A stretch of 64,000 bases of DNA from a virus (lineage: Duplodnaviria; Caudoviricetes), in the IMG/VR virus record IMGVR_UViG_3300046167_000724, one strand, 5' to 3'. Positions within the stretch are counted from its first letter, which is position 1; the number at the start of each line of letters is the position of its first letter. This document shows, piece by piece, positions 1-64,000 of this stretch. Position numbers and translations under genes: made by a program. The notes beneath the pieces were generated by a model that saw only the letters and a list, made by a program, of their open reading frames with translations, was not told the DNA's origin and made no database searches.

Positions 1-18
1 AAATTTAATATATAATAT

Positions 19-774
19 ATGTTAGCTAATAATTTTATAATATCAATAACTTCGGTTCCTTTTAGATTTAAAGATGAATTGGTTCAAGTTTTAAAAAGCT
101 TAAGCGGAAATACATTAGGTATTAAAATTATTGTATCAATACCTAGGGTATACAGGAAGGGTTGGACGTATACTCAAGATGACTTATTAGAGTTATCTAA
201 AATACCCGAAGTTGTTCTTAATATAATAGATGAGGATTATGGCCCCGCAACTAAACTTTTAGGTGGTATTGAATGGGTTAGAAATAATGGGCTAAATGTT
301 ACAGGCATTATAACTATGGACGATGATATAATATTTCAAAATCCAGCAACTCAAATATTAAGTCTAGTCAAATTACATTTAGAACAACGAGAAAATGTAA
401 TCACATTTCAAGGTCTTAAACTAATACACCCGCCATATTATTCAGGTAACGGGTTGCATGGTGTTAGAGAAGATTGGTGTCATGGTGTTGCTGGCTTTCT
501 AGGTGTATTATACCCAAGTCATTTTTTTAAATCAAATGTTGTTTTTAATTTGTTTGAAGAACTTGACCCTAATTTCTATTCAGAAGATGATGCATATTTC
601 GGTGCTGTTGCATCACGTTTAAATATTAAAATATGGTCATCTACTAATTTAAGTAAATGGTCTAGCATATCTAAAATATCCGCAGTAGATAAAATGTTAG
701 AAGGTAAGCGACAAGTACGTGAATCTAAAATGTATAACGATCTCATATCTGCTGGCTTCTTTAAATTCTTATAA
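19..774 (+). CDS. Glycosyltransferase (GT-A/GT2-like)
   Basis: SITSVPFR start, DEDYGPATKLLGG, ITMDDDI (DxD motif), SEDDAYF; typical viral GT-A motifs. Confidence 0.55.
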   Translation: MLANNFIISITSVPFRFKDELVQVLKSLSGNTLGIKIIVSIPRVYRKGWTYTQDDLLELSKIPEVVLNIIDEDYGPATKLLGGIEWVRNNGLNVTGIITMDDDIIFQNPATQILSLVKLHLEQRENVITFQGLKLIHPPYYSGNGLHGVREDWCHGVAGFLGVLYPSHFFKSNVVFNLFEELDPNFYSEDDAYFGAVASRLNIKIWSSTNLSKWSSISKISAVDKMLEGKRQVRESKMYNDLISAGFFKFL

Positions 775-1335
775 ATAATGCCCTATAGAAATACCAACAA
801 ACTGAGTAGTACTATTAAGCTGAGCGTCATCTAACATGATATAGACATTCGCTTTCATATAGACATTATAGCTAATATGCTTCTTAAGTCTAAAGGAAGC
901 AATGGCAGGAAAACTAGTATTTCTCTGCTCACTTGTACCAATGGCTAAACCACTTGATAAGTATAAATCAAACGGCTTAACTTTAAACTCACGAGCTAAT
1001 CCCATAAATACAAAGCTTACAGTAGGTGTCGGTTTATCAAACTCCCAATCACCTTCAAGACCTCTAAGCTGAACAATCCAATCTTGAGTAAACAACCAAT
1101 CGCTACCTGCAACAGGCTTTATACTTGCACTTAGACTACTAGCTATTAAACTGTAACCTTCCATGTTACTTTCAATCGGTATACCTACACCAACATCTAC
1201 CTGGCCAACCCAAGATTTATTAGGTTTAACCTTTGGTTTAGCTAAGTTAGTTTGAGTAAAGTTATAGCAATCGTCTTGACTAAATCCTTTAAATGGTAGA
1301 AGTACCACCAAGATTGTAATTAAAATATTCTTCAT
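769..1335 (-). CDS. Secreted protein, probable outer-membrane beta-barrel
   Basis: Signal peptide MKNILITILVVLLPFKGFSQ; alternating amphipathic strands; C-terminal FVGISIGHYL resembles a beta-signal. Confidence 0.5.
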   Translation of the reverse strand: MKNILITILVVLLPFKGFSQDDCYNFTQTNLAKPKVKPNKSWVGQVDVGVGIPIESNMEGYSLIASSLSASIKPVAGSDWLFTQDWIVQLRGLEGDWEFDKPTPTVSFVFMGLAREFKVKPFDLYLSSGLAIGTSEQRNTSFPAIASFRLKKHISYNVYMKANVYIMLDDAQLNSTTQFVGISIGHYL

Positions 1336-1745
1336 TATCTTCTAATAAAATACAAGGTTCTTAACTGCTCGCCAACAATACCATATACCGTCTTATTCTC
1401 TACAACCAATGTATTAGGCCCTTGAGAAACAACATCCCACTCTTCATAAGATATAAACAAACTTGTATCTAAATATTGATAAGTATGCATATAACCATTA
1501 GAGTAGATAAATCCTATAATCTCTACAGGTTGTAAAGTACCATCTAGTATCGTATACACATTTACGCTATCAAAGTAAAATATAAGGTTATCAAATACCG
1601 TATCTGTTGTAAAGTTTAAACCAGGTAAGTAGTAGTCTTCAACAGATTCTAAACGGTTTAATTGCCATTCACCGTCTATTACAAACGGCTCTTCTTTATG
1701 GCATGTAAGAAGTAATAAAGGTAAGAGGTATAAGAGTCGTCGCAT
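1335..1745 (-). CDS. Lipoprotein with lipocalin-like domain
   Basis: MRRLLYLLPLLLLT-C lipoprotein signal followed by HKEE; GEWQL motif of lipocalin-like folds. Confidence 0.55.
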   Translation of the reverse strand: MRRLLYLLPLLLLTCHKEEPFVIDGEWQLNRLESVEDYYLPGLNFTTDTVFDNLIFYFDSVNVYTILDGTLQPVEIIGFIYSNGYMHTYQYLDTSLFISYEEWDVVSQGPNTLVVENKTVYGIVGEQLRTLYFIRR

Positions 1746-1749
1746 GCTA

Positions 1750-1778
1750 TTTATATGACCAGTTTCTACACTTGTTTC
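1750..1778 (-). promoter_or_regulatory. Class II promoter (GAAAC-N18-TATAAA) driving the lipoprotein/OMP operon
   Basis: Same motif and spacing as nine plus-strand copies; lies just upstream of the 1745 start. Confidence 0.55.
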
Positions 1779-2155
1779 ACAAAAAAACCATTTTTCAATT
1801 ATTTCAGTTCCGCTTTCCAGAAACTATCCCCACAAGCCCATAAACACCATTTAAGAAACTAACACCCTCACGACTAACAACCAACCTAGATTACACCAAC
1901 CCTTCCACAAACACAATAATAATAATATAAGAGATAATAATAAGAATAATAAGAAGGATATAAGTAAGGATAACAATAAGAATACAAGTACACATATACA
2001 TGATACGAGTGTAAGAACAACTCTAAGTCTTAAGTATACAGGATATACACATTACATAAGTAACATAAGATATAAAGGATAAGCCCAACTCCATACCAAG
2101 CCCAGTAAGGGTTTAAAGAAAGCAACCGAACATCGTGAGGTATAAGGGTTAAGTT

Positions 2156-2182
2156 CCATGTTCATCCATGTTCATCCATGTT
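2156..2182. repeat. Tandem repeat (CCATGTTCAT) x2.7
   Basis: ccatgttcat-ccatgttcat-ccatgtt read directly. Confidence 0.85.
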
Positions 2183-2265
2183 GCAGGGGCCGGGTTAAAC
2201 ACGAGGGCCAACTAACACACATTTCGCGGGGCGGTTTACCCCCAGCCACCAAGGGCCACTATCCC

Positions 2266-2297
2266 AAAAAGAAGGGACCCCATTGCTGAGAGTCCCT
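2266..2297 (-). terminator. Intrinsic terminator downstream of the RadA-like gene
   Basis: Minus strand agggactctc-agcaat-ggggtccct followed by tcttttt. Confidence 0.7.
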
Positions 2298-2327
2298 GAA
2301 GGGTAATCAATCCTTATGTTTGGTAGT

Positions 2328-3359
2328 TTAGAGTTCTACGCTATCTTTGGTGTCTTCTGTGACTTTGTCAAATCCGAATAGTCTGTCGAAAGCGGCGCCT
2401 TCGGTTTCCAGTTGTTTACGTTCTTCTTTGAGTAGTTCGTCGTTGGCTATATCTGTTTCGAATCGGGCTTCGTTAAATTGTATGCCTTCTTCAAATGAGA
2501 AGTAGAGTTTTTTGTTTACGTCACCTACACGGTTTTTTGAGAATTCTAGGAACCTACGGCCGTTCTCACCACCTTCCCAGTCTAGTTTCATCATTGAGGT
2601 GGTCATGTGTTTGAGTTTGTTTGAGCCTACGAACTGTCCTCCTTTAGAGAGTTGGAGTATTGTAACAAAGGCTGTGTGTGCTTGGGACTTGTTGTGTTGT
2701 GTCATTAGGTCTAGGAACCATTTTTCTGCTTTGCCTCGTGTCCAGCCTGTGTGTTCTTTAACGGTGTCGTTAACTTCGGTGTAGCTGTCGGTGAGTACTA
2801 CGTCGTATCCTTCTTCTAGAACTTTTTCTATTACTAGGTTGGCGTGGGATTCGTAGTTGTTCATGAAGAGGATGGGGAGTGTTGCCCAATTGGGGAATCG
2901 CTTAAGGTAGCGTGCCATATCCATCTCATTCATCTCTGCTGAAATAAAGAGTACTTTGTTACCGTTGGCTTGTAGGTGTGCAAGGTGGTCGAGTAGGATT
3001 GTGGTCTTACCAACCCCTGGGGCTCCGGCAGCCATGATGTTAGTTGCTGGAAGGATGCCACCGTCGTTTGATATAAGTTTATCAAAGATGGTATTGGCCT
3101 TCATAGGTACGAATAGGTCGGGGTTAATGTTAAGGTCCTCTAACTTGGTGAGGCTTACATTAATTTGAGGTGGTAGTGCATCTGATGTGGTAGACTTGAT
3201 CTTATGGTCAGACATACGGAAACCACGTGGAGGGCCTAGCCTTTCCTTTGGTGTTCCTTTACCGTCCCAATGCACAAAAGGCTTTGTGAACGTACCGATT
3301 AATTCAGGGCCATTGTTTACTGGGATGGCCTTCCCGTTTTCTACTTGATATACAAACAT
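2328..3359 (-). CDS. RecA-superfamily ATPase, RadA/Sms-like core
   Basis: GGILPATNIMAAGAPGVGKTT Walker A, VVLTDS Walker B, GSNKLKH and KNRVG motifs; no Zn finger or Lon-like C-domain. Confidence 0.7.
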   Translation of the reverse strand: MFVYQVENGKAIPVNNGPELIGTFTKPFVHWDGKGTPKERLGPPRGFRMSDHKIKSTTSDALPPQINVSLTKLEDLNINPDLFVPMKANTIFDKLISNDGGILPATNIMAAGAPGVGKTTILLDHLAHLQANGNKVLFISAEMNEMDMARYLKRFPNWATLPILFMNNYESHANLVIEKVLEEGYDVVLTDSYTEVNDTVKEHTGWTRGKAEKWFLDLMTQHNKSQAHTAFVTILQLSKGGQFVGSNKLKHMTTSMMKLDWEGGENGRRFLEFSKNRVGDVNKKLYFSFEEGIQFNEARFETDIANDELLKEERKQLETEGAAFDRLFGFDKVTEDTKDSVEL

Positions 3360-3366
3360 AATTATT

Positions 3367-3443
3367 CCGATTGATTACTATGTAAATATAGGCAAAATAG
3401 TTGACATAAAAAAACTTTAGGTCAACTATTTTCAAACTATTTT
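3367..3443 (-). promoter_or_regulatory. Conserved ~77-bp early element, copy 1
   Basis: Minus strand aaaatagtttgaaaatagttgacctaaagtttttttatgtcaactattttgcctatatttacatagtaatcaatcgg; perfect 12-bp inverted repeat. Confidence 0.85.
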
Positions 3444-3845
3444 ACAGGGATAGGTCCGTCAGGAAGGGTGAAACTGTTTAAGTGCTCTTGGAAAACCTCA
3501 GGGCTCTCTTCAAACTCAAACTTGCTGAGGTCACCGTTGCCGATGATAGGAGCAAATCCGTAACGAGCCGCGCCGAACATGCCAACCTCATCGAATCCCA
3601 ATAGGGTATACATCTCACCGTCTTCAGTCTTCGCTACAAGCTCACAGCCGGCAGGAATACCACCGCGGTAGCCTTGCATATAGATAGGAAGGAACTCAAA
3701 GCCGATAAGGTCTGCTCGGACCCCATGCTTGCGCAGTGTCTTTTGGAAATTCACCAGGCATGCCCTTGAATGAGAATTCTTTACCGTTTTGTTTAGCAAT
3801 GAAGATAGCCTCGTTCATTAACTGAGTTGGAATTTGTACTTTCAT
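3437..3845 (-). pseudogene. Early hypothetical gene (135 aa restored) with one +1 frameshift
   Basis: ATG at 3845 behind element copy 2 (MKVQIPTQ...AQAW) joins the track ORF (VRADLIGF...PVK) if one base of the C4 run at 3721-3724 is removed. Confidence 0.6.
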
Positions 3846-3867
3846 AAGTTGTTCTTTGTGGGCAGTG

Positions 3868-3945
3868 CCCGATTGATTACATAGTAAATATAGGCAAAAT
3901 AGTTGACATAAAAAAGTTTTTAGCCAACTATTTTCAAATTATTTT
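3868..3945 (-). promoter_or_regulatory. Conserved early element, copy 2
   Basis: Near-identical to copy 1. Confidence 0.85.
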
Positions 3946-4327
3946 ACTGCAACTGAATGTGCACCTAAACTACCTTTCCAAATTGGAGCGCCTTCATATA
4001 CACGTGAGGTCAACTTAAATTCAAAACGACGTGAGTGGCCAACTTCAGGATTCTCTTCAGCAATATCAATGATCTCGTATGCTTCAGCAACATATGTCGC
4101 AACCTTCTCACCATGTAAGATACCCGATACTGTTACAGGGTAAACCTTTTTCAAAGGCTTCTATTAATGCAGCCTCTTCTTCTTTATAGAAGTACCATGC
4201 CCGGGCAATACACCCTTTAAGGCTACGACCAGGTGAATTCACCTTTAGTGTTATAGCTACGATTGACACTAACGAAAATGTTAACACCTTCGTTAAACTT
4301 GTTTGGATTGTAAATAACTTTACTCAT
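3939..4327 (-). pseudogene. Early hypothetical gene (128 aa restored) with two +1 frameshifts
   Basis: ATG at 4327 behind element copy 3; frame restored by removing one base at 4232-4233 and one at 4142-4144 (MSKVIYNPNK...EFTGRSLKG...EKGYPVTVSG...VAVK). Confidence 0.55.
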
Positions 4328-4349
4328 GATTATTTCTTTAGTAGGTTTC

Positions 4350-4421
4350 CCCGATTGATTACATATGTAATATAGGCAATTCCGGCGACATAAAAAAACT
4401 TTTAGGCAATTATTTTCAAAA
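4350..4421 (-). promoter_or_regulatory. Conserved early element, copy 3
   Basis: gaaaataattgcctaaaagttttttatgtc...gcctatattacatatgtaatcaatcggg pattern on the minus strand. Confidence 0.8.
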
Positions 4422-4461
4422 TAAAATGCAAGTAAGTACCTTATATTATATTACAGAACTG

Positions 4462-4539
4462 AAAAAAGTTTCAAAAAAGTTTGCCTTTTATTTTTTTATG
4501 TCAACTATTTTGCCTATATTTACTATGTAATCAATCGGG
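4462..4539 (+). promoter_or_regulatory. Conserved early element, copy 4 (divergent from copy 3)
   Basis: tttttttatgtcaactattttgcctatatttactatgtaatcaatcggg. Confidence 0.85.
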
Positions 4540-4565
4540 AATCACTCCCACTAAAAGAAAATCAT

Positions 4566-4883
4566 ATGACTAATAACGAACTTTGTGAACTGCTTGCCCA
4601 CGGAAACCTTCAAGAGGCTAAACCTATTATTGAAGACCGCAAGCAAATGCCTGAAAGTCGTCTTCTTATAATTCGTGAGATGTTAAGTGACTATCCACAT
4701 GTCTATATCGAACACGAACCAATGAGTGAAAGTAATTGGTACTACATATGGCGTAAAGAGAATATCAAAGGACCACACGATTGGAACCGTAGTGATTGCT
4801 TAATGCAGTTCTATTGGAAAGCTGGTAGCTATAACGCTGAAGGTGTTCACAATCTATACGACGAATGGGGCACAGCCCTTTAA
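4566..4883 (+). CDS. Early hypothetical protein
   Basis: ORF directly downstream of element copy 4; A-rich leader. Confidence 0.7.
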   Translation: MTNNELCELLAHGNLQEAKPIIEDRKQMPESRLLIIREMLSDYPHVYIEHEPMSESNWYYIWRKENIKGPHDWNRSDCLMQFYWKAGSYNAEGVHNLYDEWGTAL

Positions 4884-4959
4884 AATAATTTGAAAATAAA
4901 TGGCTAAAAACTTTTTTATGTCGTTTATTTTGCCTATATTTACTATGTAATCAATGGGG
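4882..4959 (+). promoter_or_regulatory. Conserved early element, copy 5
   Basis: aaaataatttgaaaataaatggctaaaaacttttttatgtcgtttattttgcctatatttactatgtaatcaatgggg. Confidence 0.85.
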
Positions 4960-4983
4960 ATCACCCTGGAAATTAAAAATATT

Positions 4984-5199
4984 ATGAATAAAAGAAACCG
5001 TCATCCCAATTACGTCAATGGCTACGAAGAGAAGATTGGCTACTGGCTTTACAAGGTCAACCAAGCTGTTGAGCAAGGTAGTGCTGAGAATCTCGAGTAT
5101 GCTAACCAGCGTCTTGTGTACTTCTTACAACGCCAGGAGACCTGGAAGAAAGAGACTGGCAACTTAAATGAGTATAAAATCAAAACTATCTACGGGTAA
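4984..5199 (+). CDS. Early hypothetical protein (start revised to ATG 4984)
   Basis: The track start lies inside the element; the ATG after aaaaatatt fits better. Confidence 0.65.
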   Translation: MNKRNRHPNYVNGYEEKIGYWLYKVNQAVEQGSAENLEYANQRLVYFLQRQETWKKETGNLNEYKIKTIYG

Positions 5200-5438
5200 T
5201 GAACAAAGAATTATTAGCAATCGAAGAGGAGCTTAACCAAATCGTGGTTAACCTAAGGCTAGAGAGCCTATACGACGAACCAGTTGGTGGATACTTACTT
5301 AATGCAGGTAGCCCAGCAGCGGACTTCTTATTAGAGTCTACTCCAAGTGAGCGTGAATTCATCCTTCATAAATTGGCACCTGAGCTAATAGTAGAAGATG
5401 TATATGAAGGTAATCATATAATTCTAAATCTTAAATAA
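5199..5438 (+). CDS. Early hypothetical protein
   Basis: TAATG stop/start coupling. Confidence 0.65.
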   Translation: MNKELLAIEEELNQIVVNLRLESLYDEPVGGYLLNAGSPAADFLLESTPSEREFILHKLAPELIVEDVYEGNHIILNLK

Positions 5439-5441
5439 ATT

Positions 5442-5759
5442 ATGGCATTATTAAAAAATAACAAAGGAGAGTACAACTACCAGTTTAACTGGGTTGATGA
5501 GAACTACAGCGTATGTGGATTCAACAGCGTATGGGCTACTAACAAGCGTGAGGCCCTTAAGAAGGCTAAAGCTATGGAGACCGAAGCACATTGGGCACTA
5601 TACGACGGTAACAAGTATGTAACGGTACCTGAGGAGGTTATAGGCGAGGGCCATTGCTTCCGTATGAAAGGTATGTATGTTCAAGTGGAATCTATGTATA
5701 AGGCCACTGCAGAGCAACGTGACCGTATGGACGAGATTGGCTGGATGATGACGAACTAA
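5442..5759 (+). CDS. Early hypothetical protein
   Basis: ORF in operon, A-rich leader. Confidence 0.65.
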   Translation: MALLKNNKGEYNYQFNWVDENYSVCGFNSVWATNKREALKKAKAMETEAHWALYDGNKYVTVPEEVIGEGHCFRMKGMYVQVESMYKATAEQRDRMDEIGWMMTN

Positions 5760-5827
5760 AATTGTTAGTAACTATTAGGCTAAAAGCTTTTTTATATCAA
5801 CTATTTTGCCTATATTTATAGTATAAT
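5758..5827 (+). promoter_or_regulatory. Conserved early element, copy 6
   Basis: ggctaaaagcttttttatatcaactattttgcctatatttatagtataat. Confidence 0.8.
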
Positions 5828-5842
5828 AAAAGAGAAAGCAAT

Positions 5843-6151
5843 ATGAACATTAAAGAACAAATCGAAAACTGGATTCCAGTAGCCCAGGCTAAATGTAACA
5901 GCTATTACTCAGAACAGTGGCAATCACAAGCTCCCGAGCTCACTATCAAATATGGACGTAAGTATGCCAAGATTATGGATGATGGCTCAACATGGGGCTT
6001 CATAGCCTTAACAGATGATCCTAGTAAAGGACAAGTTACAGGGGACCTTTTAAAGCCGGCTTCGTGGGCAACACCCACAAGACACTCGAGAGGTAACATA
6101 TTAAACGGTACAGCAGTGTACGATCAGTACGGACCAGCTTACTTAAAATAA
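5843..6151 (+). CDS. Conserved phage early hypothetical protein
   Basis: KYAKI...WGFI...GDLLKPASWATP...RGNI motif, recalled from small early proteins of large phages. Confidence 0.7.
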   Translation: MNIKEQIENWIPVAQAKCNSYYSEQWQSQAPELTIKYGRKYAKIMDDGSTWGFIALTDDPSKGQVTGDLLKPASWATPTRHSRGNILNGTAVYDQYGPAYLK

Positions 6152-6220
6152 TTTGAAAATAAATGACTAAAAGCTTTTTTATGTCAATTATTTTGCCTAT
6201 ATTTACTATGTAATCAATCG
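6145..6220 (+). promoter_or_regulatory. Conserved early element, copy 7
   Basis: aaaataatttgaaaataaatgactaaaagcttttttatgtcaattattttgcctatatttactatgtaatcaatcg. Confidence 0.85.
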
Positions 6221-6228
6221 TAATAAAT

Positions 6229-6465
6229 ATGAACTATATCAAATCATTCATCAATCGTAACCAGGGTCTCACAACCTTAATGGCTACCTTAATCATTTTA
6301 GCAACTGGGTGTATTCTATTGCCTATTGCAGTAACCCTAGCATGTAAGGCTCTCTTATACATGATTAACCAACCAGCTAACTCATTATACATTATAGGTG
6401 CCTACCTATTTGGTATATTAAGTAATGAGCTTGCAGGTGCGCTTGATAAAAAAGTTTCAAAATAA
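6229..6465 (+). CDS. Small membrane protein (two hydrophobic segments)
   Basis: LTTLMATLIILATGCILLPIAV and LYIIGAYLFGIL. Confidence 0.6.
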   Translation: MNYIKSFINRNQGLTTLMATLIILATGCILLPIAVTLACKALLYMINQPANSLYIIGAYLFGILSNELAGALDKKVSK

Positions 6466-6526
6466 TTGACTAAAAGTTTTTTTATGTCAATCTTTTTGCC
6501 TATATTTACTATGTAATCAATCGGGG
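6448..6526 (+). promoter_or_regulatory. Conserved early element, copy 8
   Basis: aaaataattgactaaaagtttttttatgtcaatctttttgcctatatttactatgtaatcaatcgggg. Confidence 0.85.
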
Positions 6527-6551
6527 AAACCCACTAAACAAATAATCGCTT

Positions 6552-6968
6552 ATGGCAACTATCAAAGAATTCAACAAAAGCAACCTCAACAGCCTTCGTC
6601 AAGACATGAACGCAGCACTTGCTAAACTAGAAAAGCAGTACGGTATTCAAATCAATGTAGGTAATGCAAGATTTAGTGACAATGAAGTTACTTTCAAAAC
6701 TAAATGTAACACTATCGGTGAAGGTGGAAAAGCCCAAACTAAAGAAGCCCAAAACTGGAAGCTATATGCAGAGCTTAATGGTGTAAGCCAATTCTCTATC
6801 GGTGACCGTATCGCCATCCAAGGTAAAATCTTCTCTATCGAAGGCTGGAACACACGTGCTAAGAAAGCCCCAGTAATGATTAAAGAAGTTGGCTCAAACA
6901 AAACCTTTAAATGTAGCGTACGCACTATAGCAGGTAAACTCCCTATGGTCAAAGAAACCATTAAATAA
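6552..6968 (+). CDS. Early hypothetical protein
   Basis: ORF downstream of element copy 8. Confidence 0.7.
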   Translation: MATIKEFNKSNLNSLRQDMNAALAKLEKQYGIQINVGNARFSDNEVTFKTKCNTIGEGGKAQTKEAQNWKLYAELNGVSQFSIGDRIAIQGKIFSIEGWNTRAKKAPVMIKEVGSNKTFKCSVRTIAGKLPMVKETIK

Positions 6969-6982
6969 ACAACCCCCACAGA

Positions 6983-7011
6983 AAGCCCTATATAAAGCCT
7001 ATATAGGGCTT
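6983..7011. other. Perfect 12-bp hairpin aagccctatata-aagcc-tatatagggctt
   Basis: Inverted repeat read directly; no clear U-tract. Confidence 0.75.
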
Positions 7012-7048
7012 CCCATAAACAACCAATAATTAAAGCAATATATAAACC

Positions 7049-7204
7049 ATGAGTAAAACATTTGTATTCACACTAGAAAGAGACAACGGGTATACTTATA
7101 CGTATGAAGGGACATTCGAATCCCTAGCCCGACACATCGCAGCGCAAGATAGCCCAATTAAGGTTAACGGCGATAAGACAGCTTTCAACACTAAAGAGGC
7201 TTAA
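7049..7204 (+). CDS. Small hypothetical protein (51 aa, not in ORF track)
   Basis: MSKTFVFTLERDNGYTYTYEGTFESLARHIAAQDSPIKVNGDKTAFNTKEA; A-rich leader. Confidence 0.5.
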   Translation: MSKTFVFTLERDNGYTYTYEGTFESLARHIAAQDSPIKVNGDKTAFNTKEA

Positions 7205-7838
7205 AGGCCCAATCCCCCAATTAAGGGAATGTCAACCCCCCACCCACATGTGCCAATGCGCATACTCAAGGGCTCCGGGGGCAAGTCCCCAATTTATAAA
7301 TTTTTGTGTGCAAGGGTTAGGGTACCACATGACAACTAATAATAAGCAATAGGTGATAAAGAATGTGCAATATGCTAATTAACTATCACACCCCATGAAA
7401 GCTTAAAATTACCCTTGTAGGTAAATGAACCCAAGCAACGCTAATAGGAGACCCCCGATACTTAGAGCCTAGGGTTTCCCTGGAAAAAACTTAGAAAAAA
7501 AGAAGTCGCCCCTACAAAAAAAATTGGGCGCCCCGTAAAAGGGGTAAAATACCCCCGAAGCGACCGTGAACTAACGGTCGATACCCATACGATACTAGGA
7601 GCTACTCAGAGTACCCATAAACTACTGGAACCCAGAGTGTTAGACAAATACCCTCCGGTAAGTCCTCTAACCATCTGAACGGCCAGGGGCCCCTTAAAAC
7701 AGGCGAAGCCAATTGAGTTCCAGACCGATACTAAAAGAATTAAAAGAACCCAGAGTACTCAAAGCACTCAGAGTAACTGCCAGACCCACAGTACGGCGTG
7801 AAGCCAGGTCAGTGTGCTTGCAAGGGCCGAGTGCCCCT

Positions 7839-7866
7839 GAAACAAAAAATAATTAACCCGTATAAT
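7839..7866 (+). promoter_or_regulatory. Class II promoter GAAAC-N17-TATAAT
   Basis: Motif recurs at 8668, 9966, 11151, 13193, 15165, 26252, 61210 and 61439, each upstream of a gene. Confidence 0.65.
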
Positions 7867-7907
7867 AAGGGTGTCCCAAAAGAGGCGACGCCGAAACTTA
7901 AAGTAGT

Positions 7908-8267
7908 ATGACAATAACACACGACAGTGATACCGGGCCGACACTAACAGGACCTATGAGTAGACAAGAGTTTTTAAAAACATTACAGACCCAGATAGGA
8001 CGTGTAGAGTTTATTGAAAGGAATAAGAGTAACAACCCGATACACCCTTATAGTAAACTCGGAGAGGGTTACATCATTATGCAACTGGGAGAGTTCTTCC
8101 CGGTACTATACGATAGTGTAAGAAACCCCGAGGCTTATATGTCAGCTACCGGTGGTTGGGGTATTGTAGTGGGCCGTCATAACGGTGCAGGGGATTTCTT
8201 TACGGTTCCTGTAAGTTGGGAGGGTGTGCTCTCGGTCATTGAAAGTAACTACAAGGCTCTCGGCTAA
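7908..8267 (+). CDS. Hypothetical protein
   Basis: ORF downstream of a class II promoter. Confidence 0.6.
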   Translation: MTITHDSDTGPTLTGPMSRQEFLKTLQTQIGRVEFIERNKSNNPIHPYSKLGEGYIIMQLGEFFPVLYDSVRNPEAYMSATGGWGIVVGRHNGAGDFFTVPVSWEGVLSVIESNYKALG

Positions 8268-8292
8268 GGGGGCCAATAATATTAGGCAAAAT

Positions 8293-8445
8293 ATGGATTG
8301 GTTTGAATCACTTGGTATGATGAATAAAATAGGCACTACAGTTATATTAGCGGCAATTGCATCTGTTACAGTTTGCATGGTAGTAGTATTAATTGATATA
8401 GTACAAAGCGGCTGGCGCTACTTAATGAATAAATTGAAAAAATAA
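8293..8445 (+). CDS. Small membrane protein (start revised to 8293)
   Basis: MDWFESLG...VILAAIASVTVCMVVVLI single transmembrane helix. Confidence 0.5.
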   Translation: MDWFESLGMMNKIGTTVILAAIASVTVCMVVVLIDIVQSGWRYLMNKLKK

Positions 8446-8623
8446 AAAATTAAAAAAATCAATTATTTATTTAGGGTACAAAAATTTCCCTATGCAGAAA
8501 ATCTTAAGGTTTATTTAAATATCGGTACATTGTGTGTAAATGTGGCGGAGTTAATTGAAAAATTAAAAAATTAAAAAAATCAATTATTTATTTGGTGGTC
8601 TAAAATTTCCCTTCGCTGAAATA
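8432..8623. repeat. Imperfect direct duplication of a ~70-bp AT-rich unit (8432-8500 and 8553-8623)
   Basis: aattgaaaaa(a/t)taaaaaattaaaaaaatcaattatttattt...aaaatttccct occurs twice. Confidence 0.8.
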
Positions 8624-8723
8624 ATTTTTTTTAATTTTAAAAACTTAAAGAATCGGTGGACTGAGATGAAACATTCTTTGTTTAATTAACTATAACTATA
8701 ATAGTAATAACAATAAACATAAT

Positions 8724-8951
8724 ATGGAAGATAACATTAACGAAGTAAAAATTGTTCAAGGTGACGTTTTAGCGATGACCTTTTTAACAAAAGTTTTTAA
8801 CGAGGATGCGGAAACTGTTGCGGCAGTTTTAGCAGCGATGGCCGCGGGTGACCGTGATGAAATAATTAATCTAACAGTTGAGAAGAACCTAACCGATGAC
8901 CTAATTGAAAATGCAATTATGCAGTTTCATGCGACTAAAAAGAATTTATAA
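8724..8951 (+). CDS. Hypothetical protein
   Basis: ORF downstream of the class II promoter at 8668. Confidence 0.6.
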   Translation: MEDNINEVKIVQGDVLAMTFLTKVFNEDAETVAAVLAAMAAGDRDEIINLTVEKNLTDDLIENAIMQFHATKKNL

Positions 8952-8973
8952 CGGTTAATATACTCTTAAAAGA

Positions 8974-9378
8974 ATGGTAGAAGTTAACTATACATATCAT
9001 GCAGAAGTTGTACGAGTTGTAGATGGTGATACTGTCATTGCTAACGTCGATGTTGGCTTTGATATGTGGAAGCGTTGTAATATTAGATTACATGGGATTA
9101 ATACACCTGAAACTAGAACACGTGATCTTGAAGAAAAAGAAGCTGGGTTAAAAGCTAAAGACCGTCTTATTGAATTATTACAGGCTACTGATAATAAATT
9201 TATATTAAAATCAATGGGGCTAGATAAGTATGGTAGATCTTTGGGTGTTATTTACGCGGGATATCAAGATATCAAACCGTGGGATGACTCTTCAGAATCG
9301 CGTCCAGTATTCCTTAGTTTAAATGAACTATTAATAACAGAAGGATTGGCCGTAGCATACTTCGGTGGAAAAAGATAA
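8974..9378 (+). CDS. Thermonuclease (SNase-like)
   Basis: VVRVVDGDT, IRLHGINTPE and DKYGRSLG motifs. Confidence 0.85.
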   Translation: MVEVNYTYHAEVVRVVDGDTVIANVDVGFDMWKRCNIRLHGINTPETRTRDLEEKEAGLKAKDRLIELLQATDNKFILKSMGLDKYGRSLGVIYAGYQDIKPWDDSSESRPVFLSLNELLITEGLAVAYFGGKR

Positions 9379-9397
9379 AAATTAAAAAAATAAAATT

Positions 9398-9799
9398 ATG
9401 GAATTTTTAAAAAAACTATTTAACTTCTCAGGTACTATTAGTGGTGTTGATTTTCTCATCAGATGGGTTTCTTCAATAATCCTACAATGGCCGGGTGGAT
9501 TTTTAATCGGATATGGTATTGTCTCTGGAATTATGGGACTTACAATGTTGGGCGTGCTTATAGCATGTGTTGGTATTGTATTACAATTTTCAACATTAAG
9601 AAAAAGAGCTAGGGCATTATTCACTGATAATAACGACCTACATTTTTATATTGTATATTTGATACTTAGTATTATACAAGGTTTTACAAACGATATGGAA
9701 CTTATAATTTCAATACCTATTAATATTTTAGTGTTGATTGTATTTAGTATAGCTTTGTTTAAAAACTCTGGTATTTCACCTGATTCACATTTAGGTTAA
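9398..9799 (+). CDS. Multi-pass membrane protein (DUF805-like)
   Basis: FNFSGTI start, several transmembrane helices, STLRKRAR. Confidence 0.5.
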   Translation: MEFLKKLFNFSGTISGVDFLIRWVSSIILQWPGGFLIGYGIVSGIMGLTMLGVLIACVGIVLQFSTLRKRARALFTDNNDLHFYIVYLILSIIQGFTNDMELIISIPINILVLIVFSIALFKNSGISPDSHLG

Positions 9800-9925
9800 T
9801 TAAATGACTATCAATAGAGGCAAAATGCAATATTATAATAAATTTTAAAATATTACAAGATATATAACATAACGAATTTGTTTCCACTCCGGTAAGAAAT
9901 ATATGTTCAAATATTTGTTCAAGTC

Positions 9926-9964
9926 AAAACCCTAACGCCAAACCCGTTAGGGTTTTCTTTTTTT
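9926..9964 (+). terminator. Intrinsic terminator
   Basis: aaaaccctaacg-ccaaacc-cgttagggtttt followed by a T-tract. Confidence 0.8.
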
Positions 9965-10018
9965 ATAAACAAAAATAACATTTCACCGTATAACATTAGT
10001 AATTAAAAATATTATACT

Positions 10019-10687
10019 ATGAAATTCAATAAGCCCGATAAAGCAACTGATGCATGGCAAATCATGCGCATTCAAGCAGAATTTACAAAAGGCTTTGATA
10101 CCTTTAATAAATTAGGACCATGTGTATCTGTATTCGGTTCAGCAAGAACTTCAAAAAAAGATAAATGGTACAAAGAGGCACGTAAGTTTGGTGGCCTAAT
10201 GGCAGAATCAAATATTGGCGTTATCTCAGGTGGTGGTCCAGGTATTATGGAGGCTGTTAATCAAGGCTGCCAAGAAGCTGGTGGTGTTTCGGTTGGCGTG
10301 GGTATTGAATTACCATTTGAGGCTGAAATGAATCCTTATATTAATGTAGGTGTGGAGAATAGATACTTCTTTACACGTAAAGTCATGTTCATGAAATATT
10401 CTCAAGGATATGTAGTCTTTCCAGGCGGGCTCGGTACACTCGATGAGCTATTTGAAGCACTTACATTAATTCAATGTAGTCATATACAAACGCAACCAAT
10501 TGTACTTGTAGGTAAGAAATACTGGGAAGGTCTTATGGATTGGTTAATGAATATGGTTAATGCATCTGGTAGAATGAGCTTGAAAGACTTTGATTTATTC
10601 AGAATCGTGGATTCTGCTGAAGAAGCTGCTGAAAAGATTAATGAATATCATGATAAATTCAATCCGGAAAGTAGCGTAAACTTTTAA
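10019..10687 (+). CDS. LOG family nucleotide phosphoribohydrolase (TIGR00730-like)
   Basis: VSVFGSAR, GGGPGIMEA, YFFTRKVMF, PGGLGTLDELFE. Confidence 0.9.
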   Translation: MKFNKPDKATDAWQIMRIQAEFTKGFDTFNKLGPCVSVFGSARTSKKDKWYKEARKFGGLMAESNIGVISGGGPGIMEAVNQGCQEAGGVSVGVGIELPFEAEMNPYINVGVENRYFFTRKVMFMKYSQGYVVFPGGLGTLDELFEALTLIQCSHIQTQPIVLVGKKYWEGLMDWLMNMVNASGRMSLKDFDLFRIVDSAEEAAEKINEYHDKFNPESSVNF

Positions 10688-10690
10688 TCT

Positions 10691-11149
10691 ATGAAATTTA
10701 GGAGGCTTACAGATTCAGTGCAAATAAATCTAGGTGAATATTTAAAAAAATATATAGACGAAGTGGGTGCTGAAAATGTTAGACTTTATATTGGTTGTGA
10801 TAGCCAAAATAAAAAGTCATGGACAAGTTACGCAACTACGGTAGTTATACATATTGGCAACACGGGTTGTCATGTACTCTATCAACGTGAGCGTATATCA
10901 CCTAGAATAAATGACTTCTGGACCAGGCTATGGAGAGAAGTTGAACGTTCGGTTGAAGTTGCACTATACCTACAAGAATACAATATAATTGTAGACAATA
11001 TAGATTTAGACCTAAACTCAGACCCTAATATGAAATCACATAAGTTGGTTTCAGCAGCTCGTGGTTATGTTGAGTCATTAGGTATTAAGGCTAATATTAA
11101 ACCTGAATTATTACCAGCTATTTGCGCTGCTGATAATATAGTTAAATAA
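10691..11149 (+). CDS. RNase H-like protein (YkuK/DUF458 family)
   Basis: LYIGCDSQ, RLWREVERS, DLDLN and ICAAD acidic motifs. Confidence 0.75.
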   Translation: MKFRRLTDSVQINLGEYLKKYIDEVGAENVRLYIGCDSQNKKSWTSYATTVVIHIGNTGCHVLYQRERISPRINDFWTRLWREVERSVEVALYLQEYNIIVDNIDLDLNSDPNMKSHKLVSAARGYVESLGIKANIKPELLPAICAADNIVK

Positions 11150-11201
11150 ATAAACATAATCGGCTTTCGCCATATAATAATAAAATAAATTAAGCACATA
11201 T

Positions 11202-13211
11202 ATGAATCCAGATCCTTACGATAATAATAGTGGTAAAAAACCAATTAAAAAATTAGGTAAGACTCCATTTATTGATCAGTTTGGTGAAGACTTAACGGAA
11301 CTTGCAAAGAACGGTAAATTAGACCGCATCATTGGACGTGACGCTGAAATTCTTCGCATTTGTCAAATTCTTGCACGTCGCAAGAAAAACAACCCAATCA
11401 TCTTAGGTGAACCTGGTGTTGGTAAAACCGCTATTGTGGAAGCTATAGCTCAACGTATTATTGAAGGTAAAGTTGCGCGCACCCTTATTGGTAAGCGCCT
11501 TGTATCTCTTAATATGACAATCATTGTTGCAGGTACTAAATACCGTGGTGAGTTTGAAGAGCGCATGAAAAACATCGTTGATGAACTTAAGGCTAATCCT
11601 AACATTATTTGTTTCATCGATGAAATTCACACAATCGTTGGTGCAGGTGGTGTTTCAGGTTCATTAGATGCTTCGAACATTCTTAAGCCGGCTTTAGCAC
11701 GTGGTCAAGTACAATGTATTGGCGCAACTACTCTTGACGAGTACCGTGAGAATATTGAAGATGATGGTGCACTTACACGTCGCTTCCAAGAAGTATTCAT
11801 TGAATCACCTTCTGTTGAAGACACTATTGAAATTCTAAAACGCATTAAAGACAAGTATGAAGACCACCATGCGGTTGAGTACACTGAGGATGCCATTGAA
11901 GCATGTGCTAAGCTAACTGACCGTTATATTACCTCACGTGAATTACCGGACAAGGCAATTGACTTAATGGATGAAGCTGGTGCTAAATTACACTTAGAAG
12001 AAGTTAAGGTCCCTAATTCTATTAAGAAGATTGAAATTACTGCAGAAGAACTAAAAGAAAAGAAACTTAACAGTGTTAAAGAACAGGACTACGAAAAAGC
12101 AGCAACATTTCGTGACAAAGAAATGACAAAGCGTAAAGAGCTTGATAGTGCTATTGTAGCTTGGGAAAAGTCGCTGAATGAGAATCGCAAAAAAGTTACA
12201 TTCGATATTATTGCAGAAACACTATCACAACAAACTGGAATTCCACTTTCACGCCTTTCGGGCGATGAGCATAAAATGATTAAGCAATTAGGTATTGAAC
12301 TTAAAAAGCAAATTATTGGACAAGACCAAGCCGTTGAAGTATTATCAAATGTTATTAAGCGCTCACGTGCTGGTGTATCATCTTATAAGAAACCAATTGG
12401 TTCGTTTATGTTCTTAGGACCAACCGGTGTTGGTAAAACTGAAACGGTTAAAGCACTTACACGCTATATGTTTGGTACTGAAGATAGCATGATTAGAATT
12501 GATATGTCTGAATACCAAGAAAAACACAATGTTGCACGCTTAACCGGTGCGCCTCCGGGATATGTTGGGTTTGAAGATGGTGGCCAATTAACTGAGGCTG
12601 TGAGACGCAAGCCTTATTCTGTAGTCTTGTTTGATGAAATTGAGAAAGCTCACCCAGACACGTTTAATATACTTCTACAGGTACTTGATGATGGTCGCTT
12701 AACGGATTCTTTAGGTAGAGTTGTAGATTTCACAAATACTATTATTGTAATGACATCAAACGTAGGTGCTAAGAAAGCTGCTGAGTTTGGTTCAGGTATT
12801 GGATTCTCAAGTAAATCATCTATTGCATCTGATACTGCAAAAATTGAATCAATCATTGATAAAGAACTTAAGAATAAGTTTACACCTGAGTTTTTAAATA
12901 GACTTGACGAAACTGTTTTGTTTAATCAACTTTCAAGTGAAGATATGATTAAGATTGTAGATATCGAATTAGACCAAGTTAACGAAAGAATGCTTGAGCA
13001 AGATATTGAACTTAAATTCACTAAGGTTGCCAAGGAGTTTCTAATGACTGAGGGATATGACCCAGCATACGGTGCACGTCCTCTTAAAAGGGCAGTGCAG
13101 AAGTACGTTGAAGATATTGTAGCAGATGGTATTTTAGATGGTAAAATTCTTAGTGGAAACACATATACTATCACATATAAGAAAGGTTCTGATAAACTTT
13201 TTGTAAAATAA
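11202..13211 (+). CDS. clpC: ClpC-type Hsp100 ATPase lacking the N-terminal domain
   Basis: Two AAA modules (GEPGVGKT, GPTGVGKT), UVR-type middle domain (VKEQDYEKAATFRDKE), ClpP-docking IGF loop; only ~20 aa precede the TPFIDQFG linker. Confidence 0.85.
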   Translation: MNPDPYDNNSGKKPIKKLGKTPFIDQFGEDLTELAKNGKLDRIIGRDAEILRICQILARRKKNNPIILGEPGVGKTAIVEAIAQRIIEGKVARTLIGKRLVSLNMTIIVAGTKYRGEFEERMKNIVDELKANPNIICFIDEIHTIVGAGGVSGSLDASNILKPALARGQVQCIGATTLDEYRENIEDDGALTRRFQEVFIESPSVEDTIEILKRIKDKYEDHHAVEYTEDAIEACAKLTDRYITSRELPDKAIDLMDEAGAKLHLEEVKVPNSIKKIEITAEELKEKKLNSVKEQDYEKAATFRDKEMTKRKELDSAIVAWEKSLNENRKKVTFDIIAETLSQQTGIPLSRLSGDEHKMIKQLGIELKKQIIGQDQAVEVLSNVIKRSRAGVSSYKKPIGSFMFLGPTGVGKTETVKALTRYMFGTEDSMIRIDMSEYQEKHNVARLTGAPPGYVGFEDGGQLTEAVRRKPYSVVLFDEIEKAHPDTFNILLQVLDDGRLTDSLGRVVDFTNTIIVMTSNVGAKKAAEFGSGIGFSSKSSIASDTAKIESIIDKELKNKFTPEFLNRLDETVLFNQLSSEDMIKIVDIELDQVNERMLEQDIELKFTKVAKEFLMTEGYDPAYGARPLKRAVQKYVEDIVADGILDGKILSGNTYTITYKKGSDKLFVK

Positions 13212-13244
13212 TCATATAATAAGTGATTATAATAACAACACAAT

Positions 13245-14087
13245 ATGTTTAACGATACATTCAAAAAAATTATTAAAGATATCAAACAAGATGGTCAACT
13301 CTCTCAACCTCGCGATATGCAGGTTAGAGAGTTAACTATTGACCAGCGAGAGTTTGACCCTAAATTCACAATTGCAGATTTCAAATCACGCGCATTTAAT
13401 TACAAGTACTTTGCAGGCGAACTTGCGTGGTACCTAATGAAAGACCGTGACATTGATTACATCTCAAAGTTCTCAGGCTTCTGGAAACACATCACAAACC
13501 CAGACACTAACGAAATTAATTCAAACTATGGTTCACTAATTTTCAATGACCAACTACAATGGGTTATTGATTCACTTAAAGCTGATAAGAATACACGTCA
13601 AGCGATTGCATTCTTAAATCAACCTAAGTACCAATTTGAAGGTAATAAAGATTTCGTATGTACAATGTATCTTAATTTCTTTATTCGCAATAACAAGTTA
13701 AATATGAAAGTGCAAATGCGCTCAAATGATATCTTTTATGGATTGACATTTGATGCACCTTTCTTTTCTTTTGTATACCAGCATGTTCTTATGGAACTAC
13801 AGGTAAATTATCCAAATCTAGACTTTGGTACTTATTACCATTGTGCTGATAATATTCACTTCTATGAGCGTCACTTTGAATTAGCTGATAAGATTTTAGA
13901 TGAAGGTCGATATGATATTAACCCAACAGAGGTTAGAGTTAAATTGCCGTTATTCAAAATAGAAAATGGTGAATGTATTATAACACACGTTGGCAATGAA
14001 TACATTAAAGAAGTAAACGCTTTAGTTGAAGCTGAAGCAACGCAAGAACAATATAAAGAATTATTATACAAATACGTACTAGCATAA
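13245..14087 (+). CDS. Thymidylate-synthase-superfamily enzyme, dCMP hydroxymethylase (T4 gp42)-like
   Basis: NSNYG, RQAI, KDFVCT, MRSNDIFYGLTFD, HFYERHF; Asp at the pyrimidine-specificity position. Confidence 0.7.
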   Translation: MFNDTFKKIIKDIKQDGQLSQPRDMQVRELTIDQREFDPKFTIADFKSRAFNYKYFAGELAWYLMKDRDIDYISKFSGFWKHITNPDTNEINSNYGSLIFNDQLQWVIDSLKADKNTRQAIAFLNQPKYQFEGNKDFVCTMYLNFFIRNNKLNMKVQMRSNDIFYGLTFDAPFFSFVYQHVLMELQVNYPNLDFGTYYHCADNIHFYERHFELADKILDEGRYDINPTEVRVKLPLFKIENGECIITHVGNEYIKEVNALVEAEATQEQYKELLYKYVLA

Positions 14088-14440
14088 TGGAACCAGAATT
14101 TTATACAGACAATTGGGAAGATGATAGTCATATCCCACGAATTGAAATAGAAGATTTTCAAACTATCAAGGATGTTGAATTAGAACTAGTAACTAACCAC
14201 GACGTATTTTATCGCAGAATTATAACATATGTAATTGACGTAATTGAGAATAAATTACCAGCCGACGAACCTCTTGCTATTTTAATAGATGAAAACGGCA
14301 TGGAGTATGATATGGACCTACCAGTTGATGGCTTTATTAAATCACTTACAAAATGCATGGAATATTTTACTACAATAGAAGAATATGAAACATGTACCCT
14401 AATTAAAGACTTAATTAAAATAACCGAACAAGGATTATAA
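14087..14440 (+). CDS. Acidic protein with C-terminal UvrB/C (UVR)-like motif
   Basis: KCMEYFTTIEEYETCTLIKDL; stop 1 nt upstream of the clpP start. Confidence 0.5.
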   Translation: MEPEFYTDNWEDDSHIPRIEIEDFQTIKDVELELVTNHDVFYRRIITYVIDVIENKLPADEPLAILIDENGMEYDMDLPVDGFIKSLTKCMEYFTTIEEYETCTLIKDLIKITEQGL

Positions 14441-14441
14441 T

Positions 14442-15107
14442 ATGAACTACGGAAACGAATTTAAAAAATACGCGATGAGTGACTTCAACCTCAGCTCATC
14501 AAACATGGACTACTACCAAAAGCAAATCGAAGGTTCTATGACACCTTACATTCTTGAAGAGCGTGAAATGAGAATGACACAGATGGATATCTTCTCTAGA
14601 TTGATGCGTGATCGCATTCTTTGGGTTGCAGGTCCTGTAAATGATAACATGTCAACTGTTGTACAGGCTCAACTTATGTTCTTAGACAACGCCAGTAAAG
14701 ATGACATTACGATGCACATTGATTCACCGGGTGGTTCTGTTAAATCAGGTCTATCAATGGTTGACGTTATGGAATACATCCCAACAGATATTCGCACGGT
14801 CAACACTGGAATGGCGGCTTCTATGGGCTCTGTGCTTTTAGGTGCGGGTACCAAAGGAAAGCGTGCATCACTAAGACACTCTCGTACTATGTTACACCAA
14901 TCTTCTGGTGGGTTCTCTGGAAACATTCAAGATGCTGAAGTAGATTGGAAAGAATGGCAAAAGATTAACAAAGAATTGTTTATCTTATTAGGTGAGTATT
15001 GTGGTAAGACTGCTGCAAAAGTTGCAAAGGATGCTACTCGTGATTTCTGGTTGACCGCAGATGAAGCGTTGAATTACGGTATTATTGATGAAGTTATTAG
15101 ACGATAA
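14442..15107 (+). CDS. clpP: ATP-dependent Clp protease proteolytic subunit
   Basis: MTPYILEER, DIFSRLM, IDSPGGSV, catalytic GMAASMG, MLHQ and RDFW; Bacteroidota-type N-terminus. Confidence 0.95.
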   Translation: MNYGNEFKKYAMSDFNLSSSNMDYYQKQIEGSMTPYILEEREMRMTQMDIFSRLMRDRILWVAGPVNDNMSTVVQAQLMFLDNASKDDITMHIDSPGGSVKSGLSMVDVMEYIPTDIRTVNTGMAASMGSVLLGAGTKGKRASLRHSRTMLHQSSGGFSGNIQDAEVDWKEWQKINKELFILLGEYCGKTAAKVAKDATRDFWLTADEALNYGIIDEVIRR

Positions 15108-15127
15108 AATATTAAACTCTAAACATT

Positions 15128-15159
15128 AAAAGACCCGAGGCATTTGTCTTGGGTCTTTT
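15128..15159 (+). terminator. Intrinsic terminator after clpP
   Basis: aaaagacccgag ... cttgggtctttt. Confidence 0.75.
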
Positions 15160-15209
15160 ATATTGAAACAATAACATATTATAAGCGTATAATAATAAAA
15201 TAATAACAC

Positions 15210-15515
15210 ATGAATATATTAGAAGAAGCTAACAAGATTATCAATCAACGTTCTGAAGAGAAAGAACGTATGTATGGACCCTTTGAAGATGGTATGGACC
15301 GTGCAGCTATGATTGCATCAGGAATGACCGGTAAAGATTTTACAGGTGCTGATATGTACGCGGCATTGATTGCTCTCAAGTTTAGCCGTCACTCTTATAA
15401 TTATAAAGAAGATAACCTACTTGACGCCGCAGCTTATATTGGTGGACTTGATAATTACATCAAGAAAAATGGCTATAATGATTACGGTGCTGATAATACA
15501 GCAACTGAAGAATAA
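15210..15515 (+). CDS. All-alpha NTP-pyrophosphatase-like protein (recalled as DUF6378)
   Basis: ILEEANKIIN-R...YG...LIALKFSR...DNLLDAAAY pattern. Confidence 0.65.
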   Translation: MNILEEANKIINQRSEEKERMYGPFEDGMDRAAMIASGMTGKDFTGADMYAALIALKFSRHSYNYKEDNLLDAAAYIGGLDNYIKKNGYNDYGADNTATEE

Positions 15516-16405
15516 TGAGTAAGGGTCCGTTTTCATATAGCGGAAATAAAACCAGGATTTACAATGCGTATCTTAAACCTATTATGCGAAAGTACAATAG
15601 GATTCATGAACCCTTTGTAGGTTCTGGTGTTTGTATGTACAATGCTAATAATGGTGGAATGTCAACTGATGTTGACCCCGCCGTTGTTGCAATGCACAAC
15701 GCGCTTTTAGACAGCGAATTACCCAATAGAATGCAAGCCTGTTACAATAAGTTTTTTGCAACAGGTCATACTAAAGAATCGTACAACACCTTGCGAGAAG
15801 CGTTTAATACTGACTGGATGCTTAATGGTATCACACCTAAAAATGTACACCAGCTTTATGTCTTAGCCCAAATCTCTTTCAATTCGCTTATAAGGTTTAG
15901 TAAAAATGGTTTCAATGTACCGTTTGGTGAAAAGCCATTAGATATAGAGCGTATCAAATTGCACGTTACAATATACAAGACTAAAGATATTCAAGTTACA
16001 CTATCAGGATATAATACTATAGACCTTAATAAGGTTGACAAAGATAGAGATATTATTTATCTAGACCCGCCTTATATTGCAAGTAAGTTTCAATATGGTG
16101 GTTGGGGTAAAAAAGATGAAAAGGAACTCTTGGATTTTATAACTAAATTAGACCAGCTTGGTTATAACTTTATTTTATCAAACACGTTTTCACATAAGGG
16201 TGAGATTAACACAGCACTTATAGACTGGGCAAAAGACTACAATGCATACTTGATTGACATGAGCTACAACGCGTGGTCTGCTCGTGTTACTTCTGTAGAG
16301 CGAGAAGACCAAACCGTTGAAGTACTTATTACAAACTTACAAGACGGTTTTAATGATCTTGCAAACGCGAATGCAAATAAATTATCAACAACTGAACTTT
16401 TTTAG
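15515..16405 (+). CDS. dam: DNA N6-adenine methyltransferase (Dam/D12 class)
   Basis: PFSYSGNK, EPFVGSG, RFSKNGFNVPFG, IYLDPPY. Confidence 0.85.
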   Translation: MSKGPFSYSGNKTRIYNAYLKPIMRKYNRIHEPFVGSGVCMYNANNGGMSTDVDPAVVAMHNALLDSELPNRMQACYNKFFATGHTKESYNTLREAFNTDWMLNGITPKNVHQLYVLAQISFNSLIRFSKNGFNVPFGEKPLDIERIKLHVTIYKTKDIQVTLSGYNTIDLNKVDKDRDIIYLDPPYIASKFQYGGWGKKDEKELLDFITKLDQLGYNFILSNTFSHKGEINTALIDWAKDYNAYLIDMSYNAWSARVTSVEREDQTVEVLITNLQDGFNDLANANANKLSTTELF

Positions 16406-16410
16406 TTTTA

Positions 16411-16446
16411 TATTTTTTTATGTCAAATCTTTTTTGTATATTTACA
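16411..16446 (+). promoter_or_regulatory. Degenerate early element, copy 9
   Basis: ttttttatgtcaaatcttttttgtatatttac. Confidence 0.55.
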
Positions 16447-16448
16447 AC

Positions 16449-16592
16449 ATGTCAGAAGAACTAATGGTAATGCAGGTACAGTACGACGATGCTGTCAATG
16501 CTGGAAATACTAAAGAAGCTAAAGAGCTTCTTAAAATTATTAATGGTATGCAACACACACATACTAAAGGTAAATATAAATACAATGATTAA
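16449..16592 (+). CDS. Small hypothetical protein (start revised to 16449)
   Basis: MSEELMVMQVQYDDAV... directly after copy 9. Confidence 0.5.
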   Translation: MSEELMVMQVQYDDAVNAGNTKEAKELLKIINGMQHTHTKGKYKYND

Positions 16593-16995
16593 AATAACGG
16601 GTAAACGTACACATAAAACTGCTATTAACAAAAAGGTTAAAGCGATTGCAGATGCACTTGGTATTACATGTGATGTTAACGTTTATTTTATGGACCATAC
16701 GTCACCTGATAAGTATGGGTTTGCCGCTGAAATAATGGGTAGTCAATACGTTTGTATTTTTAAAGACTGTCCAGAAGATAAACTCGGTGACGTTATTTCA
16801 CATGAAATGGTACATATATTACAAACTTTAAGAGGTGATCTTAAACATGATTATATGAATCGTACTTTTTATTGGAAGGGTGAAAAATGGGACAATGAAA
16901 GATGTGAGTCTGTTAACTATTATGATAGACCTTGGGAAGCTGAAGCAAAAAAACTTGAAAAAAAGTTAGCCGAAAACTTTTTTATGTCAAATTAA
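16585..16995 (+). CDS. Zinc metallopeptidase-like protein (HEXXH; start revised to 16585)
   Basis: VISHEMVHILQ and YYDRPWEAEA. Confidence 0.7.
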   Translation: MIKITGKRTHKTAINKKVKAIADALGITCDVNVYFMDHTSPDKYGFAAEIMGSQYVCIFKDCPEDKLGDVISHEMVHILQTLRGDLKHDYMNRTFYWKGEKWDNERCESVNYYDRPWEAEAKKLEKKLAENFFMSN

Positions 16996-17020
16996 TTGCC
17001 TATATTTACATAGTAATCAG
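16947..17020 (+). promoter_or_regulatory. Conserved early element, copy 10 (overlaps the 3' end of the upstream CDS)
   Basis: gaaaactttttatgtcaaattaattgcctatatttacatagtaatca-type match. Confidence 0.8.
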
Positions 17021-17054
17021 TTGAGAATATATAATTAAAATAAATCAAAAGACA

Positions 17055-17294
17055 ATGGCAAAGAAAAAGATTTCAGACGCAGACTTAATCGACGCACTAG
17101 AAGGACTAGATACGACGTATGACCGTCTAAGTACAGATGGTCAAAAGACAATGGATGCATTTTTTACAAAAGCAGAAAAGTCAATTAATCAAAGAGACTT
17201 AGATAAGTTTATTAAAGACTTAGAGTATGATGTACAACGCATGAATTCAGACGGTGTATATTACTATGAAATTCTTAAAAACGCAAAGTTATAA
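17055..17294 (+). CDS. Hypothetical protein
   Basis: ORF downstream of copy 10. Confidence 0.6.
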   Translation: MAKKKISDADLIDALEGLDTTYDRLSTDGQKTMDAFFTKAEKSINQRDLDKFIKDLEYDVQRMNSDGVYYYEILKNAKL

Positions 17295-17298
17295 TATT

Positions 17299-17318
17299 AG
17301 GACCTTAGGGTCCTTTTA
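17299..17318 (+). terminator. Short intrinsic terminator
   Basis: aggacc-ttag-ggtcct followed by ttt. Confidence 0.55.
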
Positions 17319-17321
17319 TTA

Positions 17322-17396
17322 TTTTGAAAATAATTTGAAAATAATTGGCTAAAAGTTTTTTTATGTCGTAAACTTTGCCTATATTTATAGTATAAC
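17322..17396 (+). promoter_or_regulatory. Conserved early element, copy 11
   Basis: ttttgaaaataatttgaaaataattggctaaaagtttttttatgtcgtaaactttgcctatatttatagtataac. Confidence 0.85.
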
Positions 17397-17435
17397 AATG
17401 AGACAATGCTGTCTCTCTTAATTTAATTAACAAAC

Positions 17436-18569
17436 ATGGTAACATTATCAGACAACGCAATCCAATCGCGCAAGTTGGAAACATTAAACGCACAAGCACT
17501 ACGCAGAACAGTAGCAGCTCGTGAAATTGAAGTTATTGACGAGAAGACAATCTTCTACAATGGCTCTCAAATCAGAATTACTAGTGAGGCTTTTAAATCA
17601 CTAATGAAAATGACGGGAATGAGTCAAACATTCATTAAGAAGTTTGAACAACTCTTCAACCCTAAAGCTAAGGCGCAATTCATTAATACAATGAAAAACG
17701 CAATGGCTTCTAACGCAGGTAGTATGCCAAACATTACAATGGTACTTAATCCTGTTAACAAAGTAATTGTTGCATTCACAAAAGATGCTTCAGAACTTAT
17801 TTCTAACTCAAACTTTGTTGAGAATGCAGAACGTATTCTTAATGGTGGTAACTTTGGTGTTACAAACTGGACGACAGACCCAACTACGGGTATTGTAACT
17901 CTTAACGCCATTAAAGAAGGTGCAACATTCTCAGTTGCAGGTGATGAGAAAGATGTATTTACTGCGGGTATTACAATGAAGAACTCACCTATTACTGGAT
18001 TTCAAGTTTCACCTTACGTAAATCGTCTTTGGTGTACTAATGGTCTTACTACCGCACTCGCACAAGACAAGTACAATATGACAAACCTAAGTGAAAAATC
18101 GCTTACTCAATTCAACGAGTACATTCAAGGACTCACACGTCGCAACTTTGTGCCTGCTGAATTTAATGAATTAGTAAACAAAGCACGTAAAACACCGGCT
18201 TCTTTAAATGAGCTTAATCGTGCAACTAACGCAATTAAAAGTGCAGGTGCTGGTGATAGATCTGGACAGTGGATACCTCTTCACGAAAACCTACTTGAAT
18301 ACTCACGTGCAGGTATTGATACTAAAGATTTCAATAATGCAGAACTTAAGAATGCAGAATCTGACCAATCGGTTTGGAGTGTTGTAAATTCAATGACTCA
18401 CTTTGCGTCACATGGTGAAGACTTAGTTGATGGCTTTGAAAGTCACAAAGGTACTGACCTTATGGTTAGAGCTGGAAACTTATTAGGTCGTGCATGGGAC
18501 TTAGGTAATCGTGTTGCGTCACCTTTCAAAGGTTTGAATTCATACCAACATGGTGAAGTACTTAATTAA
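17436..18569 (+). CDS. DUF932-like protein
   Basis: RLWCTNGL motif preceded by GITMKNS; WSVVNSMTH in the C-terminal helical region. Confidence 0.55.
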   Translation: MVTLSDNAIQSRKLETLNAQALRRTVAAREIEVIDEKTIFYNGSQIRITSEAFKSLMKMTGMSQTFIKKFEQLFNPKAKAQFINTMKNAMASNAGSMPNITMVLNPVNKVIVAFTKDASELISNSNFVENAERILNGGNFGVTNWTTDPTTGIVTLNAIKEGATFSVAGDEKDVFTAGITMKNSPITGFQVSPYVNRLWCTNGLTTALAQDKYNMTNLSEKSLTQFNEYIQGLTRRNFVPAEFNELVNKARKTPASLNELNRATNAIKSAGAGDRSGQWIPLHENLLEYSRAGIDTKDFNNAELKNAESDQSVWSVVNSMTHFASHGEDLVDGFESHKGTDLMVRAGNLLGRAWDLGNRVASPFKGLNSYQHGEVLN

Positions 18570-18593
18570 TATAGTGCTATCATAATATAATAT

Positions 18594-18622
18594 AAGGGGT
18601 GTGCGGAAGTATACCCCTTTTT
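18594..18622 (+). terminator. Intrinsic terminator with GGAA tetraloop
   Basis: aaggggtgtgc-ggaa-gtatacccctt followed by ttt. Confidence 0.8.
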
Positions 18623-18627
18623 ATTTT

Positions 18628-18690
18628 AAAATAATTGGCTAAAAGTTTTTTTATGTCGTTTATTTTGCCTATATTTACATAGTAATCAAA
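18628..18690 (+). promoter_or_regulatory. Conserved early element, copy 12
   Basis: aaaataattggctaaaagtttttttatgtcgtttattttgcctatatttacatagtaatcaa. Confidence 0.85.
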
Positions 18691-18718
18691 TGGAAGTATT
18701 AACCTTAAATTTTATATT

Positions 18719-18952
18719 ATGCCTATTACTTATTTAGACCGTAAACCCTTTTTCAACGGAATGCAAATCGACGACATCGAAATCGATGGAGTAGACACTC
18801 GTGACTATCCTGATTTTTGCGATGCTTACATTAACAACTTTTGGCTTGTTGATGGCGATGAGGTTCGTGAAGCTACTGAGGCTGAACTCGATGATATTAA
18901 TGATAACGAACAAGACTTCGTTTACGAACAAGTCTGGGACTCTTTATTCTAA
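18719..18952 (+). CDS. Conserved acidic phage hypothetical protein
   Basis: IEIDGVDTRDYPDFCDAYI...ELDDIN motif recalled from many phages. Confidence 0.7.
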   Translation: MPITYLDRKPFFNGMQIDDIEIDGVDTRDYPDFCDAYINNFWLVDGDEVREATEAELDDINDNEQDFVYEQVWDSLF

Positions 18953-19104
18953 TGGCTAAAAAGAAACCAAATAAAGTTGACGGTTATAGTGAACGTCATT
19001 TAAGTCAACTTATTCGTCGGCGCATGATTCAAAAAGATCATGGAGATGACAATAAGTATTCGCGTAAAGATAAACATAAAAAAGATTATGGCAAAGAAGA
19101 GTAA
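18952..19104 (+). CDS. Small basic protein (50 aa, not in track), weakly ArfA-like
   Basis: MAKKKPNKVDGYSERHLSQLIRRRMIQKDHGDDNKYSRKDKHKKDYGKEE; TAATG coupling. Confidence 0.5.
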   Translation: MAKKKPNKVDGYSERHLSQLIRRRMIQKDHGDDNKYSRKDKHKKDYGKEE

Positions 19105-19282
19105 AAGTGTAAAGGATGCTGTTTGTGCACGTTGTATAGGTAGCTTCAAGTTTAAAGAGCTTAATCGCGTTTATATACAAATGCATAGGCATGACCCTAA
19201 TAGTGGTTATTATGGTGTTTATGTGTGTGATAAATGTGAACCTAAGTTTGAATTAGATAGACGCGAACCAACACAGGAATAA
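19088..19282 (+). CDS. Small Zn-finger protein (start revised to 19088)
   Basis: CARC ... CDKC. Confidence 0.55.
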   Translation: MAKKSKSVKDAVCARCIGSFKFKELNRVYIQMHRHDPNSGYYGVYVCDKCEPKFELDRREPTQE

Positions 19283-19283
19283 T

Positions 19284-19487
19284 ATGCCACATAAGAAAAA
19301 GCGTACAACCAGTGTTGAAGTATTTATACACGAGGGTCAATCTTATACAACAATACACAAAGACGATAATTCAGCTTGGATTATAGAATACGATATTAAA
19401 AAAAGATTTGCAAGTGGTGGCGTAAAAAAAGTAGACAAAAGTTTTTTATTGTCAAAAAAAATCACTATATTAGCTAGTAATACTTAA
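19284..19487 (+). CDS. Hypothetical protein
   Basis: ORF in operon. Confidence 0.55.
   Translation: MPHKKKRTTSVEVFIHEGQSYTTIHKDDNSAWIIEYDIKKRFASGGVKKVDKSFLLSKKITILASNT
19424..19481 (+). promoter_or_regulatory. Degenerate early element, copy 13
   Basis: gacaaaagttttttattgtcaaaaaaaatcactatattagctagtaat. Confidence 0.5.
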
Positions 19488-19495
19488 TAACAGAT

Positions 19496-19957
19496 ATGAA
19501 ACAAACTATTTATATTGACCTTGACGGGGTCGTTGTTGATATTGAAAGATATATCAATGAAACATTTAGCCCAGATTATATTAAAAAATATGGCATTGGT
19601 ACTATAATCGATATGCATCCTCAAATATTCTATGATGCAAAACCTATGCCAGGTGCAATCGCTGCATTTCGTGAACTTGCTGACAAGCATGATGTTTATA
19701 TTCTATCAACTGCACCTTGGGATAATCCAGAATCTTGGAAAGCAAAGCGTATTTGGGTTGAAAAGCATTTGGGCGATTCAGCATACAAAAGATTAATACT
19801 ATCACATAATAAAGGTTTACTTAGAGGTGACTTCTTAGTTGATGACCGTATTAAAAATGGTGTCGCAGAATTTGAAGGAACTCATATTCACTTTGGTACA
19901 CATGACATTCCAAACTGGGATAGCGTTTTAGAACTATTTAAAATGATTCAAGAGTAA
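19496..19957 (+). CDS. 5'(3')-deoxyribonucleotidase (HAD, NT5C family)
   Basis: YIDLDGVV, KPMPGA, LSTAPW, KRLILSH, GDFLVDDR. Confidence 0.9.
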   Translation: MKQTIYIDLDGVVVDIERYINETFSPDYIKKYGIGTIIDMHPQIFYDAKPMPGAIAAFRELADKHDVYILSTAPWDNPESWKAKRIWVEKHLGDSAYKRLILSHNKGLLRGDFLVDDRIKNGVAEFEGTHIHFGTHDIPNWDSVLELFKMIQE

Positions 19958-20181
19958 TGACAATTGTAGTATTCAGAAAAACCAAAAGATCCCAACCTCA
20001 AATGGCAGTGTTTACCAAAAGTAGCATTACCGTTGATGTTGTATTAGATAGTGCTAAACGTAAACCACCAATTCCACATAGATGGATTATTGAAGACGTA
20101 GGTGTAGGTGGTGAAGGTTTAATAGGGTATTACAAAAAAAAGTACAAAAATATTAAAGTTTTTATTGATAAAACTTTTTAA
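19957..20181 (+). CDS. Hypothetical protein
   Basis: TAATG coupling. Confidence 0.55.
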   Translation: MTIVVFRKTKRSQPQMAVFTKSSITVDVVLDSAKRKPPIPHRWIIEDVGVGGEGLIGYYKKKYKNIKVFIDKTF

Positions 20182-20215
20182 TGTCAATTATTTTGCCTAT
20201 ATTAGTATAGTAATT
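20161..20215 (+). promoter_or_regulatory. Early element, copy 14 (partial)
   Basis: aaaactttttaatgtcaattattttgcctatattagtatagtaatt. Confidence 0.7.
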
Positions 20216-20227
20216 AAAAACAAGCAC

Positions 20228-20410
20228 ATGAAAAAGAAACTTAAATCAAAACTATTAACTTATTTGTTTACCGACTGGGTTGCAACTGAGTCAGATGTTG
20301 AAACTCTTAATATGACAAAACAAATGATTGAAAATCGTAAAAACCAAGTGATTGGTTATGTACCAACAATCGGCTTCAAAACAAACAACTCAACCCTTAA
20401 CATAAAATAA
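20228..20410 (+). CDS. Hypothetical protein (start revised to 20228)
   Basis: MKKKLKSKLL... after copy 14. Confidence 0.55.
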   Translation: MKKKLKSKLLTYLFTDWVATESDVETLNMTKQMIENRKNQVIGYVPTIGFKTNNSTLNIK

Positions 20411-20411
20411 A

Positions 20412-20849
20412 ATGACAAATTTAAAATTTAACGCAAGCGAAGTAACTTGTAACGGTAATATTGGCGGTAGTGCTTTGATTCTTAATGATGATAATAAAGC
20501 TAAAATTAAAGCATTTATGATGACTCATTTTATGATGACTGACCGTCGAATTATTTTACAAGAAATGCAAGACTCAGGTATGCTTGAAGATAGCTGGATA
20601 GTTGGTTCACGTGTTAATAGTATTGATTCGATATATTGTCGTTTTACTAGTGGTCTTTTATCATACGCTCTTAAAAAGTTTGGTGTAAATGGCGGAACAT
20701 ATAAAGCTCAACGTGAGCTTTCTGAAATGTGGATAAACTCTCAAATTAAAATGATGAGTGCTAAAGATATCATTATTGTATTAGAAAAAGCATTGGCTGA
20801 TTGTGCACGCGCTGATTACTATTACACTTATGAAAAAGATTGGGTATAA
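20412..20849 (+). CDS. Hypothetical protein
   Basis: ORF in operon. Confidence 0.65.
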   Translation: MTNLKFNASEVTCNGNIGGSALILNDDNKAKIKAFMMTHFMMTDRRIILQEMQDSGMLEDSWIVGSRVNSIDSIYCRFTSGLLSYALKKFGVNGGTYKAQRELSEMWINSQIKMMSAKDIIIVLEKALADCARADYYYTYEKDWV

Positions 20850-21076
20850 TGCAACTCGATAGACATCGACTTGAAAGATTACAGGACGAACGGCATTGTG
20901 TAGATATTGACACGTCTGATGTTTACTTTATTGTAGACTTACAAATTGTCAATGAAGAGATTTGGGTAGTAACTAATACTAGGGTATTTAAAGACACTCA
21001 AATACTTACACTACAAGAAGCATCGGATGCCGAACGTGAATTTATACGAATGCGAAAAGAAAATAACATTGGATAA
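20840..21076 (+). CDS. Hypothetical protein
   Basis: ORF in operon (start probably ATG 20849). Confidence 0.5.
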   Translation: MGIMQLDRHRLERLQDERHCVDIDTSDVYFIVDLQIVNEEIWVVTNTRVFKDTQILTLQEASDAEREFIRMRKENNIG

Positions 21077-21077
21077 T

Positions 21078-21992
21078 ATGCAAACAAATTACGGATACTG
21101 CTGTATCAACATGACACTTAAAGAAGAGAGCAATACTTATATAGGTCGCTCTATGATTAAACGTACATTTACCGAAAAGGGTATTAAATATGCTAGTGAA
21201 CTTGCACTTGCTAATGTACGTGACCTTGTTGAAATTATTAAGTGGAATGAAAAGAAAGGTATTAAACTGTACCGTATGTCTAGTGATATGTTTCCTTGGA
21301 TGTCTGAATACGAACTCAAAGACTTACCTGACTATAAAAAGATTTCAACTATACTTAAGGGTGTTGGTAATCTAGCTAAAAAGTATGGTCAACGTCTTAC
21401 ATTTCACCCTGGTCCATTTGACGTGTTAGCTTCTATAAATCCAAATGTAGTTACAAAAACAATACGAGACCTTAATCAACATGGTGAAATCATGGACCTT
21501 ATTGGTATACCTCGTACACCATATGCCGCGATTAATATTCACGTCAACACAACACAAGGCGGTAAAGAAGAAGCTTGTAAGCGATTCTGTACTAACTTTG
21601 AATTACTAGATGATTCTGTTAAGACCCGTCTTGTTGTTGAAAATGATGATAAAGAAAAGCAATACGCGGTAGAAGACTTGTATGAAGAAATTCATATGGC
21701 TATTGGTATTCCAATTACATTTGACTACCACCACCATTGGTGTCACCCTGGTATCCTAACACAAAAAGAAGCACTACGTCTTGCAGCTTCTACTTGGGGC
21801 AATACTAAACAACTTGTACACTTCTCATCTTGTAAAACAATACACGAAGATGCTACACAAACAAACAAGCGTGCCCATGCAGATTACATTTATGATTTTA
21901 TTGAAACACATGGTCTTTCACTTGATGTTGAAATTGAAGCTAAAGCTAAAGAGTTAGCAGTACAGAAATATATGAAAGAATTCTTAAGTTAA
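21078..21992 (+). CDS. uvsE: UV damage endonuclease (start revised to 21078)
   Basis: YGYCCIN, LYRMSSDMFPW, RLTFHPG, VVENDD, ITFDYHHH, AHAD, EIEAKAKE. Confidence 0.9.
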   Translation: MQTNYGYCCINMTLKEESNTYIGRSMIKRTFTEKGIKYASELALANVRDLVEIIKWNEKKGIKLYRMSSDMFPWMSEYELKDLPDYKKISTILKGVGNLAKKYGQRLTFHPGPFDVLASINPNVVTKTIRDLNQHGEIMDLIGIPRTPYAAINIHVNTTQGGKEEACKRFCTNFELLDDSVKTRLVVENDDKEKQYAVEDLYEEIHMAIGIPITFDYHHHWCHPGILTQKEALRLAASTWGNTKQLVHFSSCKTIHEDATQTNKRAHADYIYDFIETHGLSLDVEIEAKAKELAVQKYMKEFLS

Positions 21993-22002
21993 TATATATT
22001 AT

Positions 22003-22182
22003 ATGAAAAATAACAATACAGGTACTAAACAATTGAAGTGTATGAACTCACACGTTGAATCTAGTAAATGGTGGAAATATGCACCTATAGGCGGGTGTGA
22101 TGAAATTGTACAAGTTGATATAAAAACTGAAAAAGTTTTATGTTGGAGATGTACATTACGTTCAACTAGTGGTGTAAAATAA
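22003..22182 (+). CDS. Small Cys-containing protein (59 aa, not in track)
   Basis: MKNNNTGTKQLKCMNSH...GGCDEIV...VLCWRCT; followed by a terminator. Confidence 0.55.
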   Translation: MKNNNTGTKQLKCMNSHVESSKWWKYAPIGGCDEIVQVDIKTEKVLCWRCTLRSTSGVK

Positions 22183-22183
22183 T

Positions 22184-22206
22184 AAGAGGCTTCGGCCTCT
22201 TTTTTA
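22184..22206 (+). terminator. Intrinsic terminator with C(UUCG)G loop
   Basis: aagaggc-ttcg-gcctctt-ttttt, the typical T4-like form. Confidence 0.9.
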
Positions 22207-22221
22207 TTGAATATATAACTA

Positions 22222-22572
22222 ATGAAACACGTCAAAGCCTTTGAATCATTTATTTCTGTAAATGAAAAGTACATTATGTCCGACTTGGAAAATGAGTTAG
22301 GTATCGTACTAGACCTATGGGATAATGGTGACCACTTAGAATTAGGTAAAATTGAAGTTCCTAAAAGGTTAAGGGGTTCTGGTGTAGGGACTGAAGCGAT
22401 GGAACGTATTATTGCGTTTGCAGACAAAGAGGGTAAAGACATTAGACTCACACCATCAAAAGATTTTGGTGCATCTTCTGTAGCTAGACTTGAAAAGTTC
22501 TATAAGGGTTTTGACTTTGTTAAGAATAAAGATTTAAAGTATAAGGACACTATGGTCCGCTATGCTAAATAA
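22222..22572 (+). CDS. GNAT acetyltransferase with capsid-targeting-like N-terminus
   Basis: IEVPKRLRGSGVGTEAM acetyl-CoA motif A, LEKFYKGFDF; N-terminus MKHVKAFESFISVNE. Confidence 0.75.
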   Translation: MKHVKAFESFISVNEKYIMSDLENELGIVLDLWDNGDHLELGKIEVPKRLRGSGVGTEAMERIIAFADKEGKDIRLTPSKDFGASSVARLEKFYKGFDFVKNKDLKYKDTMVRYAK

Positions 22573-22573
22573 C

Positions 22574-23272
22574 ATGAATAACATATTTAATTTTACAGAT
22601 TTTGTTAATGAGGGTAGAAGCTCTTATGATAGTATTGCATCTAAACTAGTTAAGCACACTTTTAAGAAGTGGGTAAACGGTTATAAAGGTGGTGAAGCTA
22701 CACTTAACTTTACAGAAAGCTTAGTTTTAAACAGACTAGAATTTGATGTTGATTTCAACCTACATGTTACCAAGCGTGTTAAAGGTTTTGAAATACTTAA
22801 TAGCACGGGTGCTGATTCAAGAACAACTGATGATGAAGGTGACGAGCAAGACCCGTATATTATTATAGACTTCGCTGTTAATCCTGATTGGATTCCTGGT
22901 GAATGGTCTACTATTTATTTTTATTTAGCAGATGTTGTAAGACATGAGATTGAGCATATCACACAAGGTGGTGAGGATATTGGTAATTACAGAATAGGTA
23001 AACCAAATGAAGATGATGGTATGTTAAGACAGATGATTAAGATTGGTCTATTACCAAAAGCACAATATTTCATGCTACCTAAAGAGGTTGATGCAAACAT
23101 ACAGGGTCTTAGATATGAGGCTAAAAAAAGAAAAGAGTCGATGGCCGATGCTGTTAATAGATATCTAGACACGCAAGAACAATCTGGTGAAATAAATGGA
23201 AAAGAGCGTGAAGACATTCTTACACTTTGGAAAAGACGTGCAAAACAAATAGGAGGTATACCTAAATTTTAA
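22574..23272 (+). CDS. HEXXH metallopeptidase-like putative internal head protein
   Basis: VVRHEIEHITQ, downstream PKEVDA; N-terminus MNNIFNFTDFVNE. Confidence 0.6.
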   Translation: MNNIFNFTDFVNEGRSSYDSIASKLVKHTFKKWVNGYKGGEATLNFTESLVLNRLEFDVDFNLHVTKRVKGFEILNSTGADSRTTDDEGDEQDPYIIIDFAVNPDWIPGEWSTIYFYLADVVRHEIEHITQGGEDIGNYRIGKPNEDDGMLRQMIKIGLLPKAQYFMLPKEVDANIQGLRYEAKKRKESMADAVNRYLDTQEQSGEINGKEREDILTLWKRRAKQIGGIPKF

Positions 23273-23276
23273 AATT

Positions 23277-24398
23277 ATGAAACATTTAAAACTATACGAG
23301 GATTTTATTAATGAAGCAAGTCGTGATACTGAAATGGTTGATGGCATTGTTGATTTACTATTAAAGGTAGACGATATAGATAACCGTAAAGAAATGGCTA
23401 TTGAAACTATTGCAGACTTTGATACTGAAGGCGTTGAATACAACAAGGGTGAATTCCTTAGCAAAATTGGTTTAAGTGAACTAGAACTTAATGAAGCAAG
23501 GCCTGAGTTCCATGATTCAGATGCACCAGATGCATATGGTAGATTCAGGGACTTAAGCATTAAGGATTTAGCTAAGTGGTTAATTGATACACGTAACGGT
23601 GACGTTAAAAAGATTTCATCTTCACTTACACAACAAATTGTATTTAATAGAAATGATGACCCTGAATATGCTACTAAGATGGAAAAAACACGTAAAGAGG
23701 TTTATAAGCAACTTGGTAGAGAAGACTTATTAGAAGGTGATGCTAAACCAGGTCCGGACAAATATATGACTGGGCTTGATAAAGAAGACGAAACCGATAA
23801 AGAAGATCAAATCAAAAAGCAGCGTGAAATGGATGATGATGATTCATCAGCTTATAAAGAAATGCCAGGTGACGAAGAGGCTAGAGAGAAGGGTCAAGTT
23901 AAAACATCTAAGCATGTTAAGAAATACCATGAGCTTTATGGTGACGAAAAGAACGAAGCGGTATCTGAATTACAACTTGATGAAGCTGTAAAATTAGGTT
24001 GCACTGAATGTGACGAAGTTAATACACTTACTAAGTGGCAAAAGAATGGCGGTTACTGTCCATCTTGTAAAACGTCTTCATCAGCTGTTGAAGAAGGTAA
24101 GGTTAACGAAGAAAAGGCTGAAGGTGATAGAAGCAAATTAGATAACGCTGATATTGAAACAGCTCTTGCTAAAAAAGCAGAAGAGACGGGCGTACCAATT
24201 GGTCTTATTAGAATTATCATGAGACGTGGTATGGCGGCTTGGAAAACAGGTCATAGGCCAGGTGCTGGCCAAGAACAATGGGGATATGCTAGGGTTAACG
24301 CGTTCCTTACTAAAGGTGCTGGTACTTGGGGTGATGCTGATAAAGATGTTGCTAAAGAAGTTAGAGACGGTGGTTACGATAAAAACCTTAAATCATAA
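23277..24398 (+). CDS. Putative internal head protein with Zn ribbon and C-terminal domain recalled as DUF5824-like
   Basis: MKHLKLYEDFINE; CTEC...CPSC; RRGMAAWKTGHRPGAGQEQWGYARVNAF. Confidence 0.6.
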   Translation: MKHLKLYEDFINEASRDTEMVDGIVDLLLKVDDIDNRKEMAIETIADFDTEGVEYNKGEFLSKIGLSELELNEARPEFHDSDAPDAYGRFRDLSIKDLAKWLIDTRNGDVKKISSSLTQQIVFNRNDDPEYATKMEKTRKEVYKQLGREDLLEGDAKPGPDKYMTGLDKEDETDKEDQIKKQREMDDDDSSAYKEMPGDEEAREKGQVKTSKHVKKYHELYGDEKNEAVSELQLDEAVKLGCTECDEVNTLTKWQKNGGYCPSCKTSSSAVEEGKVNEEKAEGDRSKLDNADIETALAKKAEETGVPIGLIRIIMRRGMAAWKTGHRPGAGQEQWGYARVNAFLTKGAGTWGDADKDVAKEVRDGGYDKNLKS

Positions 24399-25036
24399 TG
24401 AAGAATTTATTTTTATTTGAAGAGTATATCAGGAACAATAAGATTAGTGGTGAGGCTCATCACGTATCGTATGACCCTATTGATAACGAGTCTTTGTATG
24501 AAGTTGTGAATTCTATTATGGGTGGTGAGCTTACAGAATCAGAGGTCCAAGACCTACTTGATGAAGGCTTATTCTCGTGGTTGGGTTCTTTATTTTCAAA
24601 TCCAAAAAAGAAGCGTGAGTTAGATAAGTTAGCACAAAAACTTGTTGAGGTTAGAGTTGATATTGCGAAAGTTAATATCGAAGCTGAAAATATTGAAGCA
24701 TTTGAAGAAGAGTTAAACGCAAAAGAAGATATGTATGCAAATACACTTCCAGCTAAAGCTATAAAATCAAACAAGACTTCAATGACTGACCTTAAAGGTG
24801 CGCAGTTAAAAGAACTCGAAAGTGATGTTATAATGCGAATGGATGTTATTGGTGAAGAGAATGATAAGCTTAAAACATATGTTAATAAGGTAAAGCTTGA
24901 CTCTAGAATACAATCAACTGAAAAAATTATGCGTATGGCAGACGGCCAAATTAAAAAAGTACTTTCTAAAATGGCGATGCAAGATAAAAAGAAAGATAGA
25001 GAACTAACAAAAGAACTTAAGGTTCAAATGAATTAA
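24398..25036 (+). CDS. Putative internal head protein (coiled coil)
   Basis: MKNLFLFEEYI; LDEGLFSWLGSLF. Confidence 0.55.
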   Translation: MKNLFLFEEYIRNNKISGEAHHVSYDPIDNESLYEVVNSIMGGELTESEVQDLLDEGLFSWLGSLFSNPKKKRELDKLAQKLVEVRVDIAKVNIEAENIEAFEEELNAKEDMYANTLPAKAIKSNKTSMTDLKGAQLKELESDVIMRMDVIGEENDKLKTYVNKVKLDSRIQSTEKIMRMADGQIKKVLSKMAMQDKKKDRELTKELKVQMN

Positions 25037-25039
25037 ATT

Positions 25040-25270
25040 ATGAAAAGAGTAAAATTATTCGAAGCTTTTACAAAAAGCCAAGGTGAAGAGATTAGCAAAG
25101 ATCAATTTAAGAATATTGCTAAGGGTTCAAACGTTACATATATGGGTGATGATTTTGAAGTTGCAGAGTCAGACGATACACTTCTAATATTAAAGCATAT
25201 AAAGTCTGGTAAAAAGATTCATGTTAATTACAATATGTTTAATAAAAAAGGTGCTATTTCATCTAAATAA
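25040..25270 (+). CDS. Putative internal head protein
   Basis: MKRVKLFEAF. Confidence 0.55.
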   Translation: MKRVKLFEAFTKSQGEEISKDQFKNIAKGSNVTYMGDDFEVAESDDTLLILKHIKSGKKIHVNYNMFNKKGAISSK

Positions 25271-25299
25271 AATTAAAAAACAAATAAATATCTTTACAA

Positions 25300-25307
25300 G
25301 ATATATA
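25300..25307 (+). promoter_or_regulatory. Late promoter motif GATATATA
   Basis: Also at 9859, 25525, 29248, 33084, 37671, 39873, 44896, 50883 and 60101, mostly just upstream of virion genes. Confidence 0.7.
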
Positions 25308-25322
25308 AATAAATAAAATATT

Positions 25323-25514
25323 ATGTATTTTTTAATTATTACATTAACGATTGCCGCGGTTTTATTCATTGATTATAAATTTATTAAATCAAAAAAAACT
25401 AAAACAGTTGGTGCGTCTAAAGACAAGGTTATCGTTGTAGATAAAAGGCCTACTAATATTTCGGTTAATAGAATTACTGATAATATAATTCCCACTAAGG
25501 AAGAAATGGACTAA
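25323..25514 (+). CDS. Small single-transmembrane protein
   Basis: MYFLIITLTIAAVLFI followed by a basic stretch; late motif upstream. Confidence 0.55.
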   Translation: MYFLIITLTIAAVLFIDYKFIKSKKTKTVGASKDKVIVVDKRPTNISVNRITDNIIPTKEEMD

Positions 25515-25553
25515 AATATTATTAGATATATAATAAAATAATAACATATTAAA

Positions 25554-26234
25554 ATGGCTAAATTAAAATCATTCGAAGAGTACGTTGCTGACATTGACAC
25601 GGCTGAAGAAATCGAAAACACAGAAGTTGAAATGGGCGAACCTACGGAAGCAGAAGGTGAAGAAGAAGTTGTTACAGACGAACAAGGTGAAGATGACGTT
25701 GAAGTAAAAGACAATGTTGAAGGTGAAGAAGCCGGTGAAGAAGCTGAAGAACTTGAAGCAGACACTAAAGAAGTTTCATCTGAAGAAGACAAAGGTATTG
25801 TAGATTCAGCTGATGATGAAGCACCATCTGAAGAAGATGCTATGACTGAATCTGAGGATTCTGACGACGAAGATGAAGACGATTCTGACGACGAAGATGA
25901 AGACGATTCTGACGACGAAGATGAAGACGATTCTGTAGAAGTTGTAGCGGTTGCTGAAATGCTTAAAGAGGCATATGAGGCTTGTAAAAACGAAGCTAAA
26001 GTTTGGGAAGAAGATATGCACGATGAGCATACTATTGAATCTTACCTAAAAGAAAATGCGGCATTAGTTGCTATGATGGCAGTTAATACATTAAAAGAAA
26101 TGAAAGAAGACATGACCCTTGAAATGTACGAGGCTACATGTAATGAATTAAAAGAATCTTACGCTAAGAAGATTGACGAGATGAAAGAAGCTTGGTCTGC
26201 TGAAGGTGAAGAGGTTGAAAGCGACGAAGAGTAA
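25554..26234 (+). CDS. Very acidic putative head/prohead core protein
   Basis: MAKLKSFEEYV; long E/D-rich tract; late motif upstream. Confidence 0.6.
   Translation: MAKLKSFEEYVADIDTAEEIENTEVEMGEPTEAEGEEEVVTDEQGEDDVEVKDNVEGEEAGEEAEELEADTKEVSSEEDKGIVDSADDEAPSEEDAMTESEDSDDEDEDDSDDEDEDDSDDEDEDDSVEVVAVAEMLKEAYEACKNEAKVWEEDMHDEHTIESYLKENAALVAMMAVNTLKEMKEDMTLEMYEATCNELKESYAKKIDEMKEAWSAEGEEVESDEE
25857..25934 (+). repeat. In-frame 24-nt tandem repeat (gattctgacgacgaagatgaagac) x3.25 encoding DSDDEDED
   Basis: Three perfect copies read directly. Confidence 0.95.
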
Positions 26235-26264
26235 GCGATTCATAATTTCTTGAAACATTTATTA

Positions 26265-26294
26265 AAGGTCCGTGTATAATATGCACGGACTTTT
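26265..26294 (+). terminator. Terminator hairpin overlapping the TATAAT box of the next promoter
   Basis: gtccgtgtat-aat-atgcacggac followed by tttt. Confidence 0.7.
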
Positions 26295-26303
26295 ATATTT
26301 TAT

Positions 26304-26804
26304 ATGCCTAGATTAAAGATTGAATCAGTGTACATGGAGATTGCATACTCAATTGCGAAACTGAGTTATGCTGAACGACGTAAAGTTGGATGTGTCATTG
26401 TAAAAGACGAACAGATTGTTTCGTTTGGTTACAATGGAACACCCCACGGTTTTGACAATACATGTGAAGAAGAACAGGTTAGATATGTAGATAACCCAGA
26501 CCACTTGCAAATCCTAATAGATAAAGGGTATGATTGTGAAGAAGATTGCTGTAGTAAAACGGTAACCAAGGTTGAGGTGTTACATGCTGAATCGAATGCG
26601 TTGAGTAAATTAGCTAAATCAACCCTGTCATCGGACGGTGCTACGTTATACACAACGACTTCACCATGTTTTGAATGTGCAAAATTAATCATTCAATCAG
26701 GTATTACTAAAGTATATTACAACGAAAGCTACCGAGATATGGGTGGTGTTGAATTATTAAATAAAGCTAACATTGAAGTAATACAAACAAATGTCATTCA
26801 TTAA
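26304..26804 (+). CDS. dCMP deaminase
   Basis: KVGCVIV, GYNGTP, LHAESNA, SPCFECAKLI. Confidence 0.92.
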   Translation: MPRLKIESVYMEIAYSIAKLSYAERRKVGCVIVKDEQIVSFGYNGTPHGFDNTCEEEQVRYVDNPDHLQILIDKGYDCEEDCCSKTVTKVEVLHAESNALSKLAKSTLSSDGATLYTTTSPCFECAKLIIQSGITKVYYNESYRDMGGVELLNKANIEVIQTNVIH

Positions 26805-27000
26805 AAAATATTTGCAACCTGTAGAAGATATTATTGAATCTATAGAATCAAATCCTAAATTATTTTATCTTAACAATATTAAAGTTGATGCCTATATTGG
26901 ACCTTCAAAATCAATGCAATTATTAGATGAATTTATTACAGCGTATCAAGAAGACGATAGTCAAGACTTCTCGAAAATTACCTCAAAATACAAAAACTAA
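26791..27000 (+). CDS. Hypothetical protein
   Basis: ORF in operon. Confidence 0.55.
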   Translation: MSFIKKYLQPVEDIIESIESNPKLFYLNNIKVDAYIGPSKSMQLLDEFITAYQEDDSQDFSKITSKYKN

Positions 27001-27001
27001 A

Positions 27002-27556
27002 ATGGAAGAAACAATCATGGCTAAAGACAGAGAGCTACAAAAGTATCAATGGGTTAAATCAGAAAGAACCACCGAAGTTGTTCAAGTTGCTGAAGAGCAA
27101 CCGGATGCTAATTGGTTATACTTTACAGACGGTACACGTATTAATCCATCTTTAATTAGTGAATTTTTAATGGAGGTTCCGGCTTCAACTAAAATAGGTG
27201 GCTTTATTGATGTTGAGACAAAGCCGCTTCAAACTGGTCCTATTCAAAATGAAGGAAATGTAGTCGCTACAAATTCATCAGACACCATAGTTACACAACA
27301 AGAACCGGTAAAAGAACCAACGGTTATGGGTAAAATGATTATGAAAATGAGCAAAAAGAATGTTGTTAATGTTCCTGTTCAAATTAATATTAATATACCA
27401 ACACCACAATTACATGCAATGTTGTCTGAAGGCATGGAAGATGCGGACTTAAATGAAGAAATCATGGAAGTGGCCCTTCAACAAATTGAGATAAATAAAC
27501 TAAAGGAATACATTACAGCTAATGTATCCGAATTTCTATCAGAATATTATTCATAA
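27002..27556 (+). CDS. Hypothetical protein (start revised to 27002 or 27017)
   Basis: ATG immediately after the upstream stop. Confidence 0.65.
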   Translation: MEETIMAKDRELQKYQWVKSERTTEVVQVAEEQPDANWLYFTDGTRINPSLISEFLMEVPASTKIGGFIDVETKPLQTGPIQNEGNVVATNSSDTIVTQQEPVKEPTVMGKMIMKMSKKNVVNVPVQININIPTPQLHAMLSEGMEDADLNEEIMEVALQQIEINKLKEYITANVSEFLSEYYS

Positions 27557-27568
27557 ATTAAATACAAA

Positions 27569-27919
27569 ATGAACAGAAGTCAAAGAAGATTGCAGTTAAA
27601 ATCTGCTGGAATGTTACGTGTAAAAAACATGTATGGTCCGTTCACTGAAGTTGGTAAACTTTGGTATGCTAAGACCGCAAAAGAAGGTGCTAAATTACAT
27701 TTACAGAATGTAGAGGCTAATGAAAAAAGACAATCTGAATACTTTGCTCAAAAAGAAGCAAGCATTAAAGCATCACATGAAGCTAATGGCTACAGTGCTG
27801 AAAAAGTAGAAGTATTATTAGAAGCTTGGAGATGTACGATTGTTAAAGACAAAGAAACTTATCGTGCTGACCGTAAAGAGTCTATTGCCTTATACCAAAA
27901 GGCGGCTCAAATGAAATAA
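27569..27919 (+). CDS. Hypothetical protein
   Basis: MNRSQRR start, common in phage proteins. Confidence 0.65.
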   Translation: MNRSQRRLQLKSAGMLRVKNMYGPFTEVGKLWYAKTAKEGAKLHLQNVEANEKRQSEYFAQKEASIKASHEANGYSAEKVEVLLEAWRCTIVKDKETYRADRKESIALYQKAAQMK

Positions 27920-27931
27920 GGTATATACACT

Positions 27932-28258
27932 ATGCAAGTAATTACTATTGAAATTGCCGATAATGGTATTATCAAAACTATTGTTGACGATAATATTAAT
28001 GGGGCCGGTGAAAAGTTTGAATCTAAAACAGTTTATGATTTAGAAAGACATGATTCAATAGACAGTAAAATTGAATTATTGTGGACACTTGCTGAAGACA
28101 TGGGTGTAGATTTAGGTAATTCCAAACAAGCTGAACAAATTAAAATTATCAGTGAATGGGGTGAAAACTATACACCTTCTAAAAAAGAGGCAACTGAAGC
28201 TATTAAAGAATTACAAAATAATATTGATAGCCTTCAAAAGATTGTTGATGCTAAGTAA
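27932..28258 (+). CDS. Hypothetical protein
   Basis: ORF in operon. Confidence 0.65.
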   Translation: MQVITIEIADNGIIKTIVDDNINGAGEKFESKTVYDLERHDSIDSKIELLWTLAEDMGVDLGNSKQAEQIKIISEWGENYTPSKKEATEAIKELQNNIDSLQKIVDAK

Positions 28259-28668
28259 TGAATATTAAAATAGAATGTATTTGGTGTAATAGTAAAATGG
28301 AATTTAACCGCTATGTGAGAAACTACGGTGCACCCAGCTATACCATAAATTACATCGATATTTCTAATAAATTAATGAAGGCCGATAAGTCTATCAGAAA
28401 ACCGTCTGACAGATTAATCGGTCTTCATATTCATAGTCAATTAAAAATGTATAATTCTAAATTAGATAAATTTGAAAATCACCCCAAAGTTATTGTGTAT
28501 CTAATTAAAAACCTTAATAAACAAACAATTTCAGGATTGAGAAGTACACTTGATAATGTATTGGAAAGCCATGAGATTGATATTGATCTAACGGTTATCA
28601 ATAGAACTGACTTTCCAACAAAAGGTGTACTTAGCCAATTCGGTTCGGTTAAGTTCATCGACACATGA
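28258..28668 (+). CDS. Hypothetical protein
   Basis: TAATG coupling. Confidence 0.65.
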   Translation: MNIKIECIWCNSKMEFNRYVRNYGAPSYTINYIDISNKLMKADKSIRKPSDRLIGLHIHSQLKMYNSKLDKFENHPKVIVYLIKNLNKQTISGLRSTLDNVLESHEIDIDLTVINRTDFPTKGVLSQFGSVKFIDT

Positions 28669-29249
28669 TACATCACAGATTATTCCCTAAGGGCGAATAC
28701 TGTCATGCATTAATCGCTTCAAAATCCAACCCCAATATTTTATTTCAAGTTCGAGGTCTTATCTATGACGTTAAGATGGACGAACATAACCCACAATACC
28801 TTATAAAGATTATAAAGTTTTATGATGACTTAAACTTTATTAAACGTCACTTTATTGGGGAGCGCTTCCAGAAAGATTTTTCAGGACATGACTTTCATTT
28901 TAAAATGAAGCGTAGTCAATTTCAAACCCGCGAAGAGTTTGAAAAATATATGAGCAAAGATAAGTATATGCTTGTTGCTGATTCAGTTATGTGTACAAAG
29001 ACACTCGGTGACTCCACTGTGTTGTACAACACTATCCAATCATTTATAATAGAGAAGTCCATACGTGACATCTATGACGCATCTACTAGAGCACAATACA
29101 GAACAGGTAAATATCACTTTAATAATCAAGACGAATTTAAAACATCACTTAAAAAATTCTTAAAGGGTAAAGTTGATGTTACTGAAGAATACCTAGATGA
29201 TTTATTAAGTAGACCTTCTTTTAATGATTTAGATGATATTAAAGCCTGA
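28665..29249 (+). CDS. Hypothetical protein
   Basis: ATGA overlap with the upstream ORF. Confidence 0.65.
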   Translation: MIHHRLFPKGEYCHALIASKSNPNILFQVRGLIYDVKMDEHNPQYLIKIIKFYDDLNFIKRHFIGERFQKDFSGHDFHFKMKRSQFQTREEFEKYMSKDKYMLVADSVMCTKTLGDSTVLYNTIQSFIIEKSIRDIYDASTRAQYRTGKYHFNNQDEFKTSLKKFLKGKVDVTEEYLDDLLSRPSFNDLDDIKA

Positions 29250-29277
29250 TATATAGTATAAATAATTATATCAATAG

Positions 29278-31110
29278 ATGAGTTCAGAAAAGAGCTGGTG
29301 GGATAATGCTGCAGATTCAATAAATCAATTGACTGGAGATTCTAAAGAATTTGTTAAGGATTCTCAAGATGCGGTTAAAAATTCAAAAGATGCTAAAAAT
29401 ATTACTAGTCAATTTGATAACCTTATTGATCAATCATCTGGTGGTGTTACTAGATTTTATGATGCTTTAACCGGTCAAGTTGTTGAAGGTCAAGCTGCCG
29501 AAAAAATTAAAACTATTAAAGCCTCTATTAAGGGGCCTACATCTGTAAGTACAAATACAATAAACCCAACATCTGTTGAACCTATTGTTGGTTCTATTAA
29601 CCCAATATATACTGGTTTAGGTGATGCTGAAAGTTATACAATAGAAACTGCAGGTAAAGCTAATAGTGGTAATAGTACTGATAGTGCTGGTACTTTAGTA
29701 CCGGGTCCCAAGCAGATTCCATTTTCTTTATTCAATCACTGGTCACTTATGAACTACAAGGGTGGACCGCTTGATAATTTAGATAAGGAGGCCTACAACG
29801 CCCCGCTATTTGCCGGCGCTGATAAAATTGAATATAGAAACCCGACAGCTACAAAAATTATACAAACATTAAATGAAAAAGACCACCCTGGTTACAAATA
29901 TTCATTTTCTGATTTTGCATTAGCTAAATATTACGGTAAAATATCAAACAACTTCATGGTAACTCTTAGAAGATTTCCTATGCCGGTTGAAGATGATATT
30001 ATTAATCCTAGAATTTTAGGACCTGATGGTAAATCTATTGTTGATAATGCAATGCCTGATTTAGCAAGAGCTGTAACGTGGATGTCTGAAACTACTGGTA
30101 ATAAACTAAATGATTTATTAAAGTTTGATGTAAGTACCACTTGGAAAGAAGTTGAATCTGCAATTCAAGAAAGAAGCGGCGGTGGTGAAGGTGGTGCTTT
30201 AGGTAGCGCAATTGGCGGTAACTTTTTTGCATCAGCGGCTGTTGGTGCTGCAAACGGTATGGATGCACAAGGCGTTGCTAATGCTAAAAGTGGATATGAT
30301 GCAACCAAAGGTACTTATCCAAATCACATTTTTGGGCCTATTAATGTTATTAAAAAGGTATCTATCCGTGACGCTGGTTTAAACTTCACAGGGGATATGG
30401 AACTTACATTTCATTATAGCCTAAGACAGCTTGAAGGTGTTTCACCTAAAATCGCGTTCTTAGATATGCTATCAAATATGTTAGTTCTTACATATAATAA
30501 TGGTAATTTCTGGGGTGGTTCATCAAGGTATGTTGGCGGTTCTGGTAAAATGTCTAGGCCGTTTGGTGACTTTAGTAAATTAAAGTCTGGTAATTTTGGT
30601 GAATTCTTAGGTTCAATCGTTGGTGACATTGCTGGTGCTGCTGGTAATATGTTAAATGATATAAAAGAGAATGGTCTTACTGGTTCTAAACTTGGTAAAA
30701 ACCTTATTGGTGGTGGTCTTATGAAATTATTCGGAACACCACAGGGTTCTGAAGCACTTAATGCTTTTTTAACAGGTGACCCAACCGGTCAATACCATGT
30801 TACTATTGGTAATCCATTAAACCCTATTGCAGTTATTGGTAATTTATATTGTGATAAGGCTGATTTCCAATTTGGTGGTGAACTATCTTATGAAGGTTTC
30901 CCAACAGAACTTACAGTTAAAGTTTCACTTAAACCGGCTAGACCAAGGGATAAAGCTGATATCGAAAGAATGTTTAATGGTGGAAGACAAAGAATGTATC
31001 TAACACCTGAAAATGGTGTTAACACTAATAACAGTACAAATACATCAGCATACGGTAATGCGGATAGCCCAGAACAGGCTGACATATATAGAAAAATGAC
31101 TGGAGGATAA
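29278..31110 (+). CDS. Tail/baseplate protein (gp48-like tail tube cap, tentative)
   Basis: First gene of the baseplate cluster, late motif upstream, Gly-rich linkers between tube-like beta segments. Confidence 0.45.
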   Translation: MSSEKSWWDNAADSINQLTGDSKEFVKDSQDAVKNSKDAKNITSQFDNLIDQSSGGVTRFYDALTGQVVEGQAAEKIKTIKASIKGPTSVSTNTINPTSVEPIVGSINPIYTGLGDAESYTIETAGKANSGNSTDSAGTLVPGPKQIPFSLFNHWSLMNYKGGPLDNLDKEAYNAPLFAGADKIEYRNPTATKIIQTLNEKDHPGYKYSFSDFALAKYYGKISNNFMVTLRRFPMPVEDDIINPRILGPDGKSIVDNAMPDLARAVTWMSETTGNKLNDLLKFDVSTTWKEVESAIQERSGGGEGGALGSAIGGNFFASAAVGAANGMDAQGVANAKSGYDATKGTYPNHIFGPINVIKKVSIRDAGLNFTGDMELTFHYSLRQLEGVSPKIAFLDMLSNMLVLTYNNGNFWGGSSRYVGGSGKMSRPFGDFSKLKSGNFGEFLGSIVGDIAGAAGNMLNDIKENGLTGSKLGKNLIGGGLMKLFGTPQGSEALNAFLTGDPTGQYHVTIGNPLNPIAVIGNLYCDKADFQFGGELSYEGFPTELTVKVSLKPARPRDKADIERMFNGGRQRMYLTPENGVNTNNSTNTSAYGNADSPEQADIYRKMTGG

Positions 31111-31595
31111 TGGATTTTAAATCATTACATAATAAAAATATAGTTGACGGTAAAGTTATAATGACTGAACCATCAATGCTATTTATCGACCTTCAAGATG
31201 TTGATACAATAGTTGAACATGTTATTGATGGTGACCAAGCTGGTAGACCCGACCTAATAGCGCTTAAGTACTATAGCGACCAATCATTAACCGATATGCT
31301 TTTAAAATTTAATGGCGTATCTAATCCATTTTCTTTAAACCAAGGTGACATTATTGATGTTCCAGTTAATCAGGAAAGATTTAAAAAGTTTATTAAACCT
31401 AAAAGGAATAATGATGAAACTCAAAAAGAAAAGTTCTTAAAGCAACGTAGAATGACTGAAAAAGATAAGAAGCGTTTTGAGTTCCTACAGTCACTCGCAC
31501 AAGTTGAAGCACTTCCACCAAATAGACTTAAGACTGGTCAAACTAATAAAGATATATCTGGTGTTATTACTGATTTAAATCCTAGTCAATCTTAA
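31110..31595 (+). CDS. Baseplate wedge protein gp53-like (LysM-like)
   Basis: GRPDLIALKYYSD...LLKFNGVSNPF. Confidence 0.7.
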   Translation: MDFKSLHNKNIVDGKVIMTEPSMLFIDLQDVDTIVEHVIDGDQAGRPDLIALKYYSDQSLTDMLLKFNGVSNPFSLNQGDIIDVPVNQERFKKFIKPKRNNDETQKEKFLKQRRMTEKDKKRFEFLQSLAQVEALPPNRLKTGQTNKDISGVITDLNPSQS

Positions 31596-31597
31596 TT

Positions 31598-33085
31598 ATG
31601 GCATTAAATAGTCATGTATATACAATACTCGAACCTAGCATTAAACTAGACGAGATGAAATTACCAGGTGCTGGTGAAAGACATACAGGTGATGGCTTTT
31701 CTGACATGAGTGGTGGTCCCGAACCATACATAAAAGTTAATGATTATCCATTTGCGCCAAAAGACATATTAAAATTTACATTAGACTTAAATAGTAAATA
31801 TCCAGAAGTAACTGCAATGCTTTCTGATAGCCAGAACTTTTTTACAGTTGATAGGTTTCCAAGAGATGGTGATTTATTAAATATTAGAATACAACTGGAT
31901 GAGGCTGGTACATATAAAGATATCAGAATGGACTTTACTATTTTAGAATTCAGGGGACTACCAGCATCATCAACTGAAAAAGTAGATGGTGGTCAAATTT
32001 ATAATGTTAGGGGTATTGCTAAAATACCTGGTATGTATACCGATGAATGTAAATCATATGGTGAGGGTTCTTCAATTGATCATATAAAAGCGGTTGCAAC
32101 TGATTTAAAATTAGGACTTGCAACAAATATAAGCGACACTAAAGATACAATGCGTAGATTTTGTGCATACCAAACTAAACTTGAAATGCTTTCGAATACT
32201 GTATTACATTCGTATTTAGATGATAACTCATTTCAAACATATTCGATTGACCCGTATTATTACATTAATTTTGTTGACATTCAAAAAATAATGAATGCAC
32301 CTGAAGATATTGAAATACACGAATACATTACTAATAAAATGTTTCACGAAAGAGGGACAGACCCTACAACTGGTGCTGGTGAAGTTGAATCACAATTAAT
32401 ACTTACGAATCATCATTTGGCTAGTGGTGGTAACACTAGTATTGAAAGATATAATCTTATTAATAATTCTACTAAAATAGCTTTAGAGAATGGTTATAAA
32501 AGAAAGATGCAATATTTTGATTATGACGGAAGTGTTGGCAAAGACCTTATTGAATTTGATGTTGAATCATTAGTTGGTGATAATATTAAAGATCATGAAG
32601 AAGCTTTGAAGGGTCGTAGAAATTCTGAAGTTGACGAATACAATACTCATATAAAACAAAAATATGTTGGTATTCAAAGCGATAGTGTTCATGATAATTA
32701 TAAATTTGCTGCAATTAATAACATTCAAAATTTAATAGAGTTGGACAAGATGTATTTAGAAGTTCATCTTGAGGGTATGAATCCAGCTTTATATCGTTAT
32801 ATGAAAGTTCCTGTAAATATTTTTAATTATGGTGAAGTGAACGGTGATGTTACTGAAAGTATTAACAAAGAAAAGCGAGAAGGTGATTTTGATGTTAAAG
32901 CCGATGATACTAAAAATGAAAATGACGTTAATGAAAATGATATCTCATCATTTACACTAGATGAATTCTTATCAGCACATTATATTATACTTGGTATAAA
33001 ATATTTGTATGACGCTGAATTGGGTTATTCACAGACTCTTAAATTAGGGCGTAGGGAATGGCCGGCGAGATTAAACAATATTTGA
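31598..33085 (+). CDS. Baseplate hub protein (gp27-like, tentative)
   Basis: Position between gp53-like and gp5-like genes; size; C-terminal FLSAHYIILGIKY...QTLKLGRREW. Confidence 0.5.
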   Translation: MALNSHVYTILEPSIKLDEMKLPGAGERHTGDGFSDMSGGPEPYIKVNDYPFAPKDILKFTLDLNSKYPEVTAMLSDSQNFFTVDRFPRDGDLLNIRIQLDEAGTYKDIRMDFTILEFRGLPASSTEKVDGGQIYNVRGIAKIPGMYTDECKSYGEGSSIDHIKAVATDLKLGLATNISDTKDTMRRFCAYQTKLEMLSNTVLHSYLDDNSFQTYSIDPYYYINFVDIQKIMNAPEDIEIHEYITNKMFHERGTDPTTGAGEVESQLILTNHHLASGGNTSIERYNLINNSTKIALENGYKRKMQYFDYDGSVGKDLIEFDVESLVGDNIKDHEEALKGRRNSEVDEYNTHIKQKYVGIQSDSVHDNYKFAAINNIQNLIELDKMYLEVHLEGMNPALYRYMKVPVNIFNYGEVNGDVTESINKEKREGDFDVKADDTKNENDVNENDISSFTLDEFLSAHYIILGIKYLYDAELGYSQTLKLGRREWPARLNNI

Positions 33086-33095
33086 TATATAAATA

Positions 33096-34253
33096 ATGGC
33101 AGATAATACTAGATATAATTTTACTAAAGGGATGTTAAGAACATCCGCTAAAAACCCATATCAAGACCCTACGTTTTTAACGTTTACTTTAAAGTTTGAT
33201 ATGCTAAGCCCTTTATTTAATAAAGATGTTGCGGTTAAATCTTTACGTGAACAATATAAGGAAGAAACTAAAGCAACTCAGCTAGAAAAGTTTATTAGTA
33301 CACTAACATTAATTAATAAAGAAATGCCATGGTATTTTAAATCAATTAGTGGTATAGATGCTGCTTTTGATATTGATATGTTAGAACCATATTTGGGCGG
33401 TGACGATAAAAAACTAGAAATAGAATGTAATGAATCTATTAATCTTGCAATTACAGGTTTGATGGATTTGTATAGAGAAGCTGTTTATAACCTAGACGGT
33501 TGGACACAAGTTCTTCCAGAAAATTATAAAAGATTCAATATGTATGTTATTGTTTCTGAAGTTAGAAATATACAAACAGTTAAAAATAATAAGAGTGGTA
33601 AAGAAGTTAATATAAACGATGAAATCACAGCTGATTCAAAACCAATGTTTATGTTTAAATATAAATCTTGTAAATTTGATATTACGTCTGGTAAAGAAAC
33701 TTTCTCATCATTAAGTTCAGCAGAGCCATCAAGCCCACAACCTAAAATTAGAATAAAATACGAATCTATTAAAAAGTTTAATGCTACTTATTTAAATGGT
33801 ATATCTGACATAACATTAGATGGCAGTCCAGGTGTTGGTACTGAAGATAAAAAGCCAACATTTAGCGAAAGGGGTTTAAGTGCACTTGATGATGCGCTAC
33901 AAACTGTAAGTGATGGTATTACAAATTTTAATCCTATTAATGAACTGACAAGGCCAAATAATGTATATGGTTCAATATTTGATCAAGCTTTTCAAAGGGC
34001 CGTTGGTGAAGTAGATGATATTGCAGGTGGTATTAGCAGAATACCTAATAATTTATTTAAGGACGGTTTAAGTGCTGCGGAAAATGAAGTACAAAGTTTA
34101 ATTAAAAGTGCTAAAGCAAATATATTTGGTATTGAACCAGGTTCAACTTTAGGTGCCGCTTTGAAACAGGGCTCGATCAATTCTATATTTCCAGATATTC
34201 AACAAATTAGTTTATTTAAAAATAAAAATAATTTAGGCAACATTAATAAATAA
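33096..34253 (+). CDS. Tail tube initiator-like protein (gp54/gp19 fold, tentative)
   Basis: PWYFKSISG...LEIECNES...GLMDLYRE pattern; late motif upstream. Confidence 0.45.
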   Translation: MADNTRYNFTKGMLRTSAKNPYQDPTFLTFTLKFDMLSPLFNKDVAVKSLREQYKEETKATQLEKFISTLTLINKEMPWYFKSISGIDAAFDIDMLEPYLGGDDKKLEIECNESINLAITGLMDLYREAVYNLDGWTQVLPENYKRFNMYVIVSEVRNIQTVKNNKSGKEVNINDEITADSKPMFMFKYKSCKFDITSGKETFSSLSSAEPSSPQPKIRIKYESIKKFNATYLNGISDITLDGSPGVGTEDKKPTFSERGLSALDDALQTVSDGITNFNPINELTRPNNVYGSIFDQAFQRAVGEVDDIAGGISRIPNNLFKDGLSAAENEVQSLIKSAKANIFGIEPGSTLGAALKQGSINSIFPDIQQISLFKNKNNLGNINK

Positions 34254-34921
34254 TGGAACGTAAGGAACTTTTTAAAGATAATTTAAGGGATTCCCATTGG
34301 TTAGGTGAAGTTGTAGATGTACAAGACCCGAATGGTAAAGGTAGATGTAGAATTAAAGTTTATGGCAAATTTGATTTACTTGAAACTGAAGATATACCTT
34401 GGGCTACTCCTGCTAATAATCAAATCACTGGTTCAATGTCAGTACCAAATGTTGGTGACGTTGTAGCAATCTATTTTGATAATGGCGACGTGTATACTCC
34501 TGTTTATAAAAACTCACCAAGAATTGATAGTACTTTTAAAGCTGACGTATTAGACGTTACGGGTACACCAGAGCTAACGACTTCATTAGTTTATGATACT
34601 ACTAAGGGTGTTAAGATTTACCATACACAAGAAGATGGTTTAATTATATCAACGGGTGATGGTGTTGAAGCTGACCCTGCAATTAGGGTTAGTAATGATG
34701 GCAAAATTTATTTATATGCTAATGATATTTTTATTGCTAGTTCATTTGGAGACGAATCAGAACCTGCGGTAAAGGGGCAAACACTTACAGACTTGTTAAG
34801 TGATATGCTTAATGTTATTAAAGAACATACACACGTCAATGCAGGACCTGTAAATCCATTAAATGTAATTGACCTGGCGCTTATGCAACAAACAATTGAT
34901 TCAATTAAACAAGAGTCTTAA
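34253..34921 (+). CDS. Baseplate spike gp5/VgrG-like (OB-fold plus beta-helix, no lysozyme domain)
   Basis: WLGEVVDVQDPNGKGRCRIKVYG, IPWATP, VPNVGDVVAIYFDNGD, HTH near the C-terminus. Confidence 0.8.
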   Translation: MERKELFKDNLRDSHWLGEVVDVQDPNGKGRCRIKVYGKFDLLETEDIPWATPANNQITGSMSVPNVGDVVAIYFDNGDVYTPVYKNSPRIDSTFKADVLDVTGTPELTTSLVYDTTKGVKIYHTQEDGLIISTGDGVEADPAIRVSNDGKIYLYANDIFIASSFGDESEPAVKGQTLTDLLSDMLNVIKEHTHVNAGPVNPLNVIDLALMQQTIDSIKQES

Positions 34922-34930
34922 TAATTTATT

Positions 34931-36244
34931 ATGGAAAAGTTTGGAATAGAAAAAGAGTTAGATGGTATCAAGGTAAGCCTTGAGTCATTTGTTAATTTAG
35001 GGATATTAATACCTGCAATACCAGATTATGAAACTATTGTTGAGATTTATACTAATGAAGTTGTTGGTTTTAAATCAATAATGGTTGAATTAACTGATAA
35101 GTATAAAGAGAAGTATGGTGACGCATGGTCAGAAAAAGAGTCTGAAATTAAAGAGTTAATTGCTGCTGAAAAGAAAAAGACTATTGATTACTATATGAAT
35201 GAAGGTCGTCAATTTTTAGAAGGTCTACATAAAACATTAATTGAAGCTTTTAAAAAATTATTAAAAAAAATTAAAGAAGTTGCAACTGATGTTGTTAAAA
35301 AAGTAACTGAAGCGGTAATGCCCACTACAATTGGAATCGGTGCACCTAACCCATTAAGTATAATATTAAAATTATTTATAGCTATTACTGAAATTAAAAG
35401 ACAATTAGATGTTATAGCATTATTAGGTATTAAGCTTATTGATGTATTTAAGCAAATTGGTATTTTAGATTTAGTAGAAACTATGACTGGTAGTATTGTG
35501 GATTTCAAAAAAAGTATTGATGCTAAGAAGGCAGCGGCTGTAGCTACTGGATCAAAAATAAAAGAAATAGGTACCGGGTTAAACCCAGCAGAACTTAAAA
35601 ATAAACTTGATTGGACTAAAACCATAGACATGTCAACGCCGCTTGGTCAACAAATTACTGCGGTGAAGTCATTAGTAAACACAGTCAAAAGTTCTTCAGA
35701 TGTTGTTGAAAGTAACAACAAGGCTATTGCAAAATCTGAAGCTAAACTTAAAAAGAAACAACAAGCTATATTTAGTGCAAAATACTACGCGGACCAAAAA
35801 ATATTTACAATACCATGGCCGGCTGGTGGTACTGAAAAGCCTGGTAGTGCTGTAATGGAAATTGCAACTAAACGATATGATATTGCATTTACAGATTTCC
35901 CATTAAATGCGGTGCAGATATTACGATTAATTAATAAATCAAATGATATTGAAGTTATTAATGGTCAAGATAGTGATCGTGCATGGCGTGAATTAATTAT
36001 TGATTTTAATAATTATATGAATGGTTATAAAGAATGGGCTAAAACAGCCCGTGAATTTGAAGAAGATGAAAATGGTACAGTAATTTTAGTGTCGGGTAGT
36101 AAGGATAGTGAAAATACCGGGGGCGGTGAACCAGGTAATACTGGTAAAGGCCGTGCTCCTAGTAGTAATAACAAGGGTGGCGTTGGTACTGCTAATGATG
36201 GGAGTGGTGTTAAAACACCTGAGGAAGGTGATAATCCTAAATAA
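34931..36244 (+). CDS. Hypothetical helical virion-associated protein
   Basis: Long ORF directly after the spike gene; coiled-coil and hydrophobic helices. Confidence 0.6.
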   Translation: MEKFGIEKELDGIKVSLESFVNLGILIPAIPDYETIVEIYTNEVVGFKSIMVELTDKYKEKYGDAWSEKESEIKELIAAEKKKTIDYYMNEGRQFLEGLHKTLIEAFKKLLKKIKEVATDVVKKVTEAVMPTTIGIGAPNPLSIILKLFIAITEIKRQLDVIALLGIKLIDVFKQIGILDLVETMTGSIVDFKKSIDAKKAAAVATGSKIKEIGTGLNPAELKNKLDWTKTIDMSTPLGQQITAVKSLVNTVKSSSDVVESNNKAIAKSEAKLKKKQQAIFSAKYYADQKIFTIPWPAGGTEKPGSAVMEIATKRYDIAFTDFPLNAVQILRLINKSNDIEVINGQDSDRAWRELIIDFNNYMNGYKEWAKTAREFEEDENGTVILVSGSKDSENTGGGEPGNTGKGRAPSSNNKGGVGTANDGSGVKTPEEGDNPK

Positions 36245-36314
36245 ATTTAGTTAAAAAGAGGCCCAAAAAAATGGGTTATATAATGTATATTATTCACTTT
36301 CTAACTAAATAAAA

Positions 36315-37643
36315 ATGGAAAACAAAAAAAGAGAACGAATTGGTGCTAAAAAGGTAACCATCGCTCAAACAGAAGACGTACAATCTGTAGAAAATGTACA
36401 AGAAGAAGTAACGGTTAACGAAGATACACGTGGTGGTTTTATGCATGACGACTATGTTCTACCAAACGGCGAATTCGATTGGGACGGTTACGAGCATGCA
36501 TTCAGCCACAAGTTAAGACCTAATTACAAGGTTAAAACTGCAAGTCACAAACATATTGTTTATTCACAAGATGTTGAAGCACAAAATTATTACAACATGA
36601 TCGAATCAACTTCATTTGAAATTGATATGATTACATCACTGGTAGTAGACTCTTATCTTGAGGGTACATTACATTCAATGTCTACTAAATGGGCGACTGT
36701 TAATGTTAACTACCGTGAGATGCTTTACATTGACCTTGATAAAGAAGATGCTGATATCATTAAAGATTACAGACCTGGTGATTCAGTCACTGTAAAGGTA
36801 CTTAGTGATAAAACAGCAGCTCGTGAATATGCAACAGCTTCTATAACTGAAGGCGCTAGACAAGCAATCTTTAATGAGCTTAGACAGGCTACTGAAGATG
36901 GTAGTACTGCATTTATGGGTACTGTTAAATCTATGATTCCAGGTGGTGGTTATATCGTTAAGGTTCAAGGTATTGAATGTTTCATGCCGGGTTCACTTGC
37001 TGGTATTAATAAACTAGCTGATTTTGAATCAATTATTGGTAATGATATGTATGTTGTACCAGATTCATTCTCTGCAAATCGTGGAACTATTGTAGTGTCT
37101 CACAGAGCTTATTTACAAGCTATGATTCCAACGAGTATTGCAAAAATAGAAGAAGACTTTGATGCGGTACATAATGGGTTTGTAACTGGTACTGCTAAGT
37201 TTGGTGTGTTCTGTGAATTTGAAGGTTGTCTAACGGGTATGATTCACGTTAATGATCTAAGTCCAGAATGGGCTGCTAAGCATAAAGGTGGAGATATTAA
37301 CCCAGGCGATGCAATTGACTTTAAAGTTAAAGAGGTTGTTTCTAATAAAAAGATTATCTTAACTCAAGTTGAAAAACAAGAAGTTAAAGAAGATTTATCA
37401 TGGGAAGAGTTTACTAAAGACTTGCAAATTCCTAGTGTGGTTGAAGGTAAAATCCGTTCTGTAAAAGATTATGGTGTGTTTGTTGGACTACATGGTAGTG
37501 TAACTGGTATGGCACATGTGTCTGGATTTGAAAAAGGTATTTCATTAACTGAACGTTTTTCAAAAGGTGATGAGGTTGCTGTTGAGATTACAAAAATCGA
37601 TAACGACACTAAGAAAGTATTTTTAAAGGTGGTTGGAGCTTAG
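36315..37643 (+). CDS. rpsA: Ribosomal protein bS1 homologue (four S1 domains)
   Basis: S1 repeats (GGYIVKVQGIECFMPGS, KFGVFCEF..LTGMIHVNDLS, DYGVFVGL..VTGMAHVS); FDWDGYE resembles the Bacteroidota bS1 N-terminal motif. Confidence 0.85.
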   Translation: MENKKRERIGAKKVTIAQTEDVQSVENVQEEVTVNEDTRGGFMHDDYVLPNGEFDWDGYEHAFSHKLRPNYKVKTASHKHIVYSQDVEAQNYYNMIESTSFEIDMITSLVVDSYLEGTLHSMSTKWATVNVNYREMLYIDLDKEDADIIKDYRPGDSVTVKVLSDKTAAREYATASITEGARQAIFNELRQATEDGSTAFMGTVKSMIPGGGYIVKVQGIECFMPGSLAGINKLADFESIIGNDMYVVPDSFSANRGTIVVSHRAYLQAMIPTSIAKIEEDFDAVHNGFVTGTAKFGVFCEFEGCLTGMIHVNDLSPEWAAKHKGGDINPGDAIDFKVKEVVSNKKIILTQVEKQEVKEDLSWEEFTKDLQIPSVVEGKIRSVKDYGVFVGLHGSVTGMAHVSGFEKGISLTERFSKGDEVAVEITKIDNDTKKVFLKVVGA

Positions 37644-37701
37644 GTTCCAACCAACCTAAAATATATGGTGGATATATATTGAAACAAGATATGATCCTCC
37701 G

Positions 37702-39006
37702 ATGTTAAATCAACAAAATAAAGATGTATTATTAAACTCACAAATTGGGTTTGAGTTTGAATTCTATTCAAATACATCTGTAGAAGAGACTGCTAAATCG
37801 GTTGGGCAACTATTGGGTCGTAAGATTCAAGTAGAAACAAAAGCCCATTCCGATTTTCAGCCTTCTGATAAGGTCTTTAAAATGGAACCTGATATGTCAG
37901 GTGGTGCTGGTCTAATTGAATTAGTTACTGGACCCCTACCGTATACGGATGCTAGGCTTATTGCTATTAAAATGCTTAAGTGGATTGACGAAAATGGTTC
38001 AACAAATGACCGTTGTGGATTGCACTTAAATATCTCATTCCAAAATGGAACTTACGGTAAATACTTTATTACTCATATGAATACACTTAAGTTTGTATTA
38101 GAGTTTAAGGAAGACCAAGTATATAAATATTTCCCACAAAGAGAGGATTTAGTTTATGCTAAATCAATTAAGTACATCTTACCAAAGAATGGCTTATTTC
38201 ATTTTGATGAAAGGTCTGTTAATAAATCTCAATTTAATTATCCCAATACTAAATACTATGGTGTTAACTTCTTAAAGCAGGAGATGGGTTATTTAGAATT
38301 TAGATACCTTGGCGGTAAAGATTACCAAAAGCGTACTAATGATATTTTGCATTTAATGGATGGTTGGATTACACAATTACATAAAATTTGTAGTGAACCT
38401 GGGCTTAATGAGCTGAATAGATTAGAGTTAAGAAGAATTATGCGTGAGATGGGTCCTGTAATAAGCCTGTATCGCGACCACAGGAACTTTAAAAAGTTTC
38501 AAGACATAACCTTTACATTTGACCTAAGCGAGGATGGTGGCAATCGAGGTGAGACTATTGACATGTATTGGGATCAAATAAAAGATAGAGTTATTAAACT
38601 CATTTCCGAAGGTGGTTTAGTTAAGGGTCATATCAACTACGATACTGATAGGTCTAAGGTTCAAATTAAAGATGGTGTATTTAAAGGTGCACATGATTTA
38701 GAACATTACGAAATGGTTAACTGTGAAATTGCGGGCGAAGTTAGGTACAGTGATCTTTATAACTGCAAAATTAAAGGGTCTGACCTTGAAGGTTGTAACT
38801 TATATCAAGGTACTAAATTAACTGATTCAAAAATTAAATCATCATACGTACACCAAAGCTGTGAGGCAAAAGATTCATATGTGTTTGGTAGAGATGGTGT
38901 ATTTAAGGGTAAAATGATAGGTGGTATTTTTAGAGAAGGTAATTATTCTGAAAGCACTGCTAAATTTGATGGTACTGAAATTGTACAGTCAACAAAAATA
39001 AAATAA
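37702..39006 (+). CDS. Putative amidoligase (COOH-NH2 ligase type 2) with C-terminal beta-helix-like repeats
   Basis: IGFEFEF, IELVTGP, RCGLHLNIS, KYYGVN, YLEFRYLGG; C-terminal NCEIAG/NCKIKG/GCNLYQ/DSKIKS repeats. Confidence 0.75.
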   Translation: MLNQQNKDVLLNSQIGFEFEFYSNTSVEETAKSVGQLLGRKIQVETKAHSDFQPSDKVFKMEPDMSGGAGLIELVTGPLPYTDARLIAIKMLKWIDENGSTNDRCGLHLNISFQNGTYGKYFITHMNTLKFVLEFKEDQVYKYFPQREDLVYAKSIKYILPKNGLFHFDERSVNKSQFNYPNTKYYGVNFLKQEMGYLEFRYLGGKDYQKRTNDILHLMDGWITQLHKICSEPGLNELNRLELRRIMREMGPVISLYRDHRNFKKFQDITFTFDLSEDGGNRGETIDMYWDQIKDRVIKLISEGGLVKGHINYDTDRSKVQIKDGVFKGAHDLEHYEMVNCEIAGEVRYSDLYNCKIKGSDLEGCNLYQGTKLTDSKIKSSYVHQSCEAKDSYVFGRDGVFKGKMIGGIFREGNYSESTAKFDGTEIVQSTKIK

Positions 39007-39010
39007 TAAA

Positions 39011-39868
39011 ATGAGTGATATTTTTACAGGTAATCTTGATGATCTAACAACACCACCGGAATATGACATAAATTGTTGGAACGACTTTATAAACGAAATC
39101 GGATCACATGTTACGGGTGCTTGTATGATTCCAATGAATCTACCACAGTCGGAGGTTATCAATATTATTAAAAGAGCAAAAAAATGGTTTTATAAAAACT
39201 ATGAATACTCTGTAGTTGAAAACTTTTTATACATTCCAAATGAAGTATTTAGTACTGAACAATTTAAAAAAAGGAGAGCTTTAACTTTACCCGATGGTAA
39301 AATTACTTTACCAGGTGGTGCCGTAGTGTCAACTGACGGCGGTGAAGTATTCTCAGTATACGGTGTATTTGAAGCTGGTGCTGGTGGATTTGGTACTTCA
39401 ATTACTTTTCAAGAGGGTGATTTTGATATGGAAAGAATGTTGTACGGTCAAATGTCCACGGGCGGCTCACAAGTTGCTAAGGGTATGGAAAACCTACAGT
39501 ATTACGTTGTTAATCAAAGTGCTTTAGAATTAACTAAACAAATTTTAGATAATCCTATTTCATTTCACTACTCTCAATTAACACATGAAATTAAATTTAC
39601 TGGACAAACACCTAGAAAAGATGTGTTCTTAGAAATATATGAAACTATTCCAGACTGTGCTTTATTTAATGATGAGATATTCTTTAGATATGTTGCGGCG
39701 AAGGTAATGATTTCACTAGGACAAAAATTAGCAATATTTGGTTATAACCTACCAGGTGACGTTACGATTAATGCTGACATTATTCAAGGTATGGGTACTG
39801 ATGAATTAGATAAAGTTATTGAAGAAATTAAATCAGACGAAGGTACTGATTGGATGATGCATTCATAA
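39011..39868 (+). CDS. Neck protein gp13-like
   Basis: C-terminal FFRYVAAKVMISLGQKLAIFGYNLPGDVTINADII...ELDKVIEEI matches the gp13 pattern. Confidence 0.7.
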   Translation: MSDIFTGNLDDLTTPPEYDINCWNDFINEIGSHVTGACMIPMNLPQSEVINIIKRAKKWFYKNYEYSVVENFLYIPNEVFSTEQFKKRRALTLPDGKITLPGGAVVSTDGGEVFSVYGVFEAGAGGFGTSITFQEGDFDMERMLYGQMSTGGSQVAKGMENLQYYVVNQSALELTKQILDNPISFHYSQLTHEIKFTGQTPRKDVFLEIYETIPDCALFNDEIFFRYVAAKVMISLGQKLAIFGYNLPGDVTINADIIQGMGTDELDKVIEEIKSDEGTDWMMHS

Positions 39869-39888
39869 GTTAGATATATAATATTACT

Positions 39889-40245
39889 ATGGATTTTTAC
39901 GTTAAAGCACCGGGTGACCCAAATTATGACCCATATAAGATACATTCTGAGAGTGAAGTTGCTCAGTTGATAGGTCAAATTGAAACAACATTATTCACAA
40001 ATAGAGGTGATGTGTTAGGTGACCCTAATTTTGGTGTTAGTTTAGAAGACTTAGTGTATTCACTGGGTTATACTGAAGAGCAAATCCAAAAGATTATATA
40101 CGACCAGTTTGATGCATACATCCCATTGGCACAAAAATATGATGTTAAAATTACAGTAGCCTTTTATAAAGGAGACGTTAGAGACATCGCACAAATTGAC
40201 ATTACAATTGATTCTAAATATCAAGTTGGTGTTTACATAAATTAA
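39889..40245 (+). CDS. Baseplate wedge gp25-like
   Basis: TLFTNRGDVLGDPNFGVSLEDLVY. Confidence 0.8.
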   Translation: MDFYVKAPGDPNYDPYKIHSESEVAQLIGQIETTLFTNRGDVLGDPNFGVSLEDLVYSLGYTEEQIQKIIYDQFDAYIPLAQKYDVKITVAFYKGDVRDIAQIDITIDSKYQVGVYIN

Positions 40246-40256
40246 GGAACCTAATA

Positions 40257-42086
40257 ATGGCTGAATTTAAATTTTTACAAGCTGCTAGAATTAAAGCGTC
40301 GCAAATCAAAATTGATGCGCAGAAATACATTAGTAGAGTTTATGGTAGGGCTGGTAATTTATTTACGGCTGCTTCGCCATTTGCACAAATCATTCAAGTA
40401 ATGTCGGAACTTACTGAAATGATTTTCTATTATGTTGAAGATGCTACAGTTGAGCAAAACATAATGACCGCACAACAGCCTGAATCAATTTATGGTTTAG
40501 CAAGACTTACGGGTCATGACCCTTCAAGAGGTCTTTCGGCTATTGGTGAAATTGAAGTAAGATGGAAACCAGGTGCTCAAAATGAGATTGCGGGTAGTGC
40601 ACTTTATATAAATGCAAATAGTCAAATCCGTTCAGACTTGAATGGACTTCCTTATTTATTACGTACATCTAATGACATTATAACATTAAGCTCTTCTGAT
40701 TTTAACTATATTAAAATTCCAATTATACAAGGTACTTTAGAGTCACAAACGCTTACTGGAACTGGAGAAGCTTTTCAGACTTTTAATATTCAAACTGGTG
40801 GTACAACAGCACATGATGAAATTACAGTAGCCGTAAATGGTGAAGCTTGGACTAAATACGATTCATTATATGATATGAACGGTAACACTAAAGGAGTGGT
40901 TGTTAAAACTGGTATTCTTGGTGGTATTGATTTATTCTTTGGTAATGGTAATTTTGGAATGATACCAGGTAATGGTACTATCATTACTGTTGATTATATT
41001 AAGAATAAGGGTGCGGCTGGTAACTTGGGTGAATCTAAAGATGTTACTTTTAGTTTTGTTGATAAAGGATTTGATGGTCAGTCAAACGAATATAACCTTA
41101 ATGATTTTATTGAAATTAAAGTTACTTCATCTCCAAAGTTAGGTGCAAATCAAGAAAGTATTGAGTTTACTAGAATGATAGCACCATTACAATCTAAATC
41201 ATTTGTGTTAGCAACACCTGATAATTACTTACACTTCATGTCTAAGTTTAACATGTTCTCACACATTGAAGCTTATAATACATCTGAAGACCAATACTTA
41301 GATGATGATAACGTTATTTATATGTTCTTATTACCAGATGTTTCTAAAAAATTATCGTCGGCTGAAGATTACTTTTCAGTTTCACCTGAAGAATTTATAT
41401 TCTCTCAAGATGAATTAAATGCATTTAAAACAGCTATTGAAAACTCAGGTCAACAAATGGTAACTTCTGAAGTTTCTTTTGTTGAGCCAAAGCAAAGACT
41501 TTATTCAATGAATATTTCAGTTAGACATTTTGAAGGTTTTGACGAAGTACAATTAATGAATAATATTAGAGCAAAGATATCTGAATATCTTCTTAAGATT
41601 ACAAGAAGAGATAGACTACCTAAATCTGATATTGTTGCAATCATAGAAAACATTGATGGTATCGATTCCGTGAACGTGCAGTTCCTATCAAAGTCTCAAG
41701 AGGATGCTCTTAGAGATGGGTCATACACAGTTACACAGACTACCATCACCCCACAAACCCCAGTACTTGAGGACATTGGTAACGGTAAAAACCGTATGAT
41801 GTTCTTTAAGAAAACGGTCACATCTAAAACGGTTACATTTGATAAAGCTGATGGAATACCTGTCGATGTTAGAGAACAGGTTACAGGTCTTGATGCATAT
41901 GGTGATATTATTTTAGGCAAAGAAGAAATGGCTTTATTTAGAGGAGGTTGGTCTGACAGAACTGGTGGTATCGTTGCAGATGAACCAAAAATTGGTCAAA
42001 TGGCGTCTTTATCAGTTGCATTCTCACCACCTGTACCTAGAACTGTTTATACTAAATTACAAGCAGCAAACAGAAAAGCAATATAA
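40257..42086 (+). CDS. Baseplate wedge gp6-like
   Basis: LARLTGH, GANQESIE, VLATPDNY and VSFVEP motifs; follows the gp25-like gene. Confidence 0.7.
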   Translation: MAEFKFLQAARIKASQIKIDAQKYISRVYGRAGNLFTAASPFAQIIQVMSELTEMIFYYVEDATVEQNIMTAQQPESIYGLARLTGHDPSRGLSAIGEIEVRWKPGAQNEIAGSALYINANSQIRSDLNGLPYLLRTSNDIITLSSSDFNYIKIPIIQGTLESQTLTGTGEAFQTFNIQTGGTTAHDEITVAVNGEAWTKYDSLYDMNGNTKGVVVKTGILGGIDLFFGNGNFGMIPGNGTIITVDYIKNKGAAGNLGESKDVTFSFVDKGFDGQSNEYNLNDFIEIKVTSSPKLGANQESIEFTRMIAPLQSKSFVLATPDNYLHFMSKFNMFSHIEAYNTSEDQYLDDDNVIYMFLLPDVSKKLSSAEDYFSVSPEEFIFSQDELNAFKTAIENSGQQMVTSEVSFVEPKQRLYSMNISVRHFEGFDEVQLMNNIRAKISEYLLKITRRDRLPKSDIVAIIENIDGIDSVNVQFLSKSQEDALRDGSYTVTQTTITPQTPVLEDIGNGKNRMMFFKKTVTSKTVTFDKADGIPVDVREQVTGLDAYGDIILGKEEMALFRGGWSDRTGGIVADEPKIGQMASLSVAFSPPVPRTVYTKLQAANRKAI

Positions 42087-42355
42087 TGGGTTTATTTGAC
42101 GGTTTATATAAGTATAAAATACAAAAGAAATATGATTTAGTAAAGTCGATGAACGACAAAAAACTAAATCAAGGGCGTGATTATTCAACTGATTTGTTGA
42201 AGAATTCATTATCTAAACATATTCAAAGAAACTCAACACTGAATACGTTTATTGAATTTATACAAGATGCATTTGTTGAAAATGTAAAAACGGTTTCTAA
42301 ACTTAAAGTATGGAAAGCGTTTAGTGTTGATAAGGATAACTGGAGAATTAAATAA
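42086..42355 (+). CDS. Small baseplate-associated protein
   Basis: Translationally coupled between wedge genes. Confidence 0.55.
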   Translation: MGLFDGLYKYKIQKKYDLVKSMNDKKLNQGRDYSTDLLKNSLSKHIQRNSTLNTFIEFIQDAFVENVKTVSKLKVWKAFSVDKDNWRIK

Positions 42356-45027
42356 TGAAATACGCAGGTCTTAGATTTTTTAATGGTAACAAGTCGGAGA
42401 TTCAATTAGATTACGATGTAACTAATGAAATCTACACAGGGTCACTTCACTTAGATGAGGTGTCTACTGGTTTATATGAGACTGCTACAATCTTTTTATT
42501 AGAAGAAGCTATTAATCAATATGGTGCACCTATAATGGTTAAGCCTATTGCTAATACTGTAGGTTCTATGTTTAAGGTTGAATTTGTTAAAGACGATATG
42601 TCTTCAAATGATATCAATTTACTTAGTGCTTCAATGGAAGCTGACGGTGAAATTTATGTTAGTAAAGAAGATAATCTTTTATTGGACCTTGAATCTAATG
42701 CTGTAATTACATCAACAACTGATGGTATTCACACGGTTACAGGTGCCGCTTCTAAAGAGGCCGTTCAATTTACTATAGCATTACACTCTGATGTAGATGC
42801 AGGTCATTACAGGTACCTTAAAATATACGATGTAGCTAATAATCATGTAGTTGCAAATATTTATGTATACGGTGAGACGGTTGGTGAAGATGAAAGACTT
42901 GGTGTATTACTTTCTAACTTAGGTGCAACACTTTCTAGTAAAGACCAAAGCATTTTTAAAGAGCATGATATCAATGAGGTTGGTACTGATTGGAAACTTA
43001 TGAATAGAAAGCGTAAAGAGCTTTTACTTGAGTTGTCTAATATCAAACCATTCATTGGAACTTATAAAGCAATTATTAATGCAATTAAATTCTTTGGTTA
43101 TAACAATATTACTATTAAAGAATATTGGTTAATGATTGATGATCGTTCACCCATGTTTGGTAAAATGAAAGCTATTGAGGTACCAAGTTCTAAAAAAGGA
43201 TTTGTAAGTAAAAGAGCTAATGTTGCATTACCTTCATCTTCATATAAGAAAACATCTAGGTTTGGTTTATACTATAAGTTAAATACACCAACTGGTACAT
43301 TTGACGAATGGGACGAACCCGAGACTGAAGAAGTATTTGATTTTACACCTGAGGATGTCTTAATTAAATTATATGGCCTTAAGAATAAATTACAAAAAGA
43401 GTACTTACCACTACACGCTAGAATTGTTGATATTATTGGAGAGGGTGATTTCTTCTCTTCTTACAATACAAACTTTTGGAACAATCAAAATCCAATTACG
43501 GAAATTGTAGCAGGTATAGATGCTTCTATTAAAATTGAACAGGATAATCTTTTTATCGAAGATTTAACTAAAGTTTCAGATTTATTTACAGGACCATCAC
43601 AAGACTTTTCTACTTTATCAATTGCTGATAAAGAGACATTATATAATGAGGTAACTGCGTTCTATGAAGATTATTATAATTCTGATAGAAGTACGTTTTC
43701 ATCTGACAATACTGATGTTGTTATTGGTGCACCCGTTCAATTAGAATGTACATCATTCCTTGAAACTTGGGACGATGCTACATTTACTTGGGACGACGCA
43801 GGTACATCTATTAATTGGTTAAACTGGTGGAAGCAAAACATTTATGAACTTAAATGGTACATTACAGGTCCACGTAACTATTCACAGACAATTATAGGTG
43901 ATGTTGATGACTATAGAAAGATTGTAGTTGCATTACCTTATAGTGGAACATACAGTGTTGTGTTTGAGCAAATTGATTTATTTAATAATGTAATGACTGT
44001 TCGCGAACTTGATTCAATTGAAGTTAAAATGAAATCAGTTGAAGTATACGGCGTGTATAGATGGAAAGATCAAAACACATATAACTGGGGTAAATCAAAC
44101 TTTAAATGGGCAAATGCAGGTGGTGATTGGAATTTCCCACAACAAAACGAAGATACAGTTGAAGACGAAATTGCATCACTATACTTATCACTTGATAGGG
44201 CTAATTATTTACATGATGATTCTAAAGGTATAAACTTTTCAATGGTTAGAAGATTTAAAGATACTACAACGTCTACTGGTTTTAATGAAACTACAGGTCC
44301 TTATTTTTGGAGAAACTTAAAAGACCACACTTGGAATGATGGTAAGCACACGTGGTGGGACGCTACAGTTGTAGGTGCCGATCAAAGTGCATCATTTAAA
44401 ATATTAAAAGCTAGAGGTGGTGCAACATTAAACATTGTACATTTTGATTACAATACAAATACTGAATTGACGGGTCAACATATCATGCAACAAGTGATTA
44501 ATGACCCATTAGATTTACAATCTTGGATTGATGTCGCGGCTAATTTAAATAACTCAACAGACCCTGTAATTAGTAAGTTTAATTACAACCCTATATTTGT
44601 AGATATAAATAATAATGGTATTGAAGATGAATGTCATGGTATTTTAGCCGTCGGTAAAGGTTATTCATATACATATGATTTTAAAACTGTTGGATTTTTA
44701 AATCCAACGGATGGTATTATTGATGGTGAATTACATTATATGCCTAATAATCCAACATATAACGATTTAAGAATTGCCGTTGACCATGTTGATATTGAAT
44801 TGTTAACACATATGACATTTTCAGCTGATAAGTCTAGAATGCCAGGTAAGTTATCTTATAATTGGAAACTTACAAACAACAGCCAAAATGGCGACGATAT
44901 ATACTACAATAGTAAGTGGTTAACATACCTCTTTAATATAAAGGGTGATTACACTCTTGAGCTTGAGGTCCAAGATGTTAACGGTAATACTAATAAGATA
45001 ACTAAAAACGCTTTAACAATTAAATAA
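42355..45027 (+). CDS. Large baseplate wedge protein (gp7-like position) with PKD-like domains
   Basis: GTYKAIINAIKFFGY and LKNKLQKEYLPLHARIVDI wedge motifs; C-terminal YTLELEVQDVNG. Confidence 0.55.
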   Translation: MKYAGLRFFNGNKSEIQLDYDVTNEIYTGSLHLDEVSTGLYETATIFLLEEAINQYGAPIMVKPIANTVGSMFKVEFVKDDMSSNDINLLSASMEADGEIYVSKEDNLLLDLESNAVITSTTDGIHTVTGAASKEAVQFTIALHSDVDAGHYRYLKIYDVANNHVVANIYVYGETVGEDERLGVLLSNLGATLSSKDQSIFKEHDINEVGTDWKLMNRKRKELLLELSNIKPFIGTYKAIINAIKFFGYNNITIKEYWLMIDDRSPMFGKMKAIEVPSSKKGFVSKRANVALPSSSYKKTSRFGLYYKLNTPTGTFDEWDEPETEEVFDFTPEDVLIKLYGLKNKLQKEYLPLHARIVDIIGEGDFFSSYNTNFWNNQNPITEIVAGIDASIKIEQDNLFIEDLTKVSDLFTGPSQDFSTLSIADKETLYNEVTAFYEDYYNSDRSTFSSDNTDVVIGAPVQLECTSFLETWDDATFTWDDAGTSINWLNWWKQNIYELKWYITGPRNYSQTIIGDVDDYRKIVVALPYSGTYSVVFEQIDLFNNVMTVRELDSIEVKMKSVEVYGVYRWKDQNTYNWGKSNFKWANAGGDWNFPQQNEDTVEDEIASLYLSLDRANYLHDDSKGINFSMVRRFKDTTTSTGFNETTGPYFWRNLKDHTWNDGKHTWWDATVVGADQSASFKILKARGGATLNIVHFDYNTNTELTGQHIMQQVINDPLDLQSWIDVAANLNNSTDPVISKFNYNPIFVDINNNGIEDECHGILAVGKGYSYTYDFKTVGFLNPTDGIIDGELHYMPNNPTYNDLRIAVDHVDIELLTHMTFSADKSRMPGKLSYNWKLTNNSQNGDDIYYNSKWLTYLFNIKGDYTLELEVQDVNGNTNKITKNALTIK

Positions 45028-45038
45028 AAACATAAAAA

Positions 45039-45566
45039 ATGGCAACCATTACAACAATTCAAGGTACGGACAGCCTTTCTGCTTCTAGACAAACACTTAA
45101 TGACAACTTTTCAGCTATTGCAACTGATCTGAATGACATTGATGCTTTATTAAGTATTAACAATAGTACACTAGATGTAACGTCTGCGACTATTGCTTCT
45201 GCAACTATTGGTGGTAGTACTATTGCAACAACCGGTAATATTTTTGTAGCTAATTCTCAATTTGATGGCAAAGTAACGCTTAACGGCGGTATTGTGTATG
45301 ATACTGAAACGGTACTTACACTTCCTAGTGCCCTTGGATGGAATTCTACAACATATATGGTACAAGCTGCTAATGCTACTTTAAGCGCGGCAACTGATGG
45401 TCAAGAGATTACGCTAATTGCTGATTTTGCTGGAACTGTTACCGTAGATGCTACTATGGTTGCGGGTGCATCATCTATTGATCTTGCACAGTACGGTACA
45501 CTAACACTTAGATATGTAGGGACTAGCTGGTATATTATCGGTTCATTCCTAGCGACTATTGCATAA
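45039..45566 (+). CDS. Fibre/baseplate protein with gp9/gp10-type N-terminal motif
   Basis: TDSLSASRQTLNDNF N-terminus. Confidence 0.5.
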   Translation: MATITTIQGTDSLSASRQTLNDNFSAIATDLNDIDALLSINNSTLDVTSATIASATIGGSTIATTGNIFVANSQFDGKVTLNGGIVYDTETVLTLPSALGWNSTTYMVQAANATLSAATDGQEITLIADFAGTVTVDATMVAGASSIDLAQYGTLTLRYVGTSWYIIGSFLATIA

Positions 45567-45586
45567 TAAAAAGATTTAAAGATTAA

Positions 45587-47470
45587 ATGGCAACACCATT
45601 AGTAAGAACTGTTCAAGAGCAGGGTGGTACAATGTACACCTTTGCGTCAGCTGCTAGAGATTTAACTAGAGCACAGGGAGACCCAGACTTAAAGTTTGAG
45701 TTTTCTCATTATGCCCTATTAGACCTACCAGAAGTAAATTTAAGTGCAACAAGTAATTCTTTCAAGTGGGACAGGCTATATGAGGGTGCCGCACCATGGA
45801 CTCCAAGTATTGATGATAATCAAAACTGGGCAACCGCGTTTCAAAATTATGCGCTTAACCTAGAAGAAATCATTAGAAATGATGATGACTTTGATCCTGT
45901 AATTTATCAAAGTGATGCCGAAAGACTTTTCTTTAAATTTCTATCAACAGTTGATGTTTTAAGAACTAGAACAGCAACATCTACTGAAGCTGTTTCATCT
46001 ATCGGTAGATATACTGAACTAGATAACACAGCGGGTACTGGTGCTGATTATGAAAAAGTAATTAAATATGTTGGTACTGTTGATGTTATCAATGATAAAA
46101 ATTACTCGGCAAACACATATCAAGAGGTATTTGTAAATGTACCTTCATCTGTTGGTTATACGCCAACCGTATTATTAAAAGAAGATACTTACAATACAAC
46201 TAGTTTAACATTAACACCGGGTGGTACGATTGAAGGTAGATCAACACACCCTACTGGTTTAAGTATTGCATCACTACATGATATTGATGGTGTTAATCCA
46301 GTATATGATATTAATACAAATACAGCACCTGCGGTTGGTATTGATTTTGATGAAGCAAACTACTATGCTGTAAATATTGACTCATCAATTAATACATTAC
46401 ACGACCTTTCACAAAAAGGTGGTAACTTTAAGTTTAACGCGGTACTTGTTTACTATGATTTATATTCACAGTCAAATCCAGGTAACAGAGCTACAAACTT
46501 ATATGGTGTTCTTTTATTAGACAACTTTACTGATGGTAATATTAGAGAGCTTATTAAGTATAAGCCAAACGCAATTACTGGTTTAAATGGTAATGCATTC
46601 TCTTTAAAGCTAAACCTTAAATACAATACGTCTCTTGATAATGTTGGTGTTGAAAATACAATCAATGACTTTACAACATTCTCAATGGATCTTTTCTTTG
46701 ATACAACTACTGTATTAGAGAATGCTACAAAACTATTACTACAAGCAAATTCAAGATATGACGGTATTGCTAATAGGTTAGATGTCATGGAGAACATGAT
46801 TCTATCTTCTGAGGATGCTCAAGAAATGTCTAACACGATAGCGGACCTTGAAACACAAATACAAAATGCATCTTTAAATTATGCTGATGAAGCTTCACTG
46901 CTTGATATGATTACTGATATCAATAGAAGACTTAACAGTATTATTAATGGTACTATACCAACAGAAGTTCAATACAATACAAACGTTATCTTTGATGGTG
47001 TGGGTACTAAAGTTGATAAATCAACGCCTAATAAAATCAAAATCAATAACGACGTTCAGGGTTACAGATTATTAAACATGCTTGAATGGAATAATGTTAA
47101 TTTAGAATCAGGTAATAAACTAGTTGAATATGATGCATCTAATGCTTCAGCAACTGGCATTTACGTTAGACTTAAAGCATTTGAAAATATGGTAAGAGTA
47201 CCATTATCAAATGGGGTGTCTAATAATAATATAAATATATACATAGATGATAGTACGACATCATGGAAAGACGGTCAATCACTTAAGTTGGTTTTTGATA
47301 ATACTCTAGACATGAACGACTATAACATCGTTTTTTATACAAACAAAAACAATGGGTGGGAGCAGATTAAGCAAGTTGCTAATACTGAACTAAGAGGTGG
47401 TAAACCTTACATTGAGCTTGTGTGTACAAACCAAGTAACATTAACGTTCGTAGCAGACGTATTAAGATAA
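45587..47470 (+). CDS. Virion structural protein
   Basis: Long ORF in the structural cluster; central coiled coil. Confidence 0.6.
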   Translation: MATPLVRTVQEQGGTMYTFASAARDLTRAQGDPDLKFEFSHYALLDLPEVNLSATSNSFKWDRLYEGAAPWTPSIDDNQNWATAFQNYALNLEEIIRNDDDFDPVIYQSDAERLFFKFLSTVDVLRTRTATSTEAVSSIGRYTELDNTAGTGADYEKVIKYVGTVDVINDKNYSANTYQEVFVNVPSSVGYTPTVLLKEDTYNTTSLTLTPGGTIEGRSTHPTGLSIASLHDIDGVNPVYDINTNTAPAVGIDFDEANYYAVNIDSSINTLHDLSQKGGNFKFNAVLVYYDLYSQSNPGNRATNLYGVLLLDNFTDGNIRELIKYKPNAITGLNGNAFSLKLNLKYNTSLDNVGVENTINDFTTFSMDLFFDTTTVLENATKLLLQANSRYDGIANRLDVMENMILSSEDAQEMSNTIADLETQIQNASLNYADEASLLDMITDINRRLNSIINGTIPTEVQYNTNVIFDGVGTKVDKSTPNKIKINNDVQGYRLLNMLEWNNVNLESGNKLVEYDASNASATGIYVRLKAFENMVRVPLSNGVSNNNINIYIDDSTTSWKDGQSLKLVFDNTLDMNDYNIVFYTNKNNGWEQIKQVANTELRGGKPYIELVCTNQVTLTFVADVLR

Positions 47471-47471
47471 G

Positions 47472-50400
47472 ATGGCAAATAATAGTATATCACAAATTAT
47501 CAGACAGTTTCTGGAAATGAACCAGAACTCTATAGAAAACTTTGAAAAGATTTCTGAGGCAATAACAACTGATAAAAAGACGGTTTCATTAGACCTATTT
47601 GACGAGCAAGGTAACCTTAAGACGGTTCAAGTGCCTGCGTTTGGTTATTTGAAAAGAGAGATTGAAAGACTAGATACAAACTTCAAGTCTTTATCTGGAC
47701 TTTCGTCGGGTGATGCTACTGTTAAAATGCCAGATGGTACATTTAGACAAATTACTAAATCTAAATTAAAGACACCGGCAAAGTCTGTAACTTCAATTTC
47801 AGCGCCGACTACTTTTGTTACTAAGACAAATAACTTTTTTGAATCATTCCTAAACCCACTACTTCAAGTTCAACTTGATGTAAACGGTCAAGTACCGACT
47901 AATACTGAAAAGATTAAATTAGCAAGGTATATCATTGATTCTAATGATGCTAACTCCGTGGACTGGTTCGATACTAATATTAAAGGTACGGACACGTTAG
48001 AGGTTAATCAAATGCTTTCTGACTTTGCCACAAACAACATTAGATATATTGTTGATGAAGAAGTTATTGATGCTCCGGTTAGGTCATCACAATACAATGG
48101 CGGGTTTGACGTTTCTAAAATTAGAACAACTCAAAGAAATATTACAGTTGATGGTGTTACTCAAACTAAAACAATAAAACTTTATACGGTTAATACTTTT
48201 AGTTATAACGATGCTGAAAAAACAATGACTGAAACAGAGTCATTAAAAGTAGGTGATGAAGTATTAGTTAACTCTGGTAACAACTCAACTAAATATAGAG
48301 TCGTTTCTTTAAATGCAGATACACTTGAGGTTGAGCTACTTCTATTAGAGGGTTATGAATCTGTAAAGGTTGGCCTTAATCAATTAAAGATATACAAGGG
48401 TAAAGAAGCATATGATGCGATTGATATTGCTGTAGGCTTTGACGAAAGAATGGTTGCATTCATTAAGCCGGTTGATGCTGAATCAAACCTAGAAGCTGAA
48501 CAATGGTCACCAGGTACTGCTTTTTATACAAATGATTTAATCATTACTAAAGAAGATGGTGAAGTTCAAACTTTAGCTAATTTCTATAAAGATGAGGTTG
48601 CTGACTTTGGTCAAATGATTAAAGCACTTAAAGAAGATTCAATACCACCTTCAACATTAGGTGTTACACCAGATGCACCAACTCTAGAGCCAAGTAATTT
48701 CAAAGTAGCACAGGTTAATACACACCTTACTGAAAGTGAAACATTCAATAAAATCAAATCACTTAATGCTAATAAGGTTTCAGCAGAAAGTTCAATTAAA
48801 AGATTTGATGAAGATATTACATCTAAAAAAGCGGCGATTGCTACTAAAAAATATTCGTCGGCTGTAGAAAAAGATAGAGATAGTAATGAGCTTATAAACT
48901 TAATTAATCAAAGAACTGCAGAATCAAATCTGTATACTTCTATGGTTAGTGAGATTAAGACTATTGCTGAAACAACAAATATAAGTAACATTGCGCCTAA
49001 ATATAGGGTAAGAGGTTTCTGGAAGATTCCTGATGCTAAATTAGCTGCAGATACTTTACCACAAAAAATTGTTCAATTTAAAGTTCAATACAGGTACTTA
49101 TCAACTGATGGTACACCTGCTAAATCTGAACAAATAGAATTAGGCACTGATGGTGTTACAGGTTCATTCTCAAATTGGACTGAAGTTGACGGTAAGGTAA
49201 GAAAAAGATCAAAAGACCCAGTAACTGGTAAATACTTTTGGGAAGCTGAAAATGTTGAAAACAGCCAAGAGATTAATATTAATCAACTTAACATACCTAT
49301 TCAAGCTGGTGAAACTGTTGAGTTTAGAGTTAAATCTATTTCTGAGGCTGGTTGGCCATCAAATCCATTAGAATCAGAATGGTCTGAAATTGTAAGGGTA
49401 CCATTCCCTAATGGTTTAGTGTCAACTAATTCAATCGTTAACTTAGTTGATTCAAATACATCTGAGATTGCTAAAGTTAAACTTATGGAGGAATTACAAA
49501 GTGTTGGTATATACAAACACGTAAATGATTCTTTTTCAGTTGGCGACAAATATTTTGCACACACGGCCGCTAGTATAACATCTGGTTTTGTAACTGATGA
49601 ACAAGTACCTATTTCTATTTATGATAAGCTTCTTGCAATGCAATTAGAGATTGATACGTTAAAAGCTAAAATTGAAGCAACACTGGGTGAACTAGTTGTA
49701 AAACTTCAAAAAGAAGATGGCACAACTGAAACACTTCAAAATAATACGGTTAAGTCAATCTTCGCAGGATTCTATACTGATGAAGTTTCAAACCTAGATG
49801 TTAAGAAAGGTCATATTGTAACTAAAACTTTTAAACTAATACTTGAAAATTCTAAAGCAACGCCACTAGAGCTTGTGTCTAGGATTAGCGGTGATAGAAA
49901 TAAAGTAGCATACAACTCATCAGATAGTACAAATAACGGTTTTGGTGTTGCACCAAATGCTACGGCAGATACTTTTGTTGCGGGTGATTCATATTATAAA
50001 ATTAATGGTAAATATGATTTAGTACCTACATTATATCAAAATACAACATCTGCGGATTTAACACAAACATATTTTAATGAAGCACCGTACCAATCTGGCC
50101 AACTAAGAGGTCAGTATGCGTATTCTAGATTTAAAAACATTGCTAATGATGCTGAATTATATGTAACTAATGATATTAATACGTCCGACAATTCTGGTAA
50201 TTTATTATGGGAATATTCAGTTCCATCATTAAGCGAGTACAGCGGTATTGGTGTTGATGCATCTGGTTACATATTTAAGGGTACTTGGAGTAATCCGTCA
50301 GCTAATGTGTATACACCTGAAGCTGGTAATATTGTTGGTTTTAATACCGCCGGTATTGATTATAACAGTAGTGTGCTTTTACATATTGAACATCCTGAAT

Positions 50401-50873
50401 TAAATAAAAATAATAATGTTTATTCAGATGTTAAATCAACAATAGCGCATGCTAAAACATTAAATGTTAACGGTCAACAAACTGCATATTATTATGATGC
50501 AACATTAGATAGAACTGTTAAAATGGCCTTTGAACCAAATGACCAGTATTTATTAGGTGGTAATTCATGTGGTGCTTACTTATTTATGTCACCGTTATCG
50601 ATTGACCAATTAAAGGTTGATGCTGATAATACATCCGGTAAATATATTATTGGTATGGGCGGTGGCAATGGTGTTTCTATTGATATTAGCTTCCAGTATA
50701 GAATGACAGATTATTCTGGTAGCGCCGTTTCAGGTGTTGGTTATATAGGTGGAAATAAAGATGGTTTATACAGTAACTTAACTTATTCCAAAAGAATTGG
50801 TATTGATCTATTTGACAGTTATGATAATCAATTTTCAATTGACTTAGAAGTCTTTGCGAAGTATAAGCCTTAA
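47472..50873 (+). CDS. Large virion structural protein (coiled coil plus FN3-like domain)
   Basis: VEFRVKSISEAGWP...SEWSE FN3-like segment. Confidence 0.6.
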   Translation: MANNSISQIIRQFLEMNQNSIENFEKISEAITTDKKTVSLDLFDEQGNLKTVQVPAFGYLKREIERLDTNFKSLSGLSSGDATVKMPDGTFRQITKSKLKTPAKSVTSISAPTTFVTKTNNFFESFLNPLLQVQLDVNGQVPTNTEKIKLARYIIDSNDANSVDWFDTNIKGTDTLEVNQMLSDFATNNIRYIVDEEVIDAPVRSSQYNGGFDVSKIRTTQRNITVDGVTQTKTIKLYTVNTFSYNDAEKTMTETESLKVGDEVLVNSGNNSTKYRVVSLNADTLEVELLLLEGYESVKVGLNQLKIYKGKEAYDAIDIAVGFDERMVAFIKPVDAESNLEAEQWSPGTAFYTNDLIITKEDGEVQTLANFYKDEVADFGQMIKALKEDSIPPSTLGVTPDAPTLEPSNFKVAQVNTHLTESETFNKIKSLNANKVSAESSIKRFDEDITSKKAAIATKKYSSAVEKDRDSNELINLINQRTAESNLYTSMVSEIKTIAETTNISNIAPKYRVRGFWKIPDAKLAADTLPQKIVQFKVQYRYLSTDGTPAKSEQIELGTDGVTGSFSNWTEVDGKVRKRSKDPVTGKYFWEAENVENSQEININQLNIPIQAGETVEFRVKSISEAGWPSNPLESEWSEIVRVPFPNGLVSTNSIVNLVDSNTSEIAKVKLMEELQSVGIYKHVNDSFSVGDKYFAHTAASITSGFVTDEQVPISIYDKLLAMQLEIDTLKAKIEATLGELVVKLQKEDGTTETLQNNTVKSIFAGFYTDEVSNLDVKKGHIVTKTFKLILENSKATPLELVSRISGDRNKVAYNSSDSTNNGFGVAPNATADTFVAGDSYYKINGKYDLVPTLYQNTTSADLTQTYFNEAPYQSGQLRGQYAYSRFKNIANDAELYVTNDINTSDNSGNLLWEYSVPSLSEYSGIGVDASGYIFKGTWSNPSANVYTPEAGNIVGFNTAGIDYNSSVLLHIEHPELNKNNNVYSDVKSTIAHAKTLNVNGQQTAYYYDATLDRTVKMAFEPNDQYLLGGNSCGAYLFMSPLSIDQLKVDADNTSGKYIIGMGGGNGVSIDISFQYRMTDYSGSAVSGVGYIGGNKDGLYSNLTYSKRIGIDLFDSYDNQFSIDLEVFAKYKP

Positions 50874-50921
50874 ATTATTCTAGATATATAAGTCAAGTAC
50901 TTATAAATATATCATAGATTA

Positions 50922-53900
50922 ATGGCTACAATCAACTTTGATGCTAATAAAAATTCTATTGAGGGTAAGAGTCAGGTAATATTAAGAACCAATCCAGCTC
51001 TTTCTTCAAATGTTAAACTCGTCGTTGACTCGTCGGGTGACATTTTTTTAGATAGCTTTAGCGCTAATAAAACTCTTAGTAACCAAAAGTACAAGAGATA
51101 TTCTATTGACCCAAGTGGACATTATGCATATGACCTTGCGGCGTATTATAAAAACACACCATTAGAACTTGTATATGAACCTCTTAGGAGAGATTCAGAC
51201 ACTTCAGTATATAAACTATACAATAAGCAATACGAAGAACAATATAACTATGGTGCTCGCCTAAATAGCTCTAATATCTATAGTGAGAACATTAGATTTA
51301 TGGCACCGCTTAAAATCGATAAAGTACTTCCAGAATATTTTGTAATCTATAGAATTGAAGAACCTGTTTCTGATAGTGTATTAACCGATGAATTAAGTAA
51401 TATAAATACTAGGTTAGTTGATATGTTGTCTAATGCTACTATTGTCAAAACATTTGACCTTAGACCTAAAAGCAAAATAGGACAGTATTTAAATACATTC
51501 GCAAACAACACTGAAAAACCAATAGCACCATTAACATTTTCTTTTGAAAAGAATGAAAAGACGTTATGGAATGGTATTGATTTAGTTAAAGGTGGTTTCG
51601 CATCTAAGGGTGAATATGTTTCAGATAATTTTATTAAAACAGATAACCTTGAAATATTAAACAATCAATTTATAACAGACGGCTTTAAAAGAAATTCACT
51701 TGTTAGTGCAGATGTTATTAATCTGGAATTTTTATTTGAAGATTTTGATAACGCATATGATGTAAACAGATATATTGGAATTTATGTTAATGAACATGAA
51801 GAGGGTTCGTTTAAGCATACTGATTATAGAAAAGATGTACTCTACTTTGATAATTCAACTGTAGAAACTAATTTTGATTTAACTGGAACGTCACTAACAG
51901 CTATTAATATGTTGCCGTATGATGAATTAGATTTACCTATTTTACAATGGGTTAAATTTAATAATGGTTTTGGTCACGTTAAGAATCTTAAATCAACTGA
52001 CGGTGTTGTAAGTGGCCAATTTAATGTCGCTGCATTTAATGTAAATTCAACCGACAAGTTTATTAAGAAAAATGATACTTTAAATATATCAGGTATCATT
52101 GATGATAATCGAGACTTTATAAAATTATCAGTTGTTGAAAGACCAGATTCTTCAGAACATATTATATTAGCGGCTACTAACGAAGTTAAAGCTAGTGGTA
52201 ATATTGAGTTATTTAAAATATATGCGGATTCAGCGTTGCCCGCTGGTACACATGATGGTTTAAAATATTCAAACAACGGTTCACTTGAACAAATTACATT
52301 TGCACTTAGAAATGCAATGAATAGTATTTTAGATTCTGAATTTAAAATAAGTTTAGATAAAACTAACATTATTATAAGTAATTATATTTCTGGCAATCGT
52401 GTTGGGAATGCATTTTTAGCTATCAAAAATGATGGTGTTACAGTACCCACATATTTAAATATTGAAACTAGCTTATTAAATCCAGATATTGATTTAACAT
52501 TTATAAGCCCAAGTTTTGATACTGATTATACAATACATGGTATGGTTGGTGGCTCTGCAATTGGAAATTCTTTATTAATAGAGTTTGAAGAGATTGGTGA
52601 TTTAAGTGGTGATACTTATATTAAATCAGGTAATACTTTTGCAAAGGTTATTGAAGTAGTTGCGGACCCTGTATTTGATAATAAATATAGAGTTTGTGTT
52701 GATAAATCAATTGACGCAATAAATGTACAAGATTCTAGTTTAAGTTTATGGATAGAGAACAAGGTTGCGTTTGGTAAGTTTGAAGCTTTTGATTTTGTTG
52801 ATTTTGATTTTGATTTCTTTTCAACAATGCATTCAAAACTTAAAGAACTGCAATATGAAGATGTAGACTCGGGCGTAAATACCGATTATGTTGATAATCT
52901 TAATGACTTCAATACTCCATCGTTTAATTTCTTTAAAGGTCTTGAAAATATCAAACAGGAAGTTACAATAACATCTTCTGGTGTATCTAAAATTTATTCT
53001 GAATATGATAGACTACAAGAAAACTATATAAAAGAATTAGCACTAACTTCTAGAATTATACCTACTATAAATAAGTGGAGATATTTAGATGGTGTAAACG
53101 TTAGAGAAAATCCATATATGCTTTCAATGAGTGAAGCTTTTGGTAAAACTAATTTTGCACCTAATATAAAGATTGATGGCGCTAATGCAGACGCTATGAC
53201 ACATGAGTGGTACTATATTTATGGACACCCTAATTATTATGATGCAACTGATCCTTTACAAAAATCAAACGCTTTAGATTTTATAAAAAGTAATTATTCG
53301 TATTTACAACCAGAGTTAAGCATTGAATTAGATGCTTCAAAATTAATGGATATTAATAATGATTGGTTTAATAGTTTATTTGTATATGATGGTTTTGATA
53401 TTGCGGGTGTTGGTTTTGCGCCAGCTGTAATAACTAAAAAATATACTACCTTTGTAAAGGGTTCTGTTAATGCGCCTGCTGAAACTATGTTTAGAGGTCT
53501 TAAGGTTAAAGCCTTTGCAAGAAAAGAGTTTACAGAACTTAATCCTAAAAACTTAATTAACACAGCTGAGTTTAACGACTATAAGTTTAGCGCTGTCTTA
53601 AATTATAAAGCTAATCAAAGTGTAGATGACTCAACTATTAAAGTTATTCAAAATAAAGAATTTAAAACTATTACAATTTATATTGAAGTTTTAACAACCG
53701 AACAAAATGCACTTTTTGTTAATAGAAAATTATTATATCATTTAAAAAGCTTTTCTGATAGTTCTGGTGATTTATCGGATACTAAAATAAATGGTTATTT
53801 AGATTTTAGTGTTCAATTAGATAATGATCCAAAAACCATAAACGTAACGGGTGTTGGTGTTGATTTTATAAAAGACATTCAAATAAACGAAGACGGTGGT

Positions 53901-55361
53901 TATAATGTTATTAAATTTGATTACGCCGGTGAAACTTGGGTATTACCAGTTATAAGTGTTGAAAATTCATCTAGATTAACTGTAATTGCAGTTGATGGAC
54001 AACCTGGTAAAATAGAAAATGAAAACAAAACAAGTTTACTTGCAATTACACAAGAGCCATCAACTTTTGGTATAGATAAAGATTTTACATATATCGGTGG
54101 TGGTTATAATCTTGCTAAGGCGACATTTGAATCTGTATCGACTAAATCTATAGTTGATTTATTAAATTTAAATGATACTGAAAAAGTTGAATATATTACA
54201 GTAGAAACTGATGGTACTATTAATAATAATAGATTTATCTTAAATATTGAAGATGGTCATTATGTTAAAAAGCAATCTAAATTAACCGTATCATCTGACC
54301 CTAATAAGCCTGAAACATTTAAGGTTAGTGCTGGAAAAGTTGGATATGTTGTTAATGAACGTGATATACCATATACTACTGAACTTATTAGAATGTCTGG
54401 TGATTATACAACACTAACTAGAAATGTTATATCTTTTACAGATGTGTACAGACCTTATAAAACAACACAAGAGGTTATAGACACTATTAGTGAAGAAAGA
54501 GAAAAGTTACTTTATGATAGATACAATAGAATGGGTATTGTATTTGGTTCTGCACAGTATGAGGGTCATGATAAATGGGGTGTAATTGAAAACTTAAATT
54601 ACCATAAAATTAATCCTGAAAAGGCAGACGGTATTCTTAAACTATCAAATAGTACAACGCCGCCGGTATACAGACTTATTAGTGAAATAGCTATTGATAA
54701 AAGAGACGTTAATGTATTCAGGTCTTCATGGGAAGATGAATACTATATTAAGAATGGTATTCAAAATCAAAACATTAATGTATACGGTACTCTTTCAGCG
54801 TATGAAGAAAGTGCATTTCTTGCGTCAACATTAAATCTACCTAAAAACCAATATGAAATTACTTCATATCCTAATACTAAATTAGCTACAGGTTTATCAG
54901 ATATGAAAGCTATTAAAAGTACGGGTACTTATAATGGTGATGTTGTTTTATTTGAAGACAATGATAACGTGTATATAGATTTATACTTAGGTAACAGACT
55001 TACAAATGTTTTAATCGATGACAACGCCGGTGCATATATTAAAAAATATGTATTAGCATCAAATTCATATGGTGACAAAACGACGCTTGATGATGATATT
55101 AAAAAGTATATTGAAGTTAATATGCTCAAGTTGTTAAATATAAATGAGGTTAGATTATTTAATACACCGTCTAAGCAAATATTAAGTAGTGAGGTTGCTT
55201 CAATTAATAATTTAAATGATATTTTAGATTCTAGATTTGTAGAAGACACTTCATTTAGATTAGAGTATGACGTGAAAAATCCATTGAATATAAAAGTAAT
55301 ATATAATAAGAGGCCTGGTTTCAAACATCAGTTCTATATCTATACAAAAATAAACAGCTAA
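50922..55361 (+). CDS. Very large virion structural protein (1479 aa)
   Basis: Uninterrupted ORF with late motif at 50883. Confidence 0.6.
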   Translation: MATINFDANKNSIEGKSQVILRTNPALSSNVKLVVDSSGDIFLDSFSANKTLSNQKYKRYSIDPSGHYAYDLAAYYKNTPLELVYEPLRRDSDTSVYKLYNKQYEEQYNYGARLNSSNIYSENIRFMAPLKIDKVLPEYFVIYRIEEPVSDSVLTDELSNINTRLVDMLSNATIVKTFDLRPKSKIGQYLNTFANNTEKPIAPLTFSFEKNEKTLWNGIDLVKGGFASKGEYVSDNFIKTDNLEILNNQFITDGFKRNSLVSADVINLEFLFEDFDNAYDVNRYIGIYVNEHEEGSFKHTDYRKDVLYFDNSTVETNFDLTGTSLTAINMLPYDELDLPILQWVKFNNGFGHVKNLKSTDGVVSGQFNVAAFNVNSTDKFIKKNDTLNISGIIDDNRDFIKLSVVERPDSSEHIILAATNEVKASGNIELFKIYADSALPAGTHDGLKYSNNGSLEQITFALRNAMNSILDSEFKISLDKTNIIISNYISGNRVGNAFLAIKNDGVTVPTYLNIETSLLNPDIDLTFISPSFDTDYTIHGMVGGSAIGNSLLIEFEEIGDLSGDTYIKSGNTFAKVIEVVADPVFDNKYRVCVDKSIDAINVQDSSLSLWIENKVAFGKFEAFDFVDFDFDFFSTMHSKLKELQYEDVDSGVNTDYVDNLNDFNTPSFNFFKGLENIKQEVTITSSGVSKIYSEYDRLQENYIKELALTSRIIPTINKWRYLDGVNVRENPYMLSMSEAFGKTNFAPNIKIDGANADAMTHEWYYIYGHPNYYDATDPLQKSNALDFIKSNYSYLQPELSIELDASKLMDINNDWFNSLFVYDGFDIAGVGFAPAVITKKYTTFVKGSVNAPAETMFRGLKVKAFARKEFTELNPKNLINTAEFNDYKFSAVLNYKANQSVDDSTIKVIQNKEFKTITIYIEVLTTEQNALFVNRKLLYHLKSFSDSSGDLSDTKINGYLDFSVQLDNDPKTINVTGVGVDFIKDIQINEDGGYNVIKFDYAGETWVLPVISVENSSRLTVIAVDGQPGKIENENKTSLLAITQEPSTFGIDKDFTYIGGGYNLAKATFESVSTKSIVDLLNLNDTEKVEYITVETDGTINNNRFILNIEDGHYVKKQSKLTVSSDPNKPETFKVSAGKVGYVVNERDIPYTTELIRMSGDYTTLTRNVISFTDVYRPYKTTQEVIDTISEEREKLLYDRYNRMGIVFGSAQYEGHDKWGVIENLNYHKINPEKADGILKLSNSTTPPVYRLISEIAIDKRDVNVFRSSWEDEYYIKNGIQNQNINVYGTLSAYEESAFLASTLNLPKNQYEITSYPNTKLATGLSDMKAIKSTGTYNGDVVLFEDNDNVYIDLYLGNRLTNVLIDDNAGAYIKKYVLASNSYGDKTTLDDDIKKYIEVNMLKLLNINEVRLFNTPSKQILSSEVASINNLNDILDSRFVEDTSFRLEYDVKNPLNIKVIYNKRPGFKHQFYIYTKINS

Positions 55362-55367
55362 CATAAG

Positions 55368-56594
55368 ATGGCTATTAACATTAAAGAAATACTTTCAACT
55401 GATTCATCTAGTCAGGTGAATGAAAAGATTAATTACAATTTTGATCAAGTTGTTGCAAATGGTGGAGGTCCTGTAGGATCTATAGGGGCACAAGGTGCTT
55501 CAGGTGCTATTGGTTCAACTGGAGCGCAGGGTGCACAAGGCCCAGCTGGACCGCAAGGTCCAATAGGACTTTCAACAGATTATTTTGTACAGGTTGGTGC
55601 TTCACCTAATAATTTTACACTCACGCCTAATGTTTCAACGCCAGGTACTGCTACTACTTTAGTTTTAGGAGAAACTAATTCAGCATCACTAACTGGATAT
55701 TTAGATTCTGTTTTAAATATTAAATCAACACCTGCAATAGCTAGACAACTTAGACTAAGTACACAAACGTCATCTGAATATATCGATATAAATTATTCTG
55801 AAATTTCAGGTACTAGAGAACTTCAATTTGCTACAAATACGATTGGTTCACCATTATCTATTGATTATAAATTTAATGGTAATAGAATTATATTAAATAA
55901 TTCAAACAACGAAGTTATTTTATCTAGTGGTACTTCTCAATTTAATTCAAACCTTGAAATTAATTCTGGTTTGAAAATTACATCGGGTACACCTGGTACT
56001 GGTAAGGTGTTAACATCATCAGATGGAAATGGTACAGCTACATGGGCACCTGCTTTTGAGGTGCCGCTTGGTACAATAGTAATGATACCTTCATTTATTT
56101 ACAACGCATATACAGGCACACCACCCTTTAATATAACATATACATATGTTGAATGGGATCCCACTTTGGGCTTTCCGGGCATGCCTACATATCGTGGTAG
56201 GGGTAAAAATGCATGGGCTGGTTGGTATTATTGTAATGGTAAAACTTGGAGCGGCGGCGGTGTTTCTTACACGGTTCCTGATATGGAGGATAGACTTCCA
56301 TTAGGTTTTTCAAAGAACGGTCTAGATTCTCCGGCTTCTAAAGATTTAAATAGTGGTCAATATGGCGCTAATAGTGTTGCCGATTTAACATCCGTACAAA
56401 CTGCAGACGATCATACACATACTTTACCAGGTACTAATTATGCTATTCAAAGTGGTACTGGTGCTAATGTTTCATACTTAAATCCCTTATCAACAAATAC
56501 TGGGGGTGCTAAAACTGTAGATCTGTCGCCACAGACAACAACGGTTGGTTATATGATTTATTTAGGAGCTACTAATTTAACATATCCATCTTAA
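55368..56594 (+). CDS. Tail fibre with collagen-like segment and tail-collar domain
   Basis: EKINYNF N-terminal motif, 11 Gly-X-Y triplets (55467-55568), PLGTIVM...GWYYCNG...VPDMEDR collar motif. Confidence 0.7.
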   Translation: MAINIKEILSTDSSSQVNEKINYNFDQVVANGGGPVGSIGAQGASGAIGSTGAQGAQGPAGPQGPIGLSTDYFVQVGASPNNFTLTPNVSTPGTATTLVLGETNSASLTGYLDSVLNIKSTPAIARQLRLSTQTSSEYIDINYSEISGTRELQFATNTIGSPLSIDYKFNGNRIILNNSNNEVILSSGTSQFNSNLEINSGLKITSGTPGTGKVLTSSDGNGTATWAPAFEVPLGTIVMIPSFIYNAYTGTPPFNITYTYVEWDPTLGFPGMPTYRGRGKNAWAGWYYCNGKTWSGGGVSYTVPDMEDRLPLGFSKNGLDSPASKDLNSGQYGANSVADLTSVQTADDHTHTLPGTNYAIQSGTGANVSYLNPLSTNTGGAKTVDLSPQTTTVGYMIYLGATNLTYPS

Positions 56595-57355
56595 TGATTA
56601 ATATTAATATAAATAAAGACTGGATACCCTTTATAGTAATAGCTGTTTTAGCTTTTGTACTATTGGGTCAGTGTTCTAAGGTTTCTTCTCTTAAAGAAGA
56701 TGTAAAAATTCTTGAGGTAGATGTTCAAAATGCTAAGGCAAATTATGAAGCATCGCAAGATACCGTAGAACTATATATTAATAATAATGGTTATTTAGAA
56801 GCTGAGATTAAGACTTACGCTGCAAGTAATGAAGAATTATCAGGTGATTATTCAAAACTAATAAGCAAATATAAAAAGTCTTTAGATTTAAATAAAGACC
56901 TTAAAGGTGTTAATGCTTTATTATCTGCACAGTTAGCTAATAAAGATAGTTTACTTATTTACAGTGACATTAAGGCTGATTCAACTTTTACATTTATAGA
57001 TTCAGCAAATTATGGTGATGACAACACTAGAATTGTAAAAATTGACGGTAAAATTAATGACGGTCAGGTTCAAGGTAACCTTACAATAAAACAAACAATA
57101 ACTCTAATGGCAGTACTTGAAAATAATGATGGTGTTAATAGCATGAGACTTAGTACAAAGTACCCTTTTGATAATATGAATATTCAAGGAATAGACCTTA
57201 TCAATAATGAGTTGAATATATACAAAAAGAAAAGTAGATGGAATGTTAACGTTGGTGTTGGCTACGGTCTATATCCCACGGCTGGTGGTACGCTTAACGC
57301 AAATCCATTTATTGGAGTAGTATTGGGTTATTCACCAAAGTGGTTACAATTTTAA
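56594..57355 (+). CDS. Membrane-anchored coiled-coil protein, possible spanin
   Basis: N-terminal hydrophobic helix, long coiled coil, C-terminal KKKSRWNVNVGVGYG...IGVVLGY beta-hairpin ending in F. Confidence 0.45.
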   Translation: MINININKDWIPFIVIAVLAFVLLGQCSKVSSLKEDVKILEVDVQNAKANYEASQDTVELYINNNGYLEAEIKTYAASNEELSGDYSKLISKYKKSLDLNKDLKGVNALLSAQLANKDSLLIYSDIKADSTFTFIDSANYGDDNTRIVKIDGKINDGQVQGNLTIKQTITLMAVLENNDGVNSMRLSTKYPFDNMNIQGIDLINNELNIYKKKSRWNVNVGVGYGLYPTAGGTLNANPFIGVVLGYSPKWLQF

Positions 57356-57371
57356 TAAAGGAAACTAATAG

Positions 57372-59540
57372 ATGGCACAATCGTCAAAATATGCAAGATT
57401 AGACCAAGACGTTTTACTAGAGTTTATCTATCATGATCAAACTGTAGCAACGCTACCTAATTATCAAATTGAAATTGATGATAATGGGTCACATCCACTT
57501 GCTTTAAATACAACTGCGAGTGCGTCTGACAGTAGACATCTTATTCATGAATTAGGTGCAGCTGTAGTTAATTTTGATGTAACTGAAAGTGGTGCTTATG
57601 TTTTAATTGAAAACTTTGCCGCAAGAACTTTAACACTTGCAAACGGTAAGACTTATAAATTTAATGTTTCAGCGCTTACAACACCTGGTGACTTTATTAT
57701 TAAAGATGCTACAGGAAATCAACTAGGTACATTAGTTTCTACAACATATACAATAACACCAACTACAAACGGTCAATATACTTATGAGTATTCTGATTTA
57801 ATCGGTGGTAAAATAACTGTTCAAAATACAGCTAATCCTTTATATGCTACTGCAGATGAAGAAACGGGTAATGATATTAAGACGGGTGCTGGGTCACCTG
57901 GTAGATATCAAGCTGTTTTAATTGACGCTGAACAAGGTTCAAAATATGCACTTTTAGATTCAACTAATAATTACATTGATAATAAAGTAGATTGGACGGG
58001 TTCAACTTCAACAACAATTGATCAAGCAGATGCTGCTGATATTTCATTAGGTACTATAACTTACGATACTGTTAGATTACATTTAAAATCTGGTTACGAT
58101 TTTTCATCTAGAGGTTATGATGGCTTCTTATTTCAAGTTGCAGCTTCTAGAGTTTCTGGAGTTAAAAACTATTTAACATCAATAGTATACTTAAATACTT
58201 CATCATTTGAAATACAAAACTCAAAGCCTTTTATTTTAGGTGAGACGATGTATTCGAAATTTATTGAGATTAAAGTTCCAGCACTTGCTAATATGGATCC
58301 AGACTTTGATAACTGGTTCTTTGGTACAGGTTCAGATGCTGTAAATCCTTTGTCAAATTATGAAGTTTCATTTAAACTAATTAGTGATACGCAAGTTGAT
58401 TCAGGGTTTGAATATATTAATACGGCAGAAGAAGTTCAGATTACAGTTCCACGTGAGGATGAATATCAAGATATCGCAGCTGTTATTGAAGAGGCACCTG
58501 ATGGTGACTTCTTTAATCTATTTGCAACTAAAGATGGTTCAATAGTTTCCTTCGATACTTATATAACAAATAGACTACAAACATCAAGTGATGATATTAC
58601 AGTATTTTATGACATTGTTGTCTATGAACAAATTCAAACGTTCTTTAATAAGTCTTATGAAATGTCAATGTCAAAAAATAGTAATTTTGACCAAGCAATT
58701 CCATTTAGACCAGTCATTACAAATTCAGCAACAGCAACTGCATACAATATTGACTTATCTATTAGAATATACAATGAGACCAATAATACTCAAATTGTTA
58801 AGAAGGCGTCATATACATCATACAATGTTGGAAAGTATGGTAAGCGTTTAAGAAATATTAATCTACCTGCAAGTAATCAAATACTTAAGGTTTATAATAC
58901 GTTACCTAATGTACTAGAGAATAATCAGATTATTCAAAACATGTCAACACTTCCAAATAACCAAACTAGATTTGTACCTTCATTTATTGAAAGAACAAAT
59001 ATTGTTACAGGTTCAACTAGTGTAACTATTGTTGATAATGAAGCTGTTGATAATTCTGAAATAACGTTCTTTGCAGATGGTGAAAGCAGTTTAACACTAT
59101 CACCATTTGATAATTATCTTAAATTTAAGATTGCCAAAAAAGATGGTGATGATTATTTAAACATTGGTTTAGAATCAGTTCAACGTGTATTATTAAACTT
59201 TGGTAATATTCAAATTGAAAACTCACTTAACTATGCTAACATTGAATTAGCTGAAGGTGAAATTATGTTTAGAATTGATGAAAGTGCAATGAATTCAATT
59301 GTAAAAGAAGATGACAGGGTTTATATGTTGTCTATTTATAACGGCACTGATAAAACGCTTATACACCATGGTACATATGATATCATAGGTAATAATACTA
59401 TTAAGGTAATAAAAAGAATAGTAACTGAAATCGCAGATAATAGTATAACTACAGTGGTTGAAAATAAGCAAGCAACTGGAAGTTCTAGATCTAATTTAAA
59501 AAGTGGTTTAGGTAGAGTAAATACTGTTGGACCTAGATAA
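57372..59540 (+). CDS. Virion structural protein
   Basis: Long beta-rich ORF in the structural cluster. Confidence 0.55.
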   Translation: MAQSSKYARLDQDVLLEFIYHDQTVATLPNYQIEIDDNGSHPLALNTTASASDSRHLIHELGAAVVNFDVTESGAYVLIENFAARTLTLANGKTYKFNVSALTTPGDFIIKDATGNQLGTLVSTTYTITPTTNGQYTYEYSDLIGGKITVQNTANPLYATADEETGNDIKTGAGSPGRYQAVLIDAEQGSKYALLDSTNNYIDNKVDWTGSTSTTIDQADAADISLGTITYDTVRLHLKSGYDFSSRGYDGFLFQVAASRVSGVKNYLTSIVYLNTSSFEIQNSKPFILGETMYSKFIEIKVPALANMDPDFDNWFFGTGSDAVNPLSNYEVSFKLISDTQVDSGFEYINTAEEVQITVPREDEYQDIAAVIEEAPDGDFFNLFATKDGSIVSFDTYITNRLQTSSDDITVFYDIVVYEQIQTFFNKSYEMSMSKNSNFDQAIPFRPVITNSATATAYNIDLSIRIYNETNNTQIVKKASYTSYNVGKYGKRLRNINLPASNQILKVYNTLPNVLENNQIIQNMSTLPNNQTRFVPSFIERTNIVTGSTSVTIVDNEAVDNSEITFFADGESSLTLSPFDNYLKFKIAKKDGDDYLNIGLESVQRVLLNFGNIQIENSLNYANIELAEGEIMFRIDESAMNSIVKEDDRVYMLSIYNGTDKTLIHHGTYDIIGNNTIKVIKRIVTEIADNSITTVVENKQATGSSRSNLKSGLGRVNTVGPR

Positions 59541-59550
59541 TTAAATTGAT

Positions 59551-60102
59551 ATGATACTAAACAGTAGAAGTAATTTATTTAATTTTAAGTTTCCTAAGAA
59601 TTTTATACCTAAAGAGGTTGCTGACAAATATAGACCATACCTTAATAGAATGCCGGGTAACATTATTGAAGAACCTATAGATTTTATTAACTATACGATT
59701 CAAGGAATTAATATACCAGGTGTTTCTTTTACACCATCTGAACAAAATTTTAATGATGGTACAACTAAATTTACTAGAGGTTATATACCAATACAAAATT
59801 TAGTTAATAGAGAATTAACAATTAAAATGCAGTTACTCGATGGCTTTATAAATTATTGGATTTTAACAGACACTTTACTATATCATTATAATAAAGATAA
59901 TACTAAACCTTTTGTTGATGATTTAAAATTACAATTGTTAGATGCTGAGGGGATTCACGTAATGTCCGTTGTTTTTGAAAAACCAATTATGAATTCTATT
60001 TCAGAACTTGATTTAAACATGGCTGAAAACGTAGCAGACTTTTCAACAATTGATATTTCTTTCTTTTATAATAAGTTCAATCTGATAAATGAAATAGACT
60101 GA
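59551..60102 (+). CDS. Tail completion/tube-fold protein (gp3-like)
   Basis: TIQGINIPGVSF ... LTIKMQLLDGFINYW; near the replication genes, as gp3 is in T4-like phages. Confidence 0.55.
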   Translation: MILNSRSNLFNFKFPKNFIPKEVADKYRPYLNRMPGNIIEEPIDFINYTIQGINIPGVSFTPSEQNFNDGTTKFTRGYIPIQNLVNRELTIKMQLLDGFINYWILTDTLLYHYNKDNTKPFVDDLKLQLLDAEGIHVMSVVFEKPIMNSISELDLNMAENVADFSTIDISFFYNKFNLINEID

Positions 60103-60112
60103 TATATACAAT

Positions 60113-60481
60113 ATGAAAACATTTTTAACATACTTAGAAGAGCAAAATGTCACAGAGGCTGATATCAATGCTATTAACGAATCTTTAAATCAAGAGTGGA
60201 CACCAGAGCTTGAAGAAAGAATTGATGAAGCTGTTGATGCTTTTTTAATAGAGTATACAAATGCAGACGGTACTTACAATATTGATAAACTTAACAATGA
60301 AATTACTAATGAAGGATTATTAGGTTCTATTATTGGTGGTCTTACAGGTTTTGCTTTAGGAAAATCAGTTGGTAAAATTGTAGCTAAAGTACTGGGTATT
60401 GAAAAAGGTGTGTTCTATGATTTATTAACTTCTAGATTAGTAGGTGCTGCGTTGGGTGCTTCACTAGGTAAAAAACTTTAA
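60113..60481 (+). CDS. Putative internal head protein with glycine-zipper membrane helices
   Basis: MKTFLTYLEEQ; NE-GLLGSIIGGLTGFALGKSVG...GAALGASLG; late motif at 60101. Confidence 0.55.
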   Translation: MKTFLTYLEEQNVTEADINAINESLNQEWTPELEERIDEAVDAFLIEYTNADGTYNIDKLNNEITNEGLLGSIIGGLTGFALGKSVGKIVAKVLGIEKGVFYDLLTSRLVGAALGASLGKKL

Positions 60482-60482
60482 T

Positions 60483-61100
60483 TTGAATTTAATAGCAATC
60501 GATTATTCGATCAACTCACCAGGCATCTGTCTTTTAAAAGATGGACAGCCTTATTATATTTCTTATATTAAACCTAAATCTGGAACAAAGAAACAACAAG
60601 CTCTACAAGAGGAGATGAATCTTCTTAATGATGTTACTTTAGTAAATCAGCCCGAGCCTAATGTTGATAAGCAAGAAATGACTCGAGTCCTTAGACATCG
60701 TGCAATTGCTGAAGGTATATGTAATTTAATTGCAGAACACACAAATACAGATGAAGAGTATAAAATCTATTTTGAAGGTTCTTCTTACGGGACCTCAAGA
60801 TTCGGTACAAACTCACTTATTGATTTAGCTTCAGCATCTTCAATCTTGAAATCTTATTTGATTGATCGTTTTAATGTTACTGTACTTGAAGTTTATGCCC
60901 CTACAACAATAAAGAAACATGCTGGTAAAGGTAATATGAGTAAGATGCAAATGTGGGATGTTTACATAAATGATGAGTCTAATCGTGAGTCGGGTCTTTG
61001 GAACTTTTGTCAAGAATTCAAAGAAGATAAAAAGATTATGAAACCCTTAGATGACCTTGTTGATGCTTATTTTATCATGTCTTACGTAAGGTCACTTTAA
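60483..61100 (+). CDS. RuvC-like Holliday junction resolvase
   Basis: IAIDYS, IYFEG, APTTIKKHAGKGN, DDLVDAY. Confidence 0.75.
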   Translation: MNLIAIDYSINSPGICLLKDGQPYYISYIKPKSGTKKQQALQEEMNLLNDVTLVNQPEPNVDKQEMTRVLRHRAIAEGICNLIAEHTNTDEEYKIYFEGSSYGTSRFGTNSLIDLASASSILKSYLIDRFNVTVLEVYAPTTIKKHAGKGNMSKMQMWDVYINDESNRESGLWNFCQEFKEDKKIMKPLDDLVDAYFIMSYVRSL

Positions 61101-61241
61101 ATTGTATTTTACCCTCAGGCATAAAACCATAACTTATATGAAGGTATTGGGTGTTTTGTTTCATTTATGGTTAAAAATATTTAAAAATAATAAAGTAGTA
61201 TGTTATTATGAAACAAAAACAAATAGTTTTATATAATATGT

Positions 61242-61424
61242 ATGAAAAGAGAAGGACTAACACCAAGTCAATTAATGGAGCTAAGTAGAATTGTTGAATC
61301 AATGGTTAATCTTAATAAGATAACTAAAGAGGAGGGAAATCTATTTCTAGAAAAGGCAGGACTAACCGTACAATCAGATAATGAATGGATTGATACAGTT
61401 GGAACAGTTTATACTTTTCTATAA
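61242..61424 (+). CDS. Hypothetical protein
   Basis: Directly after the class II promoter at 61210. Confidence 0.55.
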   Translation: MKREGLTPSQLMELSRIVESMVNLNKITKEEGNLFLEKAGLTVQSDNEWIDTVGTVYTFL

Positions 61425-61530
61425 GACAAACTATTTTTGAAACCTTTTTAAAGATAGGTATATAATAGAAGTTAATTAGGTAATTAACAGGATTTAAAGT
61501 TTAACAAATTAAAGAATTATTAAAGAAAAC

Positions 61531-62448
61531 ATGGCAGATTTTGACATTTTCAATTTGAGCGTCAACGACGTTGAAACTCACAAAGCAGCAGCATCAAACA
61601 CAAATGATGTAATCTACAAACCATCGGCAGATGATGGTAAAGATGGTACTTACAAAGCACTTATTCGCTTCGTACCAAACCCAGAGAACCCACGCAAATC
61701 ATTAGTACGTAAGTATGTACATTGGTTAACCGACCCTTCAGGTTCAGGTAGACTAATTGATTCTCCAACCTCAGTTGGTGAAGCGTGTCCTATTCAAGAC
61801 GCATTCTTCCGTCTACGTAAGTCTGATTCAGCAGTTGACCGTAAGATGAGTGATAAGCTTAAGCGTCGTGAGCAGTACTACTCTTTGATTAAAATTATCA
61901 AAGACCCTCAAAACCCTTCAATGGAAGGCCAGTACATGATTTTCAAATTTGGTTATAAAATCAAAGAGAAAATCGACGAAGAACTTTCACCAGCATTTGG
62001 TGACCCAACACAAGTGTTTGACTTGTTTGAGGGTAAAAACTTCGAGTTGATTATCACGCGTCAAGGTGAGTACAACAACTACGATAAATCAAAGTTCTCA
62101 GCTTCAACTTCAGCGGTTATGATTGGTGATTCACCAGCAGAGCGTACGCCTGATTCAATGCAAGCTATCAAAACTGAACTAGATACTGCACCTTCATTGT
62201 CAGTATACGAGTACAAACCATGGGACGACGCACAACGCGATTTTGTAAACCAGGTTTTAGGTCAGTACATCTCAAATCCAGGTCGCCCAATGGCTAAGGT
62301 TTCAACACCTGCACCAAAAGCGGCAGCTCCAGCGGCAACAACTGAATCATTTGATTTAGATAATGTTAACGCAACACCTAGTGGGAGTACGGAAACTGTA
62401 AGTAGTGATGATGACCTTGACTCATTCCTAGATGGCCTCGATATCTAA
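61531..62448 (+). CDS. Single-stranded DNA-binding protein (T4 gp32-like)
   Basis: ALIRFVP, FGYKIKEKI, YNNYDKSKF, acidic tail DDDLDSFLDGLDI. Confidence 0.9.
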   Translation: MADFDIFNLSVNDVETHKAAASNTNDVIYKPSADDGKDGTYKALIRFVPNPENPRKSLVRKYVHWLTDPSGSGRLIDSPTSVGEACPIQDAFFRLRKSDSAVDRKMSDKLKRREQYYSLIKIIKDPQNPSMEGQYMIFKFGYKIKEKIDEELSPAFGDPTQVFDLFEGKNFELIITRQGEYNNYDKSKFSASTSAVMIGDSPAERTPDSMQAIKTELDTAPSLSVYEYKPWDDAQRDFVNQVLGQYISNPGRPMAKVSTPAPKAAAPAATTESFDLDNVNATPSGSTETVSSDDDLDSFLDGLDI

Positions 62449-63508
62449 TCTTACCGAGGAACTTAAGAGTAAAATTAAAAGCTTAGTAAAAGAGGTGGCT
62501 GTGCGTGAGCACGGTCACCCTTCTAAGCAAATGGTAAAAGATATGCCTGGTAGAATTACTTTGGCATGTCCTTATTGTGGTGATTCTACTAAAGATGTTC
62601 TAGCTAAAAGATGTAACCTTTATTGGGATACTCTTCAATTTCACTGTTACAATTGTAGTGAGCATGGTGACCTTAATAAATTATTAAGAGACCACGACTT
62701 ACGTTTACGTCACGGAGATGATTCAATTACTGTTATTGAATACATTAAAAACCGTAAGACTGAAGTAAAAGAGATTGAAACAATGAAGCACGGTATTTAT
62801 GTGAAAGCACATGAAGCCGCAATTTTAGTTGCAGATTTTAAAAAACATTTTGGTGCACAATCAATTGAAGTTGGTGATTTTGCCTGGTTCTATTTGAAGG
62901 GTCGGGCGCTTCACAATAAATCTGATGAATTTCTTTATTCGCCGTTTGGTCAGAATCTTTGGATTCTAAATAAAACACCTGATGGTAAAATAATGGGTTG
63001 TCAAAGTAGAAAGCTTGGTAAGTATAAATCAAGATACTTAACTTACGACATGGGTAAACTCTATGGTGAAATGAACCGCGAGTTCCCATTTGAAGGTGAT
63101 GAATTAATATCAGTTAATAAGATGTCAACACTCTTTAATATTATGAGAGTTGATATGACACGACCGGTAACTTTATTTGAAGGGCCACTTGATGCGATGT
63201 TTATGTCAAATTCAATGGCATTAGCAACAGCAGGTCGTTCAACTACAGAGCTTGATGAGATTCCGACCACCAGATACATGTTTGATAATGATGAGACTGG
63301 TAAAAAGAAGATGATTGAGAAATTAAAGAGGGGTAAATCTGTATTTATGTGGTCTAAATTCATGAAGGAAAATGGACTGAATATATATGTAGAGGACATA
63401 AAAGACTTGAATGATTTAGTTATGAAATGCTATGAACTTAAGTCTCCGGCCCTAAAAAATATAGGCAATTATTTTACAAACTCTAAATTAGATGCTTTGT
63501 ACATATGA
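62432..63508 (+). CDS. DNA primase (T4 gp61-like)
   Basis: CPYC...CYNC Zn finger; TOPRIM FEGPLDA, FDNDETG, KDLND. Confidence 0.85.
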   Translation: MASISNLTEELKSKIKSLVKEVAVREHGHPSKQMVKDMPGRITLACPYCGDSTKDVLAKRCNLYWDTLQFHCYNCSEHGDLNKLLRDHDLRLRHGDDSITVIEYIKNRKTEVKEIETMKHGIYVKAHEAAILVADFKKHFGAQSIEVGDFAWFYLKGRALHNKSDEFLYSPFGQNLWILNKTPDGKIMGCQSRKLGKYKSRYLTYDMGKLYGEMNREFPFEGDELISVNKMSTLFNIMRVDMTRPVTLFEGPLDAMFMSNSMALATAGRSTTELDEIPTTRYMFDNDETGKKKMIEKLKRGKSVFMWSKFMKENGLNIYVEDIKDLNDLVMKCYELKSPALKNIGNYFTNSKLDALYI

Positions 63509-63717
63509 TTGATTTTGAACTAATGATTGAAGAAGAATTTGATGAATTTTACGAAGAAAGTAAAAGACATAAAAATTTAAAGATGCTTATAGAATTTGAA
63601 GGACTTGATACACAATATAATAGCAAGGAGTTTAAACTTGATAAGCCAAAAATGAAAAAGAAATTAACAGCTAATAAGTGGATTCCAAAATCCAACAATA
63701 AATCCCAATTGTTTTAA
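63505..63717 (+). CDS. Hypothetical protein
   Basis: ATGA overlap with the primase gene. Confidence 0.55.
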   Translation: MIDFELMIEEEFDEFYEESKRHKNLKMLIEFEGLDTQYNSKEFKLDKPKMKKKLTANKWIPKSNNKSQLF

Positions 63718-64000
63718 TGTCAACTGAAAATAAAGTTATAAAGATAGATGCTTATTTAAACGAGCAACGCCAAGAGTGGACCCAAAAGATTCGTGAACTG
63801 GCTAAATGTTTTAAAGAGGTTGATATGTTGAATCAGGCAATGGTAGAGATTCCATCTTATAGACAGATTATTATTGAGCAGATTGCACAACTCAACATTA
63901 AGATTAAACAACAGGAGGGTAAGCTGTCAAAAACTTACAAAAACTCGTACATCAAGTATTTTGAGTACGATTATAAATTAACAGACAAACAAAAGGAATC
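63717..64000 (+). CDS. UvsY-like recombination mediator (partial, runs off the window)
   Basis: Open frame MSTENKVIKIDAYL...YIKYFEYDYKLTDKQKE; helical, in the T4-like replication cluster. Confidence 0.45.
   Translation, partial: MSTENKVIKIDAYLNEQRQEWTQKIRELAKCFKEVDMLNQAMVEIPSYRQIIIEQIAQLNIKIKQQEGKLSKTYKNSYIKYFEYDYKLTDKQKE

What the first reader, a model, noticed from the sequence alone, without database searches (positions are those of the whole stretch)
3367..20215. A ~77-bp element repeated 14 times, heading each early gene cassette (candidate promoter plus shuffling cassette system)
Seen: approximate consensus AAAATAATTTGAAAATAATTGGCTAAAAGTTTTTTTATGTCAACTATTTTGCCTATATTTACTATGTAATCAATCGGG. 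Copies start at 3367, 3868, 4350 (minus) and 4462, 4882, 5758, 6145, 6448, 16411, 16947, 17322, 18628, 19424, 20161 (plus), always co-oriented with a downstream cassette of one to a few genes. Established: TATATTTA resembles the Bacteroidota -7 box TAnnTTTG, and T4-type PeSL elements act as promoters and as recombination points that shuffle early gene modules. Inference: conservation extends well beyond a promoter, so the element may also be a homology site for excising, amplifying or swapping accessory cassettes, an integron-like array built from promoters.
Basis: partly seen in the sequence, partly recalled or inferred. Interest (0 to 1): 0.8.

Follow-up and report, generated by a model that had tools for sequence, protein, structure and literature searches.

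The report
Phage early-promoter cassettes that shuffle genes
A roughly 80-bp sequence repeated 14 times in this uncultured marine T4-like giant phage is most likely its early promoter, and comparison with related phages shows that small genes have been gained, lost, swapped and flipped exactly at these repeats, as with the 'PeSL' promoter cassettes of T4-type coliphages.

Summary
There are exactly 14 copies at the stated places: 3 on the minus strand and 11 on the plus strand. None lies in the 44-kb structural module, and 0.14 core matches are expected by chance.

Each copy lies 0-44 nt upstream of a co-oriented gene. The same architecture recurs in at least 117 viral-contig stretches and 23 times, all on one strand, in the cultured Chryseobacterium phage MA9V-2. 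It is at chance level in 596 Gb of bacterial genomes. The architecture is an A-rich box, a T-run with an invariant ATGTC, then TATATTTA where the Bacteroidota -7 box sits.

In two distant relatives the element directly precedes an ECF-type sigma gene. The window also carries two other promoter-like classes. I therefore read the element as the early promoter, probably used by host RNA polymerase. No RNA data support this.

Divergent blocks between the window and its nearest relative start or stop at the elements (p about 0.004). About eight cassette arrangements occur in related contigs: whole-unit indels, allele replacements, and two genes that changed strand and promoter.

It is a PeSL-like system, not integron-like, since no recombinase was found. 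The promoter consensus differs from PeSLs and the stem-loop sits in the leader. Junction reads could not be tested. Other readers of this scan noted the same motif elsewhere in this genome.

The parts
3363..3445 (-). Element copy heading gene A (343 aa, RecA/DnaB-like P-loop ATPase, 2328-3359). Short 19-nt leader, no hairpin.
   Evidence: nhmmer E=1e-20; Pfam and PHROG hits of gene A; identity to the relative drops from about 100% to about 72% at its upstream edge
3862..3947 (-). Element copy heading gene B (128 aa in relatives, 3437-3845). Leader hairpin GGGC-ACT-GCCC. Junction of the whole-cassette indel (gene C, 200 aa, present in the G-type relative).
4341..4425 (-). Element copy with the GCCGGAAT spacer variant, heading gene D (128 aa in relatives, 3946-4326). 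Left member of the divergent pair.
4459..4546 (+). Element copy heading gene E (105 aa, 4566-4883). Right member of the divergent pair. The divergent allele block begins at its leader hairpin.
4880..4966 (+). Element copy heading genes F (about 71 aa, window-type only), G (79 aa) and H (105 aa). The gene F indel starts right after its leader hairpin.
5756..5839 (+). Element copy (ATATC variant) heading gene I (102 aa).
6143..6222 (+). Element copy heading gene J (78 aa, hydrophobic). Short leader.
6447..6534 (+). Element copy heading gene K (138 aa). Leader hairpin GGG-GAAA-CCC.
16384..16461 (+). Core-only copy between the Dam methylase gene and a 47-aa ORF. The ATG at 16449 falls on the predicted +1, so the mRNA would be leaderless. 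The 34-bp core is deleted in the G-type relative but present in the more distant L111.
16945..17030 (+). Element copy heading a 79-aa gene. It marks the right end of a 1.6-kb divergent block. Its core is absent at the orthologous site of L111.
17326..17409 (+). Element copy heading a 377-aa gene. It is preceded by a terminator-like hairpin (17299-17314) and has the leader hairpin GAGACA-ATGC-TGTCTC.
18623..18698 (+). Element copy heading the 77/50/80/67-aa genes. It is preceded by a terminator-like hairpin (18594-18619). A divergent allele block starts 8 nt after it.
19411..19479 (+). Weak core-only copy inside the 3' end of the 67-aa gene, heading the NT5C-like 153-aa gene.
20161..20228 (+). 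Weak core-only copy overlapping the end of the 74-aa gene, heading the 60- and 145-aa genes.

Best explanation
The element is the early-class promoter unit of a marine T4-like jumbo phage that most likely infects a member of the Bacteroidota.

Anatomy. Positions are relative to a predicted start 7 nt after TATATT. The TSS is inferred, not mapped.
- About -67 to -38: phased A-rich boxes (AAAATAAtTtG twice, then CTAAAAG).
- -37 to -30: a T-run, lying where the Bacteroidota -33 TTTG would lie.
- -29 to -25: an invariant ATGTC box with no host counterpart.
- An 8-nt variable spacer, then TGCC.
- -12 to -5: TATATTTA, which matches the -7 box TAnnTTTG at 7 of 8 positions.
- +1: a purine.
- A conserved initial transcribed sequence GTAATCAATCGG. 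In the long-leader copies a small GGG-loop-CCC stem-loop follows.
- An A-rich leader without a Shine-Dalgarno sequence, and the ATG.

Transcription (inferred). Host RNA polymerase with its primary sigma fires these promoters at the start of infection. It may be helped by an injected or very early phage factor that reads the ATGTC box. The genes expressed are small ORFan takeover genes and, in relatives, an ECF-type sigma. That sigma would then switch on a second class (AAAC-N16-18-TATAAT). A third class (GATATATAA) serves the late genes.

Recombination (the rearrangements are shown by comparison; the mechanism is inferred). The roughly 80-bp copies are near-identical and occur in both orientations. 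They therefore act as portable homology for the phage's recombination machinery. Exchanges between them delete or insert promoter-plus-gene units, replace alleles, and move genes to the other strand and promoter. The arrays thus behave as hyperplastic regions like the PeSL arrays of T4-type phages.
For: Promoter.
- There are 14 copies, all co-oriented with genes starting 0-44 nt downstream, and none in the baseplate/tail module.
- At 71 independent sites in other viral contigs, 63 have an ORF starting within 44 nt downstream, against 6 of 71 in the opposite direction.
- In two copies the ATG falls exactly on the predicted +1.
- The extended consensus is conserved across distant phages.
- MA9V-2, a cultured Chryseobacterium phage, has 23 forward, 0 reverse and 0 control matches. 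Of the four sites in the 13-kb stretch I inspected, three lie 24-32 nt before annotated starts.

Phage-specific, not a host housekeeping promoter.
- The pattern hits at least 117 viral stretches, many multi-copy. It gives only 52 single scattered hits in 596 Gb of bacterial genomes, none extending beyond the pattern.

Early class.
- The element sits about 20-25 nt (G005) and about 30 nt (G004) from the end of the -7 box to the ATG of a 199-aa sigma gene (region 2 E about 1e-13).
- Two other motif classes head the Clp/ThyA genes and the structural genes.

Bacteroidota host.
- Structural proteins match Tenacibaculum, Chryseobacterium, Flavobacterium and Prevotella phages.
- Only 9 of 78 genes have a Shine-Dalgarno-like 4-mer, and A is favoured at -3 (compare PMC6847099).
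- The array in Flavobacterium phage immuto has the same scaffold, but with GTTG where this element has its T-run.

Shuffling.
- The G-type relative has one extra element-plus-200-aa-gene unit, with the junction inside an element.
- Divergent allele blocks 3379-3867 and 4540-4878 are bounded on both sides by elements, and three more on one side. Ten of 42 breakpoints lie within 25 nt of an element, p about 0.004.
- About eight arrangements were found in metagenome contigs, including genes D and E exchanged between strands and promoters, and I-J replaced by X or by nothing.
- Key arrangements recur in independent assemblies.

T4-like.
- A gp23-type capsid gene is present in the near relative and two others.
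- The PeSL precedent is PMC2839356 and PMC4122927.
Against: - No transcript 5' ends, no expression timing and no polymerase assay are available. 'Early' and 'host sigma' are inferences.
- The -33 position carries TTTT rather than TTTG, and the last base of the -7 box is A rather than G. The match to the host consensus is therefore imperfect.
- The invariant ATGTC box is unexplained by host sigma recognition.
- Any conserved intergenic sequence would tend to mark mosaic boundaries, and genes are exchanged at gene borders anyway. Enrichment at the elements therefore does not prove that they cause the exchanges. Several boundaries lie elsewhere (5216, 8426, 15359, 18948).
- Assemblers can mis-join metagenomic contigs at 80-bp repeats, and the window itself shows mixed-population consensus errors. 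Arrangements seen once could therefore be chimeras.
- Only two close lineages were available for the fine breakpoint analysis.
Confidence: 0.72

Rival explanations
1. The elements are only promoters. Cassette differences reflect ordinary gene flux at gene borders in a hyperplastic region, and the elements mark borders because every small gene happens to have one. They do not mediate the recombination.
For: Several mosaic boundaries lie at gene borders without an element (5216, 8426, 18948) or inside genes (15359, 13685-13925). The upstream boxes are conserved across distant phages, so their conservation needs no recombination role.
Against: The whole-unit indel has its junction inside the element: the upstream half matches one flanking copy and the downstream gene matches the other. 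Genes D and E are re-associated with the opposite promoter cores, which needs breakpoints between core and gene. Breakpoints are enriched at the elements (p about 0.004). T4-type recombination needs under 50 bp of homology, and PeSL circles were shown experimentally (PMC2839356).
Confidence: 0.17
2. The element is a middle-type or factor-dependent promoter. The T-run/ATGTC box at about -37 to -25 would be the site of a phage-encoded activator (as the MotA box at -30 is in T4) or of a phage sigma, and host polymerase alone would not use it.
For: ATGTC is invariant, phage-specific and sits where T4's MotA box sits. The canonical -33 G is missing. PmSL elements built on Mot promoters exist in phage nt-1 (PMC4122927).
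Against: The element drives the phage sigma gene in two relatives, and no other candidate early class was seen ahead of it. The other two classes head replication/enzyme genes and structural genes. Element-driven genes are the small ORFans typical of immediate-early regions.
Confidence: 0.15
3. It is an active, site-specific cassette system (integron-like). The GGG-loop-CCC stem-loop would be a structured recombination site cut and joined by a dedicated enzyme.
For: The stem is kept in 12 sequence variants with three types of compensating fourth pair and variable loops. Several breakpoints fall at the hairpin. Arbiol et al. speculated the same for the GGGG...CCCC stems of PeSLs.
Against: No tyrosine or serine recombinase is found in 125 kb of the near relative. 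Short-leader copies lack the hairpin yet sit in the same arrays. The hairpin is simply where homology between copies ends, so breakpoints there are expected. Each cassette carries its own promoter, unlike integron cassettes.
Confidence: 0.05
4. The apparent rearrangements are assembly artefacts: metagenome assemblers mis-joined co-occurring strains at the 80-bp repeats.
For: The window carries one-base insertions exactly at sites where two natural alleles differ, a sign of a mixed-population consensus. The repeats are as long as typical assembly k-mers.
Against: The G-type order was assembled identically in at least four independent data sets, and the window type in two. The B-D junction without gene C is seen in the window, L215 and L218. 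The D/E exchange is seen in L225 and L229, and X in place of I-J in L214 and L229. These come from different samples and show different divergence.
Confidence: 0.05

Closest known systems
PeSL (promoter-early stem-loop) cassettes of T4-type phages RB49/phi1, T4/PST and KVP40/nt-1 (Arbiol et al. 2010, PMC2839356; Comeau et al. 2014, PMC4122927)
   Same: The phage is T4-like. The repeats are composite regulatory elements 50-90 bp long, with an AT-rich upstream part, an early-type promoter and a G-rich stem-loop. They are clustered between ORFans in hyperplastic regions and scarce in structural modules. Insertions, deletions and replacements between close relatives have breakpoints in or beside the repeats.
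   Different: The promoter is not sigma-70 type (TTGACA-N17-TATAAT). It has a T-run/ATGTC box plus TATATTTA on Bacteroidota -33/-7 spacing. The conserved GGG...CCC stem-loop lies downstream of the promoter in the 5' leader and has no U-tract. In PeSLs the stem-loop is a terminator just upstream of the promoter. Here an upstream terminator is present in only 2 of 14 copies, though some distant relatives fuse a hairpin to the T-run. There is no Shine-Dalgarno sequence. Mini-circles have not been shown.
T4 early promoters (extended consensus from about -55 to +7 with phased A-tracts, read by host sigma-70 polymerase)
   Same: It is a strong, unusually long and uniform promoter consensus, specific to the phage and used for immediate-early genes. 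It has phased A-rich upstream boxes.
   Different: The host phylum and the consensus differ. This statement about T4 rests on my own knowledge and was not re-read here.
Bacteroidota primary-sigma promoters (-33 TTTG / -7 TAnnTTTG)
   Same: TATATTTA matches the -7 box at 7 of 8 positions. The T-run occupies the -33 position with about 20 nt between the boxes. Flavobacterium phage immuto has the same scaffold with a canonical GTTG at that position.
   Different: Both conserved G residues are absent. An invariant ATGTC box and a GAAAATAA box are added. The full pattern is not found in bacterial genomes above chance.
Integron cassette arrays
   Same: Both are arrays of small accessory genes whose number and order vary between relatives at a repeated site.
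   Different: No integrase was found. Each cassette has its own promoter rather than one common promoter. The repeats are promoters rather than attC sites. Exchange looks homologous.

Membership tests
PeSL cassettes of T4-like phages | Carried by a T4-like myovirus | tested here: met
   A gp23-type major capsid gene is present in the near relative G002 (E=2.7e-45) and in G003 and G004. A gp6-type baseplate wedge is present in the window.
PeSL cassettes of T4-like phages | Repeated composite element concentrated among ORFans in hyperplastic regions and scarce in structural modules | tested here: met
   All 14 copies lie in 3.3-6.6 kb and 16.4-20.3 kb and none in 20.3-64 kb. In the relative, 14 copies lie in the first 18.5 kb and 3 in the next 107 kb. 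The cassette genes have almost no family hits.
PeSL cassettes of T4-like phages | Contains a sigma-70-type early promoter (-35 and -10 boxes, 17-nt spacer) | tested here: not met
   The sigma-70 consensus scan is at chance (78 found, 71 expected) and does not pick out the elements. With TATATT as the -10 box, the -35 position is TTTTTT. The element instead fits Bacteroidota -33/-7 spacing.
PeSL cassettes of T4-like phages | Stem-loop terminator immediately upstream of the promoter | tested here: not met
   Only 2 of 14 copies (17326, 18623) have a terminator-like hairpin just upstream. The conserved GGG-loop-CCC stem is downstream, in the leader. Some distant relatives do have a hairpin fused to the T-run.
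PeSL cassettes of T4-like phages | Indels and replacements between close relatives have breakpoints at the elements | tested here: met
PeSL cassettes of T4-like phages | Recombination between neighbouring elements yields mini-circles or deletions detectable in infected cells or virions | not testable with these tools
All holding runs are kept as contigs only.
Bacteroidota primary-sigma promoter | -7 box TAnnTTTG about 5 nt upstream of the start | tested here: inconclusive
   TATATTTA matches 7 of 8 positions and the final G is A or absent in all copies. Two copies place an ATG at the predicted +1. No TSS data.
Bacteroidota primary-sigma promoter | -33 box TTTG, 19-21 nt upstream of the -7 box | tested here: inconclusive
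   TTTT is at the right distance, with no G. The homologous array in Flavobacterium phage immuto has GTTG there.
Integron | Tyrosine-recombinase integrase with attI/attC sites | tested here: not met
   PF00589 and PF00239 give no match in G001 or G002. This covers 125 kb, about 41% of the estimated genome.

The most novel reading that the evidence does not exclude
The invariant T-run/ATGTC box, which replaces the canonical -33 TTG and is confined to phages, is the docking site of a phage protein delivered with the DNA or made at once. That protein redirects Bacteroidota RNA polymerase to phage early promoters, a new kind of early sigma appropriation. The conserved GGG-loop-CCC leader stem is a second functional module, acting either as an mRNA 5' stabiliser or as a structure-specific recombination hotspot that actively drives cassette exchange.
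Probability: 0.15. Interest if true: 0.8.

Novelty: new variant of a known kind. Interest (0 to 1): 0.58.

Why it matters
Transcription signals of phages that infect Bacteroidota are almost uncharted. In the library I searched I found no paper describing this motif, including the genome papers of the cultured phages that carry it.

The element gives a ready genome-wide marker for immediate-early genes in a widespread group of marine and soil T4-like jumbo phages. It also suggests a three-step promoter cascade running through a phage ECF sigma.

It extends the PeSL idea, that promoters double as portable recombination sites, from coliphages and vibriophages to a distant branch with a different host transcription apparatus. 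Natural population data show indels, replacements and strand switches.

Because MA9V-2 is cultured, both the promoter and the shuffling can be tested directly.

Tried and rejected
Nothing can be concluded from it.
- megablast of 3-21 kb against cultured phages: no match.
- Canonical Bacteroidota promoter scan (TTG-N18-20-TAnnTTTG): a few hits inside genes and none at intergenic sites.
- Sigma-70 consensus scan: chance level.
- Rfam on 1-22 kb: nothing at E<=0.1.
- Searches for other genomic contexts of the lineage-specific cassette genes C (200 aa) and F (81 aa) in IMG/VR: only the known relative for C, none for F.
- RNAalifold on the leader hairpins failed because the ungapped alignment put the 3' arms out of register. 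I counted the stems by script instead.
- A conserved hairpin pairing GGCTAAAA with TTTTGCC across the core was considered. It was dropped because most copies do not keep it.
- A MITE or transposon reading was dropped: there are no terminal inverted repeats and no target duplications at the 34-bp core indel.
- The weak sigma region-2 hit in G002 (92.7 kb) looks like a gp55-type late factor rather than the ECF sigma. The 3 kb after the G002 copy at 122.4 kb holds no sigma.

Full report
**Observation**

The repeat is real and complete as described. A direct-repeat search recovers the family. The core TTTTTnATGTC-N8-TnnnTATATT gives exactly the 14 reported sites, against 0.14 expected by chance. 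A profile built from the copies finds the same 14 and nothing else below E=1 in 64 kb.

Three copies face left (3363-3445, 3862-3947, 4341-4425). Eleven face right (4459 to 6534, and 16384 to 20228). The two groups diverge at about 4440. None lies in the 44 kb of baseplate and tail genes that follow. Mean pairwise identity over 79 nt is 0.67, or 0.75 for the 11 full copies.

**What the phage is**

The window has no close cultured relative. Its large structural proteins match Tenacibaculum, Chryseobacterium, Flavobacterium and Prevotella (Lak) phages, huge metagenomic phages and Sphingomonas phage PAU, at 25-42% identity.

A near relative exists as IMG/VR contigs G001 (72 kb) and G002 (125.5 kb). 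These are 99.8% identical to each other and 86-96% identical to the window. CheckV puts G002 at 41% complete, so the genome is about 300 kb. G002, G003 and G004 encode gp23-type capsid proteins, so the group is T4-like.

Only 9 of 78 window genes have a Shine-Dalgarno-like 4-mer. Their upstream regions are A-rich and G-poor, with A favoured at -3. This is the pattern reported for Flavobacterium johnsoniae (PMC6847099, abstract seen). A Bacteroidota host is therefore likely, but it is inferred.

**Anatomy of the element**

I take TATATT as -12 to -7. The start at +1 is a prediction. The consensus then reads as follows:
- Two phased A-rich boxes plus CTAAAAG, at about -67 to -38.
- A T-run at -37 to -30.
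- An invariant ATGTC at -29 to -25.
- Eight variable bases that come in a few types, then TGCC.
- TATATTTA at -12 to -5.
- A purine at +1.
- GTAATCAATCGG.

Leaders fall into two classes. The short class is 18-20 nt with no structure. The long class is 35-44 nt and usually has a short GC stem-loop at about +11 to +24. In two copies (window 16414 and G002 65759) the ATG falls exactly on the predicted +1, as in leaderless mRNAs.

Across the window and related contigs the stem occurs in 12 sequence variants. All keep GGG...CCC. Seven add a fourth pair, of three different Watson-Crick types, and loops are 3-7 nt. This is modest covariation in favour of a real stem.

**Is it a promoter?**

Direct RNA evidence is lacking, so the case is positional and comparative.
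- Every window copy is co-oriented with a gene that starts 0-44 nt downstream.
- A scan of IMG/VR with the core pattern returned at least 117 stretches, many multi-copy. Most extend to 50-85 nt of the profile.
- At 71 non-redundant sites outside the near relative, 63 have an ORF of at least 40 codons starting within 44 nt downstream. The peak is at 20-24 nt. Only 6 of 71 do so in the opposite direction.
- Positions outside the searched pattern are also conserved in these distant contigs: a GAAAATAA box, extra T residues, and TA after TATATT.
- The same scan of 596 Gb of bacterial and archaeal genomes gave only 52 single hits, scattered over unrelated taxa. None extends beyond the pattern. The architecture is therefore specific to phages and is not a host housekeeping promoter.
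- The cultured Chryseobacterium phage MA9V-2 has 23 matches on its forward strand, none on the reverse strand and none for the control pattern. Of the four sites in the 13-kb stretch I inspected, three are intergenic, 24-32 nt before annotated starts.
- Flavobacterium phage immuto has a tandem array of small genes, each behind a related element. That element has the same A-rich box, the same TTTTGCC-TATATTTA end and a conserved leader. It carries a canonical GTTG exactly where the present element has its T-run.

This last point places the element on the Bacteroidota -33/-7 scaffold, with the -33 G lost and an ATGTC box gained.

**Temporal class**

In two distant relatives the element sits just upstream of a 199-aa ECF-type sigma gene. 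The gap from the end of the -7 box to the ATG is about 30 nt in G004 and about 20-25 nt in G005. Region 2 scores E about 1e-13 and region 4 about 1e-4.

The window holds two other intergenic motif classes:
- AAAC-N16-18-TATAAT lies ahead of the ClpB-like, ThyA-like, DUF6378/Dam and some other genes. There are 9 matches against 3.1 expected, 7 of them upstream of plus-strand genes.
- GATATATAA lies just ahead of structural genes. There are 6 matches, all on the plus strand, against 2.1 expected.

Earlier unchecked notes of this scan describe the same three classes elsewhere in this genome. They say that the first class also heads the phage's own ECF sigma and that the second heads gp55. I confirmed the sigma link only in relatives.

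The simplest cascade is as follows. The element is read by host polymerase and gives the phage ECF sigma. That sigma reads the AAAC/TATAAT class, which gives the late factor. The late factor reads GATATATAA. This cascade is inference. A factor-dependent reading of the ATGTC box, analogous to MotA, is the main rival.

**Shuffling: the close pair**

Aligning the window with G002 shows a sharp mosaic.
- Gene A and genes D and G-K are 95-100% identical.
- Gene B is about 72% identical and gene E about 55% (44% at the protein level). Each of these blocks starts and stops at an element.
- G002 has one extra unit, an element plus the 200-aa gene C. The window's copy at 3862-3947 has the upstream half of one flanking G002 copy and the downstream gene of the other. 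This is the product expected from an exchange between two direct copies.
- The window has an extra gene F, which begins right after the leader hairpin of the 4880 copy.
- The 34-bp core at 16406-16439 is missing in G002 but present in a more distant relative, L111. L111 in turn lacks the core at the 16945 site.
- A two-state segmentation finds 42 identity breakpoints between 2.2 and 22 kb. Ten are within 25 nt of an element (p about 0.004 by permutation). Among the seven large divergent blocks, 7 of 14 ends are at elements.

**Shuffling: the population**

A metagenome scan with the lineage-specific part of the element gave 17 contigs. Mapping the cassette proteins on them gives these orders, where || is the divergence point and | is an element:

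| Source | Order |
|---|---|
| Window | A B D \|\| E F G H \| I \| J \| K |
| G-type | A B C D \|\| E G H \| I \| J \| K |
| L215 | A B D \|\| E G H \| I \| J |
| L218 | B D |
| L225 | B E \|\| D \| G H \| I \| J |
| L229 | A B E \|\| D \| F G H \| X \| K |
| L217 | C \| F.. \|\| E \| Y \| K, with F on the other strand |
| L214 | G H \| X \| K |
| L222 | G H \| K |

In L225 and L229 the two promoters at the divergence point keep their identity. The GCCGGAAT-spacer type stays on the left and the CAACTATT type on the right. The genes behind them are exchanged, so the breakpoints lie between promoter core and gene.

The main arrangements recur in independent assemblies:
- G-type in at least four data sets.
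- Window type in L213.
- B-D without C in three contigs.
- The D/E exchange in two contigs.
- X in two contigs.

Assembly chimeras at 80-bp repeats remain a caveat for arrangements seen once.

**Comparison with known systems**

The closest precedent is the PeSL element of T4-type phages. PeSLs are composite early-promoter and stem-loop cassettes, concentrated in hyperplastic regions and found at indel and replacement breakpoints. They were shown by inverse PCR to form mini-circles (PMC2839356, PMC4122927).

The present elements share the phage type, the genomic setting and the comparative signature. They differ in two defining details. The promoter is not sigma-70 type. The conserved G-rich stem lies in the leader and is not a terminator upstream of the promoter. 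Only 2 of 14 copies have an upstream terminator, although some distant relatives fuse a hairpin to the T-run. I therefore call it a PeSL-like variant, not a member in the strict sense.

It is not integron-like in mechanism. No tyrosine or serine recombinase is found in 125 kb of the near relative, and each cassette has its own promoter.

**What could not be done**

Junction reads, circles and RNA starts therefore remain untested. Seventeen seawater metagenomes from 13 studies hold at least half of the sampled words of the 2300-7200 stretch, and three metatranscriptomes hold small shares, so the data for such tests exist.

**Verdict**

The promoter reading is very likely, and the early, host-polymerase reading is likely. 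Comparative data show element-associated cassette exchange, most simply explained by homologous recombination between the repeats. It is a new variant of a known kind and of moderate to good interest.

Noticed in passing
window about 4136, about 4231 and near 3690: Genes D (3946-4326, minus) and B (3437-3845, minus) are frameshifted in the window but intact in relatives. At both gene D sites the window reads 'AG' where an independent window-type contig (L213) has A and the G-type has G. These look like consensus errors at polymorphic sites of a mixed population, not pseudogenes. The gene B frameshift was not inspected in this way.
   Followed up: yes
window 7205-7907: A 703-bp stretch with no ORF that is unusually G+C- and C-rich. 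It is 96-100% identical in the relative and has no Rfam match. Its function is unknown; it could encode RNA.
   Followed up: partly
window 8427-8519 and 8548-8640: Two tandem copies of a 93-nt A/T-rich repeat (78% identical) in a 278-bp non-coding gap. They lie at the right edge of a divergent block (8153-8426).
   Followed up: no
window 7840, 11152, 13194, 15166, 26253, 61211, 61440 (plus strand): A second promoter-like class, AAAC-N16-18-TATAAT, ahead of the ClpB-like, ThyA-like, DUF6378/Dam and other genes. It resembles ECF-sigma promoters (my own knowledge) and may be read by the phage ECF sigma.
   Followed up: partly
window 9859, 25300, 25525, 33084, 39873, 50883 (plus strand): A third motif, GATATATAA, lies directly ahead of structural and cargo genes. 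All six copies are on the coding strand. It is probably the late promoter, comparable to T4's TATAAATA.
   Followed up: partly
window 10019-15107: The phage encodes a SLOG/LOG-like protein, an RNaseH-like protein, a two-ring ClpB/ClpC-type AAA+ ATPase (669 aa), a thymidylate-synthase-like protein and ClpP. This amounts to a phage-borne Clp unfoldase and protease pair.
   Followed up: partly
L110:2868-3555 (G004) and L189:1343-2028 (G005): In two distant relatives the element directly precedes a 199-aa ECF-type sigma gene.
   Followed up: yes
L232 (Flavobacterium phage vB_FspM_immuto_2-6A, 68.0-71.1 kb): A cultured Flavobacterium phage has a tandem array of at least eight small genes, each behind a conserved element. 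The element has GTTG at -33, TATnTTTAG at -7 and the leader ATATCAATAATTAAAAC. This is a sister system with a canonical Bacteroidota promoter.
   Followed up: partly
window 25854-25935: Three or more tandem 24-nt repeats that encode an acidic Asp/Glu/Ser-rich stretch inside the 226-aa ORF 25554-26234.
   Followed up: no
window 1-780 versus L226, L228 and L201: Left of about 769 the window (a 251-aa plus-strand ORF, 19-774) differs from relatives. Relatives carry further minus-strand element-plus-gene units there, so this is another rearrangement at the edge of the array.
   Followed up: partly

Follow-up and report, generated by a model that had tools for sequence, protein, structure and literature searches.

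Six neighbouring genes of an uncultured marine giant phage, related to T4 and probably infecting Flavobacteriales, encode proteins that share an N-terminal leader of 11-13 residues resembling the capsid-targeting sequence (CTS) of T4. The most likely explanation, by analogy with that phage, is that these unrelated tagged products enter the phage head, where its protease trims them. In its full form, this reading makes the block a late unit of proteins that would be targeted to the capsid of a T4-related giant phage, cut by an S77 protease, retained in the head and ejected; its probability is put at about 0.65.

The gene block and its shared leader

The window (the whole stretch of DNA analysed, 64,000 nt) contains the features listed below, all on the + strand; a slash marks a proposed cut.

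22184..22201, +, hairpin resembling a terminator, with a T run behind it; bounds the block upstream
22210..22218, +, AATATATAA box, 3 nt ahead of ORF1; candidate late-type promoter element
22222..22572, +, ORF1, 116 aa: tag MKHVKAFESFISVNE/K, then a minimal GNAT acetyltransferase domain
22574..23272, +, ORF2, 232 aa: tag MNNIFNFTDFVNE/GRS, then a conserved HExxH domain; zincin-like candidate
23277..24398, +, ORF3, 373-aa mini-polyprotein: tag MKHLKLYEDFINE/A, then five modules
24398..25036, +, ORF4, 212 aa: tag MKNLFLFEEYI and a variable stretch ahead of a conserved part; rich in coiled coil
25040..25270, +, ORF5, 76 aa, basic (pI 9.4): tag MKRVKLFEAFT
25323..25514, +, 63-aa ORF without the tag, with a single transmembrane helix at its N-terminus, within the block
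25554..26234, +, ORF6, 226 aa: tag MAKLKSFEEYVAD, with Asp where other tags have Glu
26263..26295, +, hairpin of 15 pairs resembling a terminator; bounds the block downstream
60113..60481, +, possible seventh tagged gene, 122 aa: MKTFLTYLEE/Q

All six shared N-termini that a preliminary description had reported are present on the + strand within 22222-26234, with their core in one register. They follow the pattern M-x-x-h-x-x-[FY]-x-x-[FY]-[IVT] (h, hydrophobic) with identical spacing from Met, the core [FY][ET]x[FY][IVT] starting exactly 6 residues past Met in all six ORFs. When the 64-kb window is scanned in six frames with M..h..[FYLW]..[FYW][ILVMT], the same six N-termini and one internal chance match are found. 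Only one of the seven genes in the block, the transmembrane ORF (kept in the relative G002), lacks the tag. The description of the proteins as otherwise unrelated is borne out, as the parts beyond the tag show no BLASTP similarity to one another (best E = 2.8). The DNA beneath the tags is poorly conserved and its codons differ between ORFs; conservation of the tag therefore lies at the protein level. A DNA search of the block against a phage collection gave no match.

The block is a candidate for a single late-type transcription unit of six genes, its late timing being suggested by a common upstream box. The (G/A)ATATATA(A) box also precedes the transmembrane ORF, ORF6, the ORF at 60113 and baseplate/tail genes, and eight of ten GATATATA copies, all on the + strand, have a gene start no more than 45 nt downstream. 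In the window as a whole ATATATAA is not enriched over shuffled sequence (11 vs 13.4); what stands out is only where it lies, ahead of gene starts. Near-identical pieces of the block occur in contigs of three metatranscriptome runs (two studies) and were considered as evidence of transcription; they show neither transcription nor timing, because neighbouring regions are covered too and DNA carry-over is possible.

Likeness to the T4 capsid-targeting sequence

In the T4 record (NC_000866), IPII and IPIII begin with MKTYQEFIAE/A and IPI with MKTFKEFTST...ITE/A. Checked against these, the window tags share the core aromatic-x-x-aromatic-[IVT]-x-E and have three extra residues in front, which places the aromatic pair at 7 and 10 and I, V or T at 11. 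In the T4 CTS, residues 4 and 7 matter for targeting and residues 8 and 10 for processing (PMC9026906); the conserved positions of the window tags correspond to these four. The leader of ORF5 is nearest in form to that of IPI.

The preliminary description also took the tags to be removed after Glu, which agrees with ORF1-3 and not with ORF4-6. The tags of ORF1-3 end in the T4 gp21-type cleavage motif V/I-N-E (VNE, VNE and INE), with Glu at 15 in ORF1 and at 13 in ORF2 and ORF3. ORF4-6 have no Glu at the canonical tag end: ORF5 lacks any h-x-E nearby, and ORF6 has Asp there, its earliest [ILV]xE being at residue 135. Asp at the P1 position of the T4 sequence blocks processing while targeting is kept (PMC9026906). 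For ORF4 the cleavage site is likely to lie far inside, after E56: its conserved part opens with GLFSWLGSLFSNPKKKR directly behind LDE/G, and the same conserved start is preceded by MLDE/G in G002 and by VDE/G in the related locus L017.

The start MKTFLTYLEEQ noted earlier at 60113 belongs to a real ORF, which uses the shorter T4 register (aromatic at 4 and 7, L8-x-E10). This gene is flanked by a tail-tube-like gene and a RuvC-like gene, and a GATATATA box precedes it at 60101. A C-terminal tag was also considered for the product of 61531-62448, which ends in the acidic LDSFLDGLDI; this was dropped, since the product is a gp32-type single-strand-binding protein and acidic tails are usual in such proteins.

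The tagged products

The acetyltransferase assignment proposed earlier holds at the level of Pfam for ORF1, a putative GNAT enzyme (PF00583, 23.9 bits against a cut-off of 20.7); RGSGVG fits acetyl-CoA motif A (R/Q-x-x-G-x-G/A). Its single [ILV]xE is the VNE at the tag end (Glu 15).

ORF2 is a candidate zincin-like metalloprotease. For the earlier metalloprotease claim, H124-E125-x-x-H128 is invariant in 42 aligned sequences, and the similarity in fold is weak: several zincins appear in a wide VIA-align comparison at Z 3-4.6, which is the range of noise, and Atlas leads are all below 0.9. No match was found in Pfam, in a profile search against PDB sequences or, at E<=0.001, in a Foldseek search of the model against the PDB. 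In the AF2 model (pLDDT 89.5) tag residues 1-14 are disordered. The true start of the gene is at 22574, because 117 of 120 orthologs begin at the tag Met, and E13 is invariant in the 42-sequence alignment. Mature ORF2 contains no [ILV]xE (3.7 expected), and across 117 orthologs the motif occurs 0.97 times against 3.48 expected, control motifs not being depleted. Such depletion is weak evidence by itself, because the untagged dCMP deaminase is equally free of the motif (0 vs 3.4 expected).

ORF3 consists of its tag and the following modules:

residues 14-73, module A, unique to the window; ends LNE/A
residues 74-153, module B; ends LLE/G
residues 154-236, module C
residues 237-278, zinc ribbon; ends VNE/E
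residues 279-373, DUF5824 (Pfam PF19141, 58 bits against a cut-off of 25)

The h-x-E sites of ORF3 fall at the borders of modules and not within them. The extra 60-aa module of the window spans exactly from after FINE/ to LELNE/, and module C lies behind LLE/G, at which place single-module relatives carry the h-x-E of the tag.

As for the enzyme payload that had been proposed for the block, ORF1 and ORF2 are enzyme-like, whereas the coiled-coil ORF4 and the very acidic ORF6 (95 Asp+Glu, 42%; pI 4.05) look more like core or scaffold proteins.

Modularity and distribution among relatives

The modular arrangement of tag plus cargo, also proposed earlier, recurs in relatives. In related loci (761 kb) the tag is found at 101 N-termini and 10 internal sites, on about 31 cargo clusters (about 25-30 unrelated cargo families), and 48 of 68 unique tags end in h-x-E. 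The same cargo domains occur untagged or within polyproteins, directly behind h-x-E junctions. The C-terminal domain of ORF3 may follow a tag immediately, form part of proteins of 700-1300 aa, or lack the tag and be joined to a cytidylyltransferase. In Flavobacterium phage immuto, the 907-aa gp088 has the ORF2 domain as its last module, which starts immediately after VMAE/GRYD.

The tag is restricted to phage DNA. A strict DNA pattern has at least 181 matches in IMG/VR; among the matches listed, 165 are at the first ATG, and 32 loci have two or more. The whole 596-Gb prokaryote genome collection gave 57 single matches. In LR756500.1 (462 kb, capsid protein 48.6% identical) 32 matches are N-terminal and 2 internal. 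The nearest cultured phage by capsid protein, Tenacibaculum phage PTm1 (34% identity), shows no clear tag in the 95 kb scanned.

The window itself (64,000 nt) has no Peptidase_S77 gene, and the head module is seen in G002, which is colinear with window positions 2202-64000 at ~95% identity. Its gene order is Portal_T4 (PF07230, E 8e-67), a small acidic ORF starting MIIKTFEQFIAIKE, Peptidase_S77 (PF03420, 48.6 bits) and Gp23 (PF07068, E 1e-43). The protease continues into a long acidic tail of scaffold-like character; T4 gp21 (5JBL, E 5e-7) is the sole match of its profile in the PDB, and His71 and Ser126/127 are invariant. An S77 protease is also present in LR756500.1, G003 and G005, and in these genomes and G002, whose head genes could be examined, it occurs together with the tag. 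As a link to the head, the tagged small ORF beside the G002 portal is only suggestive, because T4 gp67 and gp68, which are core proteins, do not carry this leader. A predicted complex of the G002 protease domain with ORF2 residues 1-40 scored 0.00, which is evidence neither way, and an alignment of capsid-protein N-termini (G002, LR756500.1, PTm1 and T4) did not locate the maturation site.

Proposed mechanism and alternatives

The leader would form an amphipathic segment, hydrophobic or aromatic at positions 4, 7, 10 and 11, equivalent to the T4 CTS with one added N-terminal turn. As in T4, it may attach each protein to the scaffolding core while the prohead assembles, after which a gp21-type S77 protease would cut after Glu in hydrophobic-x-Glu. 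Predicted cuts follow E15 in ORF1 and E13 in ORF2 and ORF3; further cuts in ORF3 probably lie at the borders of its modules (E73, E153 and near 236/278), and ORF4 is probably cut after E56. The matured fragments would be kept beside the DNA inside the head until infection, when they would exit. The analogy with T4 IPI and Alt suggests delivery before any phage transcription, as had been supposed.

Alternatively, the tagged proteins could be prohead core or size-determining components, or carriers of propeptides, that are degraded and, like T4 gp22, gp67 and gp68, expelled when the head matures, in place of a delivered payload. This is unlikely, despite the scaffold-like character of ORF4 and ORF6, the 6-9 [ILV]xE sites in each of ORF3, ORF4 and ORF6, the acidic tail fused to the protease of the relative and the tagged ORF between the portal and protease genes of G002. 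Against it, ORF1 and ORF2 have compact enzyme-like folds with their sole h-x-E at the tag end, a distribution that fits proteins meant to survive the protease; the ORF2 family avoids the motif, and the sites of ORF3 fall at module borders.

Slightly less probable still is a role of the leader outside the capsid, as a docking helix shared by proteins that bind some other partner from phage or host, as a localisation or degradation signal, or as an element of translation start. The link between tag and head is drawn by analogy, three of the six tags lack a cleavable Glu, and the upstream regions have no Shine-Dalgarno sequences, so that sequence around the start could matter for translation. However, the differing codons under the tag point to selection on the peptide, and the invariant positions are those important in the T4 CTS. 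E13 does not vary among the 42 ORF2 members, and tag conservation extends over the 120 orthologs retrieved. Moreover, h-x-E also stands at junctions between modules inside proteins, which have nothing to do with translation start; the tag is confined to viral contigs and travels with the S77 protease in the four genomes named above. Chance or compositional likeness of MK starts, which are common in this AT-rich genome, has a negligible probability and is already refuted by the counts of N-terminal against internal matches (101 vs 10 in relatives, 32 vs 2 in LR756500.1), beside six of seven adjacent genes that share a five-position pattern in one register and a single internal match in 64 kb.

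Implications of the proposed head packaging

If the tag functions as it does in T4, it could serve to list the proteins that enter the cell with uncultured giant phages before phage gene expression, a class normally invisible in sequence data. This class would include candidate enzymes for host takeover and counter-defence, here the GNAT protein, the HExxH protein and the widespread DUF5824 module. DUF5824 and other domains without a function would gain a context as head-packaged cargo, and the occurrence of the same modules as single genes in some phages and in polyproteins in others would be explained. A wider proposition, for which the odds are a little short of even, is that a whole clade of giant phages related to T4, from the sea and elsewhere, uses the CTS as a general address label on dozens of genes per genome, the cargo including enzymes and multi-module proteins that the protease cuts at h-x-E. 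Every virion would then bring in, along with the DNA, a large and rapidly evolving stock of ready-made proteins.

Comparison with known systems

The closest parallel is T4 and the T-even phages, in which IPI, IPII, IPIII and Alt carry a CTS and are processed by gp21 (Mullaney and Black, 1996; reviewed in PMC9026906, PMC3012670). Both systems place a short N-terminal leader on unrelated proteins, with an aromatic pair spaced three residues apart, then I/V/T-x-E and a small residue, and both have clustered genes and highly variable cargo; on the side of the window, the T4-type portal, S77 protease and Gp23 head module is seen in the 95% identical relative. Unlike that of T4, the tag has 13 residues rather than 10, with an extra hydrophobic position 4, and is found on many more genes (~28 in LR756500.1, and at least 10 in the 125 kb of G002). 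The predicted cargo differs in including domains that look like enzymes and proteins of several modules joined at h-x-E sites, and it has no match among internal-protein families in PHROGs.

In phiKZ, 201phi2-1 and SPN3US (gp175/gp245 proteases), a diverged gp21 homolog cleaves many head-internal proteins, among them inner-body and ejection proteins, behind a Glu, and paralogous or identical N-terminal propeptides have been proposed to target proteins of phiKZ-type giants to the prohead (PMC5694885, PMC9026906). However, those propeptides mostly exceed 100 residues and carry the motif S/A-x-E, in contrast to the short T4-like leader with I, L or V at P3 seen here. Polyvalent proteins of phages and conjugative elements, which join unrelated enzymatic modules in one polypeptide and are encoded among virion genes, are predicted to be packaged and injected (Iyer et al., 2017, PMC5512222). 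Relatives of the window have long proteins of this kind that contain the domains of ORF2 and ORF3. In the window, by contrast, most modules are genes of their own that each bear a tag, and the proposed cutting is by the head protease at h-x-E, an embedded autopeptidase having no part in it. That T4-like phages could use the CTS to pack diverse proteins has already been suggested in reviews of T4 head assembly (PMC9026906), and the block described here is most likely this known mechanism in a new lineage.

Organization and setting of the tagged block

Between 22222 and 26234, seven close-packed ORFs lie on the plus strand, six of which open with one motif (the tag) in the same register:

22222-22572, +, ORF1, tag MKHVKAFESFISVNE
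22574-23272, +, ORF2, tag MNNIFNFTDFVNE
23277-24398, +, ORF3, tag MKHLKLYEDFINE
24398-25036, +, ORF4, tag MKNLFLFEEYI
25040-25270, +, ORF5, tag MKRVKLFEAFT
25323-25514, +, untagged ORF of 63 aa with one transmembrane helix (TM ORF)
25554-26234, +, ORF6, tag MAKLKSFEEYV

The tag core, [FY][ET]x[FY][IVT], begins precisely six residues past the Met in 6/6 tagged ORFs, and a looser pattern, M..h..[FYLW]..[FYW][ILVMT] (h, hydrophobic), recovers from the six frames of the window these six N-termini plus one internal chance match. Beyond residue 16, ORF1-6 share no BLASTP similarity with one another (best E = 2.8); with the register fixed, this confirms the preliminary description of a six-protein cluster with a common N-terminus. 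The codons beneath the tags differ between ORFs, so conservation is at the peptide level. The start of ORF2 is placed at 22574, and an upstream ATG at 22562 set aside, because 117 of 120 orthologs begin at the tag Met. Terminator-like hairpins flank the block (22184-22201 and 26263-26295). Immediately ahead of the first, a 59-aa ORF (22003-22182) carries a zinc-ribbon-like CxxH...CxxC pattern.

A (G/A)ATATATA(A) box is found just 5' of ORF1, the TM ORF, ORF6, a possible further tagged gene (60113-60481, +) and several baseplate and tail genes; it heads genes across 22210-60101, all on the plus strand. Of ten GATATATA copies, eight lie no more than 45 nt ahead of a gene start, all on the plus strand. 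The TGCCTATAT box heads the 3.4-20.2 kb cassettes (window 3386-20194) and occurs on both strands near 3.4-4.4 kb. The two classes of box have the look of promoter elements, one early and one late, and the placement of the (G/A)ATATATA(A) box suggests that the block is expressed late. Shine-Dalgarno sequences were absent from the window.

The window carries early-type cassettes, nucleotide metabolism genes (UvdE, dCMP deaminase) and, from ~29 kb, baseplate and tail genes; its baseplate protein is nearest to those of LR756500.1 (a 462-kb uncultured phage) and Lak megaphages. The stretch was found in seawater metagenomes from 13 studies, and one ORF2 ortholog sits in a Flavobacteriales MAG bin. 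As a proxy for the genome we used G002, a 125.5-kb IMG/VR contig that is colinear with window 2202-64000 at ~95% identity and extends 63 kb further; it holds a second tagged cluster (63.9-74.3 kb) just past the position matching the window's end.

Distribution of the tag

Across 761 kb of sequence surrounding ORF3 relatives, matches to the pattern number 101 at ORF N-termini and 10 at internal positions. Counted once each, the tagged proteins in these loci number 68 and form ~31 cargo clusters; the tag consensus is MKHIKLFE(E/S)F(I/V/L)NE, with G, A, S or K as the next residue, and 48/68 have an h-x-E end. LR756500.1, whose capsid protein is 48.6% identical, has 32 N-terminal matches versus 2 internal ones, in several clusters, and a consensus of its own, MKYIKEYEEFLxE. 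A strict DNA pattern encoding M-K-x-h-K-x-[FY]-E-x-F-h-x-E matched at least 181 times in IMG/VR, over 120 stretches; among the matches listed, 165 coincide with an ORF's first ATG, and two or more fall in each of 32 stretches. In 596 Gb of prokaryote genomes, the same pattern gave 57 single matches, only 32 of them in an ORF of at least 50 aa.

Cargo modules and their junctions

ORF3 is divided into module A (residues 14-73), B (74-153), C (154-236), a zinc ribbon (237-278) and a C-terminal DUF5824 (279-373). Compared with G002, the window has an extra 60-residue module, which spans exactly from after FINE| to LELNE| (vertical bar, predicted cut) and has no relative among all fetched loci. Module C starts after LLE|G, where single-module relatives carry the h-x-E of the tag, and the zinc ribbon is also bordered by h-x-E sites. 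Modules B and C, the zinc ribbon and DUF5824 are each distributed differently among loci. The conserved C-terminal part occurs right behind the tag in proteins of ~180 aa, within longer tagged proteins (700-1300 aa) and, lacking a tag, in a cytidylyltransferase fusion of pelagiphage-like contigs. In ORF4, the first 40-56 residues differ between window and G002, and the conserved part opens directly after L/M/V-D-E|G in the window, G002 and a fused relative (L017). Between these ~95%-identical genomes, the ORF3/ORF4 region forms a local hot spot for the exchange of modules. Window 23316-23495 and 24398-24570, set against G002 21551-23160, differ by a gained ORF3 module and a swapped zinc-ribbon segment and ORF4 N-part, the tag core being kept.

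The ORF2 domain forms the last module of Flavobacterium phage immuto gp088 (907 aa), after VMAE|GRYD, and the shared part begins one residue past the predicted cut of ORF2; an AlphaFold DB cluster match has it inside a protein of 1203 aa, at residues 476-701. In immuto 2-6A, at least three genes (103806, 117631 and 118632 of locus L098) share another leader, M(E/A)(N/D)..F(D/N)LKKFLVENKLT, with an h-x-E end; leaders thus seem to vary between lineages.

ORF1 and ORF2 have one [ILV]xE apiece, at the tag end. The mature part of ORF2 contains 0 versus 3.7 expected (P ~0.007), and that of 117 orthologs 0.97 versus 3.48 expected, with no depletion of [ILV]xD, [ILV]xK or Ex[ILV]. Untagged window proteins have a mean observed/expected ratio of 1.17, the untagged dCMP deaminase likewise having none. 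The AF2 model of ORF2 (pLDDT 89.5) is confident apart from residues 1-14, the tag.

The block had been described as an enzyme payload. ORF1 is above the Pfam GNAT threshold and ORF2 has an invariant HExxH, its fold matches to zincins being at noise level; that description is therefore apt for ORF1 and perhaps for ORF2. The coiled-coil-rich ORF4, which has an amphipathic segment (GLFSWLGSLFS), and the extremely acidic ORF6 could rather be proteins of the core or scaffold type. The small ORF5 product is basic. The acidic tail DDDLDSFLDGLDI of the 61531-62448 product resembles the tag core but was rejected as a tag, the product being a single-strand DNA-binding protein of the gp32 type (phrog_224, E 3e-42). 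Acidic tails are usual in such proteins.

Head genes and comparison with T4

The head genes of G002 are arranged as in T4: Portal_T4 comes first, then a small acidic ORF beginning MIIKTFEQFIAIKE, a Peptidase_S77 protease with a fused tail, and the Gp23 capsid protein. The protease (96060-98207, or 16060-18207 of locus L094), whose S77 domain spans 96060-96700, is joined to a 540-residue acidic, scaffold-like tail containing two copies of a ~45-aa repeat (NDGDDVTG.EADDLKSDAKEINNDVNAPEDKSAELEADLAKDAAPSK); in phage PTm1 the same fusion is annotated as 'prohead core scaffolding protein and protease'. A profile built from 42 relatives of the protease, in which His71 and Ser126/127 are invariant, matches a single solved structure, T4 gp21 (5JBL, E 5e-7). 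LR756500.1 and two other related contigs likewise have S77 genes. After the capsid gene, an acidic 416-aa ORF (99962-101212) begins MKIKLNEAIKSFDMFINE|R, with a tag-like core shifted 8 residues from the Met.

In T4, IPII and IPIII begin MKTYQEFIAE|A and IPI begins MKTFKEFTSTTTPVSTITE|A. These leaders share with the window tags the core aromatic-x-x-aromatic-[I/V/T]-x-E, of which the h-x-E end is seen in ORF1-3, and the window tags carry three more residues in front, adding hydrophobic position 4. YEDFINE|A of ORF3 aligns with T4 YQEFIAE|A, and FEAFT of ORF5 with FKEFT of IPI. In the T4 capsid targeting sequence (CTS), residues 4 and 7 are the main determinants of targeting, residues 8 and 10 those of processing; an Asp as residue 10 stops cutting with targeting kept, and gp21 cleaves after L/I-x-E (PMC9026906). 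The targeting and processing positions are those conserved in the window tags, and the resemblance to the T4 leader proposed at the outset is borne out. The known maturation site of T4 gp23, FGSFLTE|A (residues 59-66 of the gene 23 product; L125), shares the pattern aromatic-x-x-aromatic-h-x-E|A with the CTS, so that the leader may be a mimic of the region where the capsid protein itself is cleaved.

Sequence comparison shows a genuine tag system that is modular, phage-specific and T4-like; its lineage has a head protease of the T4 type. By analogy, the tagged proteins would be packaged in the head, cut and ejected. Cuts at the predicted sites would give new N-termini at K16 (ORF1), G14 (ORF2), A14, A74 and G154 (ORF3) and G57 (ORF4). 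This kind of system is already known from the T-even internal proteins, which are diverse and have the CTS as their sole common part (PMC3012670). What is new is its occurrence in another lineage, where the tag is longer, the cargo genes are more numerous and cargo can comprise several modules.

What the first reader, a model, noticed from the sequence alone, without database searches (positions are those of the whole stretch)
36315..37643. Four-domain ribosomal protein bS1 inside the tail gene block
Seen: four S1 repeats and a Bacteroidota-like FDWxxYE leader, shorter than the usual six-domain bS1. Phage starts in this window have A-rich leaders without SD. Established: bS1 genes occur in huge phages, and Bacteroidota initiation relies on A-rich upstream context. 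Inference: it replaces host bS1 to bias ribosomes toward phage late mRNAs. A stable hairpin covers its stop codon (37631-37652).
Basis: partly seen in the sequence, partly recalled or inferred. Interest (0 to 1): 0.65.

Follow-up and report, generated by a model that had tools for sequence, protein, structure and literature searches.

The report
Phage four-domain ribosomal protein S1 copy
An uncultured marine giant phage carries, among its baseplate genes, a shortened copy of bacterial ribosomal protein S1 that keeps the pieces used to dock on Bacteroidia ribosomes; such phage S1 genes were reported in 2020, so this is a well-supported member of a known kind whose function is still untested.

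Summary
ORF 36315-37643 (+) encodes 442 residues: a disordered head, a Bacteroidia-type aromatic FDWxxYE helix, a second helix like the uS2-binding helix of E. coli S1, then four OB/S1 barrels that align with bS1 domains 1-4. The 9-bp hairpin lies exactly at 37631-37652 with the stop codon in its loop.

The gene lies between a gp5-like hub gene and amidoligase/gp13/gp25/gp6-like genes. It has at least 575 relatives in IMG/VR contigs and evolves under purifying selection.

The FDW motif is found in 24 of 30 Bacteroidia bS1 and in 0 of 33 bS1 from other Bacteroidota classes. A 2026 cryo-EM paper shows this helix of Flavobacterium johnsoniae bS1 sitting on uS8 and uS2. A modelled complex with F. 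johnsoniae uS2 passed its controls (0.69 against 0.20).

Ribosome docking is therefore likely but not shown. The claimed bias toward late mRNAs has no support: early and late leaders are equally SD-less and A-rich. The hairpin is not conserved in relatives and looks like an ordinary 3' end.

Phage rpS1 is published (Al-Shayeb 2020), and this scan has reported the same family on several other genomes. New details here are frequent co-carriage of bS21 and an invariant amidoligase neighbour.

The parts
36275..36282 (+). Late-promoter-like box GTTATATA, 33-40 nt before the ATG. It differs by one base from the phage's GATATATA late motif.
   Evidence: GATATATA occurs 10 times on the + strand and 0 times on the - strand of the window, always ahead of late genes. 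Relatives L056, L058 and L003 have a perfect GATATATA at the same place before their S1 gene. The 97%-identical relative also has GTTATATA.
36283..36314 (+). SD-less, A-rich 5' leader (…ctaactaaataaaa-ATG).
   Evidence: The leaders of S1 genes in five relatives are equally A-rich and lack an SD.
36315..37643 (+). CDS of the 442-aa phage bS1-like protein.
36315..36449 (+). Residues 1-45: disordered extension, with a basic KKRxRI patch followed by an acidic stretch.
   Evidence: pLDDT is below 50. The KKRxRI patch is shared by most relatives at 44% identity or more, and is absent in some.
36471..36503 (+). Residues 53-63, EFDWDGYEHAF: the Bacteroidia-type aromatic helix.
   Evidence: Predicted helix at 56-62. 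F54 and W56 are nearly invariant. The motif is specific to class Bacteroidia bS1. In F. johnsoniae bS1 the equivalent helix FLANFNWHNF contacts uS8 on the 30S subunit (PMC13000457).
36549..36605 (+). Residues 79-97, KHIVYS strand plus AQNYYNMIE helix: the predicted uS2-binding segment.
   Evidence: Helix at 89-97. This is the most widely conserved N-terminal element of the phage family (consensus VYSxExYAQxxYN). It resembles E. coli S1 residues 3-12, ESFAQLFEES (L177), whose Phe5 and Phe9 anchor S1 on S2 (PMC4288201). It forms the lowest-error contacts in the modelled complex with uS2.
36654..36842 (+). OB domain 1 (residues 114-176), equivalent to bS1 D1.
   Evidence: It is not recognised by Pfam S1, which fits the atypical, protein-binding D1 described for bS1 (PMC4288201).
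36912..37100 (+). OB domain 2 (residues 200-262), equivalent to bS1 D2. It is the most conserved part of the family.
   Evidence: The GGYIV…GIECFMPGSLAGINKL block aligns with the bacterial D2 block GG..V…G..AFLPGSQ.
37167..37364 (+). OB domain 3 (residues 285-350), a canonical S1 RNA-binding domain.
   Evidence: Pfam S1 match, alignment to E. coli D3 and the model.
37434..37631 (+). OB domain 4 (residues 374-439), a canonical S1 RNA-binding domain.
   Evidence: Best Pfam S1 stretch at 374-438, alignment to E. coli D4 and the model.
37617..37664 (+). Long stem-loop whose 9-bp core (37631-37652) holds the TAG stop in its loop. No U-tract follows.
   Evidence: z -5.05. It is identical in the 97% relative but not conserved in position in more distant relatives, which have a canonical terminator or nothing there.
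37671..37678 (+). GATATATA late-promoter-like box of the next gene (amidoligase, 37702-39006). It marks the end of the S1 unit.

Best explanation
This is a phage-encoded, highly diverged homologue of ribosomal protein bS1, cut down to domains 1-4. It appears to be made late in infection, as its own short transcript, by a marine T4-like giant phage whose host is most likely a member of class Bacteroidia (Flavobacteriia-type).

Proposed mechanism:
- Its N-terminal helix-loop-helix and D1 dock on the host 30S subunit at the normal bS1 site. The aromatic FDW helix would sit against uS8. The YAQ-type helix plus D1 would sit against uS2.
- D3 and D4 then hold single-stranded A/U-rich leaders at the mRNA entry to the platform.
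- The protein thereby supplements or displaces the weakly bound, exchangeable host bS1, and sustains initiation on SD-less phage messages during the heavy late phase.

Shown here: homology, domain layout, the presence and lineage-specificity of the motifs, synteny, purifying selection, and SD-less leaders.

Inferred: ribosome binding (in-silico support only), late timing (promoter-like motif only), and any effect on translation.

A selective preference for phage over host messages, or for late over early messages, is possible but has no support here.
For: Homology to bS1:
- NCBIfam rpsA models match at E 2e-39 to 1e-24.
- E. coli bS1 in the PDB matches at E 6e-35, with D2-D4 aligned to D2-D4.
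- The best Foldseek matches are E. coli bS1 on the 30S subunit, 9gut_B at E 3.6e-24.

A D1-D4 protein can work:
- E. coli rpsA lacking domains 5 and 6 is viable, and 30S initiation complex formation is only slightly affected (PMC3858243).

Docking elements:
- The FDW helix is kept across the family.
- It is restricted to class Bacteroidia bS1: 24 of 30 against 0 of 33.
- It is the helix seen on uS8 and uS2 in the F. johnsoniae 30S cryo-EM structure (PMC13000457).
- The second helix resembles the Phe5/Phe9 helix that anchors E. coli S1 on S2.

Modelled complex:
- Residues 46-182 with F. johnsoniae uS2 scored 0.69 against a best control of 0.20.
- That mark was reached by 58 of 80 solved complexes and 2 of 110 mismatched pairs.
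- The runs agree in at least 62% of contacts, and the partner's pLDDT is at least 77.
- Contacts lie at residues 79-84, 88-99 and D1, against uS2 residues 32-45.
- A like complex is solved (E. coli S2-S1), so the pass may only show likeness.

Host:
- SD cores occur in 7 of 74 leaders.
- The baseplate protein's only cultured relatives infect Tenacibaculum, Chryseobacterium, Flavobacterium and Prevotella, plus two Sphingomonas phages.
- A 43%-identical copy lies in a Flavobacteriaceae MAG.

Other support:
- Late unit: the promoter-like box is conserved in relatives, and a 3' hairpin or terminator is followed by the next promoter.
- Selection: 28 synonymous against 9 non-synonymous codon differences.
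- At least 575 viral contigs carry a relative.
- Partner gene: 11 of 23 S1-bearing contigs of 40 kb or more also encode bS21. In F. johnsoniae, bS21 stabilises the bS1 N-terminus and is needed for bS1 to stimulate SD-less initiation.
Against: - No experiment exists for any phage S1. Al-Shayeb et al. themselves say that true rpS1 is hard to confirm and that the role may be 'on or off the ribosome'.
- Scores lie far below every curated rpsA cut-off: 123 bits against 577 for TIGR00717.
- In the D1-D4 tree the phage family is a separate, very long branch. A Bacteroidia origin is neither favoured nor rejected: p-AU 0.22, against 0.19 for the other Bacteroidota classes. The link to Bacteroidia therefore rests on one short motif.
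- In this protein and its closest relatives the residue equivalent to E. coli Phe5, which is essential there, is Glu88. Most other family members have Tyr.
- The loop between the two helices is about 25 residues, much longer than in F. johnsoniae bS1.
- The uS2 used in the model is a stand-in from F. johnsoniae, not from the true host.
- Early phage genes have the same leaders and must be translated before this late protein exists. The phage therefore does not strictly need it for its leader type.
- Related cultured phages of Tenacibaculum, Chryseobacterium and Flavobacterium have no S1 homologue.
Confidence: 0.6

Rival explanations
1. It is an off-ribosome RNA-binding protein. The S1 array would act free in the cytoplasm as a chaperone or protector of A/U-rich phage late mRNAs. 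Alternatively it would be the RNA-recruiting subunit of a phage enzyme, much as host S1 serves Qbeta replicase and T4 RegB.
For: - S1 domains are ubiquitous RNA binders, and Al-Shayeb et al. leave 'off the ribosome' open.
- Host S1 is a known cofactor of phage enzymes, and its D1-D2 bind the Qbeta replicase.
- Foldseek also finds the Qbeta holoenzyme chains.
- The protein scores far below the rpsA cut-offs and sits on a very long branch.
- Glu88 replaces the Phe5-equivalent aromatic residue.
- It is always next to an amidoligase of unknown role.
Against: - Two separate ribosome-docking elements are kept under selection across a family that has diverged to about 25-35% identity, one of them specific to the Bacteroidia 30S subunit.
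- The modelled uS2 interface passes its controls.
- bS21, a strictly ribosomal protein, is often carried by the same phages.
Confidence: 0.2
2. It is a dominant-negative blocker used for host shut-off. The protein would occupy the bS1 site but, lacking D5-D6 and being diverged, would fail to support initiation on structured host messages. Unstructured A-rich phage leaders would still get through.
For: - The free N-terminal segment of E. coli S1 competes with S1 for the 30S subunit and interferes with translation (PMC4288201).
- A viral bS21 built into E. coli ribosomes cut translation to about 5% (PMC6375957).
- D5-D6 are missing.
- Phage leaders are very A-rich.
Against: - D3 and D4 keep the canonical RNA-binding S1 signature and match Pfam.
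- E. coli S1 without D5-D6 is nearly fully active.
- The gene looks late, whereas shut-off is usually an early function.
Confidence: 0.1
3. It is a virion-associated protein. It would be made with the baseplate proteins, packed or attached, and delivered into the next cell to prime ribosomes for the early messages.
For: - It has a fixed place inside the baseplate/neck block behind a late-type promoter.
- It has a disordered 45-residue head.
- This phage carries many proteins with a head-targeting tag (earlier notes on this genome; N-termini seen).
Against: - Its N-terminus (MENKKRERIG…) does not resemble the shared MKxxKxFExF tag of the cargo proteins in this window.
- It has no PHROG structural family.
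- No structural fold was found beyond bS1.
Confidence: 0.05

Closest known systems
Putative rpS1 genes of huge phages (Al-Shayeb et al. 2020, Nature, PMC7162821), including LR756500-LR756504 and the Lak phages of Prevotella
   Same: It belongs to the same protein family. The best phage-database hit is LR756500 at 37.7% identity, E 2e-58, and the Lak phages match at about 27%. The genomes likewise lack SD sequences, and the proposed role in initiation is the same. The baseplate genes are also related.
   Different: This is a marine lineage about 300 kb in size (CheckV 23% of 72 kb). It has a fixed four-domain form at a fixed baseplate locus. The paper did not analyse docking motifs and called true rpS1 'difficult to confirm'.
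bS1 (RpsA) of class Bacteroidia, e.g. Flavobacterium johnsoniae (N-terminal residues 4-40 modelled on the 30S subunit, Roy et al. 2026, PMC13000457)
   Same: An aromatic F[DN]W..[FY] helix precedes a second helix and D1. Examples are 'ADFDWDAYEKG' (L042) and 'EQFDWDSFESG' (L044), against phage 'GEFDWDGYEHA'. The order of D1-D4 matches, with the D2 'AF(L/M)PGS' block.
   Different: It has four domains rather than six. It scores 88-123 bits against Bacteroidia bS1, no better than against other bacteria. The inter-helix loop is about 25 residues long. The second helix is closer to the E. coli type than to the Bacteroidia type. It forms a separate long branch in the tree.
E. coli bS1 and its truncated form lacking domains 5 and 6 (Duval et al. 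2013, PMC3858243; Byrgazov et al. 2015, PMC4288201)
   Same: The domain content (D1-D4) equals the viable, nearly fully active truncation. The 'AQ-x-aromatic' helix resembles the S2-anchoring helix ESFAQLFEES.
   Different: The Phe5 equivalent is Glu88 in this protein. It has an extra FDW helix and a 45-residue head. Identity over the aligned region is low, and its score is far below the curated rpsA cut-offs.
Phage-encoded bS21 (pelagiphage HTVC008M and many aquatic phages; Mizuno et al. 2019, PMC6375957)
   Same: It is an exchangeable, loosely bound 30S platform protein carried by large lytic aquatic phages and proposed to replace the host copy. bS21 genes lie on 11 of 23 long S1-bearing contigs of this family.
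   Different: It is a different protein. For bS21, incorporation into ribosomes has been shown experimentally. For phage S1 nothing has been.
bS1 of the jumbo cyanophage PhiMa05 (ISME J 2026, PMC13157829)
   Same: It is a phage-borne bS1 gene discussed as a replacement for the host protein.
   Different: PhiMa05 bS1 clusters with Vampirovibrio bS1, which points to a recent capture, and it sits among other ribosomal protein genes. The family here is ancient, long-branched and embedded in structural genes.

Membership tests
Bacterial ribosomal protein bS1 (RpsA; TIGR00717 and NCBIfam PRK06299 models) | Tandem S1/OB domains, with atypical protein-binding D1-D2 followed by canonical RNA-binding domains | tested here: met
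   The model has four barrels. D2-D4 align to E. coli D2-D4. Pfam S1 recognises only D3 and D4. The D2 block aligns with bacterial D2.
Bacterial ribosomal protein bS1 (RpsA; TIGR00717 and NCBIfam PRK06299 models) | Score above the curated equivalog cut-off | tested here: not met
   TIGR00717 scores 123 bits against a cut-off of 577. The best model, NF004952, scores 135 against 524.
Bacterial ribosomal protein bS1 (RpsA; TIGR00717 and NCBIfam PRK06299 models) | N-terminal helix with an aromatic pair that anchors the protein on uS2 (E. coli Phe5 and Phe9) | tested here: inconclusive
   A helix at 89-97 with Y92/Y93 is present, but the Phe5 equivalent is Glu88. The modelled complex with F. johnsoniae uS2 scored 0.69 against a best control of 0.20, a mark reached by 58 of 80 solved complexes and 2 of 110 mismatched pairs. 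A like complex is solved, so the pass may come from memory.
Bacterial ribosomal protein bS1 (RpsA; TIGR00717 and NCBIfam PRK06299 models) | Placement inside the bacterial bS1 tree | tested here: not met
   The phage family is one clade (support 100) on a branch of about 3 changes per site from all bacterial bS1. The donor is unresolved, with p-AU 0.22 and 0.19 for two alternatives.
Bacterial ribosomal protein bS1 (RpsA; TIGR00717 and NCBIfam PRK06299 models) | Physical presence on the 30S subunit | not testable with these tools
   This needs ribosome fractionation, proteomics or cryo-EM.
Class Bacteroidia form of bS1 | Aromatic F[DN]W..[FY] helix ahead of D1 (FLANFNWHNF in F. johnsoniae, which contacts uS8) | tested here: met
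   Residues 54-63 read FDWDGYEHAF. The motif is found in 24 of 30 Bacteroidia and 0 of 33 other Bacteroidota. hhalign gives probability 91% over 14 columns, although those segments were anchored on the motif. The structural role is taken from PMC13000457.
Phage rpS1 of huge phages (Al-Shayeb 2020) | Multi-S1-domain protein homologous to those of huge-phage genomes, in a genome that lacks SD sequences | tested here: met
   tblastn to LR756500 gives E 2e-58, with matches also to LR7565xx records and the Lak phages. SD cores occur in 7 of 74 leaders.

The most novel reading that the evidence does not exclude
The phage lineage remodels the mRNA-exit platform of the Bacteroidia 30S subunit with a matched pair of its own exchangeable proteins. 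These would be a D1-D4 bS1 that keeps the uS8 and uS2 docking helices, and a bS21 that keeps the Bacteroidia-specific tyrosine. The result would be phage-specialised ribosomes for SD-less A-rich leaders. The invariably adjacent amidoligase might be a third, modifying component. This would be a multi-part viral ribosome-specialisation module rather than a single captured gene.
Probability: 0.2. Interest if true: 0.65.

Novelty: new member of a known kind. Interest (0 to 1): 0.38.

Why it matters
How Bacteroidia ribosomes choose start codons without Shine-Dalgarno pairing is an open question, and bS1 is the prime suspect for reading the upstream adenines (PMC13000457).

A large, ancient phage family has kept a minimal D1-D4 bS1, with exactly the docking helices just visualised on the F. 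johnsoniae 30S subunit. It often carries bS21 as well. Together these form a natural minimal toolkit that could be tested directly in the existing F. johnsoniae in-vitro system.

It would also give the first evidence on whether phage S1 genes, reported in 2020 but never tested, act on the ribosome. As a finding it is not new: the gene class is published, and this scan has already reported the same family on other genomes.

Tried and rejected
- PHROGs: no family for the S1 protein.
- Megablast of 15 kb around the gene against the phage collection: no match.
- Own assembly: not held. Only a 72-kb fragment (G001) and a 125-kb fragment (G091) of 97-98% relatives were available. The bS21 gene that a first-stage note places about 94 kb beyond this window could therefore not be checked. 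No bS21 lies in the window (tblastn) or in G091.
- tRNAs: none in the window.
- Donor phylogeny: unresolved. The quick PMSF tree separated phage from bacteria. Holding phage and Bacteroidia together gave a higher likelihood under that model. Under LG+F+G4 it was 22 log units worse and no better than phage plus other Bacteroidota, and neither was rejected. Two longer runs timed out and a background job did not survive between calls.
- Hairpin as an S1-specific regulator: rejected. Relatives have a canonical terminator after the stop, another hairpin, or nothing there.
- Head-targeting tag on S1: absent.
- Sigma-70-type promoter scan: fewer sites than in shuffles, so uninformative.
- Expression: short contigs from three marine metatranscriptome runs (two studies) lie on parts of the gene at 90-99% likeness. 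DNA carry-over was not excluded and no silent stretch was laid, so this does not show transcription.
- A low-depth record in DNA run X5 appears to join 36330 to 37707 with 18 other letters between (table 5c). It is not listed as a supported joint and was not pursued.
- hhalign of the second N-terminal helix against Bacteroidia bS1: no alignment beyond the FDW motif.
Full report
**The object.** ORF 36315-37643 on the + strand (ATG to TAG, 442 aa) is real.
- Pfam finds the S1 domain (PF00575, E 1e-19) with two stretches passing.
- NCBIfam rpsA models match at E 2e-39 to 1e-24, but at 85-135 bits against cut-offs of 368-918.
- PHROGs has no family for it.
- phmmer against the PDB puts E. coli bS1 first (E 6e-35). 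Residues 179-437 align to E. coli 88-344, so the phage barrels correspond to bS1 D1-D4, and D5-D6 are missing.

**Structure.** An AlphaFold2 model built on a 27-sequence family alignment (pLDDT 77.9) shows the following:
- a disordered head at residues 1-45;
- a short helix at 56-62;
- a helix at 89-97;
- four OB barrels at 114-176, 200-262, 285-350 and 374-439.

Its best Foldseek matches are E. coli bS1 chains on 30S complexes, 9gut_B at E 3.6e-24.

**Setting.** The window belongs to an uncultured marine giant phage.
- The nearest held record is a 72-kb IMG/VR fragment that CheckV rates 23% complete, which implies roughly 300 kb.
- Near-identical DNA occurs in seawater metagenomes of more than ten studies.
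- Upstream lie a Phage_base_V (gp5-like) hub gene and a 437-aa gene of no known family. Downstream lie a PF12224 amidoligase and then gp13-, gp25- and gp6-like genes.
- This order is kept in relatives at 46%, 45% and 32% identity.
- In 70 of 70 IMG/VR loci found through the amidoligase that have enough upstream sequence, an S1 homologue ends 60-118 nt before the amidoligase start.

**The family.** It is large: 1233 hits in the 90% clusters, 128 representatives at E 1e-30 or better, and at least 575 IMG/VR contigs. Against a 97%-identical relative, 28 codon differences are synonymous and 9 are not, where 21% synonymous is expected at random. The gene is therefore under purifying selection.

**Transcription signals.**
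- GATATATA occurs ten times on the + strand of the window and never on the - strand, each time shortly before a late-type gene.
- Relatives L056, L058 and L003 have a perfect copy 30-45 nt before their S1 start.
- This window, and its 97% relative, has GTTATATA at 36275-36282, one base off.
- The reported hairpin is exact: stem 37631-37639 and 37644-37652, loop TTAG holding the stop codon. It extends to 37617-37664 (z -5.05).
- No U-tract follows it, and the next GATATATA (37671) follows at once.
- In relatives this position holds a canonical terminator (L056, L061), a different hairpin (L060), or nothing (L003, L058).

I read the hairpin as the 3' end of a monocistronic late message, not as a device specific to S1.

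**Leaders.** Of 74 called genes, 7 have a GGAG/GAGG/AGGA core at -18..-4, against 4.9% at random positions. A is enriched (0.61 at -3) and G is depleted. The early block (2 of 29, A fraction 0.50) and the late block (5 of 41, 0.46) do not differ. It also removes the basis for a late-specific bias: the same leader type is read before a late protein could exist.

**Host.**
- The SD-less, A-rich leaders match class Bacteroidia (PMC6847099, listed; PMC13000457).
- The gp6-like protein's cultured relatives are phages of Tenacibaculum, Chryseobacterium, Flavobacterium and Prevotella, plus two Sphingomonas phages.
- A 43%-identical S1 copy sits on a 58-kb contig binned into a Flavobacteriaceae MAG.

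**The N-terminal motifs.** F54 and W56 of 'EFDWDGYEHAF' are nearly invariant in the family.
- I sampled rpsA from 61 Bacteroidota genomes and from 31 genomes of the MAG's class.
- [FYW][DNE]W ahead of D1 is present in 24 of 30 class members, with variants in some of the rest. It is present in 0 of 33 genomes outside the class.
- Roy et al. 2026 modelled residues 4-40 of F. johnsoniae bS1 on the 30S subunit as a helix-loop-helix bound to uS2 and uS8. They identified the aromatic helix FLANFNWHNF as the uS8 contact.
- They also report that loss of bS21 destabilises this segment, and that bS1 stimulates SD-less initiation only on bS21-containing ribosomes.

The phage therefore keeps a lineage-specific ribosome contact.

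A second element, consensus VYSxExYAQxxYN, is the most widespread N-terminal feature of the whole phage family.
- It resembles E. coli S1 'ESFAQLFEES' (L177), whose Phe5 and Phe9 stack on Phe32 of S2 and are essential for ribosome binding (PMC4288201).
- In this protein the Phe5 equivalent is Glu88, while Y92 and Y93 occupy the Phe9 region. That is a point against a fully canonical anchor.

**Complex model.** Residues 46-182 with F. johnsoniae uS2 scored 0.69, against a best control of 0.20.
- That mark was reached by 58 of 80 solved complexes and 2 of 110 mismatched pairs.
- The runs agree in at least 62% of contacts, and the partner's pLDDT is at least 77.
- Contacts lie at residues 79-84, 88-99 and D1, against uS2 residues 32-45.
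- A like complex (E. coli S2-S1) has been solved, so the pass may reflect likeness only. The uS2 is also a stand-in for the unknown host's protein.

**Origin.**
- In a tree of D1-D4 (69 rows) the phage family is one clade (support 100) on a branch of about 3 changes per site from all bacterial bS1.
- Holding phage and Bacteroidia together is not rejected: p-AU 0.83 under PMSF, where it even beat the quick free tree, and 0.22 under LG+F+G4.
- Holding phage with the other Bacteroidota classes does equally well, p-AU 0.19.
- phmmer scores to Bacteroidia bS1 (88-123 bits) are no higher than to other classes (102-136 bits).

The body of the protein says nothing about the donor. Only the FDW motif ties it to Bacteroidia.

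**Partner gene.** Of 23 S1-bearing IMG/VR contigs of 40 kb or more (15-55% complete), 11 also encode a bS21 above Pfam's cut-off. The four I read keep a tyrosine in the C-terminal helix, as in '…QKAIY…'. Tyr54 in that helix of bS21 is uniquely conserved in Bacteroidia (PMC13000457). A first-stage note places a bS21 elsewhere in this phage, and I could not verify it.

**What is known.**
- Al-Shayeb et al. 2020 reported rpS1 in huge phages, noted the lack of SD sequences in those genomes, and cautioned that true rpS1 is hard to confirm. The nearest database hits are their genomes and the Lak phages.
- Mizuno et al. 2019 showed that viral bS21 enters E. coli ribosomes.
- E. coli S1 without D5-D6 is viable and nearly fully active.
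- This scan has reported the same family on several other genomes with the same reading.

**Verdict.** It is a bS1-derived, D1-D4 protein that most likely docks on the host 30S subunit and supplements or replaces host bS1 late in infection (confidence about 0.6). The late-mRNA bias is unsupported. It is a new member of a known kind, of moderate interest.

Noticed in passing
window 37702-39006 (and L178-L257): A PF12224 amidoligase (30.4 bits, cut-off 22) with its own GATATATA box follows the S1 gene. In 70 of 70 related loci with enough upstream sequence, an S1 homologue ends 60-118 nt before it. Whether this is only conserved block order or a functional pairing (for example modification of a ribosomal or virion protein) is open.
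   Followed up: partly
L173-L176 (IMG/VR contigs G092-G095) and G099-G102, G107, G108, G111: 11 of 23 long contigs that carry this S1 family also carry a 64-86-codon bS21 gene. In the four contigs where I compared positions it lies about 20 kb from S1. The four I read keep a tyrosine in the C-terminal helix, where Bacteroidia bS21 has its uniquely conserved Tyr54. A first-stage note places a bS21 in this phage too, outside the window; this was not verified.
   Followed up: partly
window 9859, 25300, 25525, 29248, 33084, 37671, 39873, 44896, 50883, 60101: GATATATA occurs 10 times on the + strand and 0 times on the - strand, each shortly upstream of a late-type gene. It is a likely late-promoter core, a variant of T4's TATAAATA.
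   Followed up: partly
window 22222, 23277, 24398, 25554, 60113 (gene starts): Several unrelated proteins begin with a shared MKxxKxFExF-like leader, the head-targeting-like tag already noted by the scan. The S1 protein does not have it.
   Followed up: no
window 36315-36449 (residues 1-45): The disordered head of the S1 protein has a basic KKRxRI patch followed by an acidic stretch. Most relatives at 44% identity or more share it, but one subclade lacks it entirely. Its role is unknown.
   Followed up: no
window 36330-37707, DNA run X5: One low-depth metagenome record seems to join the start of the S1 gene to the start of the amidoligase gene, with 18 other letters between. It could be a relative lacking S1 or an artefact of low-complexity gene starts.
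   Followed up: no
window 34931-36244: A 437-aa gene between the gp5-like gene and S1 has no Pfam or PHROG family and a Gly/Asn-rich tail. It is absent at this place in relative L058, where S1 directly follows the gp5-like gene.
   Followed up: no
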